Shown one piece after another: positions 1 through 64,000 of a stretch of DNA of 64,000 nt. The stretch covers positions 162,304 to 226,303 of the IMG/VR virus record IMGVR_UViG_3300042319_002138, one strand, 5' to 3'. A program made the position numbers and the translations under genes. Positions within the stretch are counted from its first letter, which is position 1. Each line of letters starts with the position of its first letter. Under the pieces are notes generated by a model, which worked only from the letters and a program-made list of their open reading frames with translations, was not told the DNA's origin and ran no database searches.

Positions 1-315
1 GATGGTTCTGGTTTAATTGGTGTTAGTGGTTCTTTTACTGGTGGTACTGTAACAGGACCTACTGAGTTTACAAGTGGTTTATCAGCTGACACAATTTACG
101 CCAATTATTTTATTGGGGACGGTTCTCAGTTAGCTGGGGTAGTTGGTCTTACTTATACCGATTTAGGGTTTACAGTAACATCACCGGCACCCTCAACTAT
201 AAATCAAAATGTAGTTTTACCTTATAATTCAACAGTAACTTATCCAACACCTTTAACAGTTGACCCAGGTTTTTCTGTTACAGTACCATCTGGAACAACA
301 TTATCAGTAATCTAA
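1..315 (+). CDS. C-terminal end of Gly/Thr/Ser-rich tail fibre-like protein (partial)
   Basis: Frame 1 is open from base 1 to TAA at 313-315; contains the 'YFIGDGSQLAG' motif, also seen as 'YYGDGSGLSN' in ORF 1131. Confidence 0.6.
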   Translation, partial: DGSGLIGVSGSFTGGTVTGPTEFTSGLSADTIYANYFIGDGSQLAGVVGLTYTDLGFTVTSPAPSTINQNVVLPYNSTVTYPTPLTVDPGFSVTVPSGTTLSVI

Positions 316-360
316 TATATAAAATAATAATAAAATAATAATAAAATAAAAAAAAACAAA

Positions 361-1107
361 ATGAGTCAAATTAATGTAAATACAATAAATTCAGCTGGAG
401 ACCCAAGTATATCAATAAGTGTTCCGTTTAGATATTCATCATCAGTAGCTACAGGTGGTAGTTCTTCAGCTATAGGAAGTTCTGTTACAGCAACAGGTTC
501 TGGTTCACATGCTGAAGGATGGCAAACTTTAGCTTCAGGAAATTTTGGTTCACATGCTGAGGGGTATCAAACTTCAGCAACAACACAATCATCACACACT
601 GAGGGTTCACAAACTTTAGCTTCAGGAAATAACGCACACGCTGAAGGGGAACAAACTATAGCTTCTGGTGCTTCTTCACACGCTGAAGGGGAGGATAGTG
701 TAGCTTCAGGTACTTCTTCACACGCTGAAGGTAAAACTACAATAGCATCGGGAAATTATTCACATTCACAAGGATACCAAACAACAGCGGGAGGTGATTA
801 CTCACACGCGAGTGGTTCTGCTACTATTGCTAGTAATACATCTTCATTTATTCATTGTAATTCTGGTACTGTTGATGCTATTGCTGGAGCCGTTTTGGGT
901 GGTACAAGTAATATTTTAACTAATACAGCTACAAATAGTGCTATTATAGGTGGTAATAATATTACAGGGTCAACATCAAACACAGTTTATGTACCAGAAC
1001 TAGAAGTGACATCAGTTGGTTTTGGTATAATATTACAATCTTCTAATGGTACTAGATATAGAGTAACAGTATCGAATGGTGGTGCATTGACTGTAACAGC
1101 AGCATAA
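361..1107 (+). CDS. Tail fibre/adhesin with YadA-head-like SHAEG repeats
   Basis: About 9 tandem 14-aa repeats of the form 'SHAEGxxTxASGxx'. Confidence 0.7.
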   Translation: MSQINVNTINSAGDPSISISVPFRYSSSVATGGSSSAIGSSVTATGSGSHAEGWQTLASGNFGSHAEGYQTSATTQSSHTEGSQTLASGNNAHAEGEQTIASGASSHAEGEDSVASGTSSHAEGKTTIASGNYSHSQGYQTTAGGDYSHASGSATIASNTSSFIHCNSGTVDAIAGAVLGGTSNILTNTATNSAIIGGNNITGSTSNTVYVPELEVTSVGFGIILQSSNGTRYRVTVSNGGALTVTAA

Positions 1108-1130
1108 AATTTATTAATAAAAAGAAAATT

Positions 1131-1622
1131 ATGTCTACACAATACATTATTAATAATAACGACGGTCTATTATCTGGACAAACAATTAGTGGAGATTTAA
1201 CGGTAACTAATTCTTTATCAGCCACAACATATTATGGTGATGGTTCTGGTTTAAGTAACATAGGAGTTAGCCAACCTTATAAAGTTTATACGGCTTTATT
1301 AAATCAGGGTGGTGTTGGTATTGCTCCGACAGCTAGGGTATTAGAGAATACTTTAGGTGTTATAACTTGGGAGTATATCGATGCAGGTATATATTATGGG
1401 ACATTAACTAGTGCTTTTACACCTTCTAGTAGTGCTTTTACTTATGACAAAACAGTTGTGTTTGTACAAAGGTATCTATCTCTTTCTGCCGCAGGAGGTG
1501 GTAAAGATGTTGTTGCGTATAGGGGCAGTGATGAGAGTATTACTGTTGTAACAATGGACAATGTTGATTACATTAATAATGTTTTATATGAACAAGGAAT
1601 AGAAATAAGGTTGTATGATTAA
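1131..1622 (+). CDS. Tail fibre-associated protein
   Basis: 'SATTYYGDGSGLSNI' fibre motif; co-transcribed with fibre genes. Confidence 0.5.
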   Translation: MSTQYIINNNDGLLSGQTISGDLTVTNSLSATTYYGDGSGLSNIGVSQPYKVYTALLNQGGVGIAPTARVLENTLGVITWEYIDAGIYYGTLTSAFTPSSSAFTYDKTVVFVQRYLSLSAAGGGKDVVAYRGSDESITVVTMDNVDYINNVLYEQGIEIRLYD

Positions 1623-1627
1623 AATAT

Positions 1628-1660
1628 AAAAAAACCACAATTAATGTTGTGGTTTTTTTT
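1628..1660. terminator. Bidirectional intrinsic terminator
   Basis: AAAAAACCACAA-ttaatg-TTGTGGTTTTTTTT between convergent genes. Confidence 0.8.
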
Positions 1661-1661
1661 A

Positions 1662-2057
1662 TTATGGAACAAATATTTGTAATTGTCCAGCACTTACAGT
1701 AAAATCAGGTTTTTTCATCACGGTGATTGTGACCAGATTCCAATGATTTGTTTCTAATTTTTCAGGATTAATAATAACATTTAAATTATCACCACCTTCT
1801 CTTGAAACTATAAATCTTCTATTAGGTCTTATTTCATTATCTATAATACTATAAATTATTTCATCTTTAGCATCCTCAAGTAGGTTAATAATGTCATAAT
1901 CATATATTTTTTCACCACTCCCGTGTCTCCATTTTCTTTGTGCTGTATGACCACCTGTATCATGATATAAGTCAAAAGTAAAAGTAATTTCACTACTTAA
2001 CTCATGAAATTTTTCTTCCCTTAAGATAGTTTCTTTTATTAAAGATTTAATATTCAT
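1662..2057 (-). CDS. Hypothetical protein with IKSLIKE...LREE N-terminal tag
   Basis: ORF; ATATTTATA motif upstream on the minus strand. Confidence 0.65.
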   Translation of the reverse strand: MNIKSLIKETILREEKFHELSSEITFTFDLYHDTGGHTAQRKWRHGSGEKIYDYDIINLLEDAKDEIIYSIIDNEIRPNRRFIVSREGGDNLNVIINPEKLETNHWNLVTITVMKKPDFTVSAGQLQIFVP

Positions 2058-2134
2058 ATTTTATAAATATTTATATAAGTATTAAACGATATACTTTTAA
2101 AATAAAATTAATTAAAATTAAAAATAAAAAGGCT

Positions 2135-2464
2135 ATGAAAAAAATTATTGAGTTTGTAAAAAAATATAAAATCTACATTTTATCGGGATTATTATTTATC
2201 TTCTTTTTCCGTTCTTGTATTAAATCAGGTGAGGTAAGAAAGTTGGATAAAATTAAAACTAAAAATGAAAGAGTTATTGATAGTTTAACTTCTGTTGTTA
2301 ACGGACAAAAAGACACTATTAATAATATTTCTGAAGTAATTAGAATGGAAAAAATTAGAGTCCATAGAAATTATGATAATTATATTTCTTCTAAAGACAG
2401 GGGTGACCAATTAATGGAACTCCATATGGTTGTGAAAAAAAATATTAAAGAACTAGAAAAATGA
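2135..2464 (+). CDS. Membrane-anchored coiled-coil protein (possible lipoprotein/spanin-like)
   Basis: N-terminal hydrophobic stretch followed by 'FRSC'. Confidence 0.45.
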   Translation: MKKIIEFVKKYKIYILSGLLFIFFFRSCIKSGEVRKLDKIKTKNERVIDSLTSVVNGQKDTINNISEVIRMEKIRVHRNYDNYISSKDRGDQLMELHMVVKKNIKELEK

Positions 2465-3420
2465 GAAAAATAATTAATTGGGTTAAGGACAACCCAAACA
2501 GAAGTATGTTCTTGTTACCTATTATATTGGTAGCAGGAATTTCTATTTCACACGTTGTTTCTTGGTATGATATTACTAACCCATTTAGTTGGGCAGTTTA
2601 CTTATCAGTCGCTATTGAAATAGGTGCTATGACAGCTTTGGTCGCAGCAACAAATAAAATGAAAGGTGGGGTTTGGTTTATGTTTGGATTGATTACACTA
2701 ATCCAAATGATTGGTAACATATTCTTCTCATTTAAAGAAATTGACGCAAACGGTTCTTTATTTAAATCTTGGGTTGAACTTACGGGTCCACTTTGGGATA
2801 TGATTGGTTCAGATTCTACCGATGTTGTTTCCATGAAAAGATGGTTGGCATTTTTAGAGGGTGGATTACTACCTATTATATCACTAACCTCACTACATTT
2901 CTTTGTTAAGTATGAAAAATCTAATTCCCCAAAAAAGGAAGAGATTTCTCCAAATGAAGAGGTAATTACTGTAAATCAAGTACAAATTGAAGAAACCAAT
3001 TCCCCAAAAGAAGATGAAAACTTGTTTCAAGAAGAGGTTTATTTACCTACAAAGGAAGAGGCTTTAATCGAAATAAATGAGACTCTTAATAAAGAGGTTA
3101 AAAAAGTTTGGGCAAAAGTTGAGGAATTAAGAGAAGAAAGTAAATTACCTGAAACAACAGAAGAGGATGATTCATCTGAACCTACCACTTTAGCTAATTC
3201 TGAATATAGACTAGAAGAAATTAATGAGGAGGATGATGAACAACCATTGTTAGTTGAAGAAGAAAATCCTGAAGATGAAATAATTATTCCCATGACAGGA
3301 GACACTAGAGTAGTTGAAGTTGGAACAGATATTAAAGCTGGAAAAACTTTGGGTGATGAATTAACTAAAAGTTGGAATAGAATAATCAAAAAAAATAACA
3401 CTATCGATAGATTAGGTTAA
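2461..3420 (+). CDS. Multi-pass membrane protein with acidic C-terminal tail
   Basis: 4 hydrophobic segments, then a Glu-rich region. Confidence 0.65.
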   Translation: MRKIINWVKDNPNRSMFLLPIILVAGISISHVVSWYDITNPFSWAVYLSVAIEIGAMTALVAATNKMKGGVWFMFGLITLIQMIGNIFFSFKEIDANGSLFKSWVELTGPLWDMIGSDSTDVVSMKRWLAFLEGGLLPIISLTSLHFFVKYEKSNSPKKEEISPNEEVITVNQVQIEETNSPKEDENLFQEEVYLPTKEEALIEINETLNKEVKKVWAKVEELREESKLPETTEEDDSSEPTTLANSEYRLEEINEEDDEQPLLVEEENPEDEIIIPMTGDTRVVEVGTDIKAGKTLGDELTKSWNRIIKKNNTIDRLG

Positions 3421-4004
3421 TGATTAACGAAATATCATATCTTTTAGGTGAAAATAATTACTACAAACAAACCTACGAAAAAACTCAAATAGTAGTTGGT
3501 CATAATAGTAGAAAAGATATGCGTCACTACCATTCATGGATTAATAGGAGAAATGGTGGTTATAAAAAAACAGCCACCTTCTCAATAGATAAGGATGGTT
3601 CTATTTATAAACATTACGACCCAAAATACTATTCAGATTTTTTAGGTTGTGAACAAGATAAATGTAATATATCAATAGTATTAGTTAACGAAGGTTGGGT
3701 AAAATTAAACGATATGAACGTGTTTGTTGACTGGTTAGGGCATACTTATAGTAAAAATAGTGATTTATTAGAAAAGAATTGGAGGAACTATAAATATTGG
3801 ATAAAATACACCGAAAAACAGTTTGATTCCCTTAATTATTTAATAAATCATTTATGTGAAAACTATAATATTAAAAATAAATTTATTGGTCATAATGTTT
3901 ATGATGAAAATATAGATTTATTTAAAGGAATAACTTTTAGGAGTAATTACTTTAAGGATATAACGGATGTAAGTCCGGCTTTTGAATTTGAAAAAATAAA
4001 ATAA
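3420..4004 (+). CDS. N-acetylmuramoyl-L-alanine amidase-like protein
   Basis: Amidase_2-like layout: 'IVVGHNS', 'FSIDKDGSIY', 'NISIVL', 'IGHNVY...DVSPAF'. Confidence 0.65.
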   Translation: MINEISYLLGENNYYKQTYEKTQIVVGHNSRKDMRHYHSWINRRNGGYKKTATFSIDKDGSIYKHYDPKYYSDFLGCEQDKCNISIVLVNEGWVKLNDMNVFVDWLGHTYSKNSDLLEKNWRNYKYWIKYTEKQFDSLNYLINHLCENYNIKNKFIGHNVYDENIDLFKGITFRSNYFKDITDVSPAFEFEKIK

Positions 4005-4005
4005 A

Positions 4006-4557
4006 ATGGATGATAGAAAATTTTTAGACAAAATTAGAAAATTACAAGAAAGTGGTCAAAAAATTGGTCTAACAGAATCTACTGTAGGTAAATCTACATT
4101 AAAAGACTCTAGTTTTAGAAGACTTTTAAAAGAGTACGAGGAAAATACTAATATACAAACAGTTGAACCTGACGAACAAAGAGACGAAGAAAATAAGTTT
4201 AAAGATACTGTATCTAAATTGGTTAAATTTAACCCAATTAAGGTACATAAAGAAAACGTTGAGTGGTCAGGAAATCTTGTAAGAGAAAAGATTCAATGGA
4301 ACTACTCACTAGATGAAAAAATTGGTTGTTATATTCAATCAATGACAGATGGAGGTACTTCAGCACCAATTCAATTAACGGATGATACTTTAGAAGTTAT
4401 TAAAAAACTTAGAGGTTATTATGATGTATGGAGTGATGAATGGTCAGCAAGATTAACGGGTGGTTCAGCAGAAGAAACAACCGAAGAAACACCAGTAGAA
4501 ACTGCACCCACAGAAGCAGGTACAGAAGGTAAAGAAACAGGAGGATTTGGATTTTAA
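4006..4557 (+). CDS. Hypothetical protein
   Basis: ORF in operon with phage-like composition. Confidence 0.65.
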   Translation: MDDRKFLDKIRKLQESGQKIGLTESTVGKSTLKDSSFRRLLKEYEENTNIQTVEPDEQRDEENKFKDTVSKLVKFNPIKVHKENVEWSGNLVREKIQWNYSLDEKIGCYIQSMTDGGTSAPIQLTDDTLEVIKKLRGYYDVWSDEWSARLTGGSAEETTEETPVETAPTEAGTEGKETGGFGF

Positions 4558-4559
4558 TT

Positions 4560-5366
4560 ATGAAAGGTATTAATTTAAAAGACACCATTTTATTTGGTGG
4601 TATTATGTTTTTAATCATTTTACTTATGATGAGTAGATGTGAAAAAACTAAAATGGAAAAAGACTTGTATGAACAAGTTAGAGCAACAAATAAAGAAATT
4701 GTTAAAAACAGTAAACTAATAAAAGAAAAAGACGGGCAATACTCTAAGTTTGTCAATAATTTCAACGACCAAAAAGATTTACTTAAACAATTAAAGGAAG
4801 AAAATAAAGATTTATATAAAACAATCAAAAAAAGTGATGAAAAACTTTTAATGATTAATAATACATTGATTACACTAGAAGGACAAGTTTCGGAAGGTTT
4901 TGGTAAAATTAATCCTAGTGATAGTAATTTAATTGATTTAAAATTAAAATACCCTAACGACAAAGATTGGTTTATTTCTTGGGATGGTACAGTACATAAG
5001 AAGACAGCTTTCTATAAAGGTGACTGGACTTTTGGTAAATTACCTTTACAGATTATTTTAACTGAAACAGATAAAGGTATATGGAATAGTAGATTAATTG
5101 GACCAGAATGGTTAAAGGTTGATAAAATGGAGGTTAATGCTATTAAACCTGAAGACATTACATCACCATATGTACCACAACCACGTAATTTTGGACTTAT
5201 GTTAGGTGGTGGTTATGTAAAAGGATTTGCTAATCCAACAACTAACGCACTTTCAATAGGTATAGGTGGGTTCTTTAAAAATCATTCAGTAATAGTTAAT
5301 GGAACAACTAATAGTACGATAGGCTTTAATTATTATTACAGATTTGTTACTTTTAAGAAAAAATAA
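4560..5366 (+). CDS. Membrane-anchored coiled-coil protein with beta-rich C-terminus
   Basis: N-terminal TM 'ILFGGIMFLIILLMM' plus 'SRC'. Confidence 0.55.
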   Translation: MKGINLKDTILFGGIMFLIILLMMSRCEKTKMEKDLYEQVRATNKEIVKNSKLIKEKDGQYSKFVNNFNDQKDLLKQLKEENKDLYKTIKKSDEKLLMINNTLITLEGQVSEGFGKINPSDSNLIDLKLKYPNDKDWFISWDGTVHKKTAFYKGDWTFGKLPLQIILTETDKGIWNSRLIGPEWLKVDKMEVNAIKPEDITSPYVPQPRNFGLMLGGGYVKGFANPTTNALSIGIGGFFKNHSVIVNGTTNSTIGFNYYYRFVTFKKK

Positions 5367-5371
5367 TTGTC

Positions 5372-5698
5372 ATGAGTAGTAATTTACAGGTTAAAAGATT
5401 AATAGAAGAAATACAAGAAAACAGTCACAAAAAAGTTATTGTTTACGCATTAGATGGTTGTCCAGCGTGTGAAGAGTTTAAAAGTAAGATTGATAAAATA
5501 GGTCTTGTTTTTGAAAATATCGGTATGGATGGTAACGACGTTATGTGGAAAATGTTAAGTGAAAAAGGTGGTAGTGACTTTGTTCCACAAGTTGAAGTGG
5601 AGGGTTATTTGATTAAAGAGGAAGAATATGAAACTGTTAATGAGTTGGTTAGTAAGACCTTATCGAGACTCTTAGAACGAAAAATTATAATTAAATAA
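5372..5698 (+). CDS. Glutaredoxin-like protein
   Basis: CPAC active site and 'FVPQV' cis-Pro motif. Confidence 0.85.
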   Translation: MSSNLQVKRLIEEIQENSHKKVIVYALDGCPACEEFKSKIDKIGLVFENIGMDGNDVMWKMLSEKGGSDFVPQVEVEGYLIKEEEYETVNELVSKTLSRLLERKIIIK

Positions 5699-5793
5699 TT
5701 AAAAAATTAAAACCACTTAAAATTTAGGTGGTTTTTTTATGCTCAGAAGATATTTATCTAATAAATAATAATCGATTATTAAAAAAACACAAA

Positions 5794-5958
5794 ATGGCAA
5801 AGGTATTAAGATACAATGAAGAAGAATTCGTAACTCTATTAGAGAACATCGTAAAAAGAGTTAAAAAAGAACAAATGTTAGAAGAGGCTAGAAAAAATAG
5901 AAAAGCTAACCTATCTGAAAATTTCAATAGACTTAGAGAAAGAAGAAGTCGTAATTAA
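5794..5958 (+). CDS. Small helical protein (MAKVLRYNEEEF...)
   Basis: ATG at 5794 downstream of GATATTTAT motif. Confidence 0.55.
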   Translation: MAKVLRYNEEEFVTLLENIVKRVKKEQMLEEARKNRKANLSENFNRLRERRSRN

Positions 5959-5960
5959 TA

Positions 5961-6230
5961 ATGAAAAGTCTTATTAAACAAGTCCTTAAGGAAGAACTAA
6001 CTCGTGCCGATAAAGCTGAAATTAAAAAAATAGCAAGGACCGAGTTTGAAGACATGCTTAAAAGTTCCAACATCAAATCAAAGATAGAGGATATTGTTAA
6101 AAAACAACTTAAAAACGATAAAGCAACCCAAAAAGAAGTTGCTGATATCACACAAAAAGTATTAGTACAATTCTATAAAACCCTTTGGACTAGAAGAAGT
6201 TTTTGGGCTAATAAATTAGATAACATATAA
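5961..6230 (+). CDS. Hypothetical protein with MKSLIKQVLKEE tag
   Basis: ORF with the shared N-terminal motif. Confidence 0.65.
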   Translation: MKSLIKQVLKEELTRADKAEIKKIARTEFEDMLKSSNIKSKIEDIVKKQLKNDKATQKEVADITQKVLVQFYKTLWTRRSFWANKLDNI

Positions 6231-7858
6231 TGTCATATAATTTAATTAATAGAGACCCAATAGCTAAAGTAGGGATGAGAATCCGTATGGGTGAATTTGA
6301 TGCCAACAATCCATCTAAAAAAAATTCTGAATGGAAACCTGATGTAAGTGCAGTAAAAAAAGATTTAGAAGGTACTATATATAAAATAGATGACATTGGT
6401 ACCTTACATGTTAAGTGGGACAACGGGAGTACAATGGGGATTATACCTAATATAGACACTTATACGTTATTACCATCTTTAAAAGACCAGGTAGATTTTA
6501 ATGTTTTTGAGGCTGAAGATAAACCTATTTTAAATAATAGTAAGGCAACTCCAGCAGGAAAAAATCTATCAAAAAAGTTTAAAGCACCAATGAAAAAACT
6601 TGGTGTAAAATCTGAATCTGAGGAAAAAAATCTATCAAAAGAGGTTGATTGTGAAATGTGTGACCATTCTTGGGACATAGAACCAAAAGAAAAACACCCA
6701 TACTTATGTCATGATTGTGGTTACGATAACAAATCTAAAAAATATAACTACAAAGAACTTGAAAACTTTCGGAAGAAACATAAAAAAGAGGGTGAGTTAG
6801 AAGAAACTATGACAGCCGGTGGAGGAAATGGTTTAGCTGGTGCATCAGGTTATGCATTTACAGGTTCATTAGGTGGTACCAAAAAAACAAACGAAAACAA
6901 AATCATTAAAGTAAAAGATTTAATGAAAGAAGAAACTACCACAAGTGCTATTTCAGCAACGGTAGATTTTGTGGTAGCTAATTTATTGGGTTGGGGTACA
7001 AAGGAGGATATGAGTCCACCTTGGCCTTCACCTAAAAGAAAAGCTGATAATAATGAAATAGAAGATTGGTGGTGGCAAAAAATACCAACATACAATGGTG
7101 GTGTTATAACAGACCCTTATGCCAAAACAAACGAAACTTGGGACGACGACCAATTAGAGGTTCATATTGACGGTGATATGACGCAATTTCAAAAAGACGT
7201 TTATAAAAACCCTAAAAAATATAAACAATCTGTTATTACAATTGACAAGGGGTTTGACCTTAACGTTAGTCCACCAAATAATGATTGGAAAACATCATTA
7301 CAAAAAGGGGTAACTTTAAAAAACCAAAAATCAGAAGAACCCGCTGAACATTTTCGTAATAGACACTATTCAAGAACCATCAAGAAAGAAGAGGTATCTA
7401 ATTTTGTAAATGATTTACTTTCAGAATCTAAGAAAAAAGAAAAGGAAAAAGAGGATTTAGAAGAAACAACAACATTTGGTTCTGTATTTGGTGGTGGTTT
7501 CCCTGTAGGTCCTGCTTTTGCAGCTAAGAAAGGGAAATGGACACCATCTAAAAAACCTATATGGAAAGGTGGTAAAATCATCCAAAGATTAGATAATACT
7601 GGTATTCTAGGTGAAAACACTTTATTTACTGAAATAAATAAAATTAAGTTTGTCCCAAAAGGAGGTAAATTTGTTAAGATTAAAGACAAATGTGCTAAAT
7701 ATAATAACCAACCATGGTGTAGTCAGGGAGCAATAGATAAACCTTTAGAACTTAGTAATAATACCTTTGAAAGTATTAAAAAAGTCTCTAAAGAAACTGG
7801 TTTACCTTTTAATATTATCTTAGATAAAATCAAATTAAAGATACTAAACAATAAATAA
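6230..7858 (+). CDS. Multi-domain protein: DUF4314-like N-terminus, CxxC..CxxC module, repeated xEETT motifs
   Basis: 'GTIYKIDDIGTLHVKWDNGS'; 'CEMC...CHDC'; LEETMT, KEETTT, LEETTT. Confidence 0.55.
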   Translation: MSYNLINRDPIAKVGMRIRMGEFDANNPSKKNSEWKPDVSAVKKDLEGTIYKIDDIGTLHVKWDNGSTMGIIPNIDTYTLLPSLKDQVDFNVFEAEDKPILNNSKATPAGKNLSKKFKAPMKKLGVKSESEEKNLSKEVDCEMCDHSWDIEPKEKHPYLCHDCGYDNKSKKYNYKELENFRKKHKKEGELEETMTAGGGNGLAGASGYAFTGSLGGTKKTNENKIIKVKDLMKEETTTSAISATVDFVVANLLGWGTKEDMSPPWPSPKRKADNNEIEDWWWQKIPTYNGGVITDPYAKTNETWDDDQLEVHIDGDMTQFQKDVYKNPKKYKQSVITIDKGFDLNVSPPNNDWKTSLQKGVTLKNQKSEEPAEHFRNRHYSRTIKKEEVSNFVNDLLSESKKKEKEKEDLEETTTFGSVFGGGFPVGPAFAAKKGKWTPSKKPIWKGGKIIQRLDNTGILGENTLFTEINKIKFVPKGGKFVKIKDKCAKYNNQPWCSQGAIDKPLELSNNTFESIKKVSKETGLPFNIILDKIKLKILNNK

Positions 7859-7883
7859 AGATATTTATAATAAAAACATAGAC

Positions 7884-8852
7884 ATGTCAAATAAGATTAA
7901 TAAACTAGTTAAAAAGAACTTAAATACTTTACTTGAAACTAAAGGATTTGAGGATATGGAAGTTGCTTTTGGTGTTAAACACAAAAGTGATAACCTTTCT
8001 GACGCTGAAAAAGGCCAATTTGGTTCAATGGAGTCAATCCAAGACAAAGAAAGTGGTGTTGTTAAATTAGGTACTTCTACTGTACAACCAGCATTAAATA
8101 AAGTACATAAAGAAGATGTGAAAGATGCTGAAGAGTATTACAAAATGGTTTTGGATAGAATGAGAAACTTCCAAAAGACAGATACTTCTGAACCATCACA
8201 AATTGGTGAGGCTTTTAAACCTAAAAAGGTTAATAGAGAAGATGACCAAACAAAAGATTATGATGTATATGATACTGAAGCTTTAGGACCTGGTATGTTA
8301 GCACTAAAATATGATAATGAAGGAACACCTGTTCACGATGAATTCGTGAAAAGACAAGATGAGTTAAACGGTAACGACTCTACATATCTAAAATTAAGAG
8401 GTTATTCAGAAAAGTATTTAAAACACAAATACGGAACACCTGATGAATACCACTACTCACCAAAAGTTAGAACAACTGATAAACCTATTGCTGAATCAGA
8501 TAAAAAATACTCTGACGTTATTGAAGAAAATATATTCAAAACAAAAAGTAAGATAACATCAAAAGAACAGGTTATTAGATTAACAGAAAAGTTACCTTCT
8601 AGAGTTAAGATTGATGAGACAGTATTTGCTGTTACTGACGGTAATAACTATTATAGATTGATTTGGGAAGGTGAAGAAGACGGTGAAGCGGTTATTACAC
8701 ACGAAAAAAATACTAAGGTAGTTAGTGAGTCGATTGATAAAATGAAACATTTGTGGGGTTATAAAGCATCGGATTCTATTTCCACTAAAAACATTGTTAA
8801 AGAAAACGAAGAAGATAAGTTTAAAACATTATTTAGACAAATGAAAAAATAA
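7884..8852 (+). CDS. Hypothetical protein (possible head-associated)
   Basis: GATATTTATA motif upstream; several xxE motifs. Confidence 0.6.
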   Translation: MSNKINKLVKKNLNTLLETKGFEDMEVAFGVKHKSDNLSDAEKGQFGSMESIQDKESGVVKLGTSTVQPALNKVHKEDVKDAEEYYKMVLDRMRNFQKTDTSEPSQIGEAFKPKKVNREDDQTKDYDVYDTEALGPGMLALKYDNEGTPVHDEFVKRQDELNGNDSTYLKLRGYSEKYLKHKYGTPDEYHYSPKVRTTDKPIAESDKKYSDVIEENIFKTKSKITSKEQVIRLTEKLPSRVKIDETVFAVTDGNNYYRLIWEGEEDGEAVITHEKNTKVVSESIDKMKHLWGYKASDSISTKNIVKENEEDKFKTLFRQMKK

Positions 8853-8857
8853 TCACT

Positions 8858-9184
8858 ATGGCAAATGAAAAAAAAATAAACACGGAACCAACAAAAAAGA
8901 AGTGGTATTCAGTAGCAGCAGAAAAAATTAAATGGTTTTTTACTGAAGTTATGAATATGTATTCAGCTAGTGATTCTTATTTTTCTAAAAAAAGAATTGA
9001 ATCTGGTGTAGCTTTTGTTATAGCTCAATGGGGGATGATATTTTTTTTAATGGAAAAACATAGTAAACTAAGTATGGGTGAATTTCTATTATGGGCTTCA
9101 GCGGAATTTGCGGTCGCGGGATGGATGATTACTAAAATACAGAAAGAAAAAAATACAAATCATAACGAAGAAAACCCTCAGTAA
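8858..9184 (+). CDS. Small membrane protein, holin candidate
   Basis: Two hydrophobic helices, charged C-terminus, near lysozyme gene. Confidence 0.45.
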   Translation: MANEKKINTEPTKKKWYSVAAEKIKWFFTEVMNMYSASDSYFSKKRIESGVAFVIAQWGMIFFLMEKHSKLSMGEFLLWASAEFAVAGWMITKIQKEKNTNHNEENPQ

Positions 9185-9219
9185 GAGGGTTTTTTTATTT
9201 ATAATCATATTTATGTAAT

Positions 9220-9603
9220 ATGAAAAAAGTAATTAGACTTACAGAATTAGATTTAACAAGAATTGTCAAAAGAATTCTTAAAGAAGAGGCTGAAGAAAAA
9301 GTTGAGGTAACATATAGTACTTCACATGGTGATATAACTTATATTGGGCAATTAGGTAGAAACCCTAACGAAGATTTATATTATTTTAAACCAGAGGAAG
9401 GTGGGTTTGAATTTATGTCTAATAGTAGTATGAAACCTAATTGGGGTCTTGAAAAAGAATTTAATAGATTAGTCGGAAAAAAATTAACTGTTGATTATGA
9501 ATATGGTCCTTCTATTAAATTAGGTGGTCAAATAAATCATGGTAAAATGTTTATTAAAGGCCTCTTAAACGGTGAGGAGAATGTTAAAATAAAAAAAATT
9601 TAA
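9220..9603 (+). CDS. Hypothetical protein with MKKVIRLTELDLTRIVKRILKEE tag
   Basis: ORF; ATATTTAT upstream. Confidence 0.65.
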   Translation: MKKVIRLTELDLTRIVKRILKEEAEEKVEVTYSTSHGDITYIGQLGRNPNEDLYYFKPEEGGFEFMSNSSMKPNWGLEKEFNRLVGKKLTVDYEYGPSIKLGGQINHGKMFIKGLLNGEENVKIKKI

Positions 9604-9673
9604 TTTATTAAACCCCATCTTTATATAGTTAGGGTTTTTTTTATGTCTAAGAATATTTATAAATAAAAACATT

Positions 9674-10132
9674 ATGAAAATTACAAAAACAAGTGAGAAA
9701 GGTATTGATTTAATTAAATCTTTTGAAGGATTTATGTCAAAACCTTATTTATGTCCAGCTAAAATCCCAACAATTGGGTATGGAGCAACTTTTTACCCTG
9801 ACGGTAAAAAAGTAACCTTAAATGACAAAGCGATTACTGAAGCGGAAGGTGTTGCGTTATTAAAAAGTATGTTAGTAAAGTTTGAACAATACGTTGATTC
9901 TTACTGTGTGGATACAATTAATCAAGGTCAATTTGATGCATTAGTTTCTTTCGCCTATAACTTAGGTCCAGCTAACTTAAAATCTAGTACATTACTTAAA
10001 AAAGTTAATACTGACCCTAACGACCCAACTATTGAAGTTGAATTCTTAAAATGGACTAAAGCTGGTGGTAAAACACTTAAAGGTTTGGTAAGAAGAAGAG
10101 AGGCTGAAGTTAAATTATATTTTAATAAATAA
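9674..10132 (+). CDS. Lysozyme (GH24-type endolysin)
   Basis: 'IKSFEG...YLCPAKIPTIGYG', 'QFDALVSFAYNLG', 'GLVRRREAE'. Confidence 0.92.
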   Translation: MKITKTSEKGIDLIKSFEGFMSKPYLCPAKIPTIGYGATFYPDGKKVTLNDKAITEAEGVALLKSMLVKFEQYVDSYCVDTINQGQFDALVSFAYNLGPANLKSSTLLKKVNTDPNDPTIEVEFLKWTKAGGKTLKGLVRRREAEVKLYFNK

Positions 10133-10138
10133 AAAAAA

Positions 10139-10729
10139 ATGAGTTATACAAGAGAACAAATTGAAACAGCAGTTAAATCAAAAGGATACGTTTGGTTTGA
10201 AGGCACTAAAGATTACGATGTGAACATTGTAGGGGTAAGAAATTCCGCTACTGGAGATAAAGTTACTAATGTATTTGATGATACAATGACTATATCTTAT
10301 AAAGAAAATGGTGAATGGAAATTCCGCACTTGGTCATGTACAACAGACCCAGGTAAAAAAGGGGTTATGGAGTATCATAACGCAGCTGGTGTAGCTAGAT
10401 TAGTGGAAGGTCAGTACAGAGGTTCACACACAATTAGATTACACCAAGGTAAGTATGAGGCGTTAGGTCAAGCAAAGAATGTTAAAGTTTATCGTGATGC
10501 TAATCGTGATATGAAATATGATGAGACTAAAATTACTGAAGGTGTTTACGGTATCAATATTCATAAAGCAGGTGCTGATTCTACTTACGTAGAGAATTGG
10601 TCAGAAGGTTGTCAAGTATTTAAAAAATCAGCTGATTTTGAAGAATTTATGAAAATCTGTAGAAAAGCTAAAGATATTCATGGAAATTCATTTACCTACA
10701 CTCTTATTGAGTCAAAAGATATTGTTTAA
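10139..10729 (+). CDS. Putative peptidoglycan-acting enzyme (GINIH...WSEGCQV, L,D-transpeptidase-like His/Cys pair)
   Basis: His in 'GINIHK' and Cys in 'SEGCQV'; adjacent to lysozyme. Confidence 0.55.
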   Translation: MSYTREQIETAVKSKGYVWFEGTKDYDVNIVGVRNSATGDKVTNVFDDTMTISYKENGEWKFRTWSCTTDPGKKGVMEYHNAAGVARLVEGQYRGSHTIRLHQGKYEALGQAKNVKVYRDANRDMKYDETKITEGVYGINIHKAGADSTYVENWSEGCQVFKKSADFEEFMKICRKAKDIHGNSFTYTLIESKDIV

Positions 10730-10783
10730 CAATATTTAAACAGTAAACCTATAAATCTAAGAAATAGTCATTAATATTAATAA

Positions 10784-11263
10784 ATGGGTAAAATTAATAA
10801 GATATCAAAGACTATAGATTTTATAGAGTACATATCAAAAAATATGGAAAAAGACGATTTAATGTTGTTATATAAAATTAATAATATAACACAAGAAAAA
10901 TTAGAGTTATTTTTCGATTTTATATACTCACTAAATGAGTTAGTTTTAACTACATATATGGGTGATGATGTTACTATCGGTGAAGAAAAGAATAATCATT
11001 TTAAATGGTGTTGGTCAAAAGTGATTAGTTCCTTTAAAGAAGAGAGAATCTACTTCATCGATGTAACAGAATTATTTAATTATTTTAAAGAGTTTTATAA
11101 AGAATCTTTTTATTACGAAGAAGATAAAGATATTGATAGTACAAAAAAGATAACCGAGTTTTGGGGACAGTTGTTTGATTTTAGTAAAGGTAAAACAATG
11201 TCTGAATATGAAACTCTTTTAGAACTCTACAAAATATTTAATAAAAGTTTTGTAGTAAATTAA
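10784..11263 (+). CDS. Hypothetical protein
   Basis: ORF only. Confidence 0.6.
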   Translation: MGKINKISKTIDFIEYISKNMEKDDLMLLYKINNITQEKLELFFDFIYSLNELVLTTYMGDDVTIGEEKNNHFKWCWSKVISSFKEERIYFIDVTELFNYFKEFYKESFYYEEDKDIDSTKKITEFWGQLFDFSKGKTMSEYETLLELYKIFNKSFVVN

Positions 11264-11327
11264 TATTATTTTAACCCAATACTGTTTAATTTTAAACAAA
11301 TTAGGTTAATTTAAATAAAAATGTTTT

Positions 11328-11567
11328 ATGAATTTTAAAGATTTAAATATTGTAAGTAACGAACTTATACAGGAAAAATTAAAAGCCGAATCCAATATCG
11401 AACACTTGATATTAGATAAAAATTTAAATCCAGAAGAAAAAATAAAAAGCATAATCAAGGAATTAGGTAGACTAAAAGACGCGTCATTAATGATTACGTA
11501 TTGGGAGTCTTTTATATCTAATAATTTAATAACCCCTAAAAACGAAGGGGAAAATAATAATGAATAA
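11328..11567 (+). CDS. Hypothetical protein
   Basis: ORF only. Confidence 0.55.
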   Translation: MNFKDLNIVSNELIQEKLKAESNIEHLILDKNLNPEEKIKSIIKELGRLKDASLMITYWESFISNNLITPKNEGENNNE

Positions 11568-11579
11568 AAAATAATTAAA

Positions 11580-11765
11580 ATGGAAAAAATTATTGAACTA
11601 GAAAATCTTGTAAAATCTTTTAGAGATGATTACGAAAAATTTATTGAAAAAGGTAATAAAACTGCTGGTACTAGAGCAAGAAAAACTTTACAAGACATTC
11701 GTAATGTGGCTAAAGACACTAGAGATGAAATTAGTAACACTAAAAAACAAATGGTAACACCGTAA
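11580..11765 (+). CDS. Histone H1-like (Hc1-family) small DNA-binding protein
   Basis: 'KGNKTAGTRARKTLQDIRNVAKDTRDEI' motif. Confidence 0.75.
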   Translation: MEKIIELENLVKSFRDDYEKFIEKGNKTAGTRARKTLQDIRNVAKDTRDEISNTKKQMVTP

Positions 11766-11968
11766 TGGGAGAATTTTTTTTAAATAAAGTTTTATTAGTT
11801 ATATTCATAATGGGTGTCTTTAATGTACTTAAACACTCTTGGAATATAATAAATGGGTTGAGGTCGGAAGTACCCACTAAATACGAAATCTCTACTTGGG
11901 ACAGGTTTTTATTGGGTCTTTCTATCTCATACATTATCACAGCATTACTCACAGGAATTCAATTATAA
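11765..11968 (+). CDS. Small two-TM membrane protein
   Basis: Two hydrophobic segments. Confidence 0.55.
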   Translation: MGEFFLNKVLLVIFIMGVFNVLKHSWNIINGLRSEVPTKYEISTWDRFLLGLSISYIITALLTGIQL

Positions 11969-12417
11969 TGATACAAAAAAGAATAGACAAACTACAACCT
12001 TTTTTTAAGGGGTTAAAAGTTGCTGAAGGTTATAGAATAGTTGAGGTTAACTTAAGAAAGACTTGGGAAATAGAGGAAACAGATGAAATTCAGGTTTCAC
12101 AAAAAGAAACCAAAGAACAAGGTTCTCTTTATAATATGTTTTATTCAGATACAAAAAGTTTTGATGAAATTTTAGATTATATTGAAGAAAAGGTAATTAA
12201 CTATAATCTAGAAATTGAGGAAAAAGAAAGATTACTTAAAGCTAAGGTTGAGGAACTTAAAAGAGTTTTTGAAACAAAAAGTTTAGATGAACTTAATCAC
12301 CTTAAATTCACTACAGAAGAGAATAATCTAAAGTTGAACGCAAAAAACATTATCGCTAATGTTACTACAACAAACGAACAACAAGATAATAACAAAACAA
12401 CAGAAAAAATTTCTTAA
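11968..12417 (+). CDS. Hypothetical coiled-coil protein
   Basis: ATG at 11968 overlaps the upstream stop. Confidence 0.6.
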   Translation: MIQKRIDKLQPFFKGLKVAEGYRIVEVNLRKTWEIEETDEIQVSQKETKEQGSLYNMFYSDTKSFDEILDYIEEKVINYNLEIEEKERLLKAKVEELKRVFETKSLDELNHLKFTTEENNLKLNAKNIIANVTTTNEQQDNNKTTEKIS

Positions 12418-12418
12418 A

Positions 12419-12817
12419 ATGGGGGTTCCTAAAAATTTTCACCAAACAGTTAATCTACCTAAAATGGCTGAGGCTTTAAATGAACTAAGTTTTTATGATT
12501 TTGAGTATTCAGTGGTTTTAACCGAAAATTATAATAAACAATTACGTGAAGCCGAAATCCTAGGTCACATCATTGAAACCGATTTAAATGTTATTGGTAG
12601 AGGTGGTGATTTAGAATTTAGATGTACAAAAAGTTTTAGTGCTTTAGATGACGAAACCGCTAATAATAAAATTACAGAATGGTTAGACACTAAAGTAGAT
12701 AAGGGTGAGATATCACACTACGAAATAAATGGGATGAATTCTAACACTTTTTATGAAGAACTAGAAGAAAGACATTTGGATAAATTATTTGTTAAAGAAG
12801 AAAAAGGGACTAATTAA
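12419..12817 (+). CDS. Hypothetical protein
   Basis: ATG at 12419; terminator at 12802-12829. Confidence 0.55.
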   Translation: MGVPKNFHQTVNLPKMAEALNELSFYDFEYSVVLTENYNKQLREAEILGHIIETDLNVIGRGGDLEFRCTKSFSALDDETANNKITEWLDTKVDKGEISHYEINGMNSNTFYEELEERHLDKLFVKEEKGTN

Positions 12818-12827
12818 GTCCCTTTTT

Positions 12828-13172
12828 TTATTCCTCATTAAAGGCTCTTTCAGCCATTTCCTGAAATGTATGGATTAACCAAGTAGTACCTGAGGCTAAC
12901 ATACCGTCAAAAAATACGGAAGTAACTTCATTAGGTATTGTAAAAAATCCAAGATTTAAATCTCCTAAACCATAGTACAAACTAGGTGAGAAAAATGTTA
13001 ATGAAAGGAAGAATCCTGCCCATGTAGGAAAACACATCATACAAGAAACTAGTTTACCCCAAAAATTAGGGCTCTTCTTAGTCAAAAACTCTCTCATACT
13101 GCCAAATATTGTTCCATAAACAATGATATTTGACAATCCATAACAAACTAAAATAAATAATAATGTATTCAT
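12828..13172 (-). CDS. Membrane protein, DUF1360-like
   Basis: Hydrophobic helices with 'LVSCMMCFPTW' CxxC motif. Confidence 0.6.
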   Translation of the reverse strand: MNTLLFILVCYGLSNIIVYGTIFGSMREFLTKKSPNFWGKLVSCMMCFPTWAGFFLSLTFFSPSLYYGLGDLNLGFFTIPNEVTSVFFDGMLASGTTWLIHTFQEMAERAFNEE

Positions 13173-13218
13173 ACTGTATTGTTTTTATATTTATAAGTAT
13201 AATGAATTTATATATATA

Positions 13219-13653
13219 ATGAAAGAGTCTGTAGGAATTTTAATAATAGCAAGAGATACAAATAACTTTCTTTTGTTACATAGGTCTGATAGGCCAATAG
13301 TATGGTCCATTTTAACGGGTACTATGGATGTTGAAGGTGAGACACCATTAGATTGTGTTAAAAGAGAGATTGAAGAGGAAATAAGGGTAGATTCTAGTCA
13401 AATACAAAACATTAAGTTATTAGATACAATAACAAATGATTACGGTCTTTTTCATGTCTTTGTTGGGTTTGTTGATGAAGAATTTAAACCTAATCTAAAA
13501 TTAGATGAAAATGATGATTATATGTGGTCTAATGAAAATAATTTACCAAAACCAATACATAAAGGTTGGAATAAAACTTTCCAATTAGTAGAACCCATAT
13601 TAAATTTAAGAGAATCAATTAACAGAAAATTAAACAAATTGTTATATGAATAG
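13219..13653 (+). CDS. NUDIX hydrolase
   Basis: Nudix box 'GTMDVEGETPLDCVKREIEEEI'. Confidence 0.88.
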   Translation: MKESVGILIIARDTNNFLLLHRSDRPIVWSILTGTMDVEGETPLDCVKREIEEEIRVDSSQIQNIKLLDTITNDYGLFHVFVGFVDEEFKPNLKLDENDDYMWSNENNLPKPIHKGWNKTFQLVEPILNLRESINRKLNKLLYE

Positions 13654-13843
13654 AGAAGAATGGGAAATAGAACAAGAAAGAAGAAAAATTGTACAAGACC
13701 AATTAGTAACTGAACATAAAAAAAATAAGTTCATTAATGAGATAATGGGTGGTTTGGGTGAAATCATTAAAAAAGAACCAAATACAGTTCAAAAAAAACT
13801 CACTAAATGGGAAAAATTTAAAAAATTAATAGGATGGAATTAA
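13646..13843 (+). CDS. Hypothetical protein
   Basis: ORF in operon. Confidence 0.55.
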   Translation: MNREEWEIEQERRKIVQDQLVTEHKKNKFINEIMGGLGEIIKKEPNTVQKKLTKWEKFKKLIGWN

Positions 13844-14070
13844 AAAGTTTTGTTGATTTTGCTTACTCCATGGTCAATATGGATGAAGTAAAAGCAGGTA
13901 AATTCCTTTTACCAAAAGAAATAGTATATGATTTACGTGATGATTTACATAGAGAAATCCATAGAGAAATCCAAAGAGAAATTAAAAAAGATAACAACAC
14001 TAATTTAGACCAAGAGTTTGAGGTAGAAATTTATAACATAAATTTTAAATTCTTAAAAAACACTATATAA
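13834..14070 (+). CDS. Hypothetical protein
   Basis: ORF in operon. Confidence 0.55.
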   Translation: MELKSFVDFAYSMVNMDEVKAGKFLLPKEIVYDLRDDLHREIHREIQREIKKDNNTNLDQEFEVEIYNINFKFLKNTI

Positions 14071-14672
14071 TGGGTTTAAAATCATATTTACACACAGATT
14101 TAGTAGAATGTGGTGTTGATGAGGTCGGTAGAGGTTCGTTAGCTGGACCTGTTTTTGCGGCAGCAGTAATCCTACCCAAATATTTTACATCTGAACAAAT
14201 TAAAGACTCAAAAAAACTAACAGAAAAAGGTAGACAAAGAGCTCTTAAAGAAATTGAAGAAAATGCGATAGCTATTTCAGTTGAGATGGTTGATGTGGAA
14301 GGTATCGACACCTACAACATCCAAAACGCAACATTTGGTGCAATGAATAAAGCTATTACTTCTTTATCAGTTAAACCTGAACATATCTTGGTTGATGGTA
14401 ATATTTTTGATTCTTTTGAAGAGATACCTTATACTTGTGTTATTAAAGGTGATAATGAATATCTTTCTATTGCTGCTGCTTCAATTGTAGCTAAAGTTTA
14501 TCGTGATGAATACATGAACTTTCTCCACGAAAAATTTCCTTCATATAAGTGGGATAAAAATAAGGGGTATGGAAGTAGTCACCACATTCAAACTATAAAA
14601 GAAGAAGGTATAACTAGTCACCATAGAAAAAGTTTTTTAAAGAAAATTTTAACGACTACTACTTCTATATAG
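14070..14672 (+). CDS. rnhB: Ribonuclease HII
   Basis: 'GVDEVGRGSLAGPV', 'DSKKL', 'VIKGD...SIAAASIVAKVYRD', 'KGYG'. Confidence 0.95.
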   Translation: MGLKSYLHTDLVECGVDEVGRGSLAGPVFAAAVILPKYFTSEQIKDSKKLTEKGRQRALKEIEENAIAISVEMVDVEGIDTYNIQNATFGAMNKAITSLSVKPEHILVDGNIFDSFEEIPYTCVIKGDNEYLSIAAASIVAKVYRDEYMNFLHEKFPSYKWDKNKGYGSSHHIQTIKEEGITSHHRKSFLKKILTTTTSI

Positions 14673-15290
14673 TCTATTGTAACCTACACCAGTTACTGAA
14701 TTCAATTTTTTGTACCATTCTTTTTTATTTTCTTTAGGTACAGAACCAAAGAAAATAATGTGTTTAACTCTGTTGTCATAGCAATGGATACGTAATCTAT
14801 TGTACAATCTAGTGGCCTCACTAACATCCTTACAAGTAACCATATTTAAAGCTAAACCTTCTATAACAATTTTATTATTTAAAATAACAACCTGTTTAGG
14901 GTTTTTATCACTTAATTTACTCAACAAAACGTAACTAATAATCTCTTGGGTGTTTAATTTTCTATTTGCACCCGTTACCGAAAATTGTTCCTCTATTTGA
15001 TATTCAGAACGGCCTAAAACAACCCAATCAGGGTCCTCCATAAATGATTCTAATAATTTACCATATTTATCCCGTAGAATAATACTTTTATCACCCTCAC
15101 CTCTTTTCTTTAAGAGTAAGACATGATAAACTACCTCCGTTAAAACTTTGTTTTTATAAACTTGTTTTTTCGGATATTGTATTTGTTTATTACTTACGTT
15201 TGTAAAACGATAAAGAGCATCATATTCCCGACTATATTTGTATAGTGTTTTGACTTTCTTATCATTTTCTGTTAATATTATTTCGTACAT
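14649..15290 (-). CDS. Hypothetical basic protein
   Basis: 213-aa ORF. Confidence 0.6.
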   Translation of the reverse strand: MYEIILTENDKKVKTLYKYSREYDALYRFTNVSNKQIQYPKKQVYKNKVLTEVVYHVLLLKKRGEGDKSIILRDKYGKLLESFMEDPDWVVLGRSEYQIEEQFSVTGANRKLNTQEIISYVLLSKLSDKNPKQVVILNNKIVIEGLALNMVTCKDVSEATRLYNRLRIHCYDNRVKHIIFFGSVPKENKKEWYKKLNSVTGVGYNRLYRSSSR

Positions 15291-15348
15291 ATTACTTTTT
15301 AATATTACATACGTTTACAAAAAATGTCCACACTATTATTATTAACAA

Positions 15349-16281
15349 ATGAAAGAATATTATGATATTTTAGGTTTAAATGAAGGAGCTAAAGAAGAAG
15401 ATATAAAAAAGGCATATAGAAAAATGTCTAAAAAATATCACCCAGATTTAAACCCAAACAACAAAGAGGCTGAAGAAAACTTTAAAAAGGTTGTTGAAGC
15501 TTACGAAATATTAACAGGGAAACAAAAACCAAAAAACCAAGGAAATCCTTTTGGTGGTTTTAACCCTTTCCAAGGAGGTCCACAAAAAGCTAGACCTTTA
15601 AAATTAGTTATAGAATTAACCCTTGAGGAATCTTATTATGGTTGTGATAAGATTATTAATTTCCATTCTACCGAAGCTTGTGACAAATGTCATGGGGAAG
15701 GAGGTTTTGAACCACAACAGTGTAACCAATGTGGTGGGAATGGTCATATACAACAAGGCCCATTTTTATTTATGTGTAATAATTGTGGTGGTAACGGTAA
15801 ATTATTTAAATCTGTTTGTTATCACTGTAATGGTAATGGTGCTGTTAAAACGATTAGAAGTGTTGAGGTTAAAGTACCTAGTGGAACAGTTGATGATTCT
15901 TTCTTTACCTACCCTGGTTTAGGTGATTGGGTTAAGAATGCCCAAAGGGGGGATTTGTATTTTATTACCAAGTTAAAACCACATGATGTTTATACTTTAG
16001 AAGGTTTAAATCTTAAAAGAAAATTAGACATTCCAATCCTAGACATTTTATTAGGTATTGAAAGTGAGTTTAGTACTTTAGATGGTAGTGTTAAAGTAAA
16101 GATACCTAAGTTATCTGAGACAAATAAAACGTTTAGATTACGTGGTAAGGGTTTTGTGGATGGTTCTACTGGTATAACCGGTGATTTATACGTTACATTA
16201 AACCCAATAATACCAAAAGAATTATCTGATATTGAAGAATATAAGATAAGGGAGTTAAAAAATATGCCCAACTTTAGTTAA
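15349..16281 (+). CDS. dnaJ: DnaJ chaperone
   Basis: J domain with HPD, four CxxCxGxG repeats, C-terminal domain. Confidence 0.93.
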   Translation: MKEYYDILGLNEGAKEEDIKKAYRKMSKKYHPDLNPNNKEAEENFKKVVEAYEILTGKQKPKNQGNPFGGFNPFQGGPQKARPLKLVIELTLEESYYGCDKIINFHSTEACDKCHGEGGFEPQQCNQCGGNGHIQQGPFLFMCNNCGGNGKLFKSVCYHCNGNGAVKTIRSVEVKVPSGTVDDSFFTYPGLGDWVKNAQRGDLYFITKLKPHDVYTLEGLNLKRKLDIPILDILLGIESEFSTLDGSVKVKIPKLSETNKTFRLRGKGFVDGSTGITGDLYVTLNPIIPKELSDIEEYKIRELKNMPNFS

Positions 16282-16304
16282 AGGATATTTATAATAAAAC
16301 TTTA

Positions 16305-17504
16305 ATGAAAAAAGTAGAATTACTTAACGAGATAATGGGTGTCCCTAAAGATTTGGACCCATGGGTTGAATCTTTAACAAAATTACTATTGGATGAGATT
16401 AAATCTGAAATAAGAGGTGGTTGGGCCGAAGAAGGTAGATTTAACTACACAGACCCAAACACAGGAGAAGAAATAGAAGATTTTGCTAATAAATCAAATG
16501 ATGTTGAAATATCTGGTGGTGAGGTAATGGATTTTGTTATGAAAGACAATGGTTTTAGTGATATGAAAGATTTCCTAAATTCAAAAATGTTTCAATCATT
16601 GCCAATATGGAAACCTAGGATAACTTTTAATGTTGTAGGAATACCTTCGATAGTGTTAAAACAAGAGGATGGGACAATACAAGCCTCTGTAGGTGGTGAG
16701 ATAACCCAAAAACTAAGTAAACTAGGTAAACATATGGTTTTATCAAAACTATACCTAGATTTTAATGTAATTATTGAAAAAGAAGGTATGTCTACTAAAG
16801 ATGTTAATGAATTAAGAGAAACTATAGCTCACGAACTTTTACACGTTTATCAAAAATGTAAACAATTAAAGGCTGGTAAAGATGTACATTTTGGTAAAGA
16901 AACCGCTCTAAATGCTGTGGCTAATAACCATTATTTTAGGGAAATAGGTATTGATTGGTGGCGTGATTTTCTTAATTTAGTATACCTACACTTATCTTTT
17001 GAGATTAACGCTAGAATTGAACAGTTATATTATAAATTAAAAAATAAGGACATTAAAACAACTGATGATTTTGTAAGAGAATTACATAAATCAGAGGTTT
17101 GGCGTCAAATGAAGATGTTGGAAGATTTTAACGCTGAAGAATATTTAAAAAGTTTCCAATTACCGTCAGCTGGTAGTAAACGTAATCCATTATATATGTT
17201 ACATAAATTAATGAGAGATACACAACTTAAGTCTATGGGAGTAGACACAAGTTCCAAGGATAGTGCTATAAAATCTTTAATAAACCTTTGGGATACTGTA
17301 TTAGAGAACGGTGTAAAAGGAATTCAATCTGTTGGGGTAAATATTAGTATGGATAAAGTTCCACAAAAAGCTAAAGAAGACCCTTACGTATTTTTTAAAT
17401 TCTTTGAAAAACGTTTTCATAAAAAAGCTGAAACATGGAAGAAAAAAATGTACCGAGTTGGTGCATTAATTTTACAAGAAAACAATGAAGGTACTTTACA
17501 ATAA
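16305..17504 (+). CDS. Putative zinc metallopeptidase-like protein
   Basis: 'TIAHELLHVYQ' HExxH plus downstream 'EINAR'; GATATTTATA upstream. Confidence 0.55.
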   Translation: MKKVELLNEIMGVPKDLDPWVESLTKLLLDEIKSEIRGGWAEEGRFNYTDPNTGEEIEDFANKSNDVEISGGEVMDFVMKDNGFSDMKDFLNSKMFQSLPIWKPRITFNVVGIPSIVLKQEDGTIQASVGGEITQKLSKLGKHMVLSKLYLDFNVIIEKEGMSTKDVNELRETIAHELLHVYQKCKQLKAGKDVHFGKETALNAVANNHYFREIGIDWWRDFLNLVYLHLSFEINARIEQLYYKLKNKDIKTTDDFVRELHKSEVWRQMKMLEDFNAEEYLKSFQLPSAGSKRNPLYMLHKLMRDTQLKSMGVDTSSKDSAIKSLINLWDTVLENGVKGIQSVGVNISMDKVPQKAKEDPYVFFKFFEKRFHKKAETWKKKMYRVGALILQENNEGTLQ

Positions 17505-17554
17505 GTTTTTTTAATAGTAGATTTAATATATAATAAAAATAAAATATTGTTAAA

Positions 17555-17968
17555 ATGATTAAAGAAGGAAGTAAAGTAAAAGTACATTACACAGGTAAAT
17601 TTGAAGATAATAATGTTTTCGATTCATCTACAGGTAAAGACCCAATCGAATTCGTTGTTGGTGAGGGTAATTTGATTCTTGGTTTTGAACAAGGTGTTAT
17701 GGGGTTGTCGGCAGGTGATAAAAAAACTGTTGAATTAGAACCAGAGCAAGCTTATGGACCATATAACGAAGAACTAGTTAACCAAGTACCTCTTGATAGA
17801 GTACCTGAAGGAGTACAAGCAGGTCAAATGTTGGAAGCACAAACAGAAGCGGGGCCAATTCCTGTTGTTGTTACTGATGTAAACGAAGAAACTGTTACCA
17901 TCGATGCTAATCACCCATTGGCTGGTAGAAAATTGATTTTTGAATTGGAAATTGTTGAAGTAGCGTAA
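17555..17968 (+). CDS. FKBP-type peptidyl-prolyl isomerase (SlyD/FkpB-like)
   Basis: 'VKVHYTGK...FDSS', 'PEQAYG', 'IDANHPLAG'. Confidence 0.93.
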   Translation: MIKEGSKVKVHYTGKFEDNNVFDSSTGKDPIEFVVGEGNLILGFEQGVMGLSAGDKKTVELEPEQAYGPYNEELVNQVPLDRVPEGVQAGQMLEAQTEAGPIPVVVTDVNEETVTIDANHPLAGRKLIFELEIVEVA

Positions 17969-18038
17969 TTTTTAAAAAAATCATAAAAAAAATAATCCTA
18001 TATGTTAATCATGTGGGATTTTTTTTTATCTTTGTGTT

Positions 18039-18212
18039 ATGAAAAAACCCTGTAAAGAATGTCCTCACTTTATCCGTAATCGTCATAATGATATGATTGT
18101 GGAGTTCGGTGAAAAAACGGGAAAGAAACACAATTGTCACATGACGGAAGGAAAAAAAGATTTGTGGAATGTGACGGATAAAAAACTTGAATGTTATGGA
18201 AGTAAAAACTAA
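18039..18212 (+). CDS. Small Cys/His (putative Zn-binding) protein, not in the ORF track
   Basis: 57 aa MKKPCKECPHF...HNCHM...LECYGSKN; TATCTTTG promoter directly upstream. Confidence 0.6.
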   Translation: MKKPCKECPHFIRNRHNDMIVEFGEKTGKKHNCHMTEGKKDLWNVTDKKLECYGSKN

Positions 18213-18525
18213 ATTTGGAACATATATAGAAATGGAAACAGAAACTAGTACAAAAATAAGTACAGATAAACTCGGAGTGTTTGTTGAACGACTTAAAAAA
18301 ATAGGAATTGATGTAAAACTATCAGGAAATTTTCCTTGGGTTTATCTTGGTAAAATCAATGGTGTTAGAGTTACTGAAACATTTTATGCTAATCACGGGT
18401 TTACTGTGATGTTTCTTCCTAGTAGAATGGATAGTCCACCATCCGAGTTTACAGACATTACGGAGATTTTTAAATTAATTAGAAAATATACAAAAAAACC
18501 TATTGACAAATCAGAAAATAAATAG
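18187..18525 (+). CDS. Hypothetical protein
   Basis: ORF; probable ATG at 18196. Confidence 0.55.
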   Translation: MNVMEVKTKFGTYIEMETETSTKISTDKLGVFVERLKKIGIDVKLSGNFPWVYLGKINGVRVTETFYANHGFTVMFLPSRMDSPPSEFTDITEIFKLIRKYTKKPIDKSENK

Positions 18526-18573
18526 TATAATTTATAACTGTTTTAAAGAAACCTAATTAAAAAAATAGAAATT

Positions 18574-20016
18574 ATGTCAAGATTAACTGAAGCATTACAA
18601 ACTGAAAACACAACCACTAAGAACGGGATGGAAACTAATTCATCTTCTCTTAATGAGTGTGTTAACCTTTTCTTCTCCATTGGAGCAATGAGAGGTAAAA
18701 GTTCTGAGAGTGTTGTAAAACTTTTCTCAAAGGCTTTCAGTGAAGAACCAACTACAGCATTAAGAATCCTTTTTTGGGCAAGAGATGTTAGAGGTGGTGC
18801 TGGTGAGAGAAAAATCTTTAGAGATATTTTATCTTACCTAGTTGATAACTACTCAAAAGTAGTTAAAGTTAATCTTAACTTAATTCCTGAATACGGGAGA
18901 TGGGATGACGTTCATATCCTTTTCGGAACTGAATTGGAAAATGACGCCATCACACTTCTTGTAGAAGGTTTAAAAAGTGGTAATGGTTTATGTGCTAAAT
19001 GGATGCCCCGTAAAGGTTTGGTATTTAATAAAGTACGTAAAGCACTTAAGTTGGACCCAAAATCCCTTAGAAAATTACTTGTGTCTTTGTCAAACACGGT
19101 AGAACAAAAAATGTGTTCGAAAAGTTGGGCAGAGATTGAGTATTCAAAGACACCATCTTTGGCTATGTCAAGGTATACAAAAGCTTTTGGCAGAAACGAC
19201 CAAGAAAGATTTGGTCAATTTATTGAAGCCCTTCAAAAAGGTGAAACTAAAGTTAACGCCGGAGCTTTGTATCCTTACGATGTTACCAAGAATCTTAGAT
19301 TCGGTAATAAAGATTTGGCTAATGAACAATGGAAAGCCCTACCAAATTATATGGAAGGTTCAACAGAACTTGTCCTACCTTTGGTTGACGTTTCAGGTTC
19401 AATGGATTGTTCGGTAGGAGGTAATCCAAACCTTACATGTATGGAGGTGGCTATTTCTTTGGGTATGTACATCTCTGAAAGAAATGAGGGAGCATTTAAA
19501 GATATGTTTATGACATTTTCTTCAAATCCCGAAATTCAAAAATTGATGGGTCCACTTAGTGACCGTTACAATCAATTAGCTAGAGCTAAATGGGGTATGT
19601 CAACTAATTTAGAAGCAGCGTTCAAGACTATCTTGAATCAAGCAGTTAAATTTGGTGTTCCACAGGAAGAGATGCCAACAAAGATTCTTATCCTATCCGA
19701 TATGGAGTTTGATTCCGCTACTAGTAGTGGTTGGGGAAATGAATCTGATTGGAATCCCTCGGCTATGTCGATGATTGATGAAATGTACACTAACGCTGGT
19801 TATGTAAAACCTGGAATTATTTTCTGGAACCTACATTCCAACGGGGGTAATTTCCCAGCAAGATTTGATGAGGTTGGAACTGCTTTAATTAGTGGTTTCA
19901 GTCCATCAATCTTGAAATCGGTTCTGAATAATCCTAACAGTTTAACACCTGTTAATATTATGAATGAAACCGTACATTCAGAAAGATATGAACCTGTAAA
20001 GGTTTGGATTCTTTAA
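18574..20016 (+). CDS. DUF2828-type Ro60/TROVE-like protein with vWA domain
   Basis: 'FWARDVRGGAGER', 'PEYGRWDD', 'AKWMPR', MIDAS 'DVSGSM', 'ILSDMEFD', 'IIFWNL'. Confidence 0.8.
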   Translation: MSRLTEALQTENTTTKNGMETNSSSLNECVNLFFSIGAMRGKSSESVVKLFSKAFSEEPTTALRILFWARDVRGGAGERKIFRDILSYLVDNYSKVVKVNLNLIPEYGRWDDVHILFGTELENDAITLLVEGLKSGNGLCAKWMPRKGLVFNKVRKALKLDPKSLRKLLVSLSNTVEQKMCSKSWAEIEYSKTPSLAMSRYTKAFGRNDQERFGQFIEALQKGETKVNAGALYPYDVTKNLRFGNKDLANEQWKALPNYMEGSTELVLPLVDVSGSMDCSVGGNPNLTCMEVAISLGMYISERNEGAFKDMFMTFSSNPEIQKLMGPLSDRYNQLARAKWGMSTNLEAAFKTILNQAVKFGVPQEEMPTKILILSDMEFDSATSSGWGNESDWNPSAMSMIDEMYTNAGYVKPGIIFWNLHSNGGNFPARFDEVGTALISGFSPSILKSVLNNPNSLTPVNIMNETVHSERYEPVKVWIL

Positions 20017-20020
20017 AATA

Positions 20021-20178
20021 TTGTGGTATTGAGGAATAATTGCAGCAAAATTAAAATCTTAAATTTATAGCTACATAAGAGAGGGCTTTGATAACCCGTC
20101 TAACCACAAGGGTGTAAAGGTGAAAGCCGGGGACCACTCAGAGTTAGACAAAAGAGTCAAACGATTCTGTTACCACAA
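20021..20178 (+). ncRNA. Candidate structured RNA A downstream of the Ro-like gene
   Basis: Terminal stem TTGTGGTA/TTACCACAA and inner GAAT..GCAGCAA ... ATTCTG. Confidence 0.6.
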
Positions 20179-20189
20179 AATTATTAAAA

Positions 20190-20512
20190 AGGTGTAATGG
20201 GTACGTCAAACGAGACTATAAGACCCAATAAACGAATGGTTTCTGCAAATTCTTCTAGAAACTTGTAAGAACGACGAGGGGTTTTACCGATTTACCCCAA
20301 ATTAAATTATAAATTGGCGACCATAGGAGAGTTTAAACGTGGGAAAATCTCACACTTGAGGTCGTAAAACATACCTCTTGATTATCACAAGTAAAAATGG
20401 TAGTTGGATTTGTCTCAATCAAATAAAAGACACCCGAACCAAAATGGGTTAATAATATTGGGGTGGTTACTCAGCCACCGAAAATAACAAAAGGACCACC
20501 ATTCCGACACCT
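20190..20512 (+). ncRNA. Candidate structured RNA B downstream of the Ro-like gene
   Basis: Terminal stem AGGTGT/ACACCT and inner GAATGGT..CTGCAA ... ACCATTCCG; followed by terminator at 20521-20545. Confidence 0.6.
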
Positions 20513-20600
20513 AATTTTTTAAAGGGAGCTTGTCTCCCTTTTTTTATTTTACTATACTTAATAATTAACGGTTTTATTATATTTATTTAATATTAAATTA

Positions 20601-20825
20601 TTGGAAATGACTAGAATAGAAGAGATATTTTTTGAGGCTTTTGAATTGGGTATTCAAAATAAAATGTACGACACAGTATCTAAAATGGTTGGTAGTGGCG
20701 ATTATAAATACGTGGAACTCCGCCAAATTTATGAAATTGCTTTTGAAAAAGAAAAAAAGGTTTTAATTAATAATAATTTATATGAACAAACAAACAGTTC
20801 AGAAGTTTATCAACCGAGAGCTTAA
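20601..20825 (+). CDS. Hypothetical protein
   Basis: ORF. Confidence 0.5.
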   Translation: MEMTRIEEIFFEAFELGIQNKMYDTVSKMVGSGDYKYVELRQIYEIAFEKEKKVLINNNLYEQTNSSEVYQPRA

Positions 20826-21513
20826 GGCTAAAGATATTTTCTATTTAAAAGAAGTTACCAAAAAAGAGGCTTACGATTTTGTTAAAACTTATCACTACTT
20901 GGGTGAAGCTAAATTTTTTGCTAAATTTTCTTATGCTGTAATTGATAGGGAGACTGAAGATATCATTGGTGTTGCTACTTTCTCTAATCCACAAGGTAAT
21001 GTAGCTTTAAAGGGTTGGTTTGGTTTATCCAATGATAACCAAACGGTTTTAGAACTTAGTAGACTTTGTGTTTTACCTGAATTAAATGGTACAAACCTAA
21101 CTTCATACCTATTAGGTGGTAGTATTAGATTACTAAAAAAAGAAGGTGTTAAGGCAGTTATAACATTAGCGGATGATAGTAGACATAGCGGTAGTATATA
21201 TCAGGTCTGTAACTTCACCTATTACGGCTTAACAGATAAGAAATCAGATTTTTTTAGATGGGATGGTAAGGTTAACCCTAGAGGTTCAACAAAAGAAGTC
21301 CAAGGTGTTTGGATTCCTAGAACAAGGAAACATAGATATGCTTATATTATTGATAAATCTTTAAAGTGCTTATATATTGAAGAAATGAGACCACAAAAAG
21401 GTGATACAAATGAATATGATTGTTGTGCCGGTAAAAAACAAATTTACGACAATAGATTTAAAAAATGGTATTCTTGCCCCAAATGTGATGAAATAACTGA
21501 ATTAGCTTTTTAA
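20782..21513 (+). CDS. Mom-like (GNAT-fold) DNA modification protein
   Basis: 'VKTYHYL', 'LELSRLCV', 'ADDSRHSGSIYQVCNFTYYG', 'KHRYAY'. Confidence 0.7.
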   Translation: MNKQTVQKFINRELKAKDIFYLKEVTKKEAYDFVKTYHYLGEAKFFAKFSYAVIDRETEDIIGVATFSNPQGNVALKGWFGLSNDNQTVLELSRLCVLPELNGTNLTSYLLGGSIRLLKKEGVKAVITLADDSRHSGSIYQVCNFTYYGLTDKKSDFFRWDGKVNPRGSTKEVQGVWIPRTRKHRYAYIIDKSLKCLYIEEMRPQKGDTNEYDCCAGKKQIYDNRFKKWYSCPKCDEITELAF

Positions 21514-21514
21514 A

Positions 21515-22309
21515 ATGAAATATTTTTTTGAAATTAAAGAGATAGATAAAACTCTTGCTATAGAATTTGTACAAGAAAGACACTATTCAAAAGTAATGCC
21601 TAAATTAACCAAACATTGGTTAGGTTGTTTTTTAAACAATGAGTTAGTTGGTGTTGTTACATTGGGGTGGGGGACACAACCCTTACAAACAATTAAAAAG
21701 TTATTCCCGAACTTAAAATCAGAGGATTATTACGAAATTGGTAAGATGTGTATGGATGATTCTATGCCTAGAAATTCAGAGTCACAGATGTTAGCTCAAG
21801 TAGTTAGATGGATGAAAACTAATTTACCTGAAAAGAAATTTCTTTATACATGGGCAGATGGAATTGTGGGTAAAGTTGGGTATGTGTACCAAGGGTCTAA
21901 TTTTTATTATGGTAATTTTATTTGGACCGATATCTACATATCACCTTTAGGGGAGAAAATACACCCAAGAAGTTCAAAAGCTTTATTGAAAGAAAATGCT
22001 GAATTTTCGGGTAAAGAAAAATTATTTTGGATGACCCCTGATTTTATAAAAATAAAAGGTATTCGTAGAATTAGAGGAAAACAATTTAGATATATATACC
22101 CCCTGAATAAAAAATCAAAAGAACTTTTAAGAAGAGAATCTACGGTAGTATGGAACAAAATATACCCAAAAGAAGTTGACCTGTTATGGAAAGAACAAAA
22201 AGGTAAAGGTGATTATGTTTTATTAACGAGTAAACCTGAAATGAATTTAAGTGTTGTTGAATATAATCAAAACAATGTTAATGCACATAAAAAGTTAAAG
22301 AAATCTTAG
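21515..22309 (+). CDS. Second Mom-like (GNAT-fold) DNA modification protein
   Basis: 'VQERHYS', 'YEIGKMC', 'WADGIVGKVGYVYQGSNFYYG', 'KQFRYIY'. Confidence 0.7.
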   Translation: MKYFFEIKEIDKTLAIEFVQERHYSKVMPKLTKHWLGCFLNNELVGVVTLGWGTQPLQTIKKLFPNLKSEDYYEIGKMCMDDSMPRNSESQMLAQVVRWMKTNLPEKKFLYTWADGIVGKVGYVYQGSNFYYGNFIWTDIYISPLGEKIHPRSSKALLKENAEFSGKEKLFWMTPDFIKIKGIRRIRGKQFRYIYPLNKKSKELLRRESTVVWNKIYPKEVDLLWKEQKGKGDYVLLTSKPEMNLSVVEYNQNNVNAHKKLKKS

Positions 22310-22320
22310 GATATTTATTA

Positions 22321-23226
22321 TTGATGAAAAAAACTATTAGAAAAGTATTAAGAGAAGAACAATTATCATTGTTCGATGATTACGAAGACACCAGTTATAA
22401 AATATGTTCCCATTTTAAAGATGAGGACCAGCAGAACCTATGTTCAAATTTAAATTCTCTTGGTAAATTTTTATATTCAGAGGATGGTTTAGGTTTACAA
22501 AGAATCATTGATTTTAAAACCAACCAAATGAAAAAACTTGTTGATTTAAACAATCAATACCAAGAACCACTAGCTATTTTATGGGAAACAGGTAAATACA
22601 ATCAATCAGGTAGATATGATTATATCTCAAAAGAAAATGACTACTATCAAAATGAGGCCATGAAATCTGTTAATAGAGTTTATGATGATAATGGTAAATG
22701 GGATTCTATTAATAAATTAAACACAAATTATTCTGATTTAGCTGAACTATTAACAGAATTATTTATCAGAGGTAATATGGTAGGTACCCTAAAAGATAAA
22801 AACGCTTTAGGATTAAGGAAGTATCTTATATCTATTAAAGATAAGTTAGAAAGAGTTATAGATAAGTATATAAAATTAGATGAGTTTAAATCTTTCGTAA
22901 GAAATACAAAACACTTATCAAAAATAGGTGAAAAAGCTGAAAACGATGTTAAAAACATTTTAACAAAGGCTCAAATAGATACAGTGTATCAGGGGGGTGA
23001 TGGGGACTTTGTTGATATGATTTTTGGTGTAGACCTTATAGTGAATTCTGGTGGTGAGGTTTATACGATACAAGTTAAGAGTAATGAGATTCAGGCAAAA
23101 GAATCTAGAGGATTAAAAAAATATGGAAAGATTGACTTTACTGCTTCACCTACCGATTATGGTATTATTATGTTTGATATAGATAATAACGAATTAAAAT
23201 TCGATAAAAATGGTGATGAAATCTAA
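22321..23226 (+). CDS. PD-(D/E)xK nuclease-like protein with MKKTIRKVLREE tag
   Basis: 'GEKAE...DMIFGVDLIV...YTIQVK'. Confidence 0.55.
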   Translation: MMKKTIRKVLREEQLSLFDDYEDTSYKICSHFKDEDQQNLCSNLNSLGKFLYSEDGLGLQRIIDFKTNQMKKLVDLNNQYQEPLAILWETGKYNQSGRYDYISKENDYYQNEAMKSVNRVYDDNGKWDSINKLNTNYSDLAELLTELFIRGNMVGTLKDKNALGLRKYLISIKDKLERVIDKYIKLDEFKSFVRNTKHLSKIGEKAENDVKNILTKAQIDTVYQGGDGDFVDMIFGVDLIVNSGGEVYTIQVKSNEIQAKESRGLKKYGKIDFTASPTDYGIIMFDIDNNELKFDKNGDEI

Positions 23227-23229
23227 TAA

Positions 23230-23466
23230 ATGGAACCAAAAAAACTTTTAAAAATACATAGTTTTTTATATGGTATAAATGAAATCTTAGGATATAAGGG
23301 TAATACTATTATAGAGACTGATTATATCTACGCACCATATTTACCTATGTTTATAGAAGAAGATTTTAGACCTAGGCAAGGGATTGCTTCAAGGTATGCA
23401 CGAAAAATCGTGAATAACAATTTTTATGGGAGAGTTACACTTGGAGCCGATACGCAAAATACCTAA
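23230..23466 (+). CDS. Short protein matching the C-terminal segment of a T4 gp23-like major capsid protein
   Basis: 'YIYAPYLPM...FRPRQGIASRYA...FYGRV'. Confidence 0.7.
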   Translation: MEPKKLLKIHSFLYGINEILGYKGNTIIETDYIYAPYLPMFIEEDFRPRQGIASRYARKIVNNNFYGRVTLGADTQNT

Positions 23467-23851
23467 ATTTAATTTTGACAATTCAATAAATTTTAATTTT
23501 AATTCTTACACTGTTAATGCGGGTGCAAGAACAATACGTGCAACATGGTCACCCGAATTAGCACAAGATTTACAAGCATACCACGGGATAGACGCTGAGG
23601 CTGAATTAACGAGGTTATTATCTGAGGAATGGGCTAGAAGTATTGATAGAGAAATTATTAATACTCTTCTTGCTCAAGATTTAATAACCGTACAACCATT
23701 AGGCCGACCAATCGGTCATCTTTTTTATTTCGATTCCCAATACGAAACATTCGAACCTAAAGTTTATGACGATGGTTCTTGGAGTCTAAAAAATATTTTT
23801 GAAAGTTCCATTGGTTTTAAAATAGAAATATCCCCACATAAGTTTATTTAA
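23426..23851 (+). CDS. Short protein matching middle then N-terminal segments of a gp23-like capsid protein
   Basis: 'VNAGARTIRATWSPELAQDLQAYHGIDAEAELTRLLSEE...IDREII' followed by 'LITVQPLGRPIGHLFYFD'. Confidence 0.75.
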   Translation: MGELHLEPIRKIPKFNFDNSINFNFNSYTVNAGARTIRATWSPELAQDLQAYHGIDAEAELTRLLSEEWARSIDREIINTLLAQDLITVQPLGRPIGHLFYFDSQYETFEPKVYDDGSWSLKNIFESSIGFKIEISPHKFI

Positions 23852-23870
23852 TTAATTTTGCCGATATTTA

Positions 23871-24209
23871 TTGTTAAATGAATTTAACGTGCAAAATAAC
23901 CTTTTCAATAGATTTTTATTGTTATTGGGATTTTTTAAATTTAAAAAAACTGAATCAAAAGATGAGGCTTTTAATAGATTAAAAAAATTAGTTCTTTCTG
24001 TTAAAAATAGGGAGGATTTAATTAATGCTGTTAAACTAATAAACCACTTTAATAAAACTTATGAAATAAATCCTGAATCAGCGGAATTTATTTATTTTAA
24101 CAAAATAGTTAATTTAATGAGATTGATTATTCGTAAAAAACATAAGAAAAGTGGTGACAAAAATGACGAGGGTCAGTGGAAATGCGAAATAGAATTAGAA
24201 AGATATTAA
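23871..24209 (+). CDS. Hypothetical protein
   Basis: ORF; start uncertain. Confidence 0.5.
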   Translation: MLNEFNVQNNLFNRFLLLLGFFKFKKTESKDEAFNRLKKLVLSVKNREDLINAVKLINHFNKTYEINPESAEFIYFNKIVNLMRLIIRKKHKKSGDKNDEGQWKCEIELERY

Positions 24210-25552
24210 AAGAAAATTCTGATGAGTTAGGTAATTGGTTTAATGAAATCGAACCGACCTTTAAAAATTGGAATTTTGAGTTTGATGGTAAACACGAATA
24301 TTGGGTCGATTTAACTAAAATGACTAAAGATGAAATTAGTGTTGTTGCTGATTACATTTTAAAATGTTTACCAAACATTAGTGGGTTACGAAAAACTAAG
24401 TTTAAAAATTTAGGAGATTATGATGGTGTTGTCATTCATTGCGGTAGTGAAGATAATGATTATTATCCCACAGAAAATTATGTATGTTTTATGGAGTTTT
24501 CTTTTGATGATGACGAAGAAAAAAATAATAGTATTTATATTGACGGTAGAGAAGTGTATGAGTACATCAAAATCAAAGAAGAACAAAATTTAAAAGAAAG
24601 TTTAAATTGGTCTGATAAAGACACAATTAATTGGGATAAAGACCCTAATTGGGGTACTGATAACTATTATGGCCCTGACACTAACAATTGGACAACCGAT
24701 ACAGCAAAAAGCCAATGGGTACAAGGTGATGGAGGTGGTGTCTCAAAATCATCAGAAGATACAATGTCAGAAGAAGATGAAATAGAATTTGGTGACGATT
24801 TTGATTGGGCTAAAAATACTGGGGTACAACCAAATTATAATGGACATCCACAAGGTGTGGTTTATCTTCGTGACCATGATGAAATTGATGAATTTTGTGA
24901 TATTATAGAAACTTATAATGGTGGTGAATTACCTAGAGGTAATGTAAGAGAAAATTTACATAGTGGTTTAGAAAATAGTAGGGATGAATTAGAGGGTAGT
25001 GACTATAACCCTTCTAATGCTGTAATATCAGTCTCATTTTTTGTAGAAAAAAACAAACCCAGTTTATTGTCCGTTGGTTATTGGGGTTATGATGTAGCTG
25101 ACAGGTCAATTTTTGAATGGTTAGAAGATGGTGACACATTTAACAATGAATATGAATTATATACCAATTTAAATCAAGTTAAAAAGGTTTTTGAAGATTA
25201 TCAAAATCCTGAATTAGTGAAAGAATCTACTGACCCAGAATGGGAGTGGCTAAATGATGTACCTGTTACAATCCCATTTGAAATGGTTGAATTACATAAA
25301 AAATATAAAATAGAAGTAAAAGAAGATTTACGAGACGCTATTGAGTCATGTGGTGATAATTCAAGAATATTTGTACAAGGGTATTACGGTGTTGTCACCA
25401 AAACTGATACAATATCTTATAATCGAATACATTGTGATTCAGAAATAGAAGATGAAGTTTTTACTTTACAATTATATTTTTATGATATAGATGATAATAA
25501 AATTAGTTACTTTTGGGTATCCTCTAATATGGTAGATTTTTACGAAATATAA
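24182..25552 (+). CDS. Acidic multi-module protein with MRNRIRKILKE tag and internal LKES/VKES repeats
   Basis: Internal 'NLKESLNW' and 'LVKESTDPEWEWL'. Confidence 0.65.
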   Translation: MRNRIRKILKENSDELGNWFNEIEPTFKNWNFEFDGKHEYWVDLTKMTKDEISVVADYILKCLPNISGLRKTKFKNLGDYDGVVIHCGSEDNDYYPTENYVCFMEFSFDDDEEKNNSIYIDGREVYEYIKIKEEQNLKESLNWSDKDTINWDKDPNWGTDNYYGPDTNNWTTDTAKSQWVQGDGGGVSKSSEDTMSEEDEIEFGDDFDWAKNTGVQPNYNGHPQGVVYLRDHDEIDEFCDIIETYNGGELPRGNVRENLHSGLENSRDELEGSDYNPSNAVISVSFFVEKNKPSLLSVGYWGYDVADRSIFEWLEDGDTFNNEYELYTNLNQVKKVFEDYQNPELVKESTDPEWEWLNDVPVTIPFEMVELHKKYKIEVKEDLRDAIESCGDNSRIFVQGYYGVVTKTDTISYNRIHCDSEIEDEVFTLQLYFYDIDDNKISYFWVSSNMVDFYEI

Positions 25553-25980
25553 TGAGAAATTTAATTAAAAAAATATTAAAAGAATCTACTGACCCAGATT
25601 GGGCATGGCTAGATGAGATACCACCAATTATAGATGGTTGGGATTTATATCATAACAAATTAAAAGGTGAATCTTTTACAATAAATCTTAAATCTGAAGT
25701 TATGACTGATGATTGTGTTGATGAATACTTCCCAGATGATGTTGATTATGAATCTGAAGTAAAAGTAATATTAGTAGAAGTGGTACCAAAAATGAGGGTA
25801 AAAACAAATGGTTGTTATACTAAAGAGGTAGAAGTATTATTATTAAAATTTTATGAAAGTACTAATGGACATGATGGGATTAGTGACAATTTTAGTGGTG
25901 AAAAAAATGGGGAGATTGCTAATATGTGTGATAATAGATGTTGGTGGGTTTACCCTGGGTTAATAAACGTAAATTATTAA
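25552..25980 (+). CDS. Acidic protein with MRNLIKKILKESTDPDW tag
   Basis: N-terminus repeats the internal 'KESTDPEWEWL' of the upstream gene. Confidence 0.65.
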   Translation: MRNLIKKILKESTDPDWAWLDEIPPIIDGWDLYHNKLKGESFTINLKSEVMTDDCVDEYFPDDVDYESEVKVILVEVVPKMRVKTNGCYTKEVEVLLLKFYESTNGHDGISDNFSGEKNGEIANMCDNRCWWVYPGLINVNY

Positions 25981-26154
25981 AGATTTCTTAACATTAGATA
26001 TTTGTCCTTTTTACTTTTATGACCTATATATTGTTATATGAAAATAATATTATTAACACTAATAATAACAACAATCACATTTTTATTACTGACAGTCTCA
26101 AAAGACAGAAAAGAGTATTTTGATTATTACGGAAAAAAGTAATATCTTTGTCTT

Positions 26155-26364
26155 ATGGAAATAATTGATTATACTTGGTTCACAACATCCCAAACAGTTG
26201 GTATTGTTTTAGTTAAAGACCCCTATGATGGGTATAAAGCATATATTGGTGTGGCGAAGGGTGGTAACGAACTTGACGATGTTACCCATATTACAAAATG
26301 GGGGAGTAGTTTCCCTATCGAAGCGGCAAAAAAATTATTTACACACATAAATTTTACAAATTAA
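26155..26364 (+). CDS. Hypothetical protein
   Basis: TATCTTTG promoter upstream. Confidence 0.6.
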   Translation: MEIIDYTWFTTSQTVGIVLVKDPYDGYKAYIGVAKGGNELDDVTHITKWGSSFPIEAAKKLFTHINFTN

Positions 26365-26394
26365 TTGACAATTTAAAAACTTTTATTATCTTTG
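26365..26394 (+). promoter_or_regulatory. Bacteroidota-type promoter for leader 1 / tRNA cluster 1
   Basis: TTGACA at 26365 and -7 element TATCTTTG at 26387. Confidence 0.75.
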
Positions 26395-26423
26395 TAACAT
26401 ATTTAATTAATAAGAATAAAAAA

Positions 26424-26534
26424 ATGATAACAAATAACATACATATCAGCAATCGTAATCAGTGGTATCAGCCGTGTTTTATTAACAATGGTAAGGGTAT
26501 GTTATGTGTAAATGGAAGTGAGGAAATAATTTAA
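26424..26534 (+). CDS. Leader peptide 1 (36 aa, MITNNIHISNRNQWYQPCFINNGKGMLCVNGSEEII)
   Basis: Short ORF between promoter and terminator; codons mirror tRNA cluster 1. Confidence 0.8.
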   Translation: MITNNIHISNRNQWYQPCFINNGKGMLCVNGSEEII

Positions 26535-26560
26535 TCACAGAAGTAAATAAAAATATAACA

Positions 26561-26590
26561 AACCCAATTCCAAAAGAGTTGGGTTTTTTG
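26561..26590 (+). terminator. Attenuator terminator of tRNA cluster 1
   Basis: AACCCAATTC-caaaa-GAGTTGGGTT plus T-tract; competing pairing 26495-26505 with 26555-26565. Confidence 0.8.
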
Positions 26591-26604
26591 TTTATAAAAA
26601 AAAA

Positions 26605-26678
26605 CGATGTGTATATCAGTTGGTTAGATAGACACTCTGATAAGGTGTAGGTCGGAGGTTCGAGCCCTCCCACATCGA
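26605..26678 (+). tRNA. tRNA-Ile(GAU)
   Basis: Cloverleaf; anticodon loop CTGATAA. Confidence 0.93.
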
Positions 26679-26718
26679 CAAAAAAGAAAAAGTTCTTTGA
26701 TGTATTGGTATTAGTAAT

Positions 26719-26791
26719 GACTCAGTAGCTCAATTGGTAGAGCTCCACACTGTTAATGTGGCCGTTACAGGTTCAAGTCCTGTCTGAGTCG
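26719..26791 (+). tRNA. tRNA-Asn(GUU)
   Basis: Cloverleaf; loop CTGTTAA. Confidence 0.93.
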
Positions 26792-26794
26792 CTG

Positions 26795-26915
26795 AGGTTG
26801 ATTGGGGAATGATATAACGTTAACGTGTCAGTAGTCGTGGTTATATCGGAGTTGTAACTGTCCGAGTAAAGCCAATCGTAAAAGGGGATGTCCACACAAC
26901 CATCTTCCCCTTTCC
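26795..26915 (+). ncRNA. Candidate structured RNA between tRNA-Asn and tRNA-Tyr
   Basis: GATTGG/CCAATC, GATATAAC/GTTATATC and GGGGATG/CATCTTCC stems. Confidence 0.5.
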
Positions 26916-26921
26916 TAACTT

Positions 26922-27002
26922 GGGAACTGAAAGTCGTTTGGATACGGCAGCGAAACTGTAAATTTCGTCCTCGCGGGAGTGGTTCGAGTCCACCAGGTCC
27001 CA
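26922..27002 (+). tRNA. tRNA-Tyr(GUA), atypical D arm
   Basis: Loop CTGTAAA, T arm GGTTCGAGTCC, acceptor GGGAACT/AGGTCCC. Confidence 0.75.
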
Positions 27003-27070
27003 CAAAAAAAAATAAATGTAATATAAGTGGATTTTAACTCTGTTTGTTATATTTATAATAAAAGAATATT

Positions 27071-27520
27071 ATGAAACAGAGAGAAGTTAAAATTACTGAT
27101 GAAGAAATAAAGTTGGCATATGACAAATACGACACACTACATCAGGCATCCGCAGAATTAAAAATGACTACTGTGTCATTATGGAGAAGGGCAAAAAAAA
27201 TTGGTTTAGCCTGGAAAGATAAAAACTTTAAACCTGAACAACAAAAAATACCTTTAAACGAGATTATAGAAGGTAAACATCCGTACTACCAAACCTTAAA
27301 ATTAAAAAAAAGGTTATTGAAAGAAGGGGTTAAAGAAAATAAGTGTGATATTTGCGGTATAATAGATTGGAATAATATAGAGTTATCAATGCAATTAGAC
27401 CATATTGATGGTGACTCACACAACCACAAATTGGATAATTTAAGGATGGTTTGCCCTAACTGCCATTCACAAACAAACACTTATTGTGGTAAAAATAAAA
27501 AAATCAAAGCGGAAATTTGA
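27071..27520 (+). CDS. HNH homing endonuclease inside tRNA cluster 1
   Basis: 'KCDICG...QLDHIDGDSHNHKLDNLRMVCPNCH'. Confidence 0.9.
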   Translation: MKQREVKITDEEIKLAYDKYDTLHQASAELKMTTVSLWRRAKKIGLAWKDKNFKPEQQKIPLNEIIEGKHPYYQTLKLKKRLLKEGVKENKCDICGIIDWNNIELSMQLDHIDGDSHNHKLDNLRMVCPNCHSQTNTYCGKNKKIKAEI

Positions 27521-27550
27521 AAACAACATGTCTTCCTGTATATTTTATAC

Positions 27551-27622
27551 GCGTCTTTGGTGTAATTGGTAGCACGGCTGGTTCCAACCCAGTCGGTCAG
27601 GGTTCGAGGCCTTGGGGATGTG
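27551..27622 (+). tRNA. tRNA-Trp(CCA)
   Basis: Loop TTCCAAC; G-U-rich acceptor. Confidence 0.8.
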
Positions 27623-27627
27623 CAAAT

Positions 27628-27703
27628 GGTGATGTAGCTCAGTTGGTAGAGCAAAGGACTGAAAATCCTTGTGTCGAAGGTTCAATTCCTTCCATCACCA
27701 CCA
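27628..27703 (+). tRNA. tRNA-Phe(GAA)
   Basis: Loop CTGAAAA; encoded CCA. Confidence 0.95.
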
Positions 27704-27707
27704 TTAT

Positions 27708-27782
27708 AGGGTAATGGACTAATTGGCAAGTCACCACGTTTGGGACGTGGGCATCGTGAGAGTTCGAGTCTCTCTTACCCTA
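27708..27782 (+). tRNA. tRNA-Pro(UGG)
   Basis: Loop TTTGGGA. Confidence 0.9.
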
Positions 27783-27790
27783 CTATACAA

Positions 27791-27863
27791 TGTCCTATGG
27801 TGTAATTGGCAACACGTCGGTTTTTGGTACCGAAGAGTCGAGGTTCGAACCCTTGTGGGACAA
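27791..27863 (+). tRNA. tRNA-Gln(UUG)
   Basis: Loop TTTTGGT. Confidence 0.9.
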
Positions 27864-27869
27864 CAATAT

Positions 27870-27943
27870 GGTGTTTGAAGCATTAAGGTGATGTACTAGT
27901 TTGTGGGACTAGGAAAGACGGGTCGGTACCGTCCTTACACCCA
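27870..27943 (+). tRNA. tRNA-His(GUG), non-canonical T loop
   Basis: Loop TTGTGGG; G-1 extended acceptor; T loop GTCGGTA. Confidence 0.75.
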
Positions 27944-27947
27944 AAAA

Positions 27948-28037
27948 GGAAAGGTGGGTGAGTGGCTAAAACCAACAATCTGCTAAGTTGTCGTACCTGT
28001 AAGGGTACCGAGGGTTCGAATCCCTCCCTTTCCTCCA
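27948..28037 (+). tRNA. tRNA-Ser(GCU)
   Basis: Loop CTGCTAA, long variable arm, CCA. Confidence 0.93.
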
Positions 28038-28040
28038 TAT

Positions 28041-28112
28041 GTGGATGTGATGTAACGGTTAACATGAGACTCTTATACAGTCTTCTCGGTGGTTCAACTC
28101 CACCCATCCATA
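28041..28112 (+). tRNA. tRNA-Ile(UAU)
   Basis: Anticodon arm AGACT-CTTATAC-AGTCT. Confidence 0.8.
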
Positions 28113-28117
28113 CTATT

Positions 28118-28191
28118 ACACTCTTAGCTCAATGGATTAGAGCACAACGTTACGGACGTTGGGGTTGGTGGTTCGAGTCCATCAGAGTGTA
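28118..28191 (+). tRNA. tRNA-Arg(ACG)
   Basis: Loop TTACGGA. Confidence 0.9.
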
Positions 28192-28200
28192 CAATAATAA

Positions 28201-28271
28201 GGCACCATGCCCGAGTGGTTAGGGGTCGGTCTGCAAAACCGCTTACATTGGTTCGAACCCAATTGGTGCCT
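28201..28271 (+). tRNA. tRNA-Cys(GCA)
   Basis: Loop CTGCAAA. Confidence 0.92.
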
Positions 28272-28354
28272 CTATCTTTAATTTCTTTTATATTCAATAT
28301 AGGCCCAAACACCAACAAATATTGGGGTTAGTATAGCAATAACTATTTCTGTAT

Positions 28355-30562
28355 TCATCGCATAATTGTTAAATGTCCTGTTATCATTTTACGTGAGTCA
28401 TCATACTCAGACCCATACATTATTCTCCAAACATAAATCCCATCAAAACACATTTTATTATTATAAGTACCATCCCAACCAACGGTATGATTGTATGATT
28501 CAAAAATTGTTTCACCCCATCTATTGAATACCAATAAATTATAATCATAGACATCAAACCCATCAGTAAATATTGGTAACCAAATATTGTTGAAAGCATC
28601 ACCATCGGGGGTAAATGTATTAGGTATATAAATTAATTCTTGTGGACATTCTTGTATTGCTATATTAGCTTGTTCTTCATTAGAAACACAACCATTAACC
28701 GTTTGGGAAACGCTAATTGTATAAAAACCAACATTATTCCAAACATAAGGTAAACTATTATCTTGTATTGTATCACCTTCAACAACCCAATCAAACAACC
28801 CAGATAAAGATGAATAAGCTGTATAGATTCTAAAAATACTATCACCTTCACAAAGTTGGTTAAATTCATATGAAGGTGTTACAGATGTTATGATTGGTTG
28901 TGGGTTTACAATAACGTTGATTGTTGTATCAAATGGGCAATTACTTTGTGTATATGTATAAGTTACATCATTGTTTGTTATGATACCTTGTTGTGGGCAA
29001 AATTCATCAGTCTGAACCCCATTGACTAAGAAAGTACCATTTAAAGGTGAACCCACTAAATCTACACAACCATCATAATCACAAAAAGGACCAATAGGGT
29101 CTATTGTAGGGTTTATGTTTAAAATAAATGTAGTGAAGTAAGAGGTATCACTATTACAACCAATAGGACTAGTAGAATAAACACTTATAGAGTCTTGATA
29201 TAAACCACTAGGTTCTAATGACCAATCCGTTGTTATATTATCAGTACCTTGACCATTTATTATTTGTGGTGTTGTAGACCATATGTAGTTGTAACCAACA
29301 CCCATAGAAGGTACACTATAACTTTCTGATGTTGATAAATAACATACCGTATCAGGACCACTAATAGGTGTCATTATTATTTGTGCTGGGTTAGTGAGTG
29401 TTGCATTACCTGTTACGGTACAACCTATACCGTCTGTAATTAAAAAACTATAATTACCATAACAAAGGTTAGTGGGGTTAAAAGTTGTTTGTAGAGTATT
29501 CCAAGAAATAGTAGTGACACCATTGGTTCCGTTAGGGATTACATTAATACTACCATCACAATAGTTATAACAAGTTGGGTCAATAAAAGTAATTGTAGGT
29601 TGTGGTAAGTTAGGTGGACCAGGTTGTACAAACACCGTATCAGGTCCTGGACCGGCAATACTATTACAAGTATTCCATCCAACATTACAAGAAGGATATA
29701 CTAGTTGACAAGTATAATTAGCTCCTTGTACAGGTGGTGTAACCGTAATGGACGCACCAACCCCAATTGGATTTGGGTTACCTACAATATACCATGTTGG
29801 TACAGGTAAAACAGTTGGTCCACTTGGAGTGTATCGGTACGCATCATTATTTGCTGTCCATTGTGTGGAATTCCTACCTGGTACAGTTATCGCCACGGTT
29901 CCTGTGGTATTATGTAATCCTTGAACCGCGGTACCTCCCGCCCAAGCTAGACAGTTTGGTTTTGATTGAATATAATTTTCTATTACGTTTGTTGATTCAT
30001 AAATCACTGTATGAAATGTCCCCAGTAAATTTGTACATGAAAACATAGGGACACCAACCCAACTAACAACTAATTTTCTACAAGGTGCTGTACCTTGAAC
30101 TTGGTACCTAATTTGCCCACCTAAACCTGGGTGCCAATCTTGCCAAGGACCCATGACACAATTTTTTGGTACTGTACCCGCACCATTAGGTATTGTTGCT
30201 GAAGTAAATGTTGTTGGTTGTGCCGGTGAAAAAGAAATCCAACCGTTAGAACCAACCCAAAATTGATTGTATGTTTGTCCAAAGAAACAAAATGTAAACC
30301 CAATATTAAAAGGACCTTGTTGTGAATCATCCGACATAAATAATTGTGTACCAGTATTTGTTTGTGTTACATAAGGAATATTTGTAACACCGTAGTTTGT
30401 TGTTTGATTTGGATTTGAACCTGGTCCACATTGACTAAAATCGGCAGTTAATGTTGTTGACCCAACACCACAAGGTAGTATTTGGTCTGGTCCTAAATAA
30501 GGACAGTATTGTGAATAGGTCACAAAAGAAATTAGTATAAAAAGGTATTTAATTAAGTTCAT
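28355..30562 (-). CDS. Secreted adhesin-like protein with T9SS type B (gliding motility-associated, CHU_C) C-terminal domain
   Basis: Signal peptide ending YSQ; C-terminal 'YIPNTFTPDGDAFN...VFNRWGE...GWDGTYN...GIYVW'. Confidence 0.88.
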   Translation of the reverse strand: MNLIKYLFILISFVTYSQYCPYLGPDQILPCGVGSTTLTADFSQCGPGSNPNQTTNYGVTNIPYVTQTNTGTQLFMSDDSQQGPFNIGFTFCFFGQTYNQFWVGSNGWISFSPAQPTTFTSATIPNGAGTVPKNCVMGPWQDWHPGLGGQIRYQVQGTAPCRKLVVSWVGVPMFSCTNLLGTFHTVIYESTNVIENYIQSKPNCLAWAGGTAVQGLHNTTGTVAITVPGRNSTQWTANNDAYRYTPSGPTVLPVPTWYIVGNPNPIGVGASITVTPPVQGANYTCQLVYPSCNVGWNTCNSIAGPGPDTVFVQPGPPNLPQPTITFIDPTCYNYCDGSINVIPNGTNGVTTISWNTLQTTFNPTNLCYGNYSFLITDGIGCTVTGNATLTNPAQIIMTPISGPDTVCYLSTSESYSVPSMGVGYNYIWSTTPQIINGQGTDNITTDWSLEPSGLYQDSISVYSTSPIGCNSDTSYFTTFILNINPTIDPIGPFCDYDGCVDLVGSPLNGTFLVNGVQTDEFCPQQGIITNNDVTYTYTQSNCPFDTTINVIVNPQPIITSVTPSYEFNQLCEGDSIFRIYTAYSSLSGLFDWVVEGDTIQDNSLPYVWNNVGFYTISVSQTVNGCVSNEEQANIAIQECPQELIYIPNTFTPDGDAFNNIWLPIFTDGFDVYDYNLLVFNRWGETIFESYNHTVGWDGTYNNKMCFDGIYVWRIMYGSEYDDSRKMITGHLTIMR

Positions 30563-30705
30563 TTTTTTTTTATTTATAAATATAATATTAAGACGTATTT
30601 AAATGTAAATAGAAGGAACACTTATCCCAAAAGGTGGGATTGGAGAATATCTAGTACTTTTGGCTTATTTTTTAAATTTACGATTAAATAGAATATTTAT
30701 ATTAT

Positions 30706-31455
30706 ATGAAGTTAATTAGAGAATTCGATGATTTTAGTTGGACTAATATGGGTACACTTAATCCGTTTATGAGTGATGACCCACTTGTTGTTGTATGGTT
30801 AGATAAATCTGCCACTGAATCAGAGATTAATAAATTATATGATATGCTTTTGGAAGTTAATATAGAAATTAGTACATCAAAGTCAGATTTTGTAAAAAGT
30901 TTATTAACATATTCTAGAAATGGGTCTGCATATGTTAAATCTTACATAGCTCAAAATGGTGAAAAAAGAGCTGGGTATGGTGATACAAAAGCTTTATTTG
31001 ATGAACATAAATATTGGAAAGCTATGGAAGATTTAGACGGTAAACCATATATAGAATATAAATTAGGTGATATCTTTAAAGATAGATTAAATGAGTCTGA
31101 AGAGTTAAATTGGATTATAGAAAGTAACCCATCATTTAGAAACAAGATAATTATTTTTGAACCACTGATTATTGAGGATGAGTATAATATTGTTATAGAT
31201 GGTTTATTAGAATTTGATGAGGACCTTTATACCTATAGTGGTAATTTAGAAGAATTAAGACCTTTCACTTCTTATGATTATTTACACCATTTAGTTATAG
31301 GTTTAAATGGTGTAGTAGCTTATGGTGGGGCCAATGAACATAACAACGAAGACTGGGGTGGTTTTATGGATAACGTAGAAAATTACATAGGTAATTATTA
31401 TAAAAATTTTAACAACCCAGAAGTTATTGATGGAAGAAAATATTTTAATCTTTAA
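30706..31455 (+). CDS. Acidic two-module protein (MKLIREFDDFSW; internal RLNESEELNWI)
   Basis: ATATTTATA upstream; shared motif family. Confidence 0.6.
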   Translation: MKLIREFDDFSWTNMGTLNPFMSDDPLVVVWLDKSATESEINKLYDMLLEVNIEISTSKSDFVKSLLTYSRNGSAYVKSYIAQNGEKRAGYGDTKALFDEHKYWKAMEDLDGKPYIEYKLGDIFKDRLNESEELNWIIESNPSFRNKIIIFEPLIIEDEYNIVIDGLLEFDEDLYTYSGNLEELRPFTSYDYLHHLVIGLNGVVAYGGANEHNNEDWGGFMDNVENYIGNYYKNFNNPEVIDGRKYFNL

Positions 31456-31479
31456 TAACTCCAATTAATACTTATTGAT

Positions 31480-33405
31480 ATGGATAAAAATTTTTACATT
31501 AATAAATTAAATAAAACTTTAATTTCACAAACACATAACCCTCTTTTTTATAAAGGGGATATAGTAGAAGGTTCTAAAATTCTAACTAAAGAAGTTGTAG
31601 ACTCAATTAATGTTGATAGATGTTCTATATGGTTATACAACAAAAATAAAACATCTATTGTTTGCCAACAATTATATGTTAAATCTGAAAATATGTGGTA
31701 TGATGGTTTAGAAATCTTTGAAAAGGATTTTGGACCGTATTTCGAAGAATTAATAAAGAACCCAATAATAATAGCTAATGATGCTGAAAAACATCCAGCA
31801 ACATCTTGTTTTACTGATGGTTATTTAAAACCACTGGGTATTAAATCTATGTTAGATGTACCTATCATTTATTTTGGGGAAACTATTGGTGTTATATGTA
31901 TTGAAAGTTTTACATTACGTGAATGGGATTCTTTTGAGGTTGATTTTACTCAATTATTATCTTCTTTATACACTTTTGCTTATTCAATAAAAGAAACAAA
32001 CAATTTAAATAAAAAAATAGAAGAAACAGAAAAATTTATTGACGTATCGACAATTATATCTACTGCTGATAAAAGAGGTAAAATTACATATGTTAATAAA
32101 AAATTTGAGGATGTTTCTGGGTGGTCTTTGGATGAGGTAGTTGGTAAAGACCATGTTATTGTTAATTCGGGATTACAACCTGATGGATATTGGGGTAAAA
32201 TGTATGAAACGGTAATGAAAGGTGATGTATGGAATGACGTTGTTACCAATAAAGGAAAATCAGGAGAATTATATTACGTTGATACTTTTATTAGAGCAAT
32301 TTTTGATACCGATGGTAAATTGGATGGATTTGCTTCAATAAGACAAGATGTTACAGAACTTAAAAAAAAGGAAGTTGAAATTCGCAATAGAATGAACGCG
32401 ATAAATAAATCTAACGCAGTTATTGAGTTTGATTTAGAAGGAAACATCATTTTTGCTAATAATTTGTTTTTAGAAACTATGGGATATTCTTTACAGGATG
32501 AAGTAGTTGGAAAACACCATAGAATTTTTATAGATGAGGAATACTCAAAAAGTGAAGAATACTCTCTTTTTTGGGAAAAATTAAATGAAGGGGTGTTATT
32601 TACCGGTGAAATTACTAGAATTAAAAAAGACGGTTCTTTAGTGTATCTACAAGCAACATACAATCCAGTTATCGGTTTAGATGGTAAGGTTTATCGTGTT
32701 ATGAAAATCGCGACAGATATCACCAATTCCTACGAACAAAAGAAAGAAATTGAAAAGAAAAACACTTACCTAGAACATGCGGCTAAAATATTAAGACACG
32801 ATATGCATTCAGGTATTAATACTTATATGCCAAGAGGATTAAGTTCTTTAGAAAGAAGATTAACCCCCGAAGATATTAAAACTTTAAAAATTGAGGCCCC
32901 AATTAAAATGATTAAAGAGGGTTTAAAACATTCCCAAAAAGTATATAAAGGGGTTTACGAATTTACAAATCTTGTAAAGAAAGATGTTGTTTTAAATAAA
33001 ACGGAATGTAATTTAAAAGATATACTTGAGGATTATTTATCAGCGACAGCATATAGTAGTCAAGTTATTATTGATGAGTTACCAACGATAGAAGTTAATG
33101 AACCATTATTCTGTACCGCAGTCGATAATTTAATTCGTAATGGGTTAAAGTATAATGATAGTAATACAAAATTTGTTAAAATATATATGGAAGATGGTAA
33201 TCTAATTATACAAGACAACGGTAGAGGGATTACACAAAAAGATTTTATTCATTTATCCCAACCATATACCAGAAAAGAAGGCCAAAAAGAATCTGGAACT
33301 GGTCTAGGGCTTAATATATGTGTAGCTATTTTAGAAGAACATAAATTTAATATTTCGTGTGAGAAAAATGACATAGGGACAAAAATGAAAATTGAACTAA
33401 AATGA
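31480..33405 (+). CDS. Cytoplasmic sensor histidine kinase (GAF-PAS-PAS-HisKA-HATPase)
   Basis: GAF 'MLDVPII..GVICIE'; two PAS/PAC; H box 'RHDMHSG'; N box 'DNLIRNGLKY'; 'DNGRG'; 'GTGLGL'. Confidence 0.93.
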   Translation: MDKNFYINKLNKTLISQTHNPLFYKGDIVEGSKILTKEVVDSINVDRCSIWLYNKNKTSIVCQQLYVKSENMWYDGLEIFEKDFGPYFEELIKNPIIIANDAEKHPATSCFTDGYLKPLGIKSMLDVPIIYFGETIGVICIESFTLREWDSFEVDFTQLLSSLYTFAYSIKETNNLNKKIEETEKFIDVSTIISTADKRGKITYVNKKFEDVSGWSLDEVVGKDHVIVNSGLQPDGYWGKMYETVMKGDVWNDVVTNKGKSGELYYVDTFIRAIFDTDGKLDGFASIRQDVTELKKKEVEIRNRMNAINKSNAVIEFDLEGNIIFANNLFLETMGYSLQDEVVGKHHRIFIDEEYSKSEEYSLFWEKLNEGVLFTGEITRIKKDGSLVYLQATYNPVIGLDGKVYRVMKIATDITNSYEQKKEIEKKNTYLEHAAKILRHDMHSGINTYMPRGLSSLERRLTPEDIKTLKIEAPIKMIKEGLKHSQKVYKGVYEFTNLVKKDVVLNKTECNLKDILEDYLSATAYSSQVIIDELPTIEVNEPLFCTAVDNLIRNGLKYNDSNTKFVKIYMEDGNLIIQDNGRGITQKDFIHLSQPYTRKEGQKESGTGLGLNICVAILEEHKFNISCEKNDIGTKMKIELK

Positions 33406-34016
33406 TAAAACTAAAAAATTTATTAACCATATTTTTCATAAGTATGGTAAGTATAGTGTATTCACAACCAACCTACCCTATCCAGACACAATTAAAAGGT
33501 GATTCTGTGGTTATTCTTACAAAAAAACAATCTGATGATATTAATTCACTAATTGAGAATCAAAAAATTAGAATACAAAAATATAAAACAGAAATAAAAT
33601 TAGTTAATGATACTAACACGTTATTAAATAACGATATTAAAATAAAAGATAGTGTTATTAACCAATTGGATAGTTTGTTAACCGTCCAAAACAATTATTA
33701 CGATAGTTTAATTTCTAAAATAGATACGTTAGAGAATTGGATTTTATCGTCGTCGATAGATAATGGGTACCTATATTATTCTTGGCAAGACTCAACAGTT
33801 AAAGTTATTGATTTAAGTTTGTATATGTTAGTATCGCATAGAGGAAGTGGTAATTATAGTTTAATTACAAGAGGTGATGTTACTAATATATATTATTGGA
33901 AACAAATAAATCTACTTAAAGAAGAAAGTCCTGAGATTGGTTGGGAATTAAATATATCCCCAAAATATAAACCAAGAATAGTATTATTCCCATATAAATT
34001 AACCCCAAAATTATGA
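33402..34016 (+). CDS. Secreted coiled-coil protein in two-component locus
   Basis: Signal peptide ending YSQ. Confidence 0.6.
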   Translation: MIKLKNLLTIFFISMVSIVYSQPTYPIQTQLKGDSVVILTKKQSDDINSLIENQKIRIQKYKTEIKLVNDTNTLLNNDIKIKDSVINQLDSLLTVQNNYYDSLISKIDTLENWILSSSIDNGYLYYSWQDSTVKVIDLSLYMLVSHRGSGNYSLITRGDVTNIYYWKQINLLKEESPEIGWELNISPKYKPRIVLFPYKLTPKL

Positions 34017-35416
34017 TAAAAAATATTTTAATAACAATAATGTTTTTGGGTTTTTTTACTTCTTTAAATGTAAATTCACAGACTGATAATAACCCCAAAA
34101 AAACAGAGATTGAACCTACATGTCCTAGTGATAGTCGTATAACTAGTTTAATTAAAAAATTAAATTACGAACCAAATAAAAAATTAACTAAATACCAATC
34201 AAGCTTATGTCAAGAAATTGGTATCTCTTTTTATAATAAAGGTATGTATGATGAGTCAGATTGGTATTTAGATAAGGTTAGTACCTATATTGATGTTGTT
34301 GATTTAAAACCTGAAAAAGTTTTTGACACACCTAAAGAAGAACCCGTACAAGAGTTAAGTGACTCAGAATTATCTAGTATTAAAGCCGACCAAAAATTTT
34401 TAGATGACCTACCAAAATCATACGATAATTTATCTAAAAAAGATATAAAAAAAATTGCTGATGAGATAGAGTCAAAACTCCAAAAACTATTAAAAGAAAA
34501 AAAAGAATTATTAAAAAATAAAGCTAGTCAAGAAGTTATCAGTTCTAAAACAAGTACTATACAAATATTAGGTAAAGAAAAAAATATCATTAATCTTAGT
34601 GTTAAAAATGATGATTTAGTTACCGATAAAAAAACCTTAAAAAAATATTTATGGTGGTCCACAATTGTTCTTTCTGTTTTGGTTTTAGGTATTATTGTTT
34701 TATTACAAAGAAAAACAATTAAAGTCCAAGACATAGAAATCGAAAACCAATTAAAAGACATTAACAAGAAAAACACTTACCTTGAATATGCGGCTAGAAT
34801 AATTAGACACGACATGCATTCAGGTATTAACACCTATATACCAAGAGGGTTATCGTCATTAGAAAAAAGAATTTCAATTGAGGAAATGAATAACTTAAAA
34901 ATTACACCCTCAATTAAAATGATAAAAGATGGTTTGGCACACACACAAAAAGTATATAAAAGTGTTTATGAGTTTACAAACCTTGTGAAAAATACTGTAG
35001 TTTTAGATAGAAATATGGTTGATATAAAAGAATCTTTATTAAAATACTTAACAAATACATCATATAAAAATCAGGTAGAAATTAGTGAATTAGTTACACT
35101 AAATGTAAATGAAACTCTTTTTTGGAACGCTATTGATAATTTAATTAAAAATGGGTTAAAATATAATAGTAGTGAAAATAAAGAAATTAAAATTTACATG
35201 GATAATAATGATTTAATTATTGAAGATAATGGTGTTGGATTTTCACAAAAAGAGTTCGAAAGAACAACAGGTGAATATTTAAATAAAAAGAGTAATTCCG
35301 AAGTTGGTTTAGGTTTAGGTATAACCAAAACAATTTTAGAAGAACATGGTTTTAGTATGATGTGTGAAAAAATTAACACTGGTACAAAAATAACGGTTAA
35401 ATTAAATAAAAATTAA
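34013..35416 (+). CDS. Membrane sensor histidine kinase
   Basis: Signal peptide, periplasmic domain, one TM, H box 'RHDMHSG', 'DNLIKNGLKY', 'DNGVG', 'GLGLG'. Confidence 0.9.
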   Translation: MIKNILITIMFLGFFTSLNVNSQTDNNPKKTEIEPTCPSDSRITSLIKKLNYEPNKKLTKYQSSLCQEIGISFYNKGMYDESDWYLDKVSTYIDVVDLKPEKVFDTPKEEPVQELSDSELSSIKADQKFLDDLPKSYDNLSKKDIKKIADEIESKLQKLLKEKKELLKNKASQEVISSKTSTIQILGKEKNIINLSVKNDDLVTDKKTLKKYLWWSTIVLSVLVLGIIVLLQRKTIKVQDIEIENQLKDINKKNTYLEYAARIIRHDMHSGINTYIPRGLSSLEKRISIEEMNNLKITPSIKMIKDGLAHTQKVYKSVYEFTNLVKNTVVLDRNMVDIKESLLKYLTNTSYKNQVEISELVTLNVNETLFWNAIDNLIKNGLKYNSSENKEIKIYMDNNDLIIEDNGVGFSQKEFERTTGEYLNKKSNSEVGLGLGITKTILEEHGFSMMCEKINTGTKITVKLNKN

Positions 35417-35423
35417 AAAAAAA

Positions 35424-35861
35424 ATGATTGATTCTATATTATTAGTTGATGACGAGGATTTATTCCATTTAGTATTTGAGGATGCGTGTTCCTTATTAGA
35501 TATAAGTTTGTCTTTAAACGCGTTAAACAGTTCTGACGAAGCAGCAAAACTATTCCAAAAATGGTTCCAAAGTGGTAATGAAGACAATAAACCAGAATGT
35601 GTTTTTGTTGACTTAAATATTATTGGTAGTTCTTTTGATGGTATTGAGTTAATTAGAAAAATAAACTTTGAATATGGTAACCATGTGGTTATTGGTATAA
35701 TTTCATCGTCTAATGAACCAGATGAACAAGCTAAAGCATTACAAGCTGGAGCACAGTTTTGGATTATTAAATCAGACGATATAGAACCAAGACTAGAAGA
35801 ATTTAGAAAAGATTACGAAGGTTATAAAAATAGAACCGCACCATTTAAAGTTTACAAATGA
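35424..35861 (+). CDS. Stand-alone response regulator (receiver domain)
   Basis: 'ILLVDD', phosphoacceptor 'FVDLN', 'ISSS', 'WIIKS'. Confidence 0.92.
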   Translation: MIDSILLVDDEDLFHLVFEDACSLLDISLSLNALNSSDEAAKLFQKWFQSGNEDNKPECVFVDLNIIGSSFDGIELIRKINFEYGNHVVIGIISSSNEPDEQAKALQAGAQFWIIKSDDIEPRLEEFRKDYEGYKNRTAPFKVYK

Positions 35862-36535
35862 TTAAAATAGAAAGTTTTACTAAAAAAAGTTTAATAGATT
35901 TATATAAAGAAAAAAATGTAGGTCTTGAGGGTAATATCACAAAATTAATTGATTCTGAGGATGATGAAGAATTTAAAGATTATTTAAAAGATTGTGAATT
36001 AAGAGATACCGAAAAAAGGAAGAAGCGTCTTGATATGACAAAAAAAATACAAAAACAAAATCAAGAACTATCTAATTTAAATAATGAAAACGAAAGAATT
36101 CTAGAAGAATTACAGGAAACTTTAAAAGACGTTGAGGATTCCAAGTTGACGTATGAGGTTCAGAATAAGGAACTTAATGAGTGGAAAGAAGATAACCTTA
36201 GATTAACTGAAGAGTTAAAAAATGAAATGGCTAAATCTGAAAAGGCTAGAATAGATGCGGAAAAAGCTAAAGATATGGCCGAAAACGATTTAGATTTATT
36301 ACAAAAAAGAACTCAAAATGAACTAATCTCCACCATTGTTAGAGTTGCTCTATGGATAATCATGGGTGTGGGTTTTGTAACAACTGGTGTTTATGTCTTC
36401 ACATTATTAATGGGCAAAGACACTCAAGTTATTAGTGCTACTTGGTCTAACATATTTGGTATTCTATTAACAAATGCATTTTCTATTGTAGGTACCATTA
36501 TGGGTATAAAATACGCAACAGAAAAAAAAGAATAA
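35858..36535 (+). CDS. Coiled-coil protein with two C-terminal TM helices
   Basis: Long E/K heptads, then two hydrophobic segments. Confidence 0.65.
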   Translation: MIKIESFTKKSLIDLYKEKNVGLEGNITKLIDSEDDEEFKDYLKDCELRDTEKRKKRLDMTKKIQKQNQELSNLNNENERILEELQETLKDVEDSKLTYEVQNKELNEWKEDNLRLTEELKNEMAKSEKARIDAEKAKDMAENDLDLLQKRTQNELISTIVRVALWIIMGVGFVTTGVYVFTLLMGKDTQVISATWSNIFGILLTNAFSIVGTIMGIKYATEKKE

Positions 36536-36541
36536 AAATAG

Positions 36542-36572
36542 TTTGACAATTAATAAACTTTTACTATATTTG
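36542..36572 (+). promoter_or_regulatory. Bacteroidota-type promoter for leader 2 / tRNA cluster 2
   Basis: TTTGACA and TATATTTG; flanking sequence closely resembles the leader-1 promoter. Confidence 0.75.
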
Positions 36573-36614
36573 TACCATATTTAATTAATACGAACAAAAA
36601 TTTTTATAAATTCA

Positions 36615-36716
36615 ATGAAAACAACAATGACATACAAACAAGGGACCGTTAAAACGGTTGATGGGAAAGTGGATTCACTTTTCTACGGACATGGGTTGTC
36701 ATACTGGAGTTGTTGA
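36615..36716 (+). CDS. Leader peptide 2 (33 aa, MKTTMTYKQGTVKTVDGKVDSLFYGHGLSYWSC)
   Basis: Short ORF between promoter and terminator; codons mirror tRNA cluster 2. Confidence 0.8.
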   Translation: MKTTMTYKQGTVKTVDGKVDSLFYGHGLSYWSC

Positions 36717-36741
36717 TTTGAATTTACTCTATATATAGAAT

Positions 36742-36773
36742 AACCCTGGGTCCAAAAGATTCAGGGTTTTTTG
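36742..36773 (+). terminator. Attenuator terminator of tRNA cluster 2
   Basis: AACCCTGGGTC-caaaa-GATTCAGGGTT plus T-tract. Confidence 0.8.
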
Positions 36774-36799
36774 TTCTTTGATATATCGGTTTAAAAAAA

Positions 36800-36889
36800 G
36801 GAAGGGTGGCAGAGTTGGTCTATTGCATCTGATTTGAAATCAGAAGTACCTTTGAAAGGGTACCGTGGGTTCGAATCCTACCTCTTCCT
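36800..36889 (+). tRNA. tRNA-Ser(UGA)
   Basis: Loop TTTGAAA, long variable arm. Confidence 0.93.
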
Positions 36890-36896
36890 CATAAAT

Positions 36897-36968
36897 GGTC
36901 CATTGGTGTAGTGGCCAACATACATCCCTGTCACGGATGTGCCGCGAGTTCGATTCTCGCATGGACCG
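36897..36968 (+). tRNA. tRNA-Asp(GUC)
   Basis: Loop CTGTCAC. Confidence 0.92.
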
Positions 36969-37009
36969 CAACTAACCATAAATCCTAGTAACCCCTAGGT
37001 TGGTTAAAC

Positions 37010-37082
37010 AGTTCCTTAGCTCAGCTGGGAGAGCAACTCGCTTACATCGAGAAGGTCACAGGTTCGAACCCTGTAGGAACTA
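37010..37082 (+). tRNA. tRNA-Val(UAC)
   Basis: Loop CTTACAT. Confidence 0.92.
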
Positions 37083-37091
37083 CAATAAATT

Positions 37092-37166
37092 GCCTCATTA
37101 GCTCAGCTGGCTTAGAGCGTCTGATTTGTACTCAGAAGGCCGTGGGTTCGATTCCTACATGAGGCT
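37092..37166 (+). tRNA. tRNA-Thr(UGU)
   Basis: Loop TTTGTAC. Confidence 0.92.
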
Positions 37167-37228
37167 CAATTAATAACAAACAAATAAAAACGTCAGATTA
37201 TGGAAAGTGGCAAGTATGGCAAACACAA

Positions 37229-37300
37229 TCCCTCGTAGCAAACAAGTGTAGGCAACGGACTTTTAATCCGTGGGGCTGGGAGCGTTACCCGGCGGGGGAA
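37229..37300 (+). tRNA. tRNA-Lys(UUU), non-canonical T loop
   Basis: ACGGA-CTTTTAA-TCCGT; T arm CTGGG-AGCGTTA-CCCGG; 7-bp acceptor. Confidence 0.75.
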
Positions 37301-37308
37301 CAAAACAC

Positions 37309-37378
37309 ACCGAGGCTTAGTGGTAAAGAACTATCTCTCATAAGGATGGTCAAGTGGGTTCAATTCCCATACTCGGTA
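37309..37378 (+). tRNA. tRNA with CAU anticodon (Met or Ile2), short D arm
   Basis: Loop CTCATAA; T arm GTGGG-TTCAATT-CCCAT. Confidence 0.7.
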
Positions 37379-37386
37379 CATTATAT

Positions 37387-37457
37387 TGCGGCAAGGTGTA
37401 ATTGGTTGCATGGGAGTCTCATAAACTTCAGGGGTGGTTCGAGTCCACAGCACGCTA
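37387..37457 (+). tRNA. tRNA with CAU anticodon, imperfect acceptor stem
   Basis: GGAGT-CTCATAA-ACTTC; bulged acceptor. Confidence 0.6.
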
Positions 37458-37462
37458 CTAAT

Positions 37463-37537
37463 GGGGATATAGTTTAATTGGCTAAAACATCTGATTTGCA
37501 TTCAGAAGATGTCTCGGTTCGATTCCGAGTATCTCCA
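37463..37537 (+). tRNA. tRNA-Ala(UGC)
   Basis: Loop TTTGCAT; G3-U70. Confidence 0.92.
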
Positions 37538-37570
37538 CAATAAAATAACAAAAGAAAAAGAAAGAAATTA

Positions 37571-37690
37571 ATGAAGATAGTGTTAACAGGTAAATTAGAA
37601 TCACATAGAGAAATTTTTAGAGGAGAAAGAGAAAAAAATAAATTGATTAAAAGAATAAAAAAATTTATTTTTAAAAGAAAAAACGCTTAA
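37571..37690 (+). CDS. Small basic ORF inside tRNA cluster 2 (39 aa)
   Basis: ATG 37571 to TAA 37690; not in the ORF track. Confidence 0.35.
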   Translation: MKIVLTGKLESHREIFRGEREKNKLIKRIKKFIFKRKNA

Positions 37691-37734
37691 TAGAACAAAG
37701 TACAAGTTCAGGGTGGGGTGCGGTTCCCACAAAT

Positions 37735-37811
37735 GCGGGTGTAGCTCAATTGACTAGAGTACTAGCCTTCCAAGCTGGGAGTTGCGGGTTTGAATCCCGC
37801 CACCCGCTCCA
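37735..37811 (+). tRNA. tRNA-Gly(UCC)
   Basis: Loop CTTCCAA; CCA. Confidence 0.92.
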
Positions 37812-37812
37812 T

Positions 37813-37895
37813 ACGTCAGTGGCGGAATTGGTAGACGCGTTGGTTTTAGGAACCAATATCGTTAAGATGTGGGGGTTCGACTCCCCCCTGACGTA
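37813..37895 (+). tRNA. tRNA-Leu(UAG)
   Basis: Loop TTTAGGA, long variable arm. Confidence 0.93.
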
Positions 37896-37938
37896 CTTTT
37901 ATTTTGCCAATTAAACAATAACCCTTATATTTGTAATT

Positions 37939-38634
37939 ATGAAAAAATTAACCTTTATTAGTGACACACACACCAAACACGAGAAACTTAACGGTTTTCT
38001 TCCTGGTGGTGATATGTTAATCTGTGCTGGTGATATCACTAGTAGAGGTTATAAAACTGAAATTGAAAATTTTCTTAAGTGGTTTGATAAAATTGATAAC
38101 TATGACCACAAAATTTTCATAGCAGGTAATCACGACTTTGGTTTCCAAGACCAACCTAATGAAACTAAAGGTTTGTTAACTGGTTATAAAACAGTTGAAT
38201 ATTTACAAGACGAACTTTTATTGGTTGGTGATGAGGATTATGACGATATGGTTAAAGTTTGGGGTACTCCTTGGCAACCTGAATTTCATAATTGGGCATT
38301 TAACTTACCAAGAGGACAAGCTTTAAAAGAGAAGTGGGATATGATAACAGTTGGTACTGACATTCTTATCACTCACGGACCACCATTTGGCAAATTGGAT
38401 TACGTAAAATACCCAAATCAAAATGTTGGTTGTGAAGAACTAATGAAACGAGTTGAAGTAATCAAACCAAAAATTCACGTATTTGGACACATCCACGAAG
38501 GTTATGGTTATGTGTTTGATGGAAATACTCACTACATTAACGCAGCTGTGTTAAATGGACGATATGAGTTCCGCAATAAACCTGTGAATGTTTTATGGGA
38601 TAAAAACACAAATCATTTGGAATTTGTTGATTAA
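37939..38634 (+). CDS. Calcineurin-like metallophosphoesterase
   Basis: 'SDTH', 'AGD', 'AGNHD', 'THGPP', 'FGHIH'. Confidence 0.92.
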   Translation: MKKLTFISDTHTKHEKLNGFLPGGDMLICAGDITSRGYKTEIENFLKWFDKIDNYDHKIFIAGNHDFGFQDQPNETKGLLTGYKTVEYLQDELLLVGDEDYDDMVKVWGTPWQPEFHNWAFNLPRGQALKEKWDMITVGTDILITHGPPFGKLDYVKYPNQNVGCEELMKRVEVIKPKIHVFGHIHEGYGYVFDGNTHYINAAVLNGRYEFRNKPVNVLWDKNTNHLEFVD

Positions 38635-38651
38635 TAGGTTATCTTTGTGGT

Positions 38652-39113
38652 ATGAATAAAGTAAAAATATATTTGGATGACATAAGAACTCCTAATGACA
38701 AAGATTGGTTGGTTGTTAGGAGTTTTTATGAATTTGTAGACTTAATAAATAAAGTTGGTTTGAATAACATCGAATTAATTTCATTAGACCATGACTTGGG
38801 TGATACTGCTATGAATGAGTATTATAACAATGTTTCACCTAACTACAAATTAGATTATGAGAACATAGAAGAAAAAACTGGTTACGACGCGGTTAAATGG
38901 TTAGTTAATTTGTTTTATTCTTTGAATGAACATAGAATCAACATGAGTAGGTCTGAGAAAAAAAGGGATAAAAATTTTTATTTCCCTAAAGTTGTGGTTC
39001 ATTCAGCTAACCCAATAGGTTCAGCTAATATCATGGGTTATATCAATAACTTTTTAATGAATGAAGGTAAATCACAAGATTGTATAAGAGTTAAAATTGA
39101 GTATTATGTATGA
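38652..39113 (+). CDS. Cyclic-phosphate processing receiver-like domain protein
   Basis: 'IYLDDIRTP', 'ISLDHDLG', 'TGYD', 'VHSANPIG'. Confidence 0.8.
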   Translation: MNKVKIYLDDIRTPNDKDWLVVRSFYEFVDLINKVGLNNIELISLDHDLGDTAMNEYYNNVSPNYKLDYENIEEKTGYDAVKWLVNLFYSLNEHRINMSRSEKKRDKNFYFPKVVVHSANPIGSANIMGYINNFLMNEGKSQDCIRVKIEYYV

Positions 39114-39233
39114 TACTGAGGGACCAGAATTAACAAAACAACAAAAAAAAGATATTAAAAAAGTTGTTGACCGTTATCTTAGAATTAGATTCAAGAGAAG
39201 GGTTAGATTATTAATAGGATTAAAATTAAAATA

Positions 39234-39623
39234 ATGAAAGTTTCATTTGATTTTGATGGTACGCTTTCTCTTAAGAGTGTCCAAGAATACGCCAAAGATT
39301 TGGTGAGTAGGGGTTTAGATGTCCACATTGTTACTAGTAGACATAGTGATAAAGCAGCCAAAGAAGCTGGTTGGTGGTGGATATTGGACCAAAATAAAAA
39401 TCTATTTAATGTTGCTCAAGAATGTGGTATTGATGAAAAAAATATTACCTTCACAAACGGAAGGGACAAGATAGAATATTTGAAAGGTAAAGACTTCAAA
39501 TTTCATTTGGACGATGACGAAATTGAATTAATGTTAATTTTTGAATCTGATGAAAAGTGTATGCCTTTGAACGTTGGTCATAGTGATTGGCGTGATAATT
39601 GTGAAACAGAAATTAAAAGTTAA
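39234..39623 (+). CDS. HAD-superfamily phosphatase
   Basis: 'SFDFDGTL', 'VTSR', 'K...HLDDD'. Confidence 0.8.
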   Translation: MKVSFDFDGTLSLKSVQEYAKDLVSRGLDVHIVTSRHSDKAAKEAGWWWILDQNKNLFNVAQECGIDEKNITFTNGRDKIEYLKGKDFKFHLDDDEIELMLIFESDEKCMPLNVGHSDWRDNCETEIKS

Positions 39624-39624
39624 T

Positions 39625-40200
39625 ATGAAAGTAATTTTTCTTGATAATGATGGTGTAATCTGTTTGGCAGATAATTGGGGTAGTAGAATGAAAAAATTTA
39701 AAAAATATCATTCTAAAAATCCTGATGTTAAATTTGATGATAGACCAATTGATTGTAGATTAGATAACTTTGATGTGAAAGCAATTAAAGTTTTAAATAC
39801 CATCCTTGAACAAACAGGAGCTGAGATTGTGGTATCTTCTGATTGGAGATACCAAGCTTCTCTTGAGGAACTTGGGGACTACTATCAAAGTCAAGGAATT
39901 ATCAAAAGACCTATTGGGGTTACTGACATGTTTAAAGATATCTACCCAAGAGAATGGCAAAGATTGAGAAACTACGCCAAACTTGAGTATGAGAGACAAG
40001 CAGAAATCAAACATTGGTTATCGCAACATCCTGAAGTAACTCATTGGGTTGCAGTTGATGATTTAGATATGTCAGAAAAGTTTGGGTCAATCTCTGGTAA
40101 TCCTAATAGTGGGTTAACTAACTTTGTCCTAACACCAAAATCAACACAGGGAATTAAACAATCAGGGATTAAAGAAAAAATCTTAAAATTTTTAATGTAA
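39625..40200 (+). CDS. HAD domain protein (RNA-repair Swiss-army-knife type)
   Basis: 'IFLDNDGV', 'IVVSSDWR', 'WVAVDD'. Confidence 0.8.
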   Translation: MKVIFLDNDGVICLADNWGSRMKKFKKYHSKNPDVKFDDRPIDCRLDNFDVKAIKVLNTILEQTGAEIVVSSDWRYQASLEELGDYYQSQGIIKRPIGVTDMFKDIYPREWQRLRNYAKLEYERQAEIKHWLSQHPEVTHWVAVDDLDMSEKFGSISGNPNSGLTNFVLTPKSTQGIKQSGIKEKILKFLM

Positions 40201-40201
40201 T

Positions 40202-40489
40202 ATGGCTAGATTAAGTAGAGAAGAAAAAATGAACAAAGCTGTTGTCGACATTATTAATGAAATGTTTAAGATAGCAGGTCATGAGGTAACTTATGACGAT
40301 ATCAAGGACCGTAAGGATAATTGGTACGCCCAATGGACCATGACTGAAGCTCAATACGACGAATGGAAAAAATGGGGTAAAAAATATCTCCAAAAGAACC
40401 TTCGTATGTATGCAAAACAAGCAGAAAAAGAAATGTTATGGGTAGGTATGATGTGGGGATTAAAATTTTCTGACCTACAACTTGGTTAA
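40202..40489 (+). CDS. Hypothetical protein
   Basis: ORF. Confidence 0.6.
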   Translation: MARLSREEKMNKAVVDIINEMFKIAGHEVTYDDIKDRKDNWYAQWTMTEAQYDEWKKWGKKYLQKNLRMYAKQAEKEMLWVGMMWGLKFSDLQLG

Positions 40490-40542
40490 TTAGTGTTTTT
40501 ATTTCTTTTATAGGATATTTATAATTAACAAATTAATTAGTT

Positions 40543-41163
40543 ATGAGTAGAAATATTAATAGAAGTACTTCAGCTATTGTTGATGAAATTCTTAGAAAGA
40601 GTAGAATTCGTGAACAAGAAGAGGAAGAAGAAAACAAAGATACTGAAGAAAAGAAAACTGAAACAAAAGGTGAACCTGAACTTTATAAATTAAGTAGTAA
40701 GGTTATAGAAATTCTTAATAATAGAATTAAAGATGAGTATACAGCTCATTACTATTATAGAGCGGCTACTAACTGGTGTCAGGATATGAATTATAAGAAA
40801 GCTGCTGAGTTCTTTAAAAATGAGGCTGACGATGAGTTAGAACACGCTCAAAAACTACAAGAGTATATGACAGGTTTTAATATTTTACCTGAAATAGAAA
40901 AAACAGAAACAAAACACACTTTTGGTAATTTACTTGATGTTGTTTATGGAGCTTACACTATGGAGTTGGCTTTAATGAAAGATTATAATAAAGATTCTCA
41001 GGATGTTTTTTCTGATGATATCACAACATTTGATTTTTTAACTGAATTTAGAGAAATCCAAAAAGGAGCTGTAATTGAATACAATGATTTGATTAACGCA
41101 TCCAATTTGATTGATAAAGGGGATAAATTCCAAATACTTTATTTTGAACAAACTTATTTTTAA
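40543..41163 (+). CDS. Ferritin-like protein with N-terminal extension
   Basis: 'LNNRIKDEYTAHYYY', 'EADDELEHAQK', 'EIQKGAVIE'. Confidence 0.82.
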   Translation: MSRNINRSTSAIVDEILRKSRIREQEEEEENKDTEEKKTETKGEPELYKLSSKVIEILNNRIKDEYTAHYYYRAATNWCQDMNYKKAAEFFKNEADDELEHAQKLQEYMTGFNILPEIEKTETKHTFGNLLDVVYGAYTMELALMKDYNKDSQDVFSDDITTFDFLTEFREIQKGAVIEYNDLINASNLIDKGDKFQILYFEQTYF

Positions 41164-41258
41164 GTAATTGTATCATCGAATAAGGACCCCTTTCAGAAAT
41201 GTTAGGGGTTTTTTGTTTTTATATTGTTTAATTAAAAAAATAACTATATATTTGTGTT

Positions 41259-41450
41259 ATGGAATATTTTAAATTGTTTTTAATGTGGTTAGCATTTATT
41301 GTTATCACAACTTATTACGGGGATTACCTTGTAAGTAGAGAAGTAAACGGGTTCATCCAACTTTTAGGTTTCGTTGGAATGGTTGCACTCGTAGGATTAG
41401 TAGGAAACGAAACCATCAAAGTTTTAAATAATAAAAAAGAAGAAAAATGA
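41259..41450 (+). CDS. Small two-TM protein
   Basis: Hydrophobic helices; TATATTTG promoter. Confidence 0.6.
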   Translation: MEYFKLFLMWLAFIVITTYYGDYLVSREVNGFIQLLGFVGMVALVGLVGNETIKVLNNKKEEK

Positions 41451-42397
41451 TTAGTACAGTAATTTTTGTAGTATGTTTAATTGCGGTTATCCTTACCGTT
41501 CTAAAAACAAGAGGTAGTATGTTTACGGTAACCCAAAACCATTACGGTCATGATAGTAAACGATTCAACCCATCTTGGCTCATTAAACCGATTGGTATTT
41601 TTGTTGTAGGTATCGTTATTTCAATGACCCAACCGTTTGCGATTGAAAAAGTTGACGCAGGTCACAAAGGATTAAAGATTAATTTGGTCGGAGACCAACG
41701 AGGTGTATCAAGTTATCAGTATAAAACTGGTTGGGTACTTTATAACACTTGGACAGAACAAGTATTGGAGTTTCCAACATACCAACAACACATTGAGTAT
41801 GAAGACCAAGGTGTAATCCTTAAAGGTGGATTCTCAGCAACCATTAAACCAACATTTAACTATTCTCTACGTGAGGATGCTATTGGTGATATGTTTGTTA
41901 ATTTAAGATTATCTATTAGTGAAATTGAAAAGGGTTGGTTGAAAAACGCTATTATTGGGGCAGTAAATGACGTAGCTAACACATGGGAGGTAGATAGTAT
42001 TTTTAATCACCGACAAGCATTTGAATCAGCAATTGTTGCAGAATGTAATGTTAGGTTATCTAAATGGTTTAACGTATCTCAGTTGAGAACTAATATCACA
42101 CCACCTGAGGCATTACAAGAGTCAATTATCGCTAAAACAAAGGCTATCCAACAAGCTGAAGCCTCTGAACAACAAGCTATCGCAGCAATCTCTGAAGGAA
42201 GACGTAAAGTAGCCGTAGCAAGAGCGGATTCTGCTGAAACTATAATCAACGCAAATGCGTCAGCACTTTCAATTAAGATTAAACAAACTCAATTAACACC
42301 TATGTATATTGAGTACTTAAAGGCGTCTGCTTGGGATGGAAAATTACCAACAACGGTAGCAGGTGGTTCAGGATTGTTTTTAAACCTAAACAAATAA
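41447..42397 (+). CDS. SPFH/band-7 (prohibitin-like) membrane protein
   Basis: TM anchor, 'VDAGHKG', 'NITPPEALQESIIAK', 'WDGKLP'. Confidence 0.88.
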   Translation: MISTVIFVVCLIAVILTVLKTRGSMFTVTQNHYGHDSKRFNPSWLIKPIGIFVVGIVISMTQPFAIEKVDAGHKGLKINLVGDQRGVSSYQYKTGWVLYNTWTEQVLEFPTYQQHIEYEDQGVILKGGFSATIKPTFNYSLREDAIGDMFVNLRLSISEIEKGWLKNAIIGAVNDVANTWEVDSIFNHRQAFESAIVAECNVRLSKWFNVSQLRTNITPPEALQESIIAKTKAIQQAEASEQQAIAAISEGRRKVAVARADSAETIINANASALSIKIKQTQLTPMYIEYLKASAWDGKLPTTVAGGSGLFLNLNK

Positions 42398-42666
42398 TGA
42401 AGAATGGATTTATTGGGATGGTGACAGTACTTGTTACCATCCTATTTCTAACAGGATGTGGTTGTAGTGACGAAGAATATTACAAACAAAAGTTTAAATT
42501 CAAAAACGGTGATTTTGTAACACATAAGGTTAGTGGTAGTAAAATTTTAATTATTGATACACTAAGATTTAATAATGATTGTGGGTGTGAAGTTGAGTTA
42601 GAATATCTTGGAGTAAACTCAAAAGAACTTAATGAACGTTATAAAGAAATTGAATTAACTAAATAA
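42397..42666 (+). CDS. Putative lipoprotein
   Basis: Lipobox-like 'LFLTGC'. Confidence 0.55.
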   Translation: MKNGFIGMVTVLVTILFLTGCGCSDEEYYKQKFKFKNGDFVTHKVSGSKILIIDTLRFNNDCGCEVELEYLGVNSKELNERYKEIELTK

Positions 42667-42684
42667 ATTTATTATATTTGTGTT

Positions 42685-42924
42685 ATGGAAAAAAGAAGCA
42701 CACATTACGGAGACGTATCAAAATGGATTGAAAAGGTAATTGATTCTTGCGAGACATACCAACAGACATTTACTGTTAAAAAATTGATTAGTAATTTTGC
42801 AAAACAATTAAGAAATAGTGCCCCTGATAAATATTGGAACAGTTATCAATACACAGTTATTTGGCCACTTGAACATAAATTAAAATATAAAAGACAATCA
42901 TTCATAGATAAGATTGGGGAATAA
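42685..42924 (+). CDS. Hypothetical protein
   Basis: TATATTTG promoter upstream. Confidence 0.6.
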   Translation: MEKRSTHYGDVSKWIEKVIDSCETYQQTFTVKKLISNFAKQLRNSAPDKYWNSYQYTVIWPLEHKLKYKRQSFIDKIGE

Positions 42925-43082
42925 TGGGGAATAATGAAATTGAACTAGAAAAAAATTATCTACCCGAATTTATTGACCAATTTGGTGATGGTCCTCTCGG
43001 TGAATTAGACCCTGAAGAATGGGGAGCATTAGAGTTTCTCAGATGGTTAGAAATTAATAATTATAAAATTATAAAAAAATAA
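42924..43082 (+). CDS. Small hypothetical protein (52 aa)
   Basis: ATG overlaps upstream stop; not in the ORF track. Confidence 0.5.
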   Translation: MGNNEIELEKNYLPEFIDQFGDGPLGELDPEEWGALEFLRWLEINNYKIIKK

Positions 43083-43089
43083 TAAATTT

Positions 43090-43236
43090 ATGGAAAATAT
43101 GAAAAGAGTTGATTGGTTTTTGTTAATAATATTTGTAGCAAACTTATGTGCTAGCATTCCATTAGGGTCTTTACCAAACATTCTTGGTTGGTCTTGTGCG
43201 GCAATGGTACAATTAAGAATTTGTTTAACCAAATAA
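43090..43236 (+). CDS. Small membrane protein (48 aa)
   Basis: MENMKRVDWFLLIIFVANLC...; not in the ORF track. Confidence 0.45.
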   Translation: MENMKRVDWFLLIIFVANLCASIPLGSLPNILGWSCAAMVQLRICLTK

Positions 43237-43306
43237 TATAAAAGGTAATAATTGTTAATTACAAAATTTGACTTTTTAAGAAATACAACTATATTTATAA
43301 TATAAA

Positions 43307-43375
43307 ATGAAAAATACGAACATCATATCATTATTAGAAAGATTAGAGAGATTTAGTCTAATGGAGATGGTATGA
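43307..43375 (+). CDS. Leader peptide 3 (22 aa, MKNTNIISLLERLERFSLMEMV)
   Basis: Core codons TTA TTA GAA AGA TTA GAG AGA match downstream Leu(UAA), Glu(UUC) and Arg(UCU). Confidence 0.78.
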   Translation: MKNTNIISLLERLERFSLMEMV

Positions 43376-43396
43376 TTATTTTTTAAATAATATTTT

Positions 43397-43432
43397 AAAA
43401 CCCGTCTCTTAAAACAGATGGGTTTTTTTTTT
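43397..43432 (+). terminator. Attenuator terminator of tRNA cluster 3
   Basis: AAAACCCGTCT-cttaaaac-AGATGGGTTTT plus T-tract. Confidence 0.8.
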
Positions 43433-43486
43433 GAAAAAGATTTGGTAGATTAAAAAAGATTACTTACATTTGTAAGACAAACAACG

Positions 43487-43915
43487 GGGGTAGGAAGTTA
43501 GAGATGAGTGTCCTACTCCCGTGACAAAAAGAAAAAGTTCTTTGACATATTAAAACGGGGACAAGGTAACCACAAACCCACTGGTAATAGGCAGTTCTTG
43601 AGATGGAATGCAAGACAGAACGTAACCCCTACCTTGTTCTTTTTTAAAATATATTGTGGTGGTAAGAAAAGGTGAACTCGTTAAGTTCATAGGCCTGTTG
43701 ACAAAAGATGGTGAAACGAGTGTGGTTGTCGACTACTGCATCACATATATAATACATTGTGTTGTTCCCTTGAGAAAGGAATCAAGAATAAGAGTGGACA
43801 GACTTTAAGCACTACAACACAGAGGACTCAACCTCAAAGAACCTGTACCCTTGAAAAACTCGTTTAAGTAAAGCAGGTTTGCTCCGAAATAAAAGGGTAT
43901 GAGAATAAGGAGTAT
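43487..43915 (+). ncRNA. Tandem array of candidate structured small RNAs
   Basis: Consecutive closed stems: GGGGGTAGGA/TCCTACTCCC, ACAAGGTA/TACCTTGT, TGTGGTG/CATCACA, TGTGTTGT/ACAACACA, and a pseudoknot-like AACCTG/CAGGTT with TACCCTT/AAGGGTA. Confidence 0.55.
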
Positions 43916-43917
43916 TT

Positions 43918-44000
43918 GCTCGGGTGGTGAAATAGGTATACACGTTTGACTTAAAATCAAATTCCCATTGGGAGTGAGGGTTCAAGTCCCTCTCCGAGTA
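43918..44000 (+). tRNA. tRNA-Leu(UAA)
   Basis: TTTGA-CTTAAAA-TCAAA, long variable arm. Confidence 0.92.
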
Positions 44001-44061
44001 CTGTGAAATGAACAACGTCACCACAAGAGTTGTACCTTTATGGTTTTATAATGTGGTATTT

Positions 44062-44133
44062 GGTCCTATCGACTATCGGTTAGGTCGTCAGGTTTTCATC
44101 CTGGAAAGCGGGGTTCGATTCCCCGTAGGACTA
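44062..44133 (+). tRNA. tRNA-Glu(UUC)
   Basis: Loop TTTTCAT. Confidence 0.92.
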
Positions 44134-44216
44134 CAAAAGAGGTGGATACTTTGTACGTAGATAATTTAGTAATATCTTGTCGTAGTGCACCGTTGACGAA
44201 ACCTCTTTTATTTTTG

Positions 44217-44289
44217 GGTCCCGTAGTGTAATGGATTAACATAAGGAGCTTCTACCTCTTTGATTCAGGTTCGAATCCTGACGGGACTA
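44217..44289 (+). tRNA. tRNA-Arg(UCU)
   Basis: Loop CTTCTAC. Confidence 0.9.
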
Positions 44290-44356
44290 CTAAAAAAATA
44301 TTAACTACTAGGTTCGATTTTTAATAAACCTTAAATATTTATTAATAAAATATATT

Positions 44357-44962
44357 ATGAATTTTGAGGAAAAATATAATAAAGAAGAACTTGAGAAGTT
44401 AATTTTTGTTGAGAGTAAGAGTTATCGTGAAATTGGTAAAATTTATGGTGTTAGTGACGCATACATAAAAAAAGTGTGTGGCAGATTAGGGATTAAACTT
44501 AGAAAAAGAAAAAATTTTCCTGAAAATTTTATACCACACAATAAAGGTATGGGTAAAAAAGTTATATGTAAAAATTGTGGTAAAGAAACAAAAAGTTCAC
44601 ACGATAAACAAATATATTGTTCATTTGATTGTAATGTGGAACATAAAAATAAAAATAAATACAAAGATTACTTAGACAATCAAGAAAAATATTGTAATAC
44701 CACATCAGGTTTGCGATGGTTAAAAAAATATTTTTTAATAGACCAAGATAATAAGTGTAATATTTGTGGAATAGATAATTTTTGGAACGGTAAACCATTA
44801 GTTTTTGTTATGGACCATATAAACGGTGATGCTAGTAATAACAAAAGAGATAATCTAAGATTAATATGTCATAATTGTGATTCACAGTTAGACACATACA
44901 AATCTAAAAATAAGAATTCAGCAAGGAAAGAAAGATATTTGTTAAACTACAAAAATATTTAA
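44357..44962 (+). CDS. HNH homing endonuclease inside tRNA cluster 3
   Basis: 'KCNICG...VMDHINGDASNNKRDNLRLICHNCD'; N-terminal CxxC module. Confidence 0.9.
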   Translation: MNFEEKYNKEELEKLIFVESKSYREIGKIYGVSDAYIKKVCGRLGIKLRKRKNFPENFIPHNKGMGKKVICKNCGKETKSSHDKQIYCSFDCNVEHKNKNKYKDYLDNQEKYCNTTSGLRWLKKYFLIDQDNKCNICGIDNFWNGKPLVFVMDHINGDASNNKRDNLRLICHNCDSQLDTYKSKNKNSARKERYLLNYKNI

Positions 44963-45177
44963 AATAAACGAGAAAGAGATACTCGTAGGGTTTTTAAGTA
45001 TCCCTCAAAACTTAACGGAGCTGGTACCACCACGTCAAGGGGTACTCGTTGGGAATCGGAAGGAAGACTCTCCTATCCCCCAAGTAAGAGTTGACTTTTA
45101 AGTGGTAAGACACGTTGGGTTTTGAAATAGAAAAACTGTGAATATCTACTCACCATTAATCTCAGGTGGGGAAACAT

Positions 45178-45283
45178 AGTCAGGTGGCGGAATTGGTTAG
45201 ACGCTAAATTAACGAGTGGATAGTGTGCCATTGGGGAAGGGCCAAGAAAGTTACACATACAGGTTCAAGTCCTGTCCTGACTA
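45178..45283 (+). ncRNA. tRNA-like RNA (Leu-type D arm, T arm, acceptor AGTCAGG/CCTGACT) lacking a canonical anticodon arm
   Basis: TGGCGGAATTGGTTAGACGC ... ACAGGTTCAAGTCCTGT; the middle does not form a 5-bp stem with 7-nt loop. Confidence 0.7.
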
Positions 45284-45300
45284 CAAAAAAATAAAAAATT

Positions 45301-45549
45301 ATGGAAAATAAAGAAACATACCAAATGGTGAATTATGATGGTGATAGTTACGACAGTAAGATCCCTGTGGAATTAGTTGAGTCGTTCCTTAAAATGAAAG
45401 AACTAATGGAACAGGTGTCTAATGGGAAATATTATTGTACACCAAGTATGTATTATACAGATGAATTGGAAGGTGTTTCAGTAGGTATAGTTGAGGTTAA
45501 TGGTGACGGGACACATATTAAAACACCATTTAGTTTAATTATCAAATAA
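45301..45549 (+). CDS. Hypothetical protein
   Basis: ORF between the two tRNA-like RNAs. Confidence 0.55.
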   Translation: MENKETYQMVNYDGDSYDSKIPVELVESFLKMKELMEQVSNGKYYCTPSMYYTDELEGVSVGIVEVNGDGTHIKTPFSLIIK

Positions 45550-45554
45550 AAAAT

Positions 45555-45635
45555 AGTCAGGTGGCGAAATGGTGACGCCTAAATGAGACCCGTGGGGCGA
45601 AAAGACTCTCGTAGGTTCAAATCCTGTCCTGACTA
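45555..45635 (+). ncRNA. Second tRNA-like RNA with identical acceptor AGTCAGG/CCTGACT and no anticodon arm
   Basis: TGGCGAAATGGTGACGC ... GTAGGTTCAAATCCTGT. Confidence 0.7.
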
Positions 45636-45640
45636 ATTTA

Positions 45641-45714
45641 GGTCCTTTAGCTCAGTCGGTTAGAGCAACAGACTCATAATCTGTGGGTCCACGGTTCGAG
45701 CCCGTGAAGGACCA
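45641..45714 (+). tRNA. tRNA(CAU), probably Ile2 (lysidine type)
   Basis: ACAGA-CTCATAA-TCTGT; body resembles bacterial Ile2. Confidence 0.8.
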
Positions 45715-45797
45715 CAATCCCTTTGTATTGACAAGGGGATTTTTATTTTGATATTTAAAAATAATTCCTTATCTTTGTAGAAATAAAATAAGGGACT

Positions 45798-46199
45798 ATG
45801 ATTTTTGAGTATACACAACCAAAGGGAATTGAGGATATCAGATGTAATAAAGACTGTATGGTCAGGGCTGTAGCAAATATCACAAAAGAAAATTATTCTA
45901 AGGTTCATAAACTTATGTATGGTCATGGTTGGAGAGCCTCTAGAAAATCATCTAAAGGTAATTGGGAAGACCAAGTAACAAAGACTTTGGACGACTTGGG
46001 TGTTAAGTGGGAAAGAATTTCGTTCCCTGGAGTTAAGGGTCAAAAAAGAATGACAGCTAAGGAATTGGTGGAAATGGACCCTAACGGTAAATATATCATC
46101 AGAATTACCAAACATGTTGCCGCATTGGATGGTGGTAAGTTATTGGATACTTGGGATTGTTCTGATAAGTGTGTTTATTTTGTATGGAAAATTAAATAA
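45798..46199 (+). CDS. Hypothetical phage protein
   Basis: 'DCMVRAVA' and 'HVAALDGG..DTWDC' motifs; TATCTTTG promoter. Confidence 0.65.
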   Translation: MIFEYTQPKGIEDIRCNKDCMVRAVANITKENYSKVHKLMYGHGWRASRKSSKGNWEDQVTKTLDDLGVKWERISFPGVKGQKRMTAKELVEMDPNGKYIIRITKHVAALDGGKLLDTWDCSDKCVYFVWKIK

Positions 46200-46202
46200 G
46201 GT

Positions 46203-46478
46203 ATGTATTATAGAATTGGTACTAAGGTTAGAATTGAGAAGGGTAAAAGAAGTTCCGTTTGGGATGGTATGACTGGCACTTTTGCTCATATATCGATGCC
46301 TGATAGATTTGGTTTTTGGATGTACGGTATTGATTTGGATGAACCTGATGTTAATGGGAAAACAAAGGTTATTATGGTTTCTACTAAACCAAATGAGGCA
46401 CATAAAAGATTAACCAAATTGGATACCTCTGAACTACACCCAAAATTTATTAACTATAAAAAATTTAAATTTAAATAA
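46203..46478 (+). CDS. Hypothetical protein (KOW/SH3-like beta pattern)
   Basis: 'IGTKVRI...GMTGT...YGIDLD'. Confidence 0.55.
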   Translation: MYYRIGTKVRIEKGKRSSVWDGMTGTFAHISMPDRFGFWMYGIDLDEPDVNGKTKVIMVSTKPNEAHKRLTKLDTSELHPKFINYKKFKFK

Positions 46479-46479
46479 A

Positions 46480-47268
46480 ATGAAAAACATACATTTAATA
46501 CCAACGGATAAGGAACAACATTCCATTGTTCAAAAACATACAGGATTACTTTTAATTCAAACGCCACGTAAAGAGTATAGTGGAACAAAATTAAACATCT
46601 ACATCACTTCTAACGAAGAAATTAAAGAAGGAGATTGGTTTTATTCTGTAAGAGAATTAATTGAAAAAGCAATAATTAATTATCCTAAAGGAGAAAATTT
46701 TGGTAAAATAATCCTAACAACAGACCAATTTTTAATAGATAACGGTGTTCAAGCTATTGATGATGAGTTCTTAGAATGGTTTGTTAAGAATCCAAGTTGT
46801 GAGAGTGTTGATATTGACTATAAAATAAAGTCATTTATTGAAATTAGTCATCCATCTGATAAAAAATCAACTCAATATATAGAAAAACTACATAAAATCA
46901 TCGTTCCACAAGAAGAACCTAAAACGAATTTAGAAAAGCATTTAGACACTTTACCTGATTCACATTTCATTAGAAGAAGTGCTGTCATTCCACAAGAAGA
47001 ACCTAAACAAGAATGTACTTGTGGTGTATGTGATAACTGTGAAGAAAAAGAATCTATTCAAATTCTAAAGGAAGCAAAAGAAAATGCTTTAAAACAAGAA
47101 ACACTAGAAGAAGCGGCAACTAAAGTATTAGATAGGAAATACCCTTACCATCGACCATCAGATGCAGGTTATTGGAAAGATATGTTTATATCAGGAGCTA
47201 AATGGATGGAAGAAGAGATGGAGAAGTTAAAAGATTTTGATACTTGGAAAGAATGGAAAAATAAATAG
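46480..47268 (+). CDS. Hypothetical mosaic protein
   Basis: Duplicated 'PQEEPK' and 'KQETLEEAA' module. Confidence 0.6.
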   Translation: MKNIHLIPTDKEQHSIVQKHTGLLLIQTPRKEYSGTKLNIYITSNEEIKEGDWFYSVRELIEKAIINYPKGENFGKIILTTDQFLIDNGVQAIDDEFLEWFVKNPSCESVDIDYKIKSFIEISHPSDKKSTQYIEKLHKIIVPQEEPKTNLEKHLDTLPDSHFIRRSAVIPQEEPKQECTCGVCDNCEEKESIQILKEAKENALKQETLEEAATKVLDRKYPYHRPSDAGYWKDMFISGAKWMEEEMEKLKDFDTWKEWKNK

Positions 47269-47286
47269 TTATAAATAAAAGGCCTT

Positions 47287-47796
47287 ATGAAAGTGTTAGT
47301 ATTAAACATGGACTACAGCCCAATAAACATTACCACACTACAAAAGGGTTTTAAATTAGTGTTTAAAGGTAAGGCTGAAGTCGTGACTCACGAGTCAGAA
47401 AACCCAATTGTGACAGATAAAAAAGATTATATTAGACCAACGGTAATTCGGTTACTGAAGTATATTGTTTTGCCTTTTAAGAAAGTTCATCTATCTAGAC
47501 AGAATATTTTTAAAAGAGATGATAATGAATGTATTTATTGTGGTGCTACAACTGATTTAACCATTGACCATGTTATCCCTAGGTCTAAAGGTGGTTCTAA
47601 TACTTGGGAAAATTTGGTTACTTGTTGTGGTATTTGTAATGTTAGAAAGTGTAGTAAGGATGTTGATGAGTTTTTATCAGAGTATAATTTAACCATGAGA
47701 CATAAACCTTTCAGACCTTCTTATTTATATTTTGTTGAAAAAATAAATAGAATTAGTAATGATTGGAAACAATATTTAGGATTTAAAAATGGATAA
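47287..47796 (+). CDS. HNH endonuclease (McrA-like)
   Basis: 'IFKRDDNECIYCG...TIDHVIPRSKGG...ENLVTCCGICN'. Confidence 0.92.
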   Translation: MKVLVLNMDYSPINITTLQKGFKLVFKGKAEVVTHESENPIVTDKKDYIRPTVIRLLKYIVLPFKKVHLSRQNIFKRDDNECIYCGATTDLTIDHVIPRSKGGSNTWENLVTCCGICNVRKCSKDVDEFLSEYNLTMRHKPFRPSYLYFVEKINRISNDWKQYLGFKNG

Positions 47797-47980
47797 AGAT
47801 TTTATATTTGAAGAAGGTAAGGATTATTACCTAGAGAATGGGGCTATTGTTTTAACTGAACGATACCATAAAAAACGTGGTACTTGTTGTGGCAGCGGTT
47901 GTAGACACTGTTGTTTTGACCCAATACACCAAAAGGGTAATAAAAATCTTAAAGAATATCTGAAGACTAAAGAAAAGTAA
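47789..47980 (+). CDS. DUF5522-like Cys-rich protein
   Basis: 'LTERYHKKRGTCCGSGCRHC'. Confidence 0.8.
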   Translation: MDKDFIFEEGKDYYLENGAIVLTERYHKKRGTCCGSGCRHCCFDPIHQKGNKNLKEYLKTKEK

Positions 47981-47991
47981 GATATTTATTA

Positions 47992-48456
47992 TTGATGAAA
48001 CGATTGATTAAGAAAATTTTAAAAGAGTCTTTTTTGGATGATTTTGGTATGTCATCCAATTATAAATATGATCCTTTAAATTGGGAACAAGATGCTCAAG
48101 ATGTGGGTGGTGCTAAAAAATTAGCAGATGAAATTTATGGTGGTGACTATAATAATTTCTTAGATAGAATTCCACAATTAGAAGAGGAACAACTTAAAAC
48201 TGATACTATAAAGGTAATGACTGTTAACGGTAAAAGCGTTGAGAGGGATTATAGATATGTAATGTATAAAGATGGTGAAAGAGATATTATGGCTTACGAC
48301 CATGACACTAACCAAATGTTTGTAGATGATTCTATTTGGACGTTTTTGAGACAGGGATTTGATCTGAATTCTTCAGAAATATCAGATATATTCCGAGATT
48401 GGATAAAAGAAAATTATGGATTAGACGTTCCTTATATCCATTCACAAAAACTTTAA
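47992..48456 (+). CDS. Hypothetical protein with MKRLIKKILKES tag
   Basis: GATATTTAT upstream. Confidence 0.65.
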   Translation: MMKRLIKKILKESFLDDFGMSSNYKYDPLNWEQDAQDVGGAKKLADEIYGGDYNNFLDRIPQLEEEQLKTDTIKVMTVNGKSVERDYRYVMYKDGERDIMAYDHDTNQMFVDDSIWTFLRQGFDLNSSEISDIFRDWIKENYGLDVPYIHSQKL

Positions 48457-48460
48457 TTAT

Positions 48461-49249
48461 ATGAAATTAGTTGAGGTATATAATGATTTAATGGTTGAAA
48501 AGGCCTGGAAAAAATTAGATGAGATATTATTAAATGCTGATATTTTACAAGAAGCTGACCCAACTAAATTAAATGACCTATTAAAAAAATCAAAGGTATT
48601 AATATTTGATGCATTTGGTATTAATCCTTCTCAACGTGAATACTTTATCGCTGGTTCTGCTAGATTATTTAAAAATCCCATGTTATTGAAGGCTTTAAAC
48701 CAAATGGATAGTAGAACTTGGTCCATGGATATTGGTGATTTGGATATTGTTGTACCTGATGAAAGTAATTGGAAAACATTATATACAAATTATACCACTG
48801 ATTCAGAGTTTTTAAAAAAAATAGGTAATGTTATAGGTGAAGAAAACGTACCAAAGATTGTTGAACGTTTTAAAAAACAATGGGAAGATTTTGGTGGTAA
48901 GGTTTACAGACCAGGTTTAGGTAAAAATGGTTTAGGTCTTATTAAAGAAGATATGGAAGCTTTTACTACATGGGACCCCAAAAGGGCTAAAGTTCAAGGA
49001 GCAAATGATTTTGATGTTAGGGACGAACAATCAATATTAAAAGATTCTGTTAACATGGGTGGTTTTTATTTTATGAGTATCTATGATGTTATGGATTATA
49101 AATCAAAATTAAACAGAGAAAAAGAAACAGAATTAGTTAAGTTTGTTAACCAATTTATAGAACAGGGTGAGACACCACAAGCTAAAGAAGTACTATTCAA
49201 AAACATATACACACTTTTTAAAGCTGAACAACAACAAAAATCAAAATAA
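48461..49249 (+). CDS. Putative nucleotidyltransferase-fold protein
   Basis: 'FIAGSARL' plus 'DIGDLDIVV' (GS...DxD). Confidence 0.55.
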   Translation: MKLVEVYNDLMVEKAWKKLDEILLNADILQEADPTKLNDLLKKSKVLIFDAFGINPSQREYFIAGSARLFKNPMLLKALNQMDSRTWSMDIGDLDIVVPDESNWKTLYTNYTTDSEFLKKIGNVIGEENVPKIVERFKKQWEDFGGKVYRPGLGKNGLGLIKEDMEAFTTWDPKRAKVQGANDFDVRDEQSILKDSVNMGGFYFMSIYDVMDYKSKLNREKETELVKFVNQFIEQGETPQAKEVLFKNIYTLFKAEQQQKSK

Positions 49250-49267
49250 TTTTATTATATTTGCCTT

Positions 49268-49546
49268 ATGAAAGGTAAAGACTACTTTAATTGGTTGAAT
49301 GAGGAAGAACAATCCAAATGGATTGCCAATTTTAACTCATTGAATAAATTTAACTATTCTGTAGAGGAATTTTTAGATTTAGAATTTATCAGCTGGATGG
49401 GGTTTATTGGTGTTTCTTTTGAATTTAGAAAAACACTCGAAGGTGTTAATTATTGGGCTGACGTTTATTCTAAATACAGAAAGTATGATAATCTAAAAGT
49501 TAAACCAGGTTTTAATAATTTTAAAACACCACCTAAAATTTTGTAA
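49268..49546 (+). CDS. Hypothetical protein
   Basis: TATATTTG promoter. Confidence 0.55.
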   Translation: MKGKDYFNWLNEEEQSKWIANFNSLNKFNYSVEEFLDLEFISWMGFIGVSFEFRKTLEGVNYWADVYSKYRKYDNLKVKPGFNNFKTPPKIL

Positions 49547-49577
49547 AAAATTGTTATATTTGTAAAAAATAAAAATT

Positions 49578-49742
49578 ATGGAAAGATTTTCGATGAAACA
49601 GGTTATTGCCAACAAGTATGGTGAAACAGAGAAGAACACAAAAACAGCAAAGTCCACAAAACGTTCCCAAGGTAAAACAAAGGACCAAGGGAAATATATG
49701 GTTAAGATTGTTGATGGGGTAAAATACATGGTCTTAAAATAA
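49578..49742 (+). CDS. Small basic protein (54 aa)
   Basis: TATATTTG promoter; not in the ORF track. Confidence 0.5.
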   Translation: MERFSMKQVIANKYGETEKNTKTAKSTKRSQGKTKDQGKYMVKIVDGVKYMVLK

Positions 49743-49804
49743 TTAAAAAAAAAATTGACAGATTAAAAAAAAGTTATTATCTTTGTTAAACAAATAAAAA
49801 ACAT

Positions 49805-49913
49805 ACACAAGTGGTGAAATTGGTAAACACGGGGTGTAACAACTCTGACCGAAAATAATCTACCTTCGGGTCGATAAAAGTAGGTTTTGGAGGTTCGAAT
49901 CCTTCTTTGTGTA
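49805..49913 (+). ncRNA. tRNA-like RNA with aberrant anticodon arm and expanded variable region
   Basis: Acceptor ACACAAG/TTTGTGT, D arm TGGTGAAATTGGTAAACAC, T arm GGAGGTTCGAATCCTTC. Confidence 0.65.
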
Positions 49914-50002
49914 CACTAATCACATAGTATCACTATCATTATCTAGTGAGTAAATAGTAGAGTAAATCTACAGCTATGTGATAAAGTTCTTTGAAATAAT
50001 AC

Positions 50003-50292
50003 ATATAAGTGGCGGAATTGGTAGACGCTTACGTTTGAAAAGAGAGTAAGGTTAGATTGGGAGTTCTGTAAAAGCCTAAAAGACCTTAGATTTAGCTAAT
50101 CTTGGTGGTCTATAATCAGACTGGTCAAGAGGTTTGGTTACGGTACTCTTTAAAAACCAACTGTAACAAGTTATATAGATAGATTTAATAATATGATAGA
50201 ATTAAATCCTTAGACTCTTGTAAAATGTATGGACTGAAAGAAACCTAGTTTTGAATAAGTTCGTGGAGGTTCGAATCCTCCCTTATATACCA
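50003..50292 (+). ncRNA. 290-nt RNA with tRNA ends (acceptor, D arm, T arm, CCA) and an insert of about 235 nt
   Basis: ATATAAG-TGGCGGAATTGGTAGACGC ... GGAGGTTCGAATCCTCC-CTTATAT-ACCA. Confidence 0.75.
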
Positions 50293-50297
50293 TATAT

Positions 50298-50370
50298 TGT
50301 GGGATGGAGAAGTTGGTATCTCAGCAGGCTCATAACCTGAAGGCCGCTGGTTCGAGTCCAGCTCCCGCTA
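50298..50370 (+). tRNA. tRNA-Met(CAU), initiator-like
   Basis: Loop CTCATAA; mismatched 1:72 pair. Confidence 0.85.
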
Positions 50371-50376
50371 CTAATA

Positions 50377-50419
50377 GTACCTATCACGCTACCCATAAGA
50401 ACAGCGTCCCAGGATAGGT
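50377..50419 (+). ncRNA. Small structured RNA after tRNA-Met
   Basis: ACCTATC/GATAGGT enclosing ACGCT/AGCGT. Confidence 0.45.
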
Positions 50420-50563
50420 CTTTTAACCCCACCGTTGGAAACAACGGGACCCTCTAGTTCTCAGGTTCTAGAGTTTTACGCCCCACACCGATTTCGAATA
50501 AGTGTGGGGTTTTTTATTGACAAAATTTAAATCTGTATTATATTTATAATAAAAAAATAAAAT

Positions 50564-51043
50564 ATGAGTGATTTTGGATTTAATGGTATGAGTGATGAAG
50601 AGTTTAATAAAGAATTTTTAAGATTTTTGAATATGTATCAGTCAGGTCTTGAAAGTTTTATGAAAAAAAATTTAGGTTCACAAAATAATAGTTTTTTTGG
50701 TTCACATCCAATGAACATAGAGCCTTTTGATATGGATTCTTTAAGAAAAATATTATCACAACTTAATGATGATATGGGACTTGAAAAGGGTAATGATGAA
50801 AACGGTGAATGGGAAAAAAGAAATTGGTTGTCACCCGATGGTTCTACTAGTTTTAGTTCTTTTAGTAGAAACCAATATTTCAATCCATTTGAAGGTAGAG
50901 TATCTAAATATAGAAAAGAACCTGAGATTGATACAATAAAACTTTTAACTAAAAAACTAAATCAGGCAATTTCTGATGAAAAATACGAAGAAGCGGCAAA
51001 AATTAGAGATTTAATTAAATCTTTAGGAGATGATAATAAATAA
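50564..51043 (+). CDS. UVR (UvrB/UvrC motif) domain protein
   Basis: C-terminal 'LNQAISDEKYEEAAKIRDLI'. Confidence 0.75.
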   Translation: MSDFGFNGMSDEEFNKEFLRFLNMYQSGLESFMKKNLGSQNNSFFGSHPMNIEPFDMDSLRKILSQLNDDMGLEKGNDENGEWEKRNWLSPDGSTSFSSFSRNQYFNPFEGRVSKYRKEPEIDTIKLLTKKLNQAISDEKYEEAAKIRDLIKSLGDDNK

Positions 51044-51141
51044 AAAAAACCCACTACTAAGTGGGTTTTTTATTTTACAAAGATTGGTCAGGGTGCCAAT
51101 CATAGTCATCTAGCAAATCTTCCATGATTATTAATTTAAAA

Positions 51142-51735
51142 CTATTGGGTTATTAAAAATTTTTTATAGTCTGTTGTTAGTGGTTTTTCATTTTTAAAAT
51201 AATAAGTTTCTTTCTTACCATCATAATTTATTATTTTATAAAATCCGTCTGGTATTGTAGCTCCCGAAGGTAGTACAACAGATTTTTTTGAAAATACACA
51301 TCTTATTTCAACAGTTACTTCATATTTTAAAGCCAAAGTCCTTTCATGTTCTTCTAATAATCTCCATGTAGTTCTATTTAAATCTTGATTTTGTAAAACA
51401 CAATTTAAATAACTAAAAGTCATTTTTAACATTTCTTTGGTACAATTAAAATCGGCTGCTGGAGCCATATGACCTTTATCCCAAATGTTGTTAATATAAT
51501 CTTGATTGTCTGATGTCTTAATTGAATCATTACTATAAAAATCCATACCCTTTCTTGAGGCATTTCCTGTAGGGCATTCTACAACATATTCAATCCATTT
51601 TGGTTGTTCTAATTTCTCTGAATAAACCAAAGTAAAAATTTGGGTTTCTATATAGATACTATCACGAAGTTTACTTTGTGAAAACGTTTTAAGTATTATA
51701 AATAAAAACAGTGTGATGGTTAATATTTTTCTCAT
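51142..51735 (-). CDS. Secreted DNA/RNA non-specific endonuclease (NucA-like)
   Basis: Minus strand (track label wrong); signal peptide ending FSQ; 'WDKGHMAPAADF', 'LQNQDLNRTTWRLLE'. Confidence 0.9.
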   Translation of the reverse strand: MRKILTITLFLFIILKTFSQSKLRDSIYIETQIFTLVYSEKLEQPKWIEYVVECPTGNASRKGMDFYSNDSIKTSDNQDYINNIWDKGHMAPAADFNCTKEMLKMTFSYLNCVLQNQDLNRTTWRLLEEHERTLALKYEVTVEIRCVFSKKSVVLPSGATIPDGFYKIINYDGKKETYYFKNEKPLTTDYKKFLITQ

Positions 51736-51785
51736 TAATATATAAATATGATTTATTTTAATAAAAAACCAATTAGGTTTATTAA

Positions 51786-52295
51786 ATGGAACCAAAAAAG
51801 AAATTAAAAAAATTTAACGAATTTAAAGCCAAAAAAAAGAGTGAATTTGTATCACTTGGTATTAATTACGTTGCTTATGAACCGATGAGACAAAATAGGT
51901 ATCTGATGGAATTTCCTCTTGGTGACACTATGTTTAATTGTCTTGTTAATTGTGAATTGCCATCAGTTTCTATAACAAGAGGACACCGAGAATTTGATAT
52001 GTACCGACCACAATGGCAACCCGTACAGGTTGTGATTAGAGATGTTATTGGTGATGAAACTCATAGAAATTTATTTTACAGTAGAATTCGTGATTGGTTT
52101 AATGATTATAATATTACTGGAAGAAAAATTAATTCAACCATATCAAGGTTAGACCCAACAGGTGTTGTTATTAGTAGATGGGATTTAAGAGGTTGTTTTT
52201 GTAGTTCTTTACACTATAGTAATACTTACTTAGATTTTGAGCAACCCGAATTAGAAATAACTTTACATTACGATTATTGTACTATTGTTATGTAG
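51786..52295 (+). CDS. T4 gp19-like tail tube protein homolog
   Basis: 'EPMRQNRYLMEF', 'WQPVQVVIRD', 'LDPTGVVISRWDLRGCF', 'ITLHYDYC'. Confidence 0.7.
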   Translation: MEPKKKLKKFNEFKAKKKSEFVSLGINYVAYEPMRQNRYLMEFPLGDTMFNCLVNCELPSVSITRGHREFDMYRPQWQPVQVVIRDVIGDETHRNLFYSRIRDWFNDYNITGRKINSTISRLDPTGVVISRWDLRGCFCSSLHYSNTYLDFEQPELEITLHYDYCTIVM

Positions 52296-52330
52296 ATTAA
52301 TTATTTATTATTACTTTTGTAAAAAAAAAT

Positions 52331-53092
52331 ATGCCAGAATTAGCTGAGGTAAAAATAATGTCTGAATATATAAATTATGTTTCAGATAAAAGAACTTTCA
52401 ACAAAGTTAAAAAATCACCACAAAACAAAAATCCTGAATTAATAATTGGGGGTGAGTTCAAAATAAAGGCTCACAACCGTGGTAAAGAATTGATATTACA
52501 AATTAATAATAAAAAGTTATTGTGTAATATGGGGATGTCGGGTAATTGGGTTTTTGTTAAAACAGGAGAAGAACCCAAACACGCTCATCTAATGTTTGAT
52601 ACCACAGATGGTTATACACTTGCCTTAGTTGATTTTAGGCGTTTTTCTAGATGGAAATGGGTCGAAGGTTGGTCTGATAACCGTGGTCCTTGTATGTTAA
52701 CCGAATGGGATGATTTTGTTACCAATCTAAAAAACAATTCACACAAAAAAATATTCGATAAATCAATCTATGAATTGATGTTAGACCAAAAATATTTTAA
52801 CGGTTTGGGCAACTATCTACGTGCCGAAATATTAGACCGCTCTAACCAAAACCCTTTTGTATCTTCTAGGGAGTCAATCAACAACCAATTAATGTTAGAA
52901 CTTTGTAGAGATATTGTAATGGAGGCATACCAATTAGGCGGTGGACAACTTTTACAATGGACTAACCCTTACTTTGATGACAAGGTTACTTTTAGAGAAT
53001 GGTTACAATGTTATGGGAAAAAAGAAAAAATTGTTGATTCAAAAGGACGTACATTTTGGTTTGATAGAAAATATAAAACCTCTCTTACTTAA
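52331..53092 (+). CDS. Fpg/Nei DNA glycosylase, zincless-finger type
   Basis: N-terminal PELAE, 'GKEL', 'MGMSG', H2TH 'LDQKYFNGLGNYLRAEIL', C-terminal 'GRTFW' with no Cys4 finger. Confidence 0.9.
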   Translation: MPELAEVKIMSEYINYVSDKRTFNKVKKSPQNKNPELIIGGEFKIKAHNRGKELILQINNKKLLCNMGMSGNWVFVKTGEEPKHAHLMFDTTDGYTLALVDFRRFSRWKWVEGWSDNRGPCMLTEWDDFVTNLKNNSHKKIFDKSIYELMLDQKYFNGLGNYLRAEILDRSNQNPFVSSRESINNQLMLELCRDIVMEAYQLGGGQLLQWTNPYFDDKVTFREWLQCYGKKEKIVDSKGRTFWFDRKYKTSLT

Positions 53093-53176
53093 AAAAATTA
53101 AAATAATCAAACCTTTTTTAAAAAAAATATTAACAAAATATTGATTATTTAAAAATTTAACATATCTTTGTATTAA

Positions 53177-53299
53177 AGTGAGTGGTGGAGAGCATACACG
53201 GTCCCATGACGGTGGGATTGGTTTCCCTAAATAAGGTTGTCGGATGAAAAACCGAAACACGAAAAGATTCATCGGAGGGTTTAATTCCCTCCCTCACTG
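53177..53299 (+). ncRNA. tRNA-like RNA with multi-hairpin insert
   Basis: AGTGAG/CTCACT acceptor, D-like TGGTGGAGAGCATACAC, T-like GAGGG-TTTAATT-CCCTC; own TATCTTTG promoter and terminator. Confidence 0.55.
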
Positions 53300-53308
53300 T
53301 TCAAAAAC

Positions 53309-53337
53309 AAAAAAGGGACCTTCGGGTCCCCTTTTTT
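53309..53337. terminator. Bidirectional terminator
   Basis: AAAAGGGACC-ttcg-GGTCCCCTTTT. Confidence 0.85.
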
Positions 53338-55231
53338 ATATTCTACTATAAAGGTCTTCTAAAAAATATTCTTTCATATCTGAATTGGTGGCGTAATCAC
53401 TGTAATGTGGGCTTAAATCTTCATTTTCTTCGTCCAAGACATCAGCATAGAAATCATTAAAATAAGACCAATGACCAAATGGTTCATCTATACATTCTTC
53501 ACAAAAACTTTCAAAAGCTTCTATTTCATCTGCATGTTCTGTAGTGTCATAATGTCTTTCAGGGTCATAATATTTTTTACAACTGTCCCAACATCCAGAT
53601 ATTTTGTTTTTTATTACATCTAAAATTAAATCTGTAGATTCAAAAACAAGATTATTATTTTCCCATATAGGTTGACCTAATAAATCTTTAATACTATCTA
53701 CAGCTGTAGTGTAAATACCACTAGATACAGCATTGTTATATGAACTTGCATAAGCCCAACCTAATTCCATTTTTAAATCATCAAACATTTCGTCTTCATT
53801 TATCAGGTCACCCATTAAATCATCATCTAATAACATGTCTTCCCTAAATGGTTCACCGTTTTCCAATTCTCCGTCTATAAAACCACCTTTCCTAATATAT
53901 TTTTTTATATACTCTAAAGCTTTTTGGTCATCTGTAACCAAATCCCACACATTACTTTTCCATTCACGACCAATAAGGTCACTGGCTGAGTAAGGTTCCC
54001 AATAATCTTCATCACAAAAAACAGCTTTGGCTAGATACCTATTCATATAACTGTAACCACCATCATTATCTTCAAATAATCGTATAAGGTCACACCAATC
54101 ACCAGCAATAAAATATAATTTACCACTTCGATATTCTATATCTATAAATTGACCAGCAATATAAGGACCAACTATTTCTATAGGGAATGTTTGGTATCTA
54201 TTATAAATTTGTGCCGGAGTTAAATCAGTTTTTACTTCAATTTCTTTAGCCCAACCCCAATCATCTTCTTCAGATTCATTTAATTTATTTCCTTGGCTGA
54301 CAACTATTAAATCCTCCCAACTGTAACTATTTGTACGACCAATCCATTTAACTTGTATGGGTAAACTATCACCAAAAGTCGTGTAAACGTCATTAATGAT
54401 ACCCACTTCTTCTATTGGATTATCTTCATCGTCGGCATTATAAAATCTTGAATTTTCAGATATTCTAACGTTAAAACCAAGAACATCTGTCAATTCATAA
54501 CCTAAATCTTTAAAATCTTTAAGTGGTGTTTCAATATCACCCCTCATCCAATCAATGTCATCTAATTCTTTAGATTCATTCATTGTTTTTGGTTCTAATG
54601 GTGGACTTAATAAGAACTTTTGATTAATCCAATTTCTCAATTCATTCTCAACAAAATATTCTGGAACTGGTTCTGAATCTGGTTTTGATGCTGCTAATTC
54701 AGATATATATCTAGCAAATTTAATTTTGAATTTTCTATCCATCATATGTAACAAACCATCTGAGATAAAAAATATTTTTGATATGGGGTCTTCGTGAGGG
54801 ATATCACCCTCAACAGCATCCATAACATGAATTAAAGTTCTACCCCACCATTTTTTATAACCTCTAGTATCTTCTAATCCTGGTTTTATTATTTTATTGA
54901 AAGCCCTAATAGAACTACCAACAAAACCGGCCACAGCTATTTGTGGAAAAAACCACGGTATCAATCTTATTAAGGCTTTATAAACCCCCTCACCGATATC
55001 GTATGTTAAATTTTTATTTTGAGCAGTTTCAACTAAAGTTCTTAATTGACCAAAAGTGATTGGGCCCTGTTTTTTACAAAACTGTTCTTTTTCACAAACA
55101 TCTGAAATAACTTTTTGAGATGGAGCAACAACACCCTTAGATGGTTCAGTATGTTTTGGTAAATCTATTAGGTTTGAGTTGTCTAACTCTTCCTCAGTTT
55201 CCTTTAATATTTTTCTAATGATTTCTTTCAT
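53336..55231 (-). CDS. Acidic multi-module protein with MKEIIRKILKE tag and internal NES repeats
   Basis: 'MNESKELDDIDW' and 'KLNESEEDDWGW'. Confidence 0.65.
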   Translation of the reverse strand: MKEIIRKILKETEEELDNSNLIDLPKHTEPSKGVVAPSQKVISDVCEKEQFCKKQGPITFGQLRTLVETAQNKNLTYDIGEGVYKALIRLIPWFFPQIAVAGFVGSSIRAFNKIIKPGLEDTRGYKKWWGRTLIHVMDAVEGDIPHEDPISKIFFISDGLLHMMDRKFKIKFARYISELAASKPDSEPVPEYFVENELRNWINQKFLLSPPLEPKTMNESKELDDIDWMRGDIETPLKDFKDLGYELTDVLGFNVRISENSRFYNADDEDNPIEEVGIINDVYTTFGDSLPIQVKWIGRTNSYSWEDLIVVSQGNKLNESEEDDWGWAKEIEVKTDLTPAQIYNRYQTFPIEIVGPYIAGQFIDIEYRSGKLYFIAGDWCDLIRLFEDNDGGYSYMNRYLAKAVFCDEDYWEPYSASDLIGREWKSNVWDLVTDDQKALEYIKKYIRKGGFIDGELENGEPFREDMLLDDDLMGDLINEDEMFDDLKMELGWAYASSYNNAVSSGIYTTAVDSIKDLLGQPIWENNNLVFESTDLILDVIKNKISGCWDSCKKYYDPERHYDTTEHADEIEAFESFCEECIDEPFGHWSYFNDFYADVLDEENEDLSPHYSDYATNSDMKEYFLEDLYSRI

Positions 55232-55291
55232 TCTTATATAAATATTTTGCCAAACAAAAAAGTATGCTTATATTTGTATAAATAATAAGTT

Positions 55292-55750
55292 ATGGTAAAG
55301 AATTTTATATATTTCATCGTTTTTGTTTTTACTTTTGTCCTTACTTCATGTAAGAAAGAACCTAATAACCACAAAATAAAGTATGAGATTGAGTTTATTG
55401 AGGGTTGTCAATCAGGTAGTTCAAATGCTATTGATGTAAACTGTACACCACATTATAATGATGTACCATCAGATTTACCTTATATTAATAAAACTCAAAT
55501 ACAACATGGGTTTATATGGAAGTATGAGTATTGGCAATTGCATGATGGTGACAAAGTATTTTTCAATGTTATGCCACAACAAGGATATCATTTTATTATG
55601 AGAGTTTATGTAGATGGTACATTGGTCTCGTATCGAGAAATATTAACAAGTTATGGTTCTTATTATGTTACCACTACTTTAGATATTTGGGGTATCAATA
55701 ACAAAGCTGATGTTGATAGTGGTGTTATAGAATTTATTTATTCAGAATAA
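55292..55750 (+). CDS. Putative lipoprotein
   Basis: Lipobox 'VLTSC' followed by KKE. Confidence 0.65.
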   Translation: MVKNFIYFIVFVFTFVLTSCKKEPNNHKIKYEIEFIEGCQSGSSNAIDVNCTPHYNDVPSDLPYINKTQIQHGFIWKYEYWQLHDGDKVFFNVMPQQGYHFIMRVYVDGTLVSYREILTSYGSYYVTTTLDIWGINNKADVDSGVIEFIYSE

Positions 55751-55840
55751 CTTTTACTGTTTTAGTATATATTTAATAATGTTGACAACGTAATTTCGCC
55801 CCTCGTTAGTTTATTTAGATGGTAAGAGGTTGTTGGTGAC

Positions 55841-55873
55841 AAAAAAGGGGACTTAATGTCCCCCTTTTTTTTT
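55841..55873. terminator. Bidirectional terminator
   Basis: AAAAAAGGGGAC-ttaat-GTCCCC-T-tract. Confidence 0.8.
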
Positions 55874-55875
55874 TA

Positions 55876-57300
55876 TTAAATTTTTGTTGATTTTTCTTTT
55901 ATAGTTTCTAAAACAGAAGTAGGTATATCTGATGTAGATTTACCAATGTAATCATCAAGGAAACCAGATTCAGTTTTAATACCATACATTGAAGTATCAG
56001 GTTGTACTTGTTTTCTTAGTTTCATCATGTTGATTGTTCTATATGATTCTGGGTCTAATGGGTCAACTTTAACTATCTTCTCAACTAAGTCTTCTGGATT
56101 AGATAAGAATACATAGAAAGAAGTTTGACCGTGTTTTGCTCTTTCTTCAGCACTCATAGACCATTTTCTAAACAATACTTTACTATCTGTATTGTTTATT
56201 TGTTTTGCGTCAACTACTTTAGATAATTCATATTTTTGGTCATCTGTCAATTCCTTATTCAAGTCATTCATAACATCAATATTATTAAGAATAGATGGAT
56301 TGAATTTAACTAAAGTCATTTTTTGTAACTCTGTTAAATGTTCTTGCATTTGTTTATAATCATTAGCGTTAACTGTACCTTTGACGTAGTTAGTGATAAA
56401 GTCCATTTTTTGTTTATCATTAAGGTCAGACGCTAAAATACTAAAAGCTTTAGAGTTAAGTCCACCTTTTTTAATAATTTTACTAATCACGTTAGTTTTT
56501 TGTTCAGGTGTAATATAATCTTTAAATTTAGCGTACTCATCAAATTTAGGGTCATCAAGGAAAGAAGCTATTTTTATAGCTAATTTTTTCTTAGTGTGTG
56601 AAGGATTAAAAGCTTCCACAACCGCCATCATATCAGGAGTCACCCAATAAGGTGCGTTACTGTGTGAATCATCTCGTGCATCCCACCAAGTTAAATCTCT
56701 ACCATTACCATCAAATCTCCATTGTAAAGCGTATTTGTAATGTGTACTATCACTATTAACTAAATTATTGTTAATAAAAAAGTAGAAATTTGAGTGTTCA
56801 CTATAGGAGTCAAAATAAGTATTTAAATTATTATCACCACTTTTACCAGCTATACACCACTTAGACCCAGCACCATATTTACATGAAGCTTCAACTGTGA
56901 ATGGTACGTAAATCACAACACCATCTTTGTCATAAATTTTTGTCGCTTCTTTAGAAATTCTTTTGTCTTTTTCATCTTTTAAAGCTTGAGCAACAACATC
57001 ATTTAATTCAGATAAAGATTTATAAGTATTAATATCTTTTTGTTTAATTCTAGGTAATAGTCTATGATAGTCCACTACAGCTTTAGCTATTTGGTCAGCC
57101 ATTGGTATACTGTCATCTTGATTTTTACCTAAAGCGGTTTTAATCATCCAGTCAAGATATTTGTTATTTCCTGATGGGTCAACCTCAACAAACATATCAA
57201 CAAGTTCGGTATGGTCTTCACCATATTTTTTAATTACATCTTCTCTTCTACCTTCTAATAATATAGTAGATTCTAAAATTTGAGATAAGTTAAATTTCAT
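55876..57300 (-). CDS. 'YGAGSKWC' family protein (PcfJ-like) with helical repeats
   Basis: 'DPSGNNKYLDW', 'ASCKYGAGSKWCI'. Confidence 0.6.
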   Translation of the reverse strand: MKFNLSQILESTILLEGRREDVIKKYGEDHTELVDMFVEVDPSGNNKYLDWMIKTALGKNQDDSIPMADQIAKAVVDYHRLLPRIKQKDINTYKSLSELNDVVAQALKDEKDKRISKEATKIYDKDGVVIYVPFTVEASCKYGAGSKWCIAGKSGDNNLNTYFDSYSEHSNFYFFINNNLVNSDSTHYKYALQWRFDGNGRDLTWWDARDDSHSNAPYWVTPDMMAVVEAFNPSHTKKKLAIKIASFLDDPKFDEYAKFKDYITPEQKTNVISKIIKKGGLNSKAFSILASDLNDKQKMDFITNYVKGTVNANDYKQMQEHLTELQKMTLVKFNPSILNNIDVMNDLNKELTDDQKYELSKVVDAKQINNTDSKVLFRKWSMSAEERAKHGQTSFYVFLSNPEDLVEKIVKVDPLDPESYRTINMMKLRKQVQPDTSMYGIKTESGFLDDYIGKSTSDIPTSVLETIKEKSTKI

Positions 57301-57301
57301 T

Positions 57302-57712
57302 TTATTTCTTTTTTTTATAAATATCACCTTTCCGCTTAAATTTCCTTAAAACTTTATGTGATTCTTCAGTTATTTTATATCCTTTCCTTATGTTATCCTC
57401 TGAAGGTATAAATCTTAGGTTAGAAATACCCCCTATTTTTTCGGGTGGGATGTTATTATTGTAACCGTAAATTATTGGTACCGTGTGGTCCAAATGATAA
57501 CAGGAAGGTCCCCTAAAACACCGTTTGTCATAGTTTATTAATTTAAAAAGTGGTTGTGATTCAGTTATAACCCATACTTTTATATAATAAAGTCTTTTTT
57601 CTAAATCTTTTATAGCATTTAATTTACGTTTTTTGAGGTGTGGGTTTTTTCTAACCAAGACTCTACATTCCTGAATTAACTCAAGGTCCTTTTTACTTTT
57701 AGGTATAGCCAT
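57302..57712 (-). CDS. HNH-like nuclease
   Basis: 'YHLDHTVPI...ISNLRFIPSEDNIRKG'. Confidence 0.6.
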   Translation of the reverse strand: MAIPKSKKDLELIQECRVLVRKNPHLKKRKLNAIKDLEKRLYYIKVWVITESQPLFKLINYDKRCFRGPSCYHLDHTVPIIYGYNNNIPPEKIGGISNLRFIPSEDNIRKGYKITEESHKVLRKFKRKGDIYKKKK

Positions 57713-57749
57713 TTACTTATTTTAATGTATACATATAATTATATAAAAA

Positions 57750-57944
57750 TTGTATATTATGAATAATGAACAAAAGGCAAAAATTTACGACCAAATACTT
57801 AGAGAACATGATGAAATGGCTAGACAAGTATCGGCTATAAAAAATAAATTTGATTTAACTAGAGAAGATGAAAAACAAATGGAATCTTTAAAAAAAGAAA
57901 TGGATTTATTACAAAGAAAAGCAATGTCTTTAGGTAGTCTTTAA
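57750..57944 (+). CDS. Small coiled-coil protein
   Basis: ORF. Confidence 0.5.
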   Translation: MYIMNNEQKAKIYDQILREHDEMARQVSAIKNKFDLTREDEKQMESLKKEMDLLQRKAMSLGSL

Positions 57945-57995
57945 TTTGATTATTTAATATTTATTCTTATATTTGTAAGAGTTCTTTGAATTATT

Positions 57996-58388
57996 GGGGG
58001 TGTTTTTGGATTTGACTGGTTAACGATTGGTAATGGGTAAGCATGTCGTGAAATAATACTATCACGTTAATACACGTATTGAAACTTCAAACGGCGACGT
58101 ATTCGCAAACGCAACTGTAGGTCACTTTGTGACTGAAGGTGCAACAGTAGCTGCCTAATCATATTAGGTGTTACTACGGGGTCGGCAGACATATAACCTA
58201 GCAACAGAAGTCGTAGTTGTGGTGGATTATCATTGAACCCAAAATCGAATGATACCCATTGTTTGTTGATTTACAATGGTAAATAATAAATCAAATATTT
58301 TGTCCATTTAGATTAAAATGGAATAAGCATGTAGAAGACGTTAGTAATGTAACGCAGGACGAGGGTTCGAAACCCTCCACCTCCACCA
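57996..58388 (+). ncRNA. ssrA: tmRNA
   Basis: GGGGGTG/CACCTCC-ACCA acceptor with G3-U70, T arm GAGGGTTCGAAACCCTC, tag ORF 58093-58158 GDVFANATVGHFVTEGATVAA*. Confidence 0.92.
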
Positions 58389-58484
58389 AAATTAATCCTC
58401 AGTAAAATGGGGGTTTTTTATTTTAAATAAATTTATTACACTTGAAAAATGATAATTAAATAATTATATTTAAATAAAAGTGGG

Positions 58485-58600
58485 ATAACTTGTGTAGGTG
58501 CCACAGAGTTCTGCAGACTCACTACACTCTAACTGTTTCCTTGTTTAGAAAAACAAGGTGGTGGAATCCGAAAGATATTATATCCATTCGGCCCTATTAA
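58485..58600 (+). ncRNA. Candidate structured RNA downstream of tmRNA
   Basis: GC-enriched non-coding block with CCTTGTTT/AAACAAGG and CCGAA/TTCGG stems, closed by a terminator. Confidence 0.4.
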
Positions 58601-58648
58601 GACTCACAGAAATGTGGGTCTTTTTTTTTGTACAGTATATTTATTAAT

Positions 58649-59824
58649 ATGAATATTAAAAAAATTATTTTAGAAGAAATTAAACGTTCACTTTTTGAGG
58701 GTATTGAACATATACAAAATCTTTATAAATCTTGGGCTAATAAGAAAAGTGGTAACCCTGAGGCTGCCATGAAAATAATGGATGATGTAATTGATAATAG
58801 AAGAAGTCTACCAAAAAAAGATTTTGCTAATTACAATTCTTATGAAGAATTATTAAAAGATTTAAATCAAATTAAAAAGGCTAAAGCCCCTGATGATGTT
58901 ACTAAGTTTTATGAAGATAAAGACTTGTTGGTAGTGGCAGCTAATACGTGGGAAGCGTCTTGTAAATATGGTGCGGGTTCTAAATGGTGTACAACTGCTA
59001 AAGATACTAGTTCATACTGGGATAGACATAATACTACTGGAACTGAATTCTTTTGGATTTTTAAAAACAAACCACAGGACGACCCAAATCATAAATTTTC
59101 TTACCATATTAAAGCAGGGGGTGGAACCGATTGGTGTAATGCAGTTAATAATTGTAAAACAAATCCTCAAATTATAATTCATCTACATCCAAAATACGAA
59201 CAAATTATTGAAAAATTAATGGAGTACCACAACTCAAGAAAAATGACGGCATCACCAGAACAAATTGGTCGTATTAATTATAACTATATTAATGATTGGT
59301 TAACTAATAATGGACATGATTTTATTACAACATTTGAGGATTTAATAAATTTTAAGAGTTTTATTGAAAGTCACTCATATTTTATAATAAATAATGAAGT
59401 TATGGATGGATTATTTGACTCACCTGGTTTTGATCTGGAAGAGTTATTACACCTCGGTATGGATAAGGAAGAGTTATATGATATGTTATTACAAGATTTG
59501 AATAATTCACCATTTAATGATTATTATATTGATAGAGATATGTTATTACGAGAATTAACCTATACGGTTAAATTAATATTAGGACAGAAGTATAATATTA
59601 ACCCAGACCTACCCATTGGGGAAGAAATAGAGAGAGTGTTTGGCAGACCTTTAGAAATCTCAGATGTTTTAACTGAAGAAATAGTTGATGAATATGAAGA
59701 AGAATTTAATGAAATATTAGATGAAGTAGTAGGGTTTGAAATGAGTAACCATTATTATAAAGAAGCAGAATTATTTATTGGAGATTATTTAGAAGAATAC
59801 AAAATAAAAAATAATCTTGATTAA
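58649..59824 (+). CDS. 'YGAGSKWC' family protein with acidic C-terminus
   Basis: 'ASCKYGAGSKWCTT'; MNIKKIILEE tag. Confidence 0.6.
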   Translation: MNIKKIILEEIKRSLFEGIEHIQNLYKSWANKKSGNPEAAMKIMDDVIDNRRSLPKKDFANYNSYEELLKDLNQIKKAKAPDDVTKFYEDKDLLVVAANTWEASCKYGAGSKWCTTAKDTSSYWDRHNTTGTEFFWIFKNKPQDDPNHKFSYHIKAGGGTDWCNAVNNCKTNPQIIIHLHPKYEQIIEKLMEYHNSRKMTASPEQIGRINYNYINDWLTNNGHDFITTFEDLINFKSFIESHSYFIINNEVMDGLFDSPGFDLEELLHLGMDKEELYDMLLQDLNNSPFNDYYIDRDMLLRELTYTVKLILGQKYNINPDLPIGEEIERVFGRPLEISDVLTEEIVDEYEEEFNEILDEVVGFEMSNHYYKEAELFIGDYLEEYKIKNNLD

Positions 59825-59849
59825 TTAAAAAAAAGATATTATATTTGTA

Positions 59850-59985
59850 CTGTTGAGTGATTAAACGGTCTCCCCAGGGTAACTAAAATGGGTTGAAGAT
59901 AGTAGTAGAATTAGTTACATCCACTTTTCACCACAAAGTAGCTACGACCCCCTTGATGATAGTACGTAATCATGGGGGTTTTTTT
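59850..59985 (+). ncRNA. Candidate small RNA
   Basis: TATATTTG promoter immediately upstream; GTAACTAA/TTAGTTAC stem; terminator hairpin; no ORF. Confidence 0.4.
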
Positions 59986-60011
59986 ATGCCTATTATATAT
60001 TTATAATAAAA

Positions 60012-60548
60012 ATGAAAAATATAATTAAAAAAATATTAAAGGAATCTGATTTAGATTGGATTAAAGATATTTCTGATGAAGTACCTTCTTGGAGTAATAG
60101 AGTTAAATTACCTATCGAAGATTTAGTGTTTGATTACATGTTAGAAAATACTAATTTATTCAACGAATTATACAGAGAAGGGTATTATTCACCAACGGAA
60201 GAGTATAAATTAAGATTTACACCTGAAGAATGGGATGACTATGGGTTTGACCAATGGGAAAGTGGTGATTGGAAAGAAAATGGTGAATGGGATAATACAC
60301 CTAACCTTACTGATTGGAGTATAATGGAACCACTTTTAAAGGATTGTTCTAAATGGGAACATATGTCACAAGAAAATGTAGATTGGGATTTAGATGCCCA
60401 ATCTTTTACAGATAGACTTATTTGGCAAAGAAAAAGTGATGGTAGATATTTTGGTGCAACTATTTATGGTACATCTTACGATGGTTGGGAAGGTAATGAC
60501 GAATTTTTGAGGGAGATATTCCAAAAGAAAGTAACAATTTTTGTATAG
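60012..60548 (+). CDS. Acidic Trp-rich protein with MKNIIKKILKESDLDWI tag
   Basis: ATATTTATA upstream. Confidence 0.65.
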   Translation: MKNIIKKILKESDLDWIKDISDEVPSWSNRVKLPIEDLVFDYMLENTNLFNELYREGYYSPTEEYKLRFTPEEWDDYGFDQWESGDWKENGEWDNTPNLTDWSIMEPLLKDCSKWEHMSQENVDWDLDAQSFTDRLIWQRKSDGRYFGATIYGTSYDGWEGNDEFLREIFQKKVTIFV

Positions 60549-60552
60549 TATT

Positions 60553-60975
60553 ATGGATAAATTTTTAAGAAAAATAATCAAAGAAGAACTTGACGATTCA
60601 ATGGATTGGATTAAACAACATGCTTTCCATTTGGATTTAATGTCACAAAATAAAAGAAAGATAGAATCATTATCAGAAGTTAAAAAAATATTATTTAATC
60701 CGGCTGTACAAACATTTAGTGAAAAGTTTAAGACTGTGGCATATTATTTAGAGGACATGAATTACATGCCTGAAAATCTTATCTTTGATGAATATCTTTC
60801 TTATATAGAAATAAAAAGACACCCACAAGGTAAAGGTCTTTTTATTAAAAAGGGTAGATATTTTGTTGGACCAACAGTAAGTGATGATGAACTTATTGAA
60901 ATGAGTAAAGAAGTAGGTTCTTTTTGGTTTGAGGAATTTGTTGGCAGTTTTTTACCAAATAGATTATATAGGTAA
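60553..60975 (+). CDS. Protein with MDKFLRKIIKEELDDSMDWI tag
   Basis: Shared N-terminal motif. Confidence 0.6.
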   Translation: MDKFLRKIIKEELDDSMDWIKQHAFHLDLMSQNKRKIESLSEVKKILFNPAVQTFSEKFKTVAYYLEDMNYMPENLIFDEYLSYIEIKRHPQGKGLFIKKGRYFVGPTVSDDELIEMSKEVGSFWFEEFVGSFLPNRLYR

Positions 60976-61278
60976 TTTATTTTCACGAATCATTTTTTGA
61001 ATGTAAGTTTTTAAATTACCGACTATTTCTTTGTAGTTAACTTCAGGAAATTCATTAGGGTATCTCTCGTTTAACGTTTCTTGTTCCCTTATATCATTAC
61101 AACTATTATAGATATCACGAATCATTTCTAGATAAATTAATTCTTTATCATATACGTCTTCAACTTTTCTTTCCAATACTTGTCCTTCAAGTTCTTGACA
61201 ATACTCAATTAGTTCTTCAACAGGCCCAAAACCCGTTAGATGTTCATTACCTTTGAATATTTGTCTTATATTTTTCAT
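60964..61278 (-). CDS. Hypothetical protein
   Basis: ORF. Confidence 0.6.
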   Translation of the reverse strand: MKNIRQIFKGNEHLTGFGPVEELIEYCQELEGQVLERKVEDVYDKELIYLEMIRDIYNSCNDIREQETLNERYPNEFPEVNYKEIVGNLKTYIQKMIRENKLPI

Positions 61279-61357
61279 CCTAAATAATTTTTATTGATTT
61301 TATACTACAAATATACAAAAATTTATTATATTTGTAAGAACAATAAAAACAAAAGAT

Positions 61358-61834
61358 ATGGACTTCGTAAAAATACCTACAACATCAAAACCAACATTTC
61401 AATTTGTACCTGAAGCACAACTACGTGGACAACAACTACGTGATTTTGTTTTCGCTGGTAACGCCCTATTCACTATCTTAAATAAAGACAGTGGTAACTA
61501 CTTTACTTACAAGGTTAAAAAACATAAGGAGGATGATGTTTGGTTTGTACAGGTACTTAGTGGTCATGATTATGTTTTTATTGGGACTTGTTTTGAGGAC
61601 AAAAAATTTAAGTACAGTGAAAAATCTGTATTAGGTTTGGACAATCAAAAAGTTAAAACATTTGATTGGTTCTTGGAAAAATTCTTTAATGACCAAAACA
61701 AATTTTCACAAGTAGAGGTTTATCATCATGGTCGTTGTGGGCATTGTTATAAAACCTTGACAACACCTGAGTCAATCAAGACAGGTATTGGACCTGTATG
61801 TAGTGGTAAAAAGTATAAGAAAGTGACTAGATAG
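61358..61834 (+). CDS. DUF6011-like protein
   Basis: 'GRCGHCYKTLTTPESIKTGIGPVC'. Confidence 0.75.
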   Translation: MDFVKIPTTSKPTFQFVPEAQLRGQQLRDFVFAGNALFTILNKDSGNYFTYKVKKHKEDDVWFVQVLSGHDYVFIGTCFEDKKFKYSEKSVLGLDNQKVKTFDWFLEKFFNDQNKFSQVEVYHHGRCGHCYKTLTTPESIKTGIGPVCSGKKYKKVTR

Positions 61835-61899
61835 TCACTTTTTTTGTTTATTTAAAAAATTATACCTATATTTGTACCGTAATTTAAAAATAAAAGGTC

Positions 61900-62727
61900 A
61901 TGTCTAGGAAATTAGAAGAATTAAAAACTAAATACGGTGTATCTGAAAGGTCTGTTGCGTTAATTGGTAGAATGGACCCAACCACTAACCAAAAATATAT
62001 TGAATGGTTATTCAAAGTTAGATATATTAGTCTTACTAATGGTAAGTATAGACTTAACCCTGATTTTCCAGCATCATTGGAAAACCCTGTTAAAGAATCT
62101 TTAATTTGGTTTGAAAGAAACTTAAATGGCAAAATCCCAACTGATTTTAGAGATATAAACAAATTTAAAACTGTCAATGAATTTCTTTTAAAGGTACAAG
62201 AATTAAATATACCTTCTAGGTCTGAGGTTAAGAATGATGTAAGAGTTGTTTTTGAAGATGATAATTGGAAAATTCTTGTTCCACTTAGTTTCGATTCTTC
62301 TAAACTATATGGTATGGGTACTAAGTGGTGTACAACTCAAAAAGGTTATTACGATAGCTATATGAGGGAAGGTTTCTTATACTACATCATAGATAAAAGA
62401 ATTAATAGAAAGTTTGGAGTTCCTATTAATAGCAATAAAGGTTTAACTGTTAATGTTAATAGTTTTACATTTTATAACAATGAAGATGCTGGTTTAAATC
62501 TAGGTCAAATTAAACTTATCTATGGTGACAATTTTAACTTTGCCGCAGAAAAAGTTAAAGACGACTTTGTTCAACAACTTAAGTTGAAGTTAAAAACAAG
62601 ATTCATGACAGAATCAAAAGTATCTGTACAACGTGCAGTAGAAACTTTAAGGTCTGTAGACTTAACTAACGATGAGGTTAATGAAGTATTAACCTCTGTA
62701 TTAAAAACAATGGGTGTTATCAAATAA
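61900..62727 (+). CDS. Third 'YGxGxKWC' family protein
   Basis: 'DPTTNQKYIEW', 'SKLYGMGTKWCTT'; TATATTTG promoter. Confidence 0.6.
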   Translation: MSRKLEELKTKYGVSERSVALIGRMDPTTNQKYIEWLFKVRYISLTNGKYRLNPDFPASLENPVKESLIWFERNLNGKIPTDFRDINKFKTVNEFLLKVQELNIPSRSEVKNDVRVVFEDDNWKILVPLSFDSSKLYGMGTKWCTTQKGYYDSYMREGFLYYIIDKRINRKFGVPINSNKGLTVNVNSFTFYNNEDAGLNLGQIKLIYGDNFNFAAEKVKDDFVQQLKLKLKTRFMTESKVSVQRAVETLRSVDLTNDEVNEVLTSVLKTMGVIK

Positions 62728-62757
62728 AAAAAAGGTGGGATATCCCACCTTTTTTTT
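62726..62757. terminator. Bidirectional terminator
   Basis: AAAAAAAGGTGGGA-TA-TCCCACCTTTTTTT. Confidence 0.85.
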
Positions 62758-63835
62758 ATCTATAAATCTTCTTATTTGTTCCATCAGAGTACACCTCAAA
62801 AAAGAACCCTCGGTAATCTTTATCTACCACTTGACCTAACAAATTAACGTATTTAATAACCACTTTCTTTGTTGTTCTGTTATCGATTGATATTGGTCCA
62901 TATATTTTATATTCACCATTAAAATCTACTTGGGTGATTCTATAGTAATTTATTGTTTCTCTAAAATTGTTATCTAAAAAACTATACTCCATTACTTGGT
63001 TACTATTACCAGCTGCGGTTTTATTACCTATAACCGTACTTTCATTAAACTCACCTGTGGTAGAACATTCAATTAAATAATAATCTGAATTATGTTCGGA
63101 AGCGGTTTTCCATACTAGTAGGTTACCCTCCTCATGGTTTGTACCTTCAAAAGAAATCATTTCTACTGGTAGTGGGAATATTTCTATCAATTCAATATTA
63201 TCAATCCACCATTCCTCACCAGCTGAATTTACTCTACAAAAAATATCGATTGCTATTTGAGAAATTCCAGATGGGAGATTCAAAGTAACCGTAGACGGTC
63301 CCGTTGTAGTTGAACCTGCAGGAGCTTGATATATGTCACCTGTTGGAGCCAAAGAATTTGTATATGAACCATTTGCATTATGACTGATTACACCTGTTGC
63401 AGTGTATGGCCAAATTGCATTTGCATTTCCTGTAATTCTAAGCTCAGAAACATATGCGCCTCCATTTCTTGAAACTTGAACTTCAACTAAATCTGTAGCA
63501 TCCAATCCACGTGTTAATGCCGTTGGACCTGTAAATGTTTGTGACGCTAAACGGAATTTTAATTGGTATGGATGTGATGTATTTAACCCTGTAATATTTG
63601 GTAATACATACCAAGCTTGTTCAACTCCAGAAGTTCCACTTCCAGCTCCATATATTACAGCACTCTGAGTAGGAGAAACTGATATATTTGTTGCCCACGT
63701 TGCTGTTGGTGCTCCAAACCAACCAGAAGTTGCGTAACCTGTTGACCATGTTTCCATGTAGTCATATTGAATAACAGTTTGACCATATGACAATGTACTT
63801 AATAATAAAAATAACGATAATAATAATTTTTTCAT
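62756..63835 (-). CDS. Secreted protein with Bacteroidota T9SS-like C-terminal region
   Basis: Signal peptide ending YGQ; 'PLPVEMISFEG...W.TASE.N..Y...YYRI.QVDFNG' and 'VNLLGQ...EVYSDGT'. Confidence 0.75.
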   Translation of the reverse strand: MKKLLLSLFLLLSTLSYGQTVIQYDYMETWSTGYATSGWFGAPTATWATNISVSPTQSAVIYGAGSGTSGVEQAWYVLPNITGLNTSHPYQLKFRLASQTFTGPTALTRGLDATDLVEVQVSRNGGAYVSELRITGNANAIWPYTATGVISHNANGSYTNSLAPTGDIYQAPAGSTTTGPSTVTLNLPSGISQIAIDIFCRVNSAGEEWWIDNIELIEIFPLPVEMISFEGTNHEEGNLLVWKTASEHNSDYYLIECSTTGEFNESTVIGNKTAAGNSNQVMEYSFLDNNFRETINYYRITQVDFNGEYKIYGPISIDNRTTKKVVIKYVNLLGQVVDKDYRGFFFEVYSDGTNKKIYR

Positions 63836-64000
63836 AATGTATTTATTTATAATTATCTTAATATAAGAATTGCGTTTATTATTGTACATAAATTTTTAAT
63901 AAAAAATAAATGATGAATGCTTTTTTAATTAGAAATAAGTTATTATATTTGTATCATTAATCATTTAAAAAACAAAAAACATTATGGCAAAATCAGGAGG

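Follow-up and report, generated by a model that had tools for sequence, protein, structure and literature searches.

A short open reading frame (ORF) in front of a tRNA gene cluster of a phage carries codons for all 11 amino acids whose tRNAs are encoded downstream, and is followed by an intrinsic terminator with a competing hairpin. Based on this dataset, we consider it likely that the element is a ribosome-mediated (leader-peptide) transcription attenuator of a tRNA operon, by which the phage probably makes these tRNAs when ribosomes run short of them, although this is supported by computation only, and both translation of the leader and the response to tRNA supply are inferred. Control of this kind is known for amino-acid genes, but no description of it for tRNA genes was found in a literature search that did not cover most subscription journals.

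The leader cassette and its tRNA cluster

The window, i.e. the whole stretch of 64 kb that was analysed, is AT-rich and carries 24 tRNA genes and a tmRNA, all on the + strand. Identical stretches occur in IMG/VR viral contigs of 163-226 kb, whereas blastn of the region, of a second cassette (see below) and of a related cassette from public contigs against 50,697 deposited phage genomes displayed only tRNA and HNH matches, so that no cultured relative was found. The proteins of the window include a Ro/TROVE-like RNA-binding protein (phrog_850), two PAS/GAF/HATPase kinase-like proteins, and a PKD-domain protein with a CHU_C (type IX secretion) domain, the last of these directly after tRNA cluster 1. 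Together with the promoter type, this points to a large uncultured phage of a Bacteroidota host, the host assignment being an inference. Coordinates are listed in Table 1.

Table 1. Positions of the features in the 64-kb window.
Feature	Position	Strand	Remarks
Promoter of cassette 1	26365-26394	+	TTGACA (-33-like TTG) at 26365-26370 and TAtcTTTG (-7-like) at 26387-26394, 19 nt apart; start site inferred near 26400
Leader ORF 1	26424-26534	+	36 codons plus stop; A-rich 5'UTR without Shine-Dalgarno sequence
Sensor codons 2-22	26427-26489	+	20 of 21 codons read by tRNAs of cluster 1
Segment 1	26430-26442	+	5' arm of the 1:2 hairpin (anti-antiterminator); pairs with 26497-26509
Segment 2	26495-26509	+	Codons 24-29; pairs either with segment 1 or with segment 3; GGGTATGTTAT at 26495-26505, from the last base of codon 24 to the first base of codon 28
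Segment 3	26553-26565	+	3' arm of the antiterminator, pairs with 26495-26507; ATAACAAACCC at 26555-26565; overlaps the terminator 5' arm from 26560
Intrinsic terminator	26560-26592	+	Stem 26560-26570 with 26576-26586, loop CAAAA, U tract 26587-26592
tRNA cluster 1	26605-28272	+	Ile(GAU) and Asn at 26605-26792; Tyr, Trp, Phe, Pro, Gln, [His-like], Ser(GCU), Ile(UAU), Arg(ACG), Cys at 26922-28272
Structured element	26793-26921		About 125 nt, between tRNA-Asn and tRNA-Tyr
HNH-like ORF	27071-27520		Interrupts tRNA cluster 1
Divergent tRNA-His(GUG) candidate	27871-27942	+	Atypical T loop
Cassette 2	36543-36772	+	Promoter 36543-36572; leader ORF 36615-36716 (33 codons); terminator 36744-36766 with T run to 36772
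tRNA cluster 2	36800-37896	+	Ser(UGA), Asp, Val, Thr, Lys, Ala, Gly, Leu(UAG)
Weak tRNA-Met(CAU) genes	37309-37378 and neighbours		Two, between Lys and Ala in cluster 2
Conserved box GTTCTTTGA..TATT(GG)	26692-26706, 36773-36787, 43537-43551, 49986-50000, 57981-57995	+	Before stable-RNA genes
Region upstream of tRNA cluster 3	43449-43917		Hairpins at 43484-43522 and 43550-43647
Weak, long tRNA matches	45178-45283, 45555-45635, 49805-49913		Rfam
Ro/TROVE-like protein	18574-20016
CHU_C PKD-domain protein	28355-30562	-
Two PAS/GAF/HATPase kinase-like proteins	31480-35416
tmRNA	57996-58388	+

A first-pass annotation of the sequence had proposed an attenuator at this place, with a leader sensing Ile, Asn, His, Ser, Arg, Gln, Trp, Tyr, Pro, Cys and Phe, and with a segment of the leader (codons 24-28) being complementary at 10 of 11 positions to a segment that overlaps the terminator 5' arm. 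This is confirmed, including every coordinate and the 10/11 complementarity, and the interpretation is supported. One qualification concerns His, as neither default ARAGORN nor Rfam reports a tRNA-His, and the assignment rests on a degenerate gene that is found only with relaxed ARAGORN settings. However, this candidate is syntenic and alignable with a canonical tRNA-His in a relative from public contigs (L181; loci from these contigs are given L numbers), and is also syntenic with a normal tRNA-His in L205. The His codon of the leader predicted the presence of this degenerate gene, which standard tools missed.

The 48-nt promoter and 5'UTR block occurs exactly twice in the window, in each case just upstream of one of the two largest tRNA clusters. 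A generic sigma-70 promoter scan was no better than shuffles, and the promoter was therefore read as being of the Bacteroidota type, an assignment that leans on the established TTTG/TAnnTTTG consensus. The leader ORF starts about 24 nt after the inferred start site.

Codon content of the leader

Codons 2-22 of the leader include 20 codons for the amino acids of cluster 1, and all 11 amino acids are present. The single outsider, Thr ACA at codon 3, lies inside segment 1. Among 39,441 stop-free 21-codon windows in all six frames of the 64 kb this is the only one that does so, and an i.i.d. simulation drawing codons from the composition of the window gives 8.5e-6 per window. The genome is AT-rich, and codons for Ile, Asn, Tyr and Phe are common, which may suggest a chance ORF between a strong promoter and a leaky terminator that acts as a constitutive damper or insulator, the codon match being a by-product of base composition. 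In view of the uniqueness of the window, of the corresponding result for cassette 2 with the complementary amino-acid set, and of the frame-specific recurrence of the match in nine families down to codon boxes (see below), this explanation is strongly disfavoured. It should be noted that each sensor codon occurs only one to five times (Asn) and that there are no long tandem runs, so that the sensitivity per tRNA may be low.

Cassette 2 is a paralogue of cassette 1. Promoter, segment 1, the frame of segment 2 and the terminator loop are alike, but the sensor codons differ. Leader 2 is rich in Lys, Thr, Val, Asp, Gly, Ser(UCA) and Leu(CUU), which are amino acids and codon boxes of cluster 2. Of its codons 2-22, 18 belong to cluster-2 amino acids, or 19 if the two weak tRNA-Met genes called by relaxed ARAGORN are included, while the count against the cluster-1 set is 3/21. 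In turn, leader 1 scores 2/21 against the cluster-2 set. The match is not complete, as leader 2 lacks an Ala codon although a tRNA-Ala is present.

Predicted alternative RNA pairings

The full-length minimum-free-energy fold (RNAfold) displays the long 1:2 hairpin plus the terminator (3:4), whereas a transcript cut before the 3' arm of the terminator forms the 2:3 antiterminator instead. Local energies are -18.5 kcal/mol for the whole 1:2 hairpin, -14.8 kcal/mol for 2:3 and -14.7 kcal/mol for 3:4. The antiterminator duplex has -12.1 kcal/mol, against -6.4 +/- 1.7 for codon-shuffled ORFs (p = 0.003).

Folding with a masked ribosome footprint, as had been suggested in the first-pass annotation, was performed for the transcript as it exists before segment 4 emerges, using a footprint of 30 nt at each A-site codon. 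With the A site at codons 2-19 the 2:3 pairs keep a probability of 0.85-1.0, at codon 20 the probability falls to about 0.35, and at codons 21-30 it is 0 for the core G-C pairs (for all three monitored pairs from codon 22). The permissive stall zone therefore coincides with the run of matching codons, which favours the attenuator model. However, without any ribosome, equilibrium folding of the truncated transcript already favours 2:3 (0.76) over 1:2 and does not predict termination by itself. Termination in the unstalled state would hence depend on the order of folding and on the position of the ribosome, as in the classical trp model. We infer from the geometry, and not from the fold, that a ribosome acts as a barrier that no helix can enclose; on that reading, a ribosome at the stop codon lies between segments 2 and 3 with only a few free nucleotides on the 3' side, which also excludes 2:3.

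Related cassettes in public contigs

Exact-pattern scans with the promoter core returned many loci from IMG/VR and from JGI/ENA/TARA metagenomes. Every hit with a tRNA within about 500 nt downstream was kept, without selection on the leader. All of these hits have an ORF of 26-36 codons followed by a hairpin and T run. In the first scan, all 22 promoter copies have an ORF of at least 15 codons, and all 15 distinct cassettes of the viral scans, as well as every promoter copy with a tRNA downstream in the later scans, have one of at least 20. In cellular genomes, where the scan was incomplete, none had a tRNA within about 500 nt downstream, and we thus have no evidence for the cassette there.

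The leaders fall into at least nine families that cannot be aligned with one another. The leader of L215 lists 12 different amino acids in 23 codons, and exactly those 12 tRNAs lie downstream. The L188 leader is rich in Phe, Ala, Glu and Asp (tRNAs Phe, Glu, Asp, Ala), that of L175 in Leu, Val and Cys (Cys, Val and several Leu), that of L166 in Lys, Tyr and Met (several Lys, Tyr, Met), and that of L201 in AGC and UCG Ser codons and AGA and CGC Arg codons (Ser(GCU), Ser(UGA), Arg(ACG), Arg(UCU)). Taking one representative per family, 61 of 64 (cassette, amino acid) pairs with a tRNA in the cluster appear in the first 20 leader codons, against 29 of 116 pairs without one (Fisher p = 1.7e-21), and none of 200,000 random re-pairings of leaders and clusters reached the true pairing. 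For Ser, Arg, Leu and Ile the match holds at codon-box level (34/35 against 27/93, p = 3e-13), and the number of tRNA genes per amino acid correlates with the number of codons (rho = 0.63). Translation of the same DNA in the other two frames drops in-set codons from 73% to 34% and 32%, drops coverage from 95% to 50% and 58%, and introduces stops.

Leader and cluster also change together within families. In family D, codon 17 is CAG in 6 of 6 members without tRNA-Ser(UGA), and TCG (Ser) in 4 of 5 members that can be scored and that carry an inserted tRNA-Ser(UGA). In family B, Glu codons occur in the 5 members with a tRNA-Glu and in none of the 3 without. L010 and L165, whose clusters contain tRNA-Met and tRNA-Ala, have an extra Met codon and an Ala codon in the sensor. 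Exceptions are, however, found. L002, L015 and L016 keep the leader, but the cluster is reduced to Ile, Arg and Cys. In the L002 lineage the family-A leader is unchanged, and the cluster comprises Ile, Arg, Cys and a doubtful tRNA, with a different endonuclease-like ORF occupying the cluster and a visible remnant of tRNA-Asn (L002, about 10650-10800 and the ORF downstream). The lineage of L155, L163 and L011 shows only Gly and Leu, and L150 shows only Glu and Met. These cases look like recent erosion or rearrangement of clusters, but they show that the match is not absolute. Indels between relatives are in frame.

One could suppose that tRNAs pair directly with the codon-like triplets of the leader RNA, as a multi-specifier analogue of a T-box that works without translation, since the triplets match the anticodons of the operon and the choice between terminator and antiterminator exists. 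This appears unlikely. Rfam scans of the whole window (gathering threshold) and of 26300-28400 (E <= 1) found only tRNAs, the tmRNA and noise, with no match to the T-box family (RF00230), to any riboswitch or to any amino-acid operon leader family, and no conserved tRNA-acceptor-binding element was seen. Furthermore, the triplets lie in one uninterrupted frame that starts at an ATG after an A-rich leader and ends at a stop codon at a conserved distance from the terminator, indels preserve this frame, and the other frames lose the match.

Covariation of antiterminator and terminator

The terminator stems differ between families. In every family, the 3' part of the ORF, starting at codon 19-25, is complementary to the 5' arm of the terminator of that family. 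Summed over nine terminator types, the duplex energy is 8.6 sd below codon-shuffled ORFs (z = -8.6), and only 2 of 362,880 re-pairings do as well. A terminator is present in all 15 cassettes examined, the stop codon lying 24-36 nt before the terminator arm and the ORF comprising 28-36 codons. Pairings comparable to 1:2 appear in most other cassettes, but are weak or absent in some, such as L134. Within family A, the terminator stem shows a compensatory A-U to G-C change (L002 and L007), while segments 1, 2 and 3 stay identical although the ORF tail and spacer diverge.

Promoter, ORF and terminator might alternatively form a self-contained small-protein gene, with the peptide as the functional product and the tRNAs being transcribed from a separate downstream signal. 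The unit has its own promoter and terminator, the N-terminal part of the peptide is conserved within families, and a conserved 17-nt box (GTTCTTTGA..TATTGG) lies before the next tRNA in many cassettes, usually between terminator and first tRNA. In relatives, its first T lies 26-27 nt before the 5' end of the next tRNA, usually once per operon. In the window the box occurs five times, always on the + strand and always before stable-RNA genes, including just before the tmRNA. If the box is a second promoter for stable RNAs, part of the tRNA transcription would bypass the attenuator, while a processing signal would be neutral to the model. Nonetheless, the small-protein explanation is improbable. 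The nine unrelated peptide sequences share no motif, but each lists its own downstream tRNAs, and the C-terminal parts diverge freely except where they pair with the terminator arm, a complementarity that has no role in such a model. In cassette 1 the box lies after the first tRNA, and three families lack it altogether.

Proposed mechanism and comparison with known systems

Every sequence-level prediction of a leader-peptide attenuator that senses the tRNAs of its own operon was borne out when tested. We hypothesize that transcription starts near 26400 from a host-type promoter, and that a ribosome translates the leader while RNA polymerase moves on, with codons 2-22 sampling, once to a few times each, the codons read by the tRNAs encoded downstream. 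If all are decoded quickly, the ribosome would reach segment 2 or the stop codon before the terminator is finished; segment 2 then cannot pair with segment 3, the 3:4 hairpin forms, and transcription stops at about 26592. If any sampled aminoacyl-tRNA is scarce, the ribosome would stall at codons 2-19, which disrupts the 1:2 hairpin and leaves segment 2 free to pair with segment 3, so that the terminator cannot form and the tRNA genes are transcribed. With no translation at all, 1:2 would form first and termination follow. The result would be demand-driven negative feedback on the supply of exactly these tRNAs.

The element would work like the leader-peptide attenuators of enterobacterial amino-acid operons (trp, his, leu, pheA), and most like the multivalent thr and ilvGMEDA leaders, which also sample several amino acids. 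Shared with these are a promoter-proximal short ORF and an intrinsic terminator before the first gene, mutually exclusive 1:2, 2:3 and 3:4 hairpins, regulatory codons placed so that a stalled ribosome would free the antiterminator, and, as inferred here, termination in the absence of translation. On the other hand, the regulated genes here are tRNAs instead of biosynthetic enzymes, and the leader samples 3 to 12 different amino acids, mostly one to three times each, its content following the gene content of the operon down to isoacceptor boxes. The setting is large uncultured phages with Bacteroidota-type promoters and initiation without a Shine-Dalgarno sequence, and there is no sequence similarity. 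The pheM leader attenuator of the Escherichia coli pheST (phenylalanyl-tRNA synthetase) operon appears to be similar in target, as it adjusts a component of the translation machinery to the supply of a charged tRNA, but it senses one amino acid through a run of Phe codons and regulates a synthetase, not the tRNA genes themselves. T-box riboswitches likewise key a terminator or antiterminator decision to the status of a specific tRNA through codon-anticodon recognition; however, they bind uncharged tRNA directly, without a ribosome, each senses one tRNA, and they have a Stem I specifier loop and the conserved T-box sequence, none of which is present here. Arrays of tRNA genes, often interrupted by homing endonuclease genes, are known from large phage genomes (T4, T5, large myoviruses, mycobacteriophages), but within the literature searched no leader-peptide attenuation was found described for any of them.

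It is probable, though not certain, that large phages of Bacteroidota autoregulate their tRNA operons by such 'roster' leader peptides, which would test, codon by codon, the supply of exactly the tRNAs encoded downstream. The phage tRNAs would then be made on demand, for example when host tRNAs are depleted by host shut-off or cleaved by anticodon-nuclease defences, and the content of the sensor would evolve in step with the gene content of the operon. Within the literature searched, this would be the first case of tRNA genes under ribosome-mediated attenuation. Why phages carry tRNAs at all, and how their expression is regulated, is still debated, the main proposals being codon compensation, replacement of a degraded host pool, and escape from tRNA-targeting defences. 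A phage that measures decoding speed for its own tRNA codons, and tops up supply only when needed, would make this question directly testable. The cassette would also represent a natural experiment in regulatory co-evolution and a possible synthetic-biology part for reporting on tRNA supply, and could serve as an annotation rule, since the leader predicts which tRNAs an operon contains or has recently lost.

Other elements near the tRNA clusters

The structured element between tRNA-Asn and tRNA-Tyr of cluster 1 is conserved in L002 with four compensatory pair changes and has no Rfam match. The weak or over-long tRNA-like matches, i.e. the two tRNA-Met genes in cluster 2 and three Rfam matches elsewhere, could be degenerate or intron-containing tRNAs. 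Upstream of tRNA cluster 3 there is no leader cassette. Instead, a promoter-like TTTG..TAcaTTTG, a strong hairpin, the conserved box, a hairpin of about 90 nt ending in a T run, and about 270 nt of unassigned sequence are found, which are possible small RNAs.

What the first reader, a model, noticed from the sequence alone, without database searches (positions are those of the whole stretch)
26605..50370. Complete 20-amino-acid tRNA set partitioned almost without redundancy among separately controlled clusters
27 tRNAs: 12 in cluster 1, 10 in cluster 2, 4 in cluster 3 and a lone initiator-like Met. Only Ser, Arg, Leu and Ile/Met appear in more than one cluster, and then as different isoacceptors or CAU variants. 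Most lack an encoded CCA, so they depend on a CCA-adding enzyme. This modular split is what independent feedback units would need.
Basis: partly seen in the sequence, partly recalled or inferred. Interest (0 to 1): 0.6.

Follow-up and report, generated by a model that had tools for sequence, protein, structure and literature searches.

The report
Phage tRNA clusters with codon-matched attenuators
A large lake-water phage carries a near-complete set of tRNA genes in separate clusters, and the two main clusters sit behind a tiny leader gene that spells out the codons read by that cluster's own tRNAs, followed by a terminator, which looks like a previously undescribed on-demand control of tRNA supply.

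Summary
Default ARAGORN finds 24 tRNAs. There are 24 distinct anticodons covering 60 of 61 sense codons. The missing CGG is 8 of 60,002 phage codons. "No redundancy between clusters" follows trivially from one gene per anticodon.

Clusters 1 and 2 each have a Bacteroidetes-type promoter, a 33-36-codon leader ORF and a strong intrinsic terminator 18-31 nt before the first tRNA. Leader 1 has codons for all 12 cluster-1 tRNAs, matched to isoacceptor, which is unique in a six-frame scan of the genome. Leader 2 covers 8 of 9 cluster-2 anticodons.

Related lake phages partition their tRNAs differently, and their leaders follow. With seven module types, the true leader-cluster pairing is the single best of 5,040 permutations. 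1:2, 2:3 and 3:4 alternative helices are present, with compensatory changes.

Cluster 3's leader is doubtful. The initiator-like Met has no leader. The 8.5-kb gap between clusters 1 and 2 is a lineage-specific difference, but the module boundary is conserved among the relatives examined.

There are no expression data. Seven literature searches found no precedent.

The parts
26365..26394 (+). Module 1 promoter motif (TTG-N19-TAnnTTTG, Bacteroidetes type), with a conserved AAACTTTT element
   Evidence: Pattern scan. The sigma-70-type scan also lists it. The motif is conserved in relatives.
26399..26410 (+). Conserved 5' leader box ATATTTAATTAA, shared by modules 1 and 2 and by modules of related phages
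   Evidence: Used as the search pattern.
26424..26534 (+). Leader ORF 1 (36 codons). In codons 2-22, 20 of 21 codons are read by cluster-1 tRNAs, and all 12 cluster-1 tRNAs are represented, including ATA, AGC and CGT
   Evidence: It is the only locus with all 12 among 142,499 stop-free 21-codon windows in six frames.
26434..26442 (+). Segment 1, which pairs with segment 2 (the anti-antiterminator helix)
   Evidence: The 9-bp helix with 26497-26505 is paired in all 6 family-A sequences and shows one compensatory C-G to U-A change.
26495..26505 (+). Segment 2, inside the 3' part of leader ORF 1. It can pair either with segment 1 or with the 5' arm of the terminator (26555-26565)
   Evidence: Duplex -9.7 kcal/mol against a shuffle mean of -6.1 (p=0.03). 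The nucleotides are conserved but are read in a different frame in L053.
26560..26591 (+). Intrinsic terminator 1 (11-bp stem plus U run), 18 nt before tRNA-Ile
   Evidence: Compensatory changes in relatives.
26605..28272 (+). tRNA cluster 1: Ile(gat) Asn Tyr | HNH-like ORF | Trp Phe Pro Gln His Ser(gct) Ile(tat) Arg(acg) Cys
   Evidence: The same order is found in L011/13/14, L018/19 and G003.
27071..27520 (+). HNH-like endonuclease ORF inserted between Tyr and Trp. In L014 and L019 the Tyr-Trp spacer is only about 80 nt
   Evidence: Pfam HNH E=1e-3, below the curated cut-off. Spacers.
28273..36542 (.). 8.3-kb block separating modules 1 and 2. It holds a CHU_C/T9SS protein on the minus strand, two PAS/GAF histidine kinases and a response regulator
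   Evidence: Pfam. Absent in L014 and L019, where the modules lie 0.3-0.8 kb apart. A gap of about 6 kb is present in G003.
36543..36572 (+). Module 2 promoter motif, a paralog of the module 1 promoter
36615..36716 (+). Leader ORF 2 (33 codons). In codons 2-22, 19 of 21 codons are read by cluster-2 tRNAs. 8 of 9 anticodons are represented; Ala is missing
   Evidence: Among roughly the top 12 loci genome-wide. Homologs in L014, L019, L061, L068 and L096.
36687..36701 (+). Segment 2 of module 2, complementary to the 5' arm of the terminator (36744-36753)
   Evidence: Duplex -11.1 kcal/mol, p=0.15 in the window. 0/500 and 5/500 shuffles in the homologs L039 and L068.
36742..36773 (+). Intrinsic terminator 2 (11-bp stem plus U run), 31 nt before tRNA-Ser
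36800..37896 (+). tRNA cluster 2: Ser(tga) Asp Val Thr Lys CAU CAU(degenerate) Ala Gly Leu(tag)
43268..43297 (+). Promoter motif in front of candidate leader 3
43307..43375 (+). Candidate leader ORF 3 (22 codons). Codons 9-15 are TTA TTA GAA AGA TTA GAG AGA, followed later by ATG GAG ATG. All 4 cluster-3 tRNAs are represented
   Evidence: Tied with four other loci genome-wide. Not found in L008.
43397..43433 (+). Intrinsic terminator 3
43442..43472 (+). Second promoter motif, downstream of terminator 3 and conserved in L008. It could drive cluster 3 without attenuation
43918..45715 (+). tRNA cluster 3: Leu(taa) Glu Arg(tct) | HNH-like ORF 44357-44962 | tRNA-like 45178-45284 | ORF 45301-45549 | tRNA-like 45554-45636 | Met(cat). 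It ends at terminator 45716-45741
49755..50371 (+). Unit 4: promoter motif 49755-49785, tRNA-like 49805-49914, a tRNA-like element of about 310 nt at 49983-50293, and the initiator-like tRNA-Met 50298-50371. There is no leader ORF

Best explanation
The window is the end of a jumbo phage genome from lake water. The record is 226 kb and about 70% complete. The host is probably in the Bacteroidota.

**What it is.** The phage's tRNA genes are organised as operons under ribosome-mediated transcription attenuation. Modules 1 and 2, and perhaps module 3, are each read from one promoter into a short leader ORF. That ORF contains at least one codon for nearly every tRNA encoded downstream.

**How it most likely works (inferred).**
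1. When all those aminoacyl-tRNAs are plentiful, the ribosome runs through the leader and over segment 2.
2. The terminator (segments 3:4) then forms, and RNA polymerase stops 18-31 nt before the first tRNA.
3. When any one of the tRNAs is scarce, the ribosome stalls in the sensor part of the leader and masks segment 1.
4. Segment 2 is left free to pair with the 5' arm of the terminator.
5. Polymerase reads on into the whole tRNA cluster.

Each module is therefore a negative-feedback supply unit for its own tRNA set. The sensors favour rare G-ending codons read by wobble, which should make them more sensitive.

**Shown.** The anatomy, the codon-to-tRNA match, its co-variation in relatives, and the alternative helices.

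**Inferred.** Translation of the leaders, the direction of the switch, and its biological trigger. Possible triggers are decay of the host tRNA pool or tRNA-cleaving defence systems.
For: **Anatomy**
- Each of modules 1 and 2 has a promoter motif, then a leader ORF, then an 11-bp terminator. Only 18 nt (module 1) or 31 nt (module 2) separate the terminator from the first tRNA. There is no room for another promoter, so the tRNAs can only be expressed by read-through.
- The four strongest plus-strand terminators in 26001-46000 are the three behind the leaders and the one at the end of cluster 3.

**Codon match**
- Leader 1: 20 of 21 sensor codons are cognate to cluster 1, and 12 of 12 tRNAs are represented. 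This is a unique genome-wide maximum.
- Leader 2: 19 of 21 codons and 8 of 9 anticodons.

**Co-variation in related phages**
- Phages found through a flanking gene and through the leader DNA motif carry differently composed modules with matching leaders. Examples are Pro-Gln-Tyr-Thr-Gly-Lys, Asn-His-Trp-Ser-Ile-Met-Arg-Arg-Ser, Cys-Val-Leu-Leu-Leu and Phe-Glu-Asp-Ala.
- With 7 module types, the true pairing is the single best of 5,040 permutations (5.35 against a mean of 2.04, sd 0.68).
- Every leader scores highest on its own cluster, and 49 of 50 tRNAs have a cognate codon in their own leader.

**Module boundary**
- In L019 the 287-nt gap between Cys and Ser(tga) holds a promoter, a leader and a terminator.

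**RNA switch**
- The 1:2 helix and the terminator are 99% paired in six family-A sequences and show compensatory changes.
- Segment 2 follows the terminator sequence across module types. 0-2 of 500 shuffles reach the observed duplex energy in A_L066, B_L039, D_L073, D_L092 and F_L083.
- Segment 2 nucleotides are conserved while the reading frame differs, which points to constraint at the RNA level.

**Sensor tuning**
- Rare G-ending codons make up 30% of U34-read sensor codons against 10% in the genome. CCG is 6 of 7 Pro codons against 5% in the genome.
Against: - No transcript, ribosome-profiling or tRNA-seq data exist. Only DNA runs from lake water hold the phage.
- In the window itself the 2:3 duplexes are weak: p=0.03 for module 1, 0.15 for module 2 and 0.18 for module 3.
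- Many sensor codons occur only once, whereas classical attenuators use runs of regulatory codons.
- Leader 2 has no Ala codon although tRNA-Ala is in the cluster.
- Leader 3 is not conserved in L008, and a conserved promoter lies downstream of its terminator.
- Leaders lag behind tRNA loss. L008 keeps the full leader 1 although its cluster is reduced to Ile, Arg and Cys. L007/L096 keeps a leader 2 rich in Lys, Val and Thr although its cluster is reduced to Glu, an unassigned tRNA and Met.
- By raw count of cognate codons, other AT-rich windows in off-frames come close to the leaders.
- The module types are paralogs found partly through a shared motif, so they are not fully independent.
- HNH-like ORFs inside clusters 1 and 3 could carry promoters of their own.
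Confidence: 0.72

Rival explanations
1. The clusters are fragments of one ancestral tRNA array, broken up passively by insertions of homing endonucleases and a gene cassette. On this view the partition has no regulatory meaning and the small upstream ORFs are incidental.
For: - In L011/13/14 and L018/19 the same tRNA order is nearly contiguous, with gaps of 0.3-0.8 kb where the window has 8.5 kb.
- HNH-like ORFs sit inside clusters 1 and 3 only in this phage.
- tRNA content varies from 0 to more than 24 among relatives.
Against: - The short gap in L019 itself contains a promoter, a leader ORF and a terminator, so the boundary is a conserved regulatory junction.
- The leader-cluster codon match is unique genome-wide.
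- The match co-varies across module types, with the true pairing best of 5,040.
- Insertions explain the distance between the clusters, not the modules themselves.
Confidence: 0.08
2. The leader ORFs encode small functional peptides, or are independent small genes with their own promoter and terminator. On this view their resemblance to the tRNA sets is a by-product of composition or shared ancestry.
For: - The N-termini (M-K/R/I-T...) and parts of the peptides are conserved among homologs.
- Leaders persist where the tRNAs have been lost, as in L008 and L007.
Against: - The order of residues is shuffled between homologs while the set of residues is kept.
- The 3' part is conserved as nucleotides in different reading frames.
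- Composition changes in step with the tRNA content of the paralogous modules.
- No promoter fits between the terminator and the first tRNA.
Confidence: 0.05
3. The leaders do sense translation, but with the opposite or a different logic. Efficient leader translation might be needed for read-through, giving positive autoregulation or a timing switch. Alternatively the leaders might report amino-acid starvation or general translation stress rather than tRNA supply.
For: - The direction of the switch is inferred only from predicted helices, and the 2:3 helices are weak in the window.
- Stalling at a codon reports charged tRNA, so it cannot tell lack of an amino acid from lack of the tRNA. This follows from established knowledge of attenuation.
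Against: - The geometry of segments 1:2, 2:3 and 3:4, with the ORF running through segment 2, is that of classical stall-induced read-through.
- The use of rare wobble-read codons fits a hunger sensor.
- The regulated products are the very tRNAs that read the sensor codons.
Confidence: 0.12
4. The clusters are temporal expression classes (early, middle, late) set by different promoters. This is the plain reading of 'separately controlled'.
For: Each cluster has a promoter motif of its own.
Against: - Modules 1 and 2 have near-identical paralogous promoters and 5' leaders, which gives no sign of different temporal classes.
- No phage sigma factor or RNA polymerase evidence was sought or found.
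Confidence: 0.03

Closest known systems
Ribosome-mediated transcription attenuation of amino-acid biosynthesis operons (trpL, hisL, leuL, thrL, ilvL, pheL). The ilv and thr leaders are multivalent
   Same: - A short leader ORF carries regulatory codons.
- Helices 1:2, 2:3 and 3:4 are mutually exclusive.
- An intrinsic terminator lies before the regulated genes.
- Rare codons are used for sensitivity; theory in PMC1183508.
- By my recollection the mechanism has been predicted in Bacteroidetes by comparative genomics.
   Different: - The regulated genes here are tRNAs, not enzymes.
- The leader is a barcode of 4 to 12 different tRNA species, many present as a single codon, rather than a run of one to three amino acids.
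- The ORF runs through segment 2.
- It is encoded by a phage.
pheM leader attenuator of pheST (phenylalanyl-tRNA synthetase) in E. coli
   Same: A component of the translation apparatus is placed under leader-peptide attenuation by its own cognate codons. This gives feedback on the supply of charged tRNA.
   Different: It controls a synthetase and senses a single amino acid. It does not control tRNA genes.
T-box riboswitches
   Same: The logic is the same: a terminator/antiterminator switch reporting the state of a specific tRNA.
   Different: A T-box binds uncharged tRNA directly, through a specifier codon and the T-box sequence, without translation. No T-box hit was found here at E<=1. T-boxes control synthetase and amino-acid genes.
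tRNA gene clusters of large phages (T4, T5, KVP40, mycobacteriophage arrays, huge phages; PMC7162821)
   Same: - Dense arrays of tRNA genes are interspersed with homing endonucleases.
- Most genes lack an encoded CCA.
- A tmRNA accompanies them.
- Roles in codon supply and in escape from tRNA-cleaving defence have been proposed (PMC10264068, PMC11555353, PMC12409363).
   Different: No leader-peptide control of such arrays turned up in seven full-text searches. Here the set is a minimal one-gene-per-anticodon set split into sensor-coupled modules.
Flavobacterium phage vB_FspM_immuto (cultured; Immutovirus)
   Same: tRNAs are followed by a calcineurin-like phosphoesterase gene, as in the window. 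Its tRNA-Glu is 92% identical to the window's.
   Different: It has only four tRNAs, and I found no leader ORF with a terminator upstream of them.

Membership tests
Ribosome-mediated (leader-peptide) transcription attenuator | A short ORF with start and stop codons lies in the 5' leader, downstream of a promoter | tested here: met
   ORFs at 26424-26534, 36615-36716 and 43307-43375 lie behind promoter motifs. Homologous ORFs are kept in relatives.
Ribosome-mediated (leader-peptide) transcription attenuator | Regulatory codons are cognate to the product of the controlled genes | tested here: met
   Leader 1 has 12 of 12 tRNAs, leader 2 has 8 of 9, leader 3 has 4 of 4. The true pairing is the best of 5,040 permutations across 7 module types.
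Ribosome-mediated (leader-peptide) transcription attenuator | An intrinsic terminator lies between the leader ORF and the controlled genes | tested here: met
   11-bp stems with U runs at 26560-26586, 36742-36768 and 43397-43426. Compensatory changes.
Ribosome-mediated (leader-peptide) transcription attenuator | An antiterminator helix overlaps the terminator and is governed by ribosome position | tested here: inconclusive
   The 2:3 duplexes are stronger than shuffles in most relatives, with 0-2 of 500 shuffles reaching them in five modules. In the window they are only p=0.03, 0.15 and 0.18. The 1:2 helix is supported by one compensatory pair.
Ribosome-mediated (leader-peptide) transcription attenuator | Read-through rises when the cognate charged tRNA is limiting | not testable with these tools
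   No RNA runs hold the phage.
Phage tRNA gene array | Several cloverleaf tRNA genes are detected by independent tools and are conserved in related phages | tested here: met
   24 by ARAGORN and 22 of these by Rfam. The order is conserved in L011/13/14, L018/19 and G003.
Complete (20 amino acid) tRNA set | At least one functional tRNA for every amino acid | tested here: inconclusive
   19 amino acids are covered by confident genes. His rests on a divergent gene that both tools miss at default thresholds, although it keeps G-1, C73 and the GTG anticodon.
T-box riboswitch | A match to the T-box covariance model (specifier loop and T-box sequence) | tested here: not met
   No T-box hit in 26000-51000 at E<=1.
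Bacterial initiator tRNA (the lone Met at 50298) | A 1:72 mismatch, A11:U24, and three G:C pairs at the foot of the anticodon stem | tested here: inconclusive
   U1.U72 and A11:U24 are present, but there are only two G:C pairs plus one A:U. The 1:72 mismatch is kept in L008.

The most novel reading that the evidence does not exclude
A lineage of lake jumbo phages runs a demand-driven tRNA economy of its own. The tRNA genes are grouped in modules, each gated by a leader ORF that acts as an evolvable codon barcode of exactly the tRNAs behind it. The phage therefore switches on only the module whose tRNAs have become limiting. The cause could be a decaying host tRNA pool or cleavage of particular anticodons by host defence nucleases. 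This would be leader-peptide attenuation applied to tRNA genes, and a built-in sensor of tRNA-targeting immunity.
Probability: 0.45. Interest if true: 0.9.

Novelty: new variant of a known kind. Interest (0 to 1): 0.85.

Why it matters
How phages regulate their own tRNA genes, and why they carry them, is an old open question. The candidate answers are codon supply, host shut-off and escape from tRNA-cleaving defence.

A sensor written in the codons of the very tRNAs it controls would show that supply is regulated by demand. It would make the question testable: deplete one tRNA and see which module opens.

It would extend leader-peptide attenuation from amino-acid metabolism to tRNA genes, and from one to three sensed amino acids up to twelve tRNA species. 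It would also offer a compact, reprogrammable part for reporting the state of chosen tRNAs in Bacteroidota.

The leader-cluster rule could further be used to annotate phage tRNA operons and to judge which marginal tRNA genes are still under selection.

Tried and rejected
- **Close cultured relative.** Megablast of 26000-46000 against cultured phages found only a tRNA-Glu match. A distant search with leader 1 gave only weak AT-rich hits in Lak phages. Flavobacterium phage immuto shares synteny but has no leader-terminator unit.
- **Raw cognate-codon count as the statistic.** I dropped this as the main measure because AT-rich off-frame windows score nearly as high. I used the number of distinct cluster tRNAs represented instead.
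- **Expression evidence.** 24 lake-water DNA runs hold the phage and none is RNA.
- **CCA-adding enzyme.** None was found in the 226-kb record. The record is about 70% complete, so absence from the phage is not shown.
- **Y-RNA idea for the odd tRNA-like elements.** A TROVE/Ro-like protein lies nearby, which suggested this. I rejected it on topology, because the 5' and 3' ends form the acceptor stem. There was also no Rfam hit other than tRNA.
- **Group I intron in the 49983-50293 element.** No Rfam hit at E<=1.
- **Leader 3.** It is not confirmed as a conserved module.
- **Genetic code and restricted material.** No alternative genetic code was needed. Everything reads in table 11.

Full report
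**What the window is**

The window is the last 64 kb of a single 226,303-bp virus record with 30.8% GC. IMG/VR classes the record as linear, and CheckV rates it about 70% complete. At least 24 lake-water metagenome runs hold it, all DNA.

Several features point to a Bacteroidota host:
- One ORF has a CHU_C type IX secretion sorting domain.
- Promoter-like motifs of the form TTG-N17-21-TAnnTTTG occur 21 times on the coding strand against 6 on the other, mostly in intergenic DNA.
- A cultured Flavobacterium phage shares synteny and a 92% identical tRNA-Glu.

**Checking the observation**

ARAGORN at default settings finds 24 tRNAs and a tmRNA. Rfam confirms 22 of the tRNAs and misses Tyr and Lys.

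These add His(gtg) at 27871-27942 and two CAU genes at 37307-37380 and 37393-37458.
- Comparison with orthologs shows that His, Lys and Tyr of this phage have lost the canonical D and T loops.
- The second CAU gene is a degenerate copy of a good Met gene in relatives.

The set has 24 distinct anticodons, and only CAU is repeated. It reads 60 of 61 sense codons. The missing CGG makes up 8 of 60,002 codons in the phage's long ORFs.

CCA is encoded in 3 of the 27 genes. The lone Met at 50298 has a 1:72 mismatch and A11:U24, so it is initiator-like.

'No redundancy between clusters' follows automatically from one gene per anticodon, so it is not a separate observation.

**What lies in front of the clusters**

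Clusters 1 and 2 have the same layout:
- a promoter motif at 26365-26394 or 36543-36572;
- a conserved 5' box;
- a short ORF at 26424-26534 or 36615-36716;
- an 11-bp intrinsic terminator at 26560-26586 or 36742-36768.

The first tRNA follows 18 or 31 nt after the terminator stem. No further promoter fits in that space, so the tRNAs can be made only by read-through.

In the 20 kb scanned, the four strongest plus-strand terminators are the three behind the leader ORFs and the one that closes cluster 3.

**The codon match**

- **Leader 1.** Codons 2-22 encode I T N N I H I S N R N Q W Y Q P C F I N N. Of these 21 codons, 20 are read by cluster-1 tRNAs. All 12 cluster-1 tRNAs are represented, down to isoacceptor level: ATA for Ile(tat), AGC for Ser(gct) and CGT for Arg(acg). 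Among 142,499 stop-free 21-codon windows in all six frames of the genome, this is the only locus with all 12.
- **Leader 2.** 19 of 21 codons are cognate to cluster 2, and 8 of 9 anticodons are represented. Ala is missing.
- **Candidate leader 3** (43307-43375). It has seven consecutive cluster-3 codons and all four cluster-3 tRNAs. It ties with four other loci genome-wide.

**Relatives**

A search with the gene downstream of cluster 2 gave 27 loci in IMG/VR.
- Five are the same phage.
- In L011/13/14 and L018/19 the tRNA order is the same, but clusters 1 and 2 lie only 0.3-0.8 kb apart.
- The 287-nt gap in L019 holds a promoter, a homologous leader ORF and a terminator.

The 8.5 kb separating the clusters in the window carries a T9SS-domain protein, two histidine kinases and a response regulator. 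It is a lineage-specific difference placed exactly at a conserved module boundary. Whether it arose by insertion in this lineage or by loss in the relatives was not resolved.

A search for the conserved promoter and leader DNA motif gave 76 stretches. Of the 82 motif matches within them, 41 have tRNAs just downstream. Fetching whole tRNA regions from five records added further modules.

The modules differ in content, and their leaders follow:
- Pro-Gln-Tyr-Thr-Gly-Lys sits behind a leader made almost only of K, T, Y, Q, G and P.
- Asn-His-Trp-Ser-Ile-Met-Arg-Arg-Ser sits behind a leader of I, N, H, M, S, W and R. It uses AGA and CGT for the two Arg isoacceptors and TCG and AGT for the two Ser isoacceptors.
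- Cys-Val-Leu-Leu-Leu sits behind a leader rich in L, V and C.
- Phe-Glu-Asp-Ala sits behind a leader rich in F, A, E and D.

With seven module types, the true leader-cluster pairing is the single best of 5,040 permutations. Every leader scores highest on its own cluster, and 49 of 50 tRNAs have a cognate codon in their own leader.

**The RNA switch**

In family A, a 9-bp helix joins codons 4-7 (segment 1) to a stretch in the 3' part of the ORF (segment 2). It is paired in all six sequences and shows a compensatory C-G to U-A change. The terminator also shows compensatory changes.

Segment 2 can pair instead with the 5' arm of the terminator. As the terminator sequence changes from one module type to the next, segment 2 changes with it. 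In five modules, 0-2 of 500 shuffles reach the observed duplex energy. In the window's own modules the values are weaker, at p=0.03, 0.15 and 0.18. Combining one module per type by Fisher's method gives about 1e-6; this is my own arithmetic.

Segment 2 nucleotides are conserved although they are read in different frames in different phages. This points to constraint at the RNA level.

The geometry is that of classical attenuation. A ribosome stalled in the sensor masks segment 1 and frees segment 2, so the terminator cannot form. A ribosome that runs on passes over segment 2, and the terminator forms.

**Sensor tuning**

Among codons read by U34 tRNAs, G-ending codons make up 30% in the sensors against 10% in the genome's ORFs (binomial p=2e-11; the leaders are not all independent). 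CCG is 6 of 7 Pro codons against 5% in the genome. Rare, wobble-read codons are what a hunger sensor would use; PMC1183508 gives the theory.

**Limits and counter-examples**

- There are no expression data.
- Leader 3 is absent from L008, and a conserved promoter lies downstream of its terminator, so cluster 3 may be largely unattenuated.
- The initiator-like Met unit has a promoter but no leader. I think this makes sense, because elongation stalling cannot sense an initiator tRNA.
- L008 keeps leader 1 intact although its cluster is reduced to Ile, Arg and Cys, around an endonuclease-like ORF.
- L007/L096 keeps much of leader 2 although few tRNAs remain. Leaders therefore lag behind tRNA loss.

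**Comparison with what is known**

The mechanism is that of leader-peptide attenuation as in trp, his, leu, thr, ilv and pheST. Three things are new here: the target is a set of tRNA genes, the multi-species codon barcode covers 4-12 tRNAs, and the system is carried by a phage.

No T-box is present. Seven full-text searches found no report of leader-peptide control of tRNA operons. The searched library lacks most subscription journals, so this is not proof of absence.

Recent work shows that phage tRNAs counter tRNA-cleaving defence systems (PMC10264068, PMC11555353, PMC12409363). That gives a plausible trigger for the switch.

**Verdict**

The finding is best filed as a new variant of a known regulatory kind and is of high interest.

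Noticed in passing
window 49805-49914; L008 about 17850-17966: A tRNA-like RNA with normal acceptor, D (Leu-like) and T arms but a stretch of about 57 nt where the anticodon arm should be. It sits directly behind a promoter motif and ahead of the initiator-like tRNA. It is conserved in L008, with compensatory changes in the acceptor stem. Its function is unknown.
   Followed up: partly
window 49983-50293: An element of about 310 nt with a tRNA-Leu-like 5' end (acceptor and D arm) and a canonical T arm and 3' acceptor, separated by an AT-rich insert of about 230 nt. It is absent from L008. There is no group I intron hit in Rfam.
   Followed up: partly
window 45178-45284 and 45554-45636: Two paralogous tRNA-like elements with the same acceptor stem and disrupted anticodon regions. 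They flank an 82-codon ORF (45301-45549), just upstream of tRNA-Met 45641.
   Followed up: no
window 57946-58388: A phage-encoded tmRNA (99 bits, full length) with a Bacteroidetes-type promoter motif of its own, ending 20 nt upstream. In relatives L013-15 and L018-19 the tmRNA lies upstream of the tRNA array instead, and it has a different tag peptide.
   Followed up: no
window 28355-36535: A cassette that is unusual for a phage lies between tRNA modules 1 and 2. It comprises a 735-aa protein with PKD-like and CHU_C (T9SS) domains on the minus strand, two histidine kinases (one with GAF and two PAS domains) and a response-regulator receiver protein.
   Followed up: partly
window 18574-20016: A DUF2828/DUF7788 protein (phrog_850, annotated as 'RNA-binding protein'; I recall the family as TROVE/Ro-like). 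It is about 50% identical to proteins of tRNA-rich phages such as KVP40 and Cronobacter phage S13.
   Followed up: no
window 37229-37301 (Lys), 27871-27942 (His), 26922-27003 (Tyr): These three tRNAs have lost the canonical D-loop GG and the T-loop TTCGA that their orthologs in L014, L019 and G003 keep. The same loci are held in five other metagenome contigs, L001-L005, where default ARAGORN calls the same genes (Lys included) at the same spacing. They may be decaying, or they may be selected atypical tRNAs.
   Followed up: partly
L008 3528-5032: Leader 1 and its terminator are intact, but the array behind them is reduced to Ile(gat), Arg(acg) and Cys. A 125-codon endonuclease-like ORF fills the gap. 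This looks like a recent tRNA loss that the leader has not yet tracked.
   Followed up: partly
window 43656-43808; L008 12581-12670: A small ORF is conserved at protein level between the second cluster-3 promoter and tRNA-Leu(taa). Its function is unknown.
   Followed up: no
genome G000:C1 69351-69446 (minus strand; outside the window): The only tRNA call outside the window is a 96-nt tRNA-Tyr(gta) on the opposite strand. It would be the one duplicated anticodon apart from CAU.
   Followed up: no
G002 (L108-L112): This related phage record (162 kb, 46% complete) splits its tRNAs into four leader-gated modules: {His Trp Ser Asn Arg Arg}, {Cys Val Leu Leu Leu}, {Phe Glu Asp Ala} and {Pro Gln Tyr Thr Gly Lys}. 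This is a different partition of the same kind.
   Followed up: yes

What the first reader, a model, noticed from the sequence alone, without database searches (positions are those of the whole stretch)
26691..57989. boxA-like GTTCTTTGA motif placed only in stable-RNA leaders
GTTCTTTGA occurs at 26692, 36773, 43537, 49986 and 57981, each just upstream of tRNAs, tRNA-like RNAs or tmRNA; two copies share the longer AAAAAGAAAAAGTTCTTTGA. It resembles rRNA-operon boxA (TGCTCTTTAACA in E. coli; NusB/NusE antitermination). Inference: the phage recruits the host rRNA antitermination complex for its RNA operons, downstream of the attenuation decision.
Basis: partly seen in the sequence, partly recalled or inferred. 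Interest (0 to 1): 0.62.

Follow-up and report, generated by a model that had tools for sequence, protein, structure and literature searches.

The report
Host rRNA boxA signal in phage tRNA operons
A large lake-water phage puts the same short RNA signal that its host phylum uses at the front of ribosomal RNA operons (boxA, the loading site for the anti-termination factors NusB and S10) at the head of each of its five tRNA and tmRNA operons, and many other phages of the same host phylum do the same.

Summary
GTTCTTTGA sits at all five stated positions, sense to the RNA genes and non-coding. Two more lie inside ORFs elsewhere in the 226-kb genome.

The boxA reading is strongly supported by comparison, though not by biochemistry. 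In 120 Bacteroidota rRNA loci, GTTC[T/A]TTGA-NN-TATTG occurs sense-strand at the two classical boxA positions: 90-133 nt before 16S, and in the spacer after tRNA-Ala, about 60 nt before 23S. A matrix built from 131 such sites ranks the five phage sites as the top five hits of the whole genome. Three score like real rrn sites.

The contexts also mimic rrn operons: promoter, hairpin, purine tract, boxA; or tRNA, short linker, boxA. In IMG/VR, 58 of 236 boxA 16-mers lie within 400 nt of a tRNA or tmRNA gene, 57 on the same strand. A reversed-pattern control gives 0 of 116. The non-rrn tRNA operons checked in one Flavobacterium genome lack it.

The part of the phage held encodes no NusB, NusG, S10 or RNA polymerase beta subunit, and it uses host-type promoters.

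Most likely the element loads host NusB-S10 to make transcription of long untranslated RNA operons termination-resistant. This is a new variant of a known mechanism, and I found no report of it.

The parts
26365..26394 (+). Operon 1 promoter: TTGACA, 16 nt, then TATCTTTG (Bacteroidota-type -33/-7 boxes).
   Evidence: It is paralogous to the operon 2 promoter region.
26560..26592 (+). Terminator-like hairpin plus T-run. It follows a ~37-codon leader ORF and precedes tRNA-Ile.
   Evidence: 11 pairs, T-run; sequence.
26692..26707 (+). boxA copy 1, GTTCTTTGATGTATTG. It lies 12 nt after tRNA-Ile(GAT) and 11 nt before tRNA-Asn, and is preceded by AAAAAGAAAAA.
   Evidence: Matrix score 22.4 bits against an rrn median of 22.2. 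The layout matches the host spacer: tRNA, short linker, boxA.
26605..28272 (+). tRNA array 1: 11 tRNA genes, with an HNH-like ORF embedded at 27071-27520.
36543..36572 (+). Operon 2 promoter: TTGACA, 16 nt, then TATATTTG.
36742..36772 (+). Terminator-like hairpin plus T-run. It abuts boxA copy 2 and follows a short leader ORF.
   Evidence: The same juxtaposition occurs in viral contigs L275, L277, L296, L302, L336 and L349.
36773..36788 (+). boxA copy 2, GTTCTTTGATATATCG, 11 nt before tRNA-Ser.
   Evidence: Matrix score 12.2 bits, the weakest of the five.
36800..37896 (+). tRNA array 2: 8 tRNA genes plus one weak tRNA-like match.
43465..43472 (+). Operon 3 promoter -7 box, TACATTTG.
   Evidence: Lake-strain variants read TATCTTTG, which keeps the TAnnTTTG consensus (places 43467 and 43468).
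43484..43522 (+). Stable hairpin between promoter and boxA, the boxB-like position.
   Evidence: Fold. Host rrn leaders have promoter, hairpin, purine tract, boxA. Relatives replace this hairpin with 12 nt but keep boxA.
43537..43552 (+). boxA copy 3, GTTCTTTGACATATTA, preceded by AAAAAGAAAAA.
   Evidence: Best matrix hit of the genome, 24.2 bits. 25 of 26 nt (96%) match the Flavobacterium azizsancarii 16S-23S spacer (L231). An RNA-library contig covers 43478-43647.
43550..43647 (+). Structured RNA closed by a long stem and a T-run (terminator-like), immediately after boxA copy 3. No Rfam family.
   Evidence: The RNA-library contig ends at 43647.
43834..43842 (-). Sixth exact copy, antisense. 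It reads UCAAAGAAC in the operon 3 transcript and could pair with copy 3.
   Evidence: Paired with boxA in the minimum-energy fold of 43478-43917. Low matrix score of 9.3. Significance unknown.
43918..45715 (+). Operon 3 RNA genes: tRNA-Leu, Glu and Arg; an HNH-like ORF at 44357-44962; two tRNA-like genes; tRNA-Met. The terminator is at 45716-45741.
49755..49785 (+). Operon 4 promoter: TTGACA, 17 nt, then TATCTTTG.
49986..50001 (+). boxA copy 4, GTTCTTTGAAATAATA. It lies between a tRNA-like gene (49805-49913) and a tRNA-like gene with a ~200-nt insertion (about 50001-50294), ahead of tRNA-Met at 50298-50371.
   Evidence: Matrix score 15.6 bits.
57968..57975 (+). Operon 5 promoter -7 box, TATATTTG, 5 nt before boxA.
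57981..57996 (+). boxA copy 5, GTTCTTTGAATTATTG. Its last base is the first base of the tmRNA.
   Evidence: Matrix score 21.5 bits. The same promoter, boxA, tmRNA layout occurs in viral contig L576.
57996..58388 (+). tmRNA gene, with its terminator at 58394-58415.
   Evidence: (99.3 bits).

Best explanation
GTTCTTTGA is the core of a 16-nt RNA element, GTTCTTTGA-NN-TATTG, of the same type as the boxA in the leaders and 16S-23S spacers of Bacteroidota rRNA operons.

The phage is a lake-water virus with a 226-kb record, about 70% complete. It transcribes its stable-RNA operons from host-type promoters with host RNA polymerase. One boxA sits near the 5' end of each of the five operons.

Inferred mechanism: when the nascent RNA exposes boxA, host NusB-S10 binds it and nucleates the rRNA-type anti-termination complex with NusG, NusA and accessory factors on the polymerase. 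The modified polymerase then resists Rho, and probably some intrinsic termination and pausing, across 0.4-2.3 kb of untranslated RNA. Distal tRNAs and the tmRNA are therefore made fully and fast. The complex may also chaperone folding.

Shown here: the sequence identity, the placement, the strand bias, the specificity and the recurrence in other phages. Inferred: Nus binding and the effect on termination.
For: **Presence and enrichment**
- Five sense copies are present; 0 of 100 shuffles reach the observed total of six.

**Match to host rRNA operons**
- In 120 Bacteroidota 16S loci the motif or its A-variant lies sense-strand about 400-450 nt before the CF319 site, and again 1450-1990 nt after it. 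It is almost never antisense.
- Rfam mapping puts it 90-133 nt before 16S, and in the spacer 9-167 nt after tRNA-Ala and 56-67 nt before 23S.
- In five complete genomes, 17 of 20 matches to the 16-mer are rrn spacers.
- A matrix from 131 rrn sites gives the five phage sites as the top five of 226 kb on both strands: 24.2, 22.4, 21.5, 15.6 and 12.2 bits, against an rrn median of 22.2. The other exact 9-mers score 9.4 or less.
- Operon 3 copies the rrn leader layout: promoter, hairpin, purine tract, boxA. Copy 1 copies the spacer layout: tRNA, short linker, boxA.

**Recurrence in other phages**
- In IMG/VR, 27 of 119 T-variant and 32 of 117 A-variant 16-mers lie within 400 nt of tRNA or tmRNA genes. 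One A-variant row was a strand-coordinate slip in my script and is left out, giving 58 of 236, 57 on the same strand. The reversed control gives 0 of 116.
- 54 of 119 hits lie outside ORFs, against 6 of 116 for the control.

**Not inherited from host tRNA operons**
- 28 non-rrn tRNA loci of a Flavobacterium genome lack the element. Four of five host tmRNA leaders lack it.
- There is no flanking homology to host rrn DNA.

**Dependence on host factors**
- The phage record has no NusB, NusG, S10 or RNA polymerase beta subunit, but it has a sigma factor and host-type promoters.

**Transcription**
- An RNA-library contig spans 43478-43647, including boxA copy 3.

**Literature**
- The B. subtilis rrn boxA-like sequence AUGAUCUUUGAAA binds NusB, and the rrn complex blocks Rho and interferes with intrinsic termination (PMC13753749).
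Against: - There is no biochemical or genetic evidence. Even the host element is called boxA only by position and sequence; I found no Bacteroidota study.
- Copies 2 and 4 match the downstream extension poorly (12.2 and 15.6 bits). Scores of 12 or more arise 0-8 times in shuffled genomes, so their support comes from the exact core plus placement.
- In operons 1 and 2, boxA lies after a terminator-like hairpin and cannot act on it.
- boxA is only 6-18 nt from the next RNA gene, so RNase P cleavage would quickly sever it from the nascent chain.
- tRNA-rich RNA is structured and may be a poor Rho substrate anyway.
- Predicted local folds pair part of boxA with the upstream purine tract; the 9-mer has a mean unpaired probability of 0.18-0.50.
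- The host is unknown. Most Flavobacteriaceae use the A-variant, while this phage uses T in all five copies.
- The RNA-library contig may be DNA carry-over.
Confidence: 0.66

Rival explanations
1. The element does bind the Nus machinery or another rRNA-maturation factor, but its main role is co-transcriptional folding or processing of the phage RNAs rather than anti-termination. It would act as an RNA chaperone or a processing signal near RNase P sites.
For: boxA sits 6-22 nt before the 5' end of the next tRNA or tmRNA in the phage and in many viral contigs. The rrn complex is known to aid rRNA folding and maturation (PMC10250234 and PMC6614801 abstracts). Several downstream genes are unusual, with tRNA-like genes carrying long insertions.
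Against: In hosts the same element lies 90-133 nt before 16S and about 60 nt before 23S, which is not at a processing site. No conserved complementary partner exists: only 2 antisense 9-mers in 120 loci. The rival is not exclusive of anti-termination.
Confidence: 0.14
2. The boxA-bearing leader RNAs act as decoys. Abundant short phage transcripts soak up host NusB-S10 and starve the host rRNA operons, contributing to host shut-off.
For: Operon 3 begins with a roughly 170-nt unit: predicted transcription start, hairpin, boxA, structured domain, T-run. One RNA-library contig matches it end to end at 43478-43647. boxA is displayed between two stable structures. RNase P cleavage would release short boxA leaders from the other operons.
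Against: There is one boxA per operon, always at the head of RNA genes, which is what a cis-acting signal needs and a decoy does not. There are no abundance data. The contig could be DNA carry-over or an assembly fragment. No precedent is known to me.
Confidence: 0.07
3. The motifs are passive relics, carried in with tRNA genes captured from host rRNA spacers, and have no function in the phage.
For: Copy 1 follows tRNA-Ile(GAT), a spacer-type tRNA. Copy 3 matches a Flavobacterium spacer in 25 of 26 nt.
Against: No homology extends beyond the 26-27-nt module, and the tRNA-Ile is only about 83% identical over 46 nt. The five copies sit in five different contexts, including a tmRNA leader. 57 other viral loci show the same strand-specific arrangement. 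Relatives keep boxA while replacing the neighbouring hairpin.
Confidence: 0.06
4. It is a DNA-level element, either part of a promoter (the TTTG resembles the Bacteroidota -33 box) or an operator for a regulator.
For: The motif contains TTTG and lies near promoters. In operon 5 it starts 5 nt after the -7 box.
Against: No TAnnTTTG box follows at promoter spacing. In hosts it lies downstream of the rrn promoters and again inside the spacer, always on the sense strand. In operons 1 and 4 it follows a transcribed tRNA gene.
Confidence: 0.03
5. Chance clustering of an AT-rich 9-mer.
For: The genome is 69% A+T. One-mismatch variants are common, 105 in the genome. Matrix scores of 12 or more occur in shuffles.
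Against: 0 of 100 shuffles reach the observed count. The top five matrix hits all fall in roughly 3-4% of the genome and on one strand. The reversed control pattern gives 0 of 116 near tRNA genes.
Confidence: 0.01

Closest known systems
rrn boxA of bacterial rRNA operons: the NusB-S10 loading site of the rRNA anti-termination complex. E. coli UGCUCUUUAACA; B. subtilis AUGAUCUUUGAAA.
   Same: - The core sequence: 9 of 12 positions match E. coli, and it is one base from the B. subtilis element that binds NusB.
- It is identical to the element at the leader and spacer positions of Bacteroidota rrn operons, including the downstream TATTG.
- It is sense-strand, lies downstream of a host-type promoter, and is often preceded by a small hairpin and a purine tract.
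   Different: It heads phage tRNA, tRNA-like and tmRNA operons rather than rRNA genes. It lies only 6-18 nt from the next RNA gene. In two operons it sits directly after a terminator-like hairpin. No binding or function has been tested.
boxA upstream of CRISPR arrays and suhB in Gammaproteobacteria: Nus-dependent protection of long untranslated arrays from Rho.
   Same: It is the same logic. A boxA in the leader of a long, repetitive, untranslated RNA array keeps polymerase going to the distal units. PMC13753749 cites boxA upstream of CRISPR operons, and PMC7862264 uses boxA to express long arrays.
   Different: Those elements are cellular and proteobacterial. Here the element is viral, in Bacteroidota-type form, and serves tRNA and tmRNA genes.
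Lambda nut sites (boxA plus boxB with phage N protein)
   Same: A phage places a host-type boxA in its own transcripts so that host NusB-S10 modifies the polymerase (PMC2800207 abstract).
   Different: Lambda needs its own N protein bound to boxB, acts on protein-coding operons, and its boxA deviates from the rrn consensus. Here the element matches the host rrn form, no N-like factor is known, and the targets are stable RNAs.

Membership tests
rrn-type boxA (NusB-S10 site of the rRNA anti-termination complex) | Sequence matches the boxA consensus of the host lineage's rRNA operons. | tested here: met
   The five sites are the top five genome-wide hits to a matrix of 131 Bacteroidota rrn leader and spacer sites. 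Three score at the rrn median. The core is one base from the B. subtilis NusB-binding boxA.
rrn-type boxA (NusB-S10 site of the rRNA anti-termination complex) | Lies on the transcribed strand, downstream of a promoter and upstream of long untranslated stable-RNA genes. | tested here: met
   All five lie on the sense strand, 5 to about 300 nt after TAnnTTTG promoters, at the head of tRNA or tmRNA operons. They are not in rRNA operons, because the phage has none.
rrn-type boxA (NusB-S10 site of the rRNA anti-termination complex) | Accessible as single-stranded RNA. | tested here: inconclusive
   The predicted mean unpaired probability of the 9-mer is 0.18-0.50. Weak pairing with the upstream purine tract is predicted. 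This is an in silico result only.
rrn-type boxA (NusB-S10 site of the rRNA anti-termination complex) | Binds the NusB-S10 heterodimer. | not testable with these tools
   It needs a gel-shift, NMR or ITC assay with host proteins. The phage itself encodes no NusB, S10 or NusG in the held 226 kb.
rrn-type boxA (NusB-S10 site of the rRNA anti-termination complex) | Confers read-through of Rho-dependent (and some intrinsic) terminators. | not testable with these tools
   No transcript-end data are available. Only one RNA-library contig lies over copy 3.
Lambda-type nut site | boxA paired with a boxB hairpin bound by a phage N-like protein. | tested here: inconclusive
   A hairpin precedes boxA in operons 2 and 3, in the rrn order (hairpin then boxA), not the lambda order. 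I did not search for an N-like protein; such proteins are small and hard to recognise.
Bacteroidota sigma-A promoter element (-33 TTTG / -7 TAnnTTTG) | A -7 box follows the TTTG at about 19-21 nt. | tested here: not met
   No TAnnTTTG follows any copy at that spacing. The true -7 boxes lie upstream of the motif.
rRNA leader-trailer processing helix | A conserved complementary partner flanks the mature RNA. | tested here: not met
   There are only 2 antisense 9-mers in 120 host rrn loci. In the phage, only operon 3 has a complement, at 43834.

The most novel reading that the evidence does not exclude
Phages of Bacteroidota build their tRNA and tmRNA operons as pseudo-rRNA operons. The short boxA-bearing leader RNAs, such as the roughly 170-nt unit at 43478-43647 or the leaders released by RNase P, additionally act in trans as decoys. 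They would drain NusB-S10 from host rRNA operons, coupling phage RNA production to shut-off of host ribosome synthesis.
Probability: 0.08. Interest if true: 0.8.

Novelty: new variant of a known kind. Interest (0 to 1): 0.66.

Why it matters
boxA-mediated anti-termination is textbook for E. coli rRNA operons and for lambda. More recently it has been described for CRISPR arrays. It has hardly been studied in Bacteroidota, and I found no report of it in phage tRNA or tmRNA operons.

If it holds, four things follow:
- It explains how phages get full-length expression of kilobase-long untranslated tRNA arrays.
- It defines the Bacteroidota boxA, GTTC[T/A]TTGA-NN-TATTG, and gives a compact natural test bed: five small operons, one element each.
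- It gives annotators a simple marker for stable-RNA operons, including unrecognised non-coding RNAs, in viral metagenomes.
- It may give a weak host-lineage signal, through the T versus A variant.

The recurrence in 58 of 236 sampled IMG/VR sites suggests a general strategy rather than an oddity of one phage.

Tried and rejected
**Searches that were uninformative**
- An IMG/VR scan with AAAAAGTTCTTTGA was too unspecific. Only 4 of 117 loci were next to tRNA or tmRNA genes, though those four looked like real boxA sites.
- Literature searches for the motif itself returned only primer lists.
- Searches for boxA in phage tRNA operons, crAss-like phages or Bacteroidetes found nothing relevant.

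**RNA families and homology**
- Rfam at a permissive E-value gave no family for the unknown RNAs at 43550-43917, 44960-45180, 50001-50294 and 50372-50520.
- blastn of the phage RNA operons against 148 host loci found no captured rrn segment.

**Host inference**
- Inferring the host from the boxA variant is not reliable. Flavobacterium spacers use the A-variant, yet Flavobacterium phage immuto carries GTTCTTTGA after its tRNA-Cys.
- Host tmRNA leaders: one of five (Flagellimonas) has GTTCTTTGA about 70 nt upstream. I did not pursue it.

**Reads**
- Laying reads gave contigs only, so no transcript ends or expression levels can be claimed. Depth peaks over tRNA genes are cross-mapping.

**Readings rejected**
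- A promoter reading, a processing-helix reading and chance were considered and rejected. See the rival explanations and the membership tests.

Full report
**What the window is.** The window is the last 64 kb of a 226,303-bp IMG/VR virus record. The record is linear and about 70% complete by CheckV. It is 31% G+C and recurs in many lake-water metagenomes. The window holds 24 tRNA genes, several tRNA-like genes and a tmRNA gene, all on the + strand and grouped in five blocks. Promoters of the Bacteroidota type (TAnnTTTG, often with TTGACA 16-17 nt upstream) precede genes throughout, including every RNA block. The held record shows no RNA polymerase beta subunit, NusB, NusG or S10. It has one sigma-70 family gene. 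The RNA operons are therefore most simply read as transcribed by host core polymerase.

**The observation.** GTTCTTTGA occurs on the + strand at 26692, 36773, 43537, 49986 and 57981, as stated. A sixth copy lies on the minus strand at 43834. That makes 6 matches against 1.06 expected, and no shuffle out of 100 reaches 6. In the whole genome there are only two further copies, both inside long ORFs. All five + strand copies in the window are non-coding and sense to the RNA genes. Copies 1 and 3 share AAAAAGAAAAAGTTCTTTGA. One-mismatch variants are scattered through coding DNA with no pattern.

- GTTCTTTGA, or GTTCATTGA in most Flavobacteriaceae, lies on the sense strand at two fixed places: about 400-450 nt before the probe site, and about 1450-1990 nt after it. 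It is almost never antisense.
- Rfam mapping on example loci places the first 90-133 nt before the 16S 5' end. The second lies in the spacer, 9-167 nt after tRNA-Ala and 56-67 nt before 23S. These are the classical positions of leader and spacer boxA.
- The conservation extends downstream. The spacer reads AAAGTTC[A/T]TTGACATATTG. The leader reads AAGTTC[T/A]TTGA followed by an A-rich stretch, commonly AAATATTGAAA.
- The phage copies share this extension: GAtgTATTG, GAtaTATCG, GAcaTATTa, GAaaTAATA and GAatTATTG.
- In five complete genomes, 17 of 20 matches to the 16-mer lie in rrn spacers.
- The core differs by one base from the B. subtilis rrn boxA-like sequence AUGAUCUUUGAAA, which was shown by NMR to bind NusB. 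Some Bacteroidales use that exact GATCTTTGA core. Nine of 12 positions match E. coli UGCUCUUUAACA.

**Specificity in the phage.** A 20-column matrix built from 131 host rrn sites was run over both strands of the 226-kb genome.
- The five sites are the five best hits: 24.2, 22.4, 21.5, 15.6 and 12.2 bits. The rrn median is 22.2.
- The coding copies and the antisense copy score 9.4 or less.
- Scores above 21 appeared once in 20 shuffled genomes, whereas scores of 12 or more are common in shuffles. Copies 2 and 4 therefore rest on the exact core plus their placement.

**Anatomy of the five operons**.

| Operon | Layout |
|---|---|
| 1 | promoter (26365-26394), ~37-codon leader ORF, terminator-like hairpin (26560-26592), tRNA-Ile, 12 nt, boxA, 11 nt, ten tRNAs |
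| 2 | paralogous promoter (36543-36572), short ORF, terminator-like hairpin (36742-36772) abutting boxA, 11 nt, eight tRNAs |
| 3 | promoter (43465), stable hairpin (43484-43522), purine tract, boxA, structured RNA ending in a T-run (43550-43647), further unknown RNAs, tRNAs |
| 4 | promoter (49755-49785), tRNA-like gene, boxA, tRNA-like gene with a long insertion, tRNA-Met |
| 5 | promoter (57968), 5 nt, boxA, tmRNA |

- Host rrn leaders show promoter, small hairpin, purine tract and boxA. The 50 nt upstream of boxA fold better than shuffles, -8.7 against -5.5 kcal/mol. Operon 3 therefore copies a host rrn leader.
- Copy 1 copies the spacer layout of tRNA, short linker and boxA.
- B. subtilis rrn operons likewise have a small hairpin immediately before boxA.

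**Not inherited from host tRNA operons or captured DNA.**
- 28 tRNA loci, covering about 20 non-rrn operons of a complete Flavobacterium genome, have no matrix hit of 10 or more.
- Four of five host tmRNA leaders lack the motif.
- blastn of the phage RNA operons against 148 host loci matches only tRNA bodies and the 26-27-nt boxA modules.

**Generality.**
- In IMG/VR the T-variant 16-mer gave 119 sampled sites. Of these, 27 lie within 400 nt of a tRNA gene, 26 on the same strand.
- The A-variant gave 117 sites. My script listed 32 near tRNA or tmRNA genes, but one (L584) was a coordinate slip, leaving 31, all on the same strand.
- Together this is 58 of 236, with 57 on the same strand. The same pattern read backwards gave 0 of 116.
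- 54 of 119 T-variant sites lie outside ORFs, against 6 of 116 controls.
- The recurring layouts are those of this phage: hairpin plus T-run plus boxA plus 8-22 nt plus tRNA; promoter plus boxA plus tRNA; tRNA plus A-rich linker plus boxA; and promoter plus boxA plus tmRNA in L576.
- An isolate, Flavobacterium phage immuto, has tRNA-Cys, 12 nt, then GTTCTTTGA.

**Population and RNA data**. These are contigs only.
- Abundant lake relatives share the promoter-to-boxA module of operon 3. One form replaces the hairpin 43482-43530 with 12 nt and resumes 6 nt before boxA.
- Another relative has AGAAGTTCATTGAAATTAAA at the same place.
- Variants at 43467 and 43468 change TACATTTG to TATCTTTG, which keeps the promoter consensus.
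- One 172-nt contig from a metatranscriptome library lies at 43478-43647, from the predicted start to the T-run and across boxA. This is compatible with a short leader transcript, but DNA carry-over cannot be excluded.

**Mechanism.** From what is established for E. coli, and partly for B. subtilis, boxA RNA loads NusB-S10. Together with NusG, NusA, SuhB and S4, this forms a complex that blocks Rho and interferes with intrinsic termination (PMC13753749; PMC6614801 abstract).
- The most likely reading is that the phage borrows this system for its long untranslated RNA operons. boxA does the same for CRISPR arrays in Gammaproteobacteria.
- The placement after a terminator-like hairpin in operons 1 and 2 means boxA cannot act on that hairpin. 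Polymerases that pass it would be made processive for the array. This step is inferred.
- Open problems are the very short distance to the next RNase P site, the weak extension in copies 2 and 4, and the unknown host.

**Rivals.** I considered a folding or processing role, a decoy role, a passive relic, a DNA-level element and chance. The first is not exclusive of the main reading. The others are disfavoured by the strand bias, the one-per-operon placement, the lack of flanking homology and the controls.

**Novelty.** The mechanism class is known. I found no paper on its use at the head of phage tRNA and tmRNA operons, or on its spread among phages of Bacteroidota. The library is incomplete, so this is absence in what could be searched. 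I rate it a new variant of a known kind.

Noticed in passing
window 26365-26592 and 36543-36772: Two paralogous leader modules stand ahead of tRNA arrays 1 and 2. Each has a near-identical promoter region (TTGACAAT..AAACTTTTA.TAT.TTTGTA.CATATTTAATTAATA), an ORF of about 35 codons, and a terminator-like hairpin with the shared loop TCCAAAAGA. With no room for another promoter before array 2, the arrays seem to depend on read-through of these hairpins.
   Followed up: partly
window 45178-45283, 45555-45635, 49805-49913 and about 50001-50294: These are tRNA-like genes with oversized insertions. The first three score 34-35 bits with Rfam tRNA but are 81-109 nt long. The last has clear acceptor, D and T arms and an encoded CCA, but about 200 nt inserted; neither ARAGORN nor Rfam calls it. 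They may be intron-bearing tRNAs or a new tRNA-like RNA class.
   Followed up: partly
window 43550-43917, 44960-45180, 50372-50520, 58480-58625: Non-coding stretches inside or after the RNA operons have strong predicted structure and terminator-like ends, but match no Rfam family even at permissive E-values for the first three. The last was covered only by the gathering-threshold scan of the window.
   Followed up: partly
window 43834-43842 (minus strand): This is an exact reverse complement of the boxA core, about 290 nt downstream of copy 3 in the same transcript. The minimum-energy fold of 43478-43917 pairs the two. It could be an anti-boxA or a leader-trailer-like helix, or it could be chance.
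   Followed up: partly
window 27071-27520 and 44357-44962: ORFs embedded in tRNA arrays 1 and 3 give weak HNH endonuclease matches (E about 1e-3 to 4e-4, below Pfam cut-offs). They are probably homing endonucleases, as is common in phage tRNA clusters.
   Followed up: partly
G000:C1:160647-160856, just upstream of the window: The phage encodes a sigma-70 family protein: Sigma70_r2 at 61 bits in an open frame of 280 aa. No RNA polymerase beta subunit was detected in the held 226 kb.
   Followed up: no
L251 (Flavobacterium sp. JP2137), L240 (Chryseobacterium sp. E1), L256 (Sphingobacterium detergens): Three perfect boxA 16-mers in host genomes lie outside rRNA operons, with no RNA gene within 1.5 kb. 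They are possible additional boxA-regulated host targets. L240 carries GTTCTTTGATGTATTG, identical to phage copy 1.
   Followed up: no
L258 (Flagellimonas sp. S174), about 70 nt upstream of its tmRNA gene: GTTCTTTGA is present upstream of one of the five host tmRNA genes examined. The other four have a promoter directly before the tmRNA and no boxA.
   Followed up: no
L118-L237 (host rRNA loci): The boxA core varies by lineage. GTTCATTGA is found in most Flavobacteriaceae. GTTCTTTGA is found in Sphingobacteriales, many Bacteroidales, Crocinitomicaceae and Fluviicola, and Chryseobacterium leaders. GATCTTTGA is found in some Bacteroidales and Paludibacter. Several loci come from genomes labelled Nostoc, Microcoleus, Eubacteriales, Christensenella or Sulfurimonas; these are evidently mis-binned Bacteroidota rRNA contigs.
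   Followed up: partly
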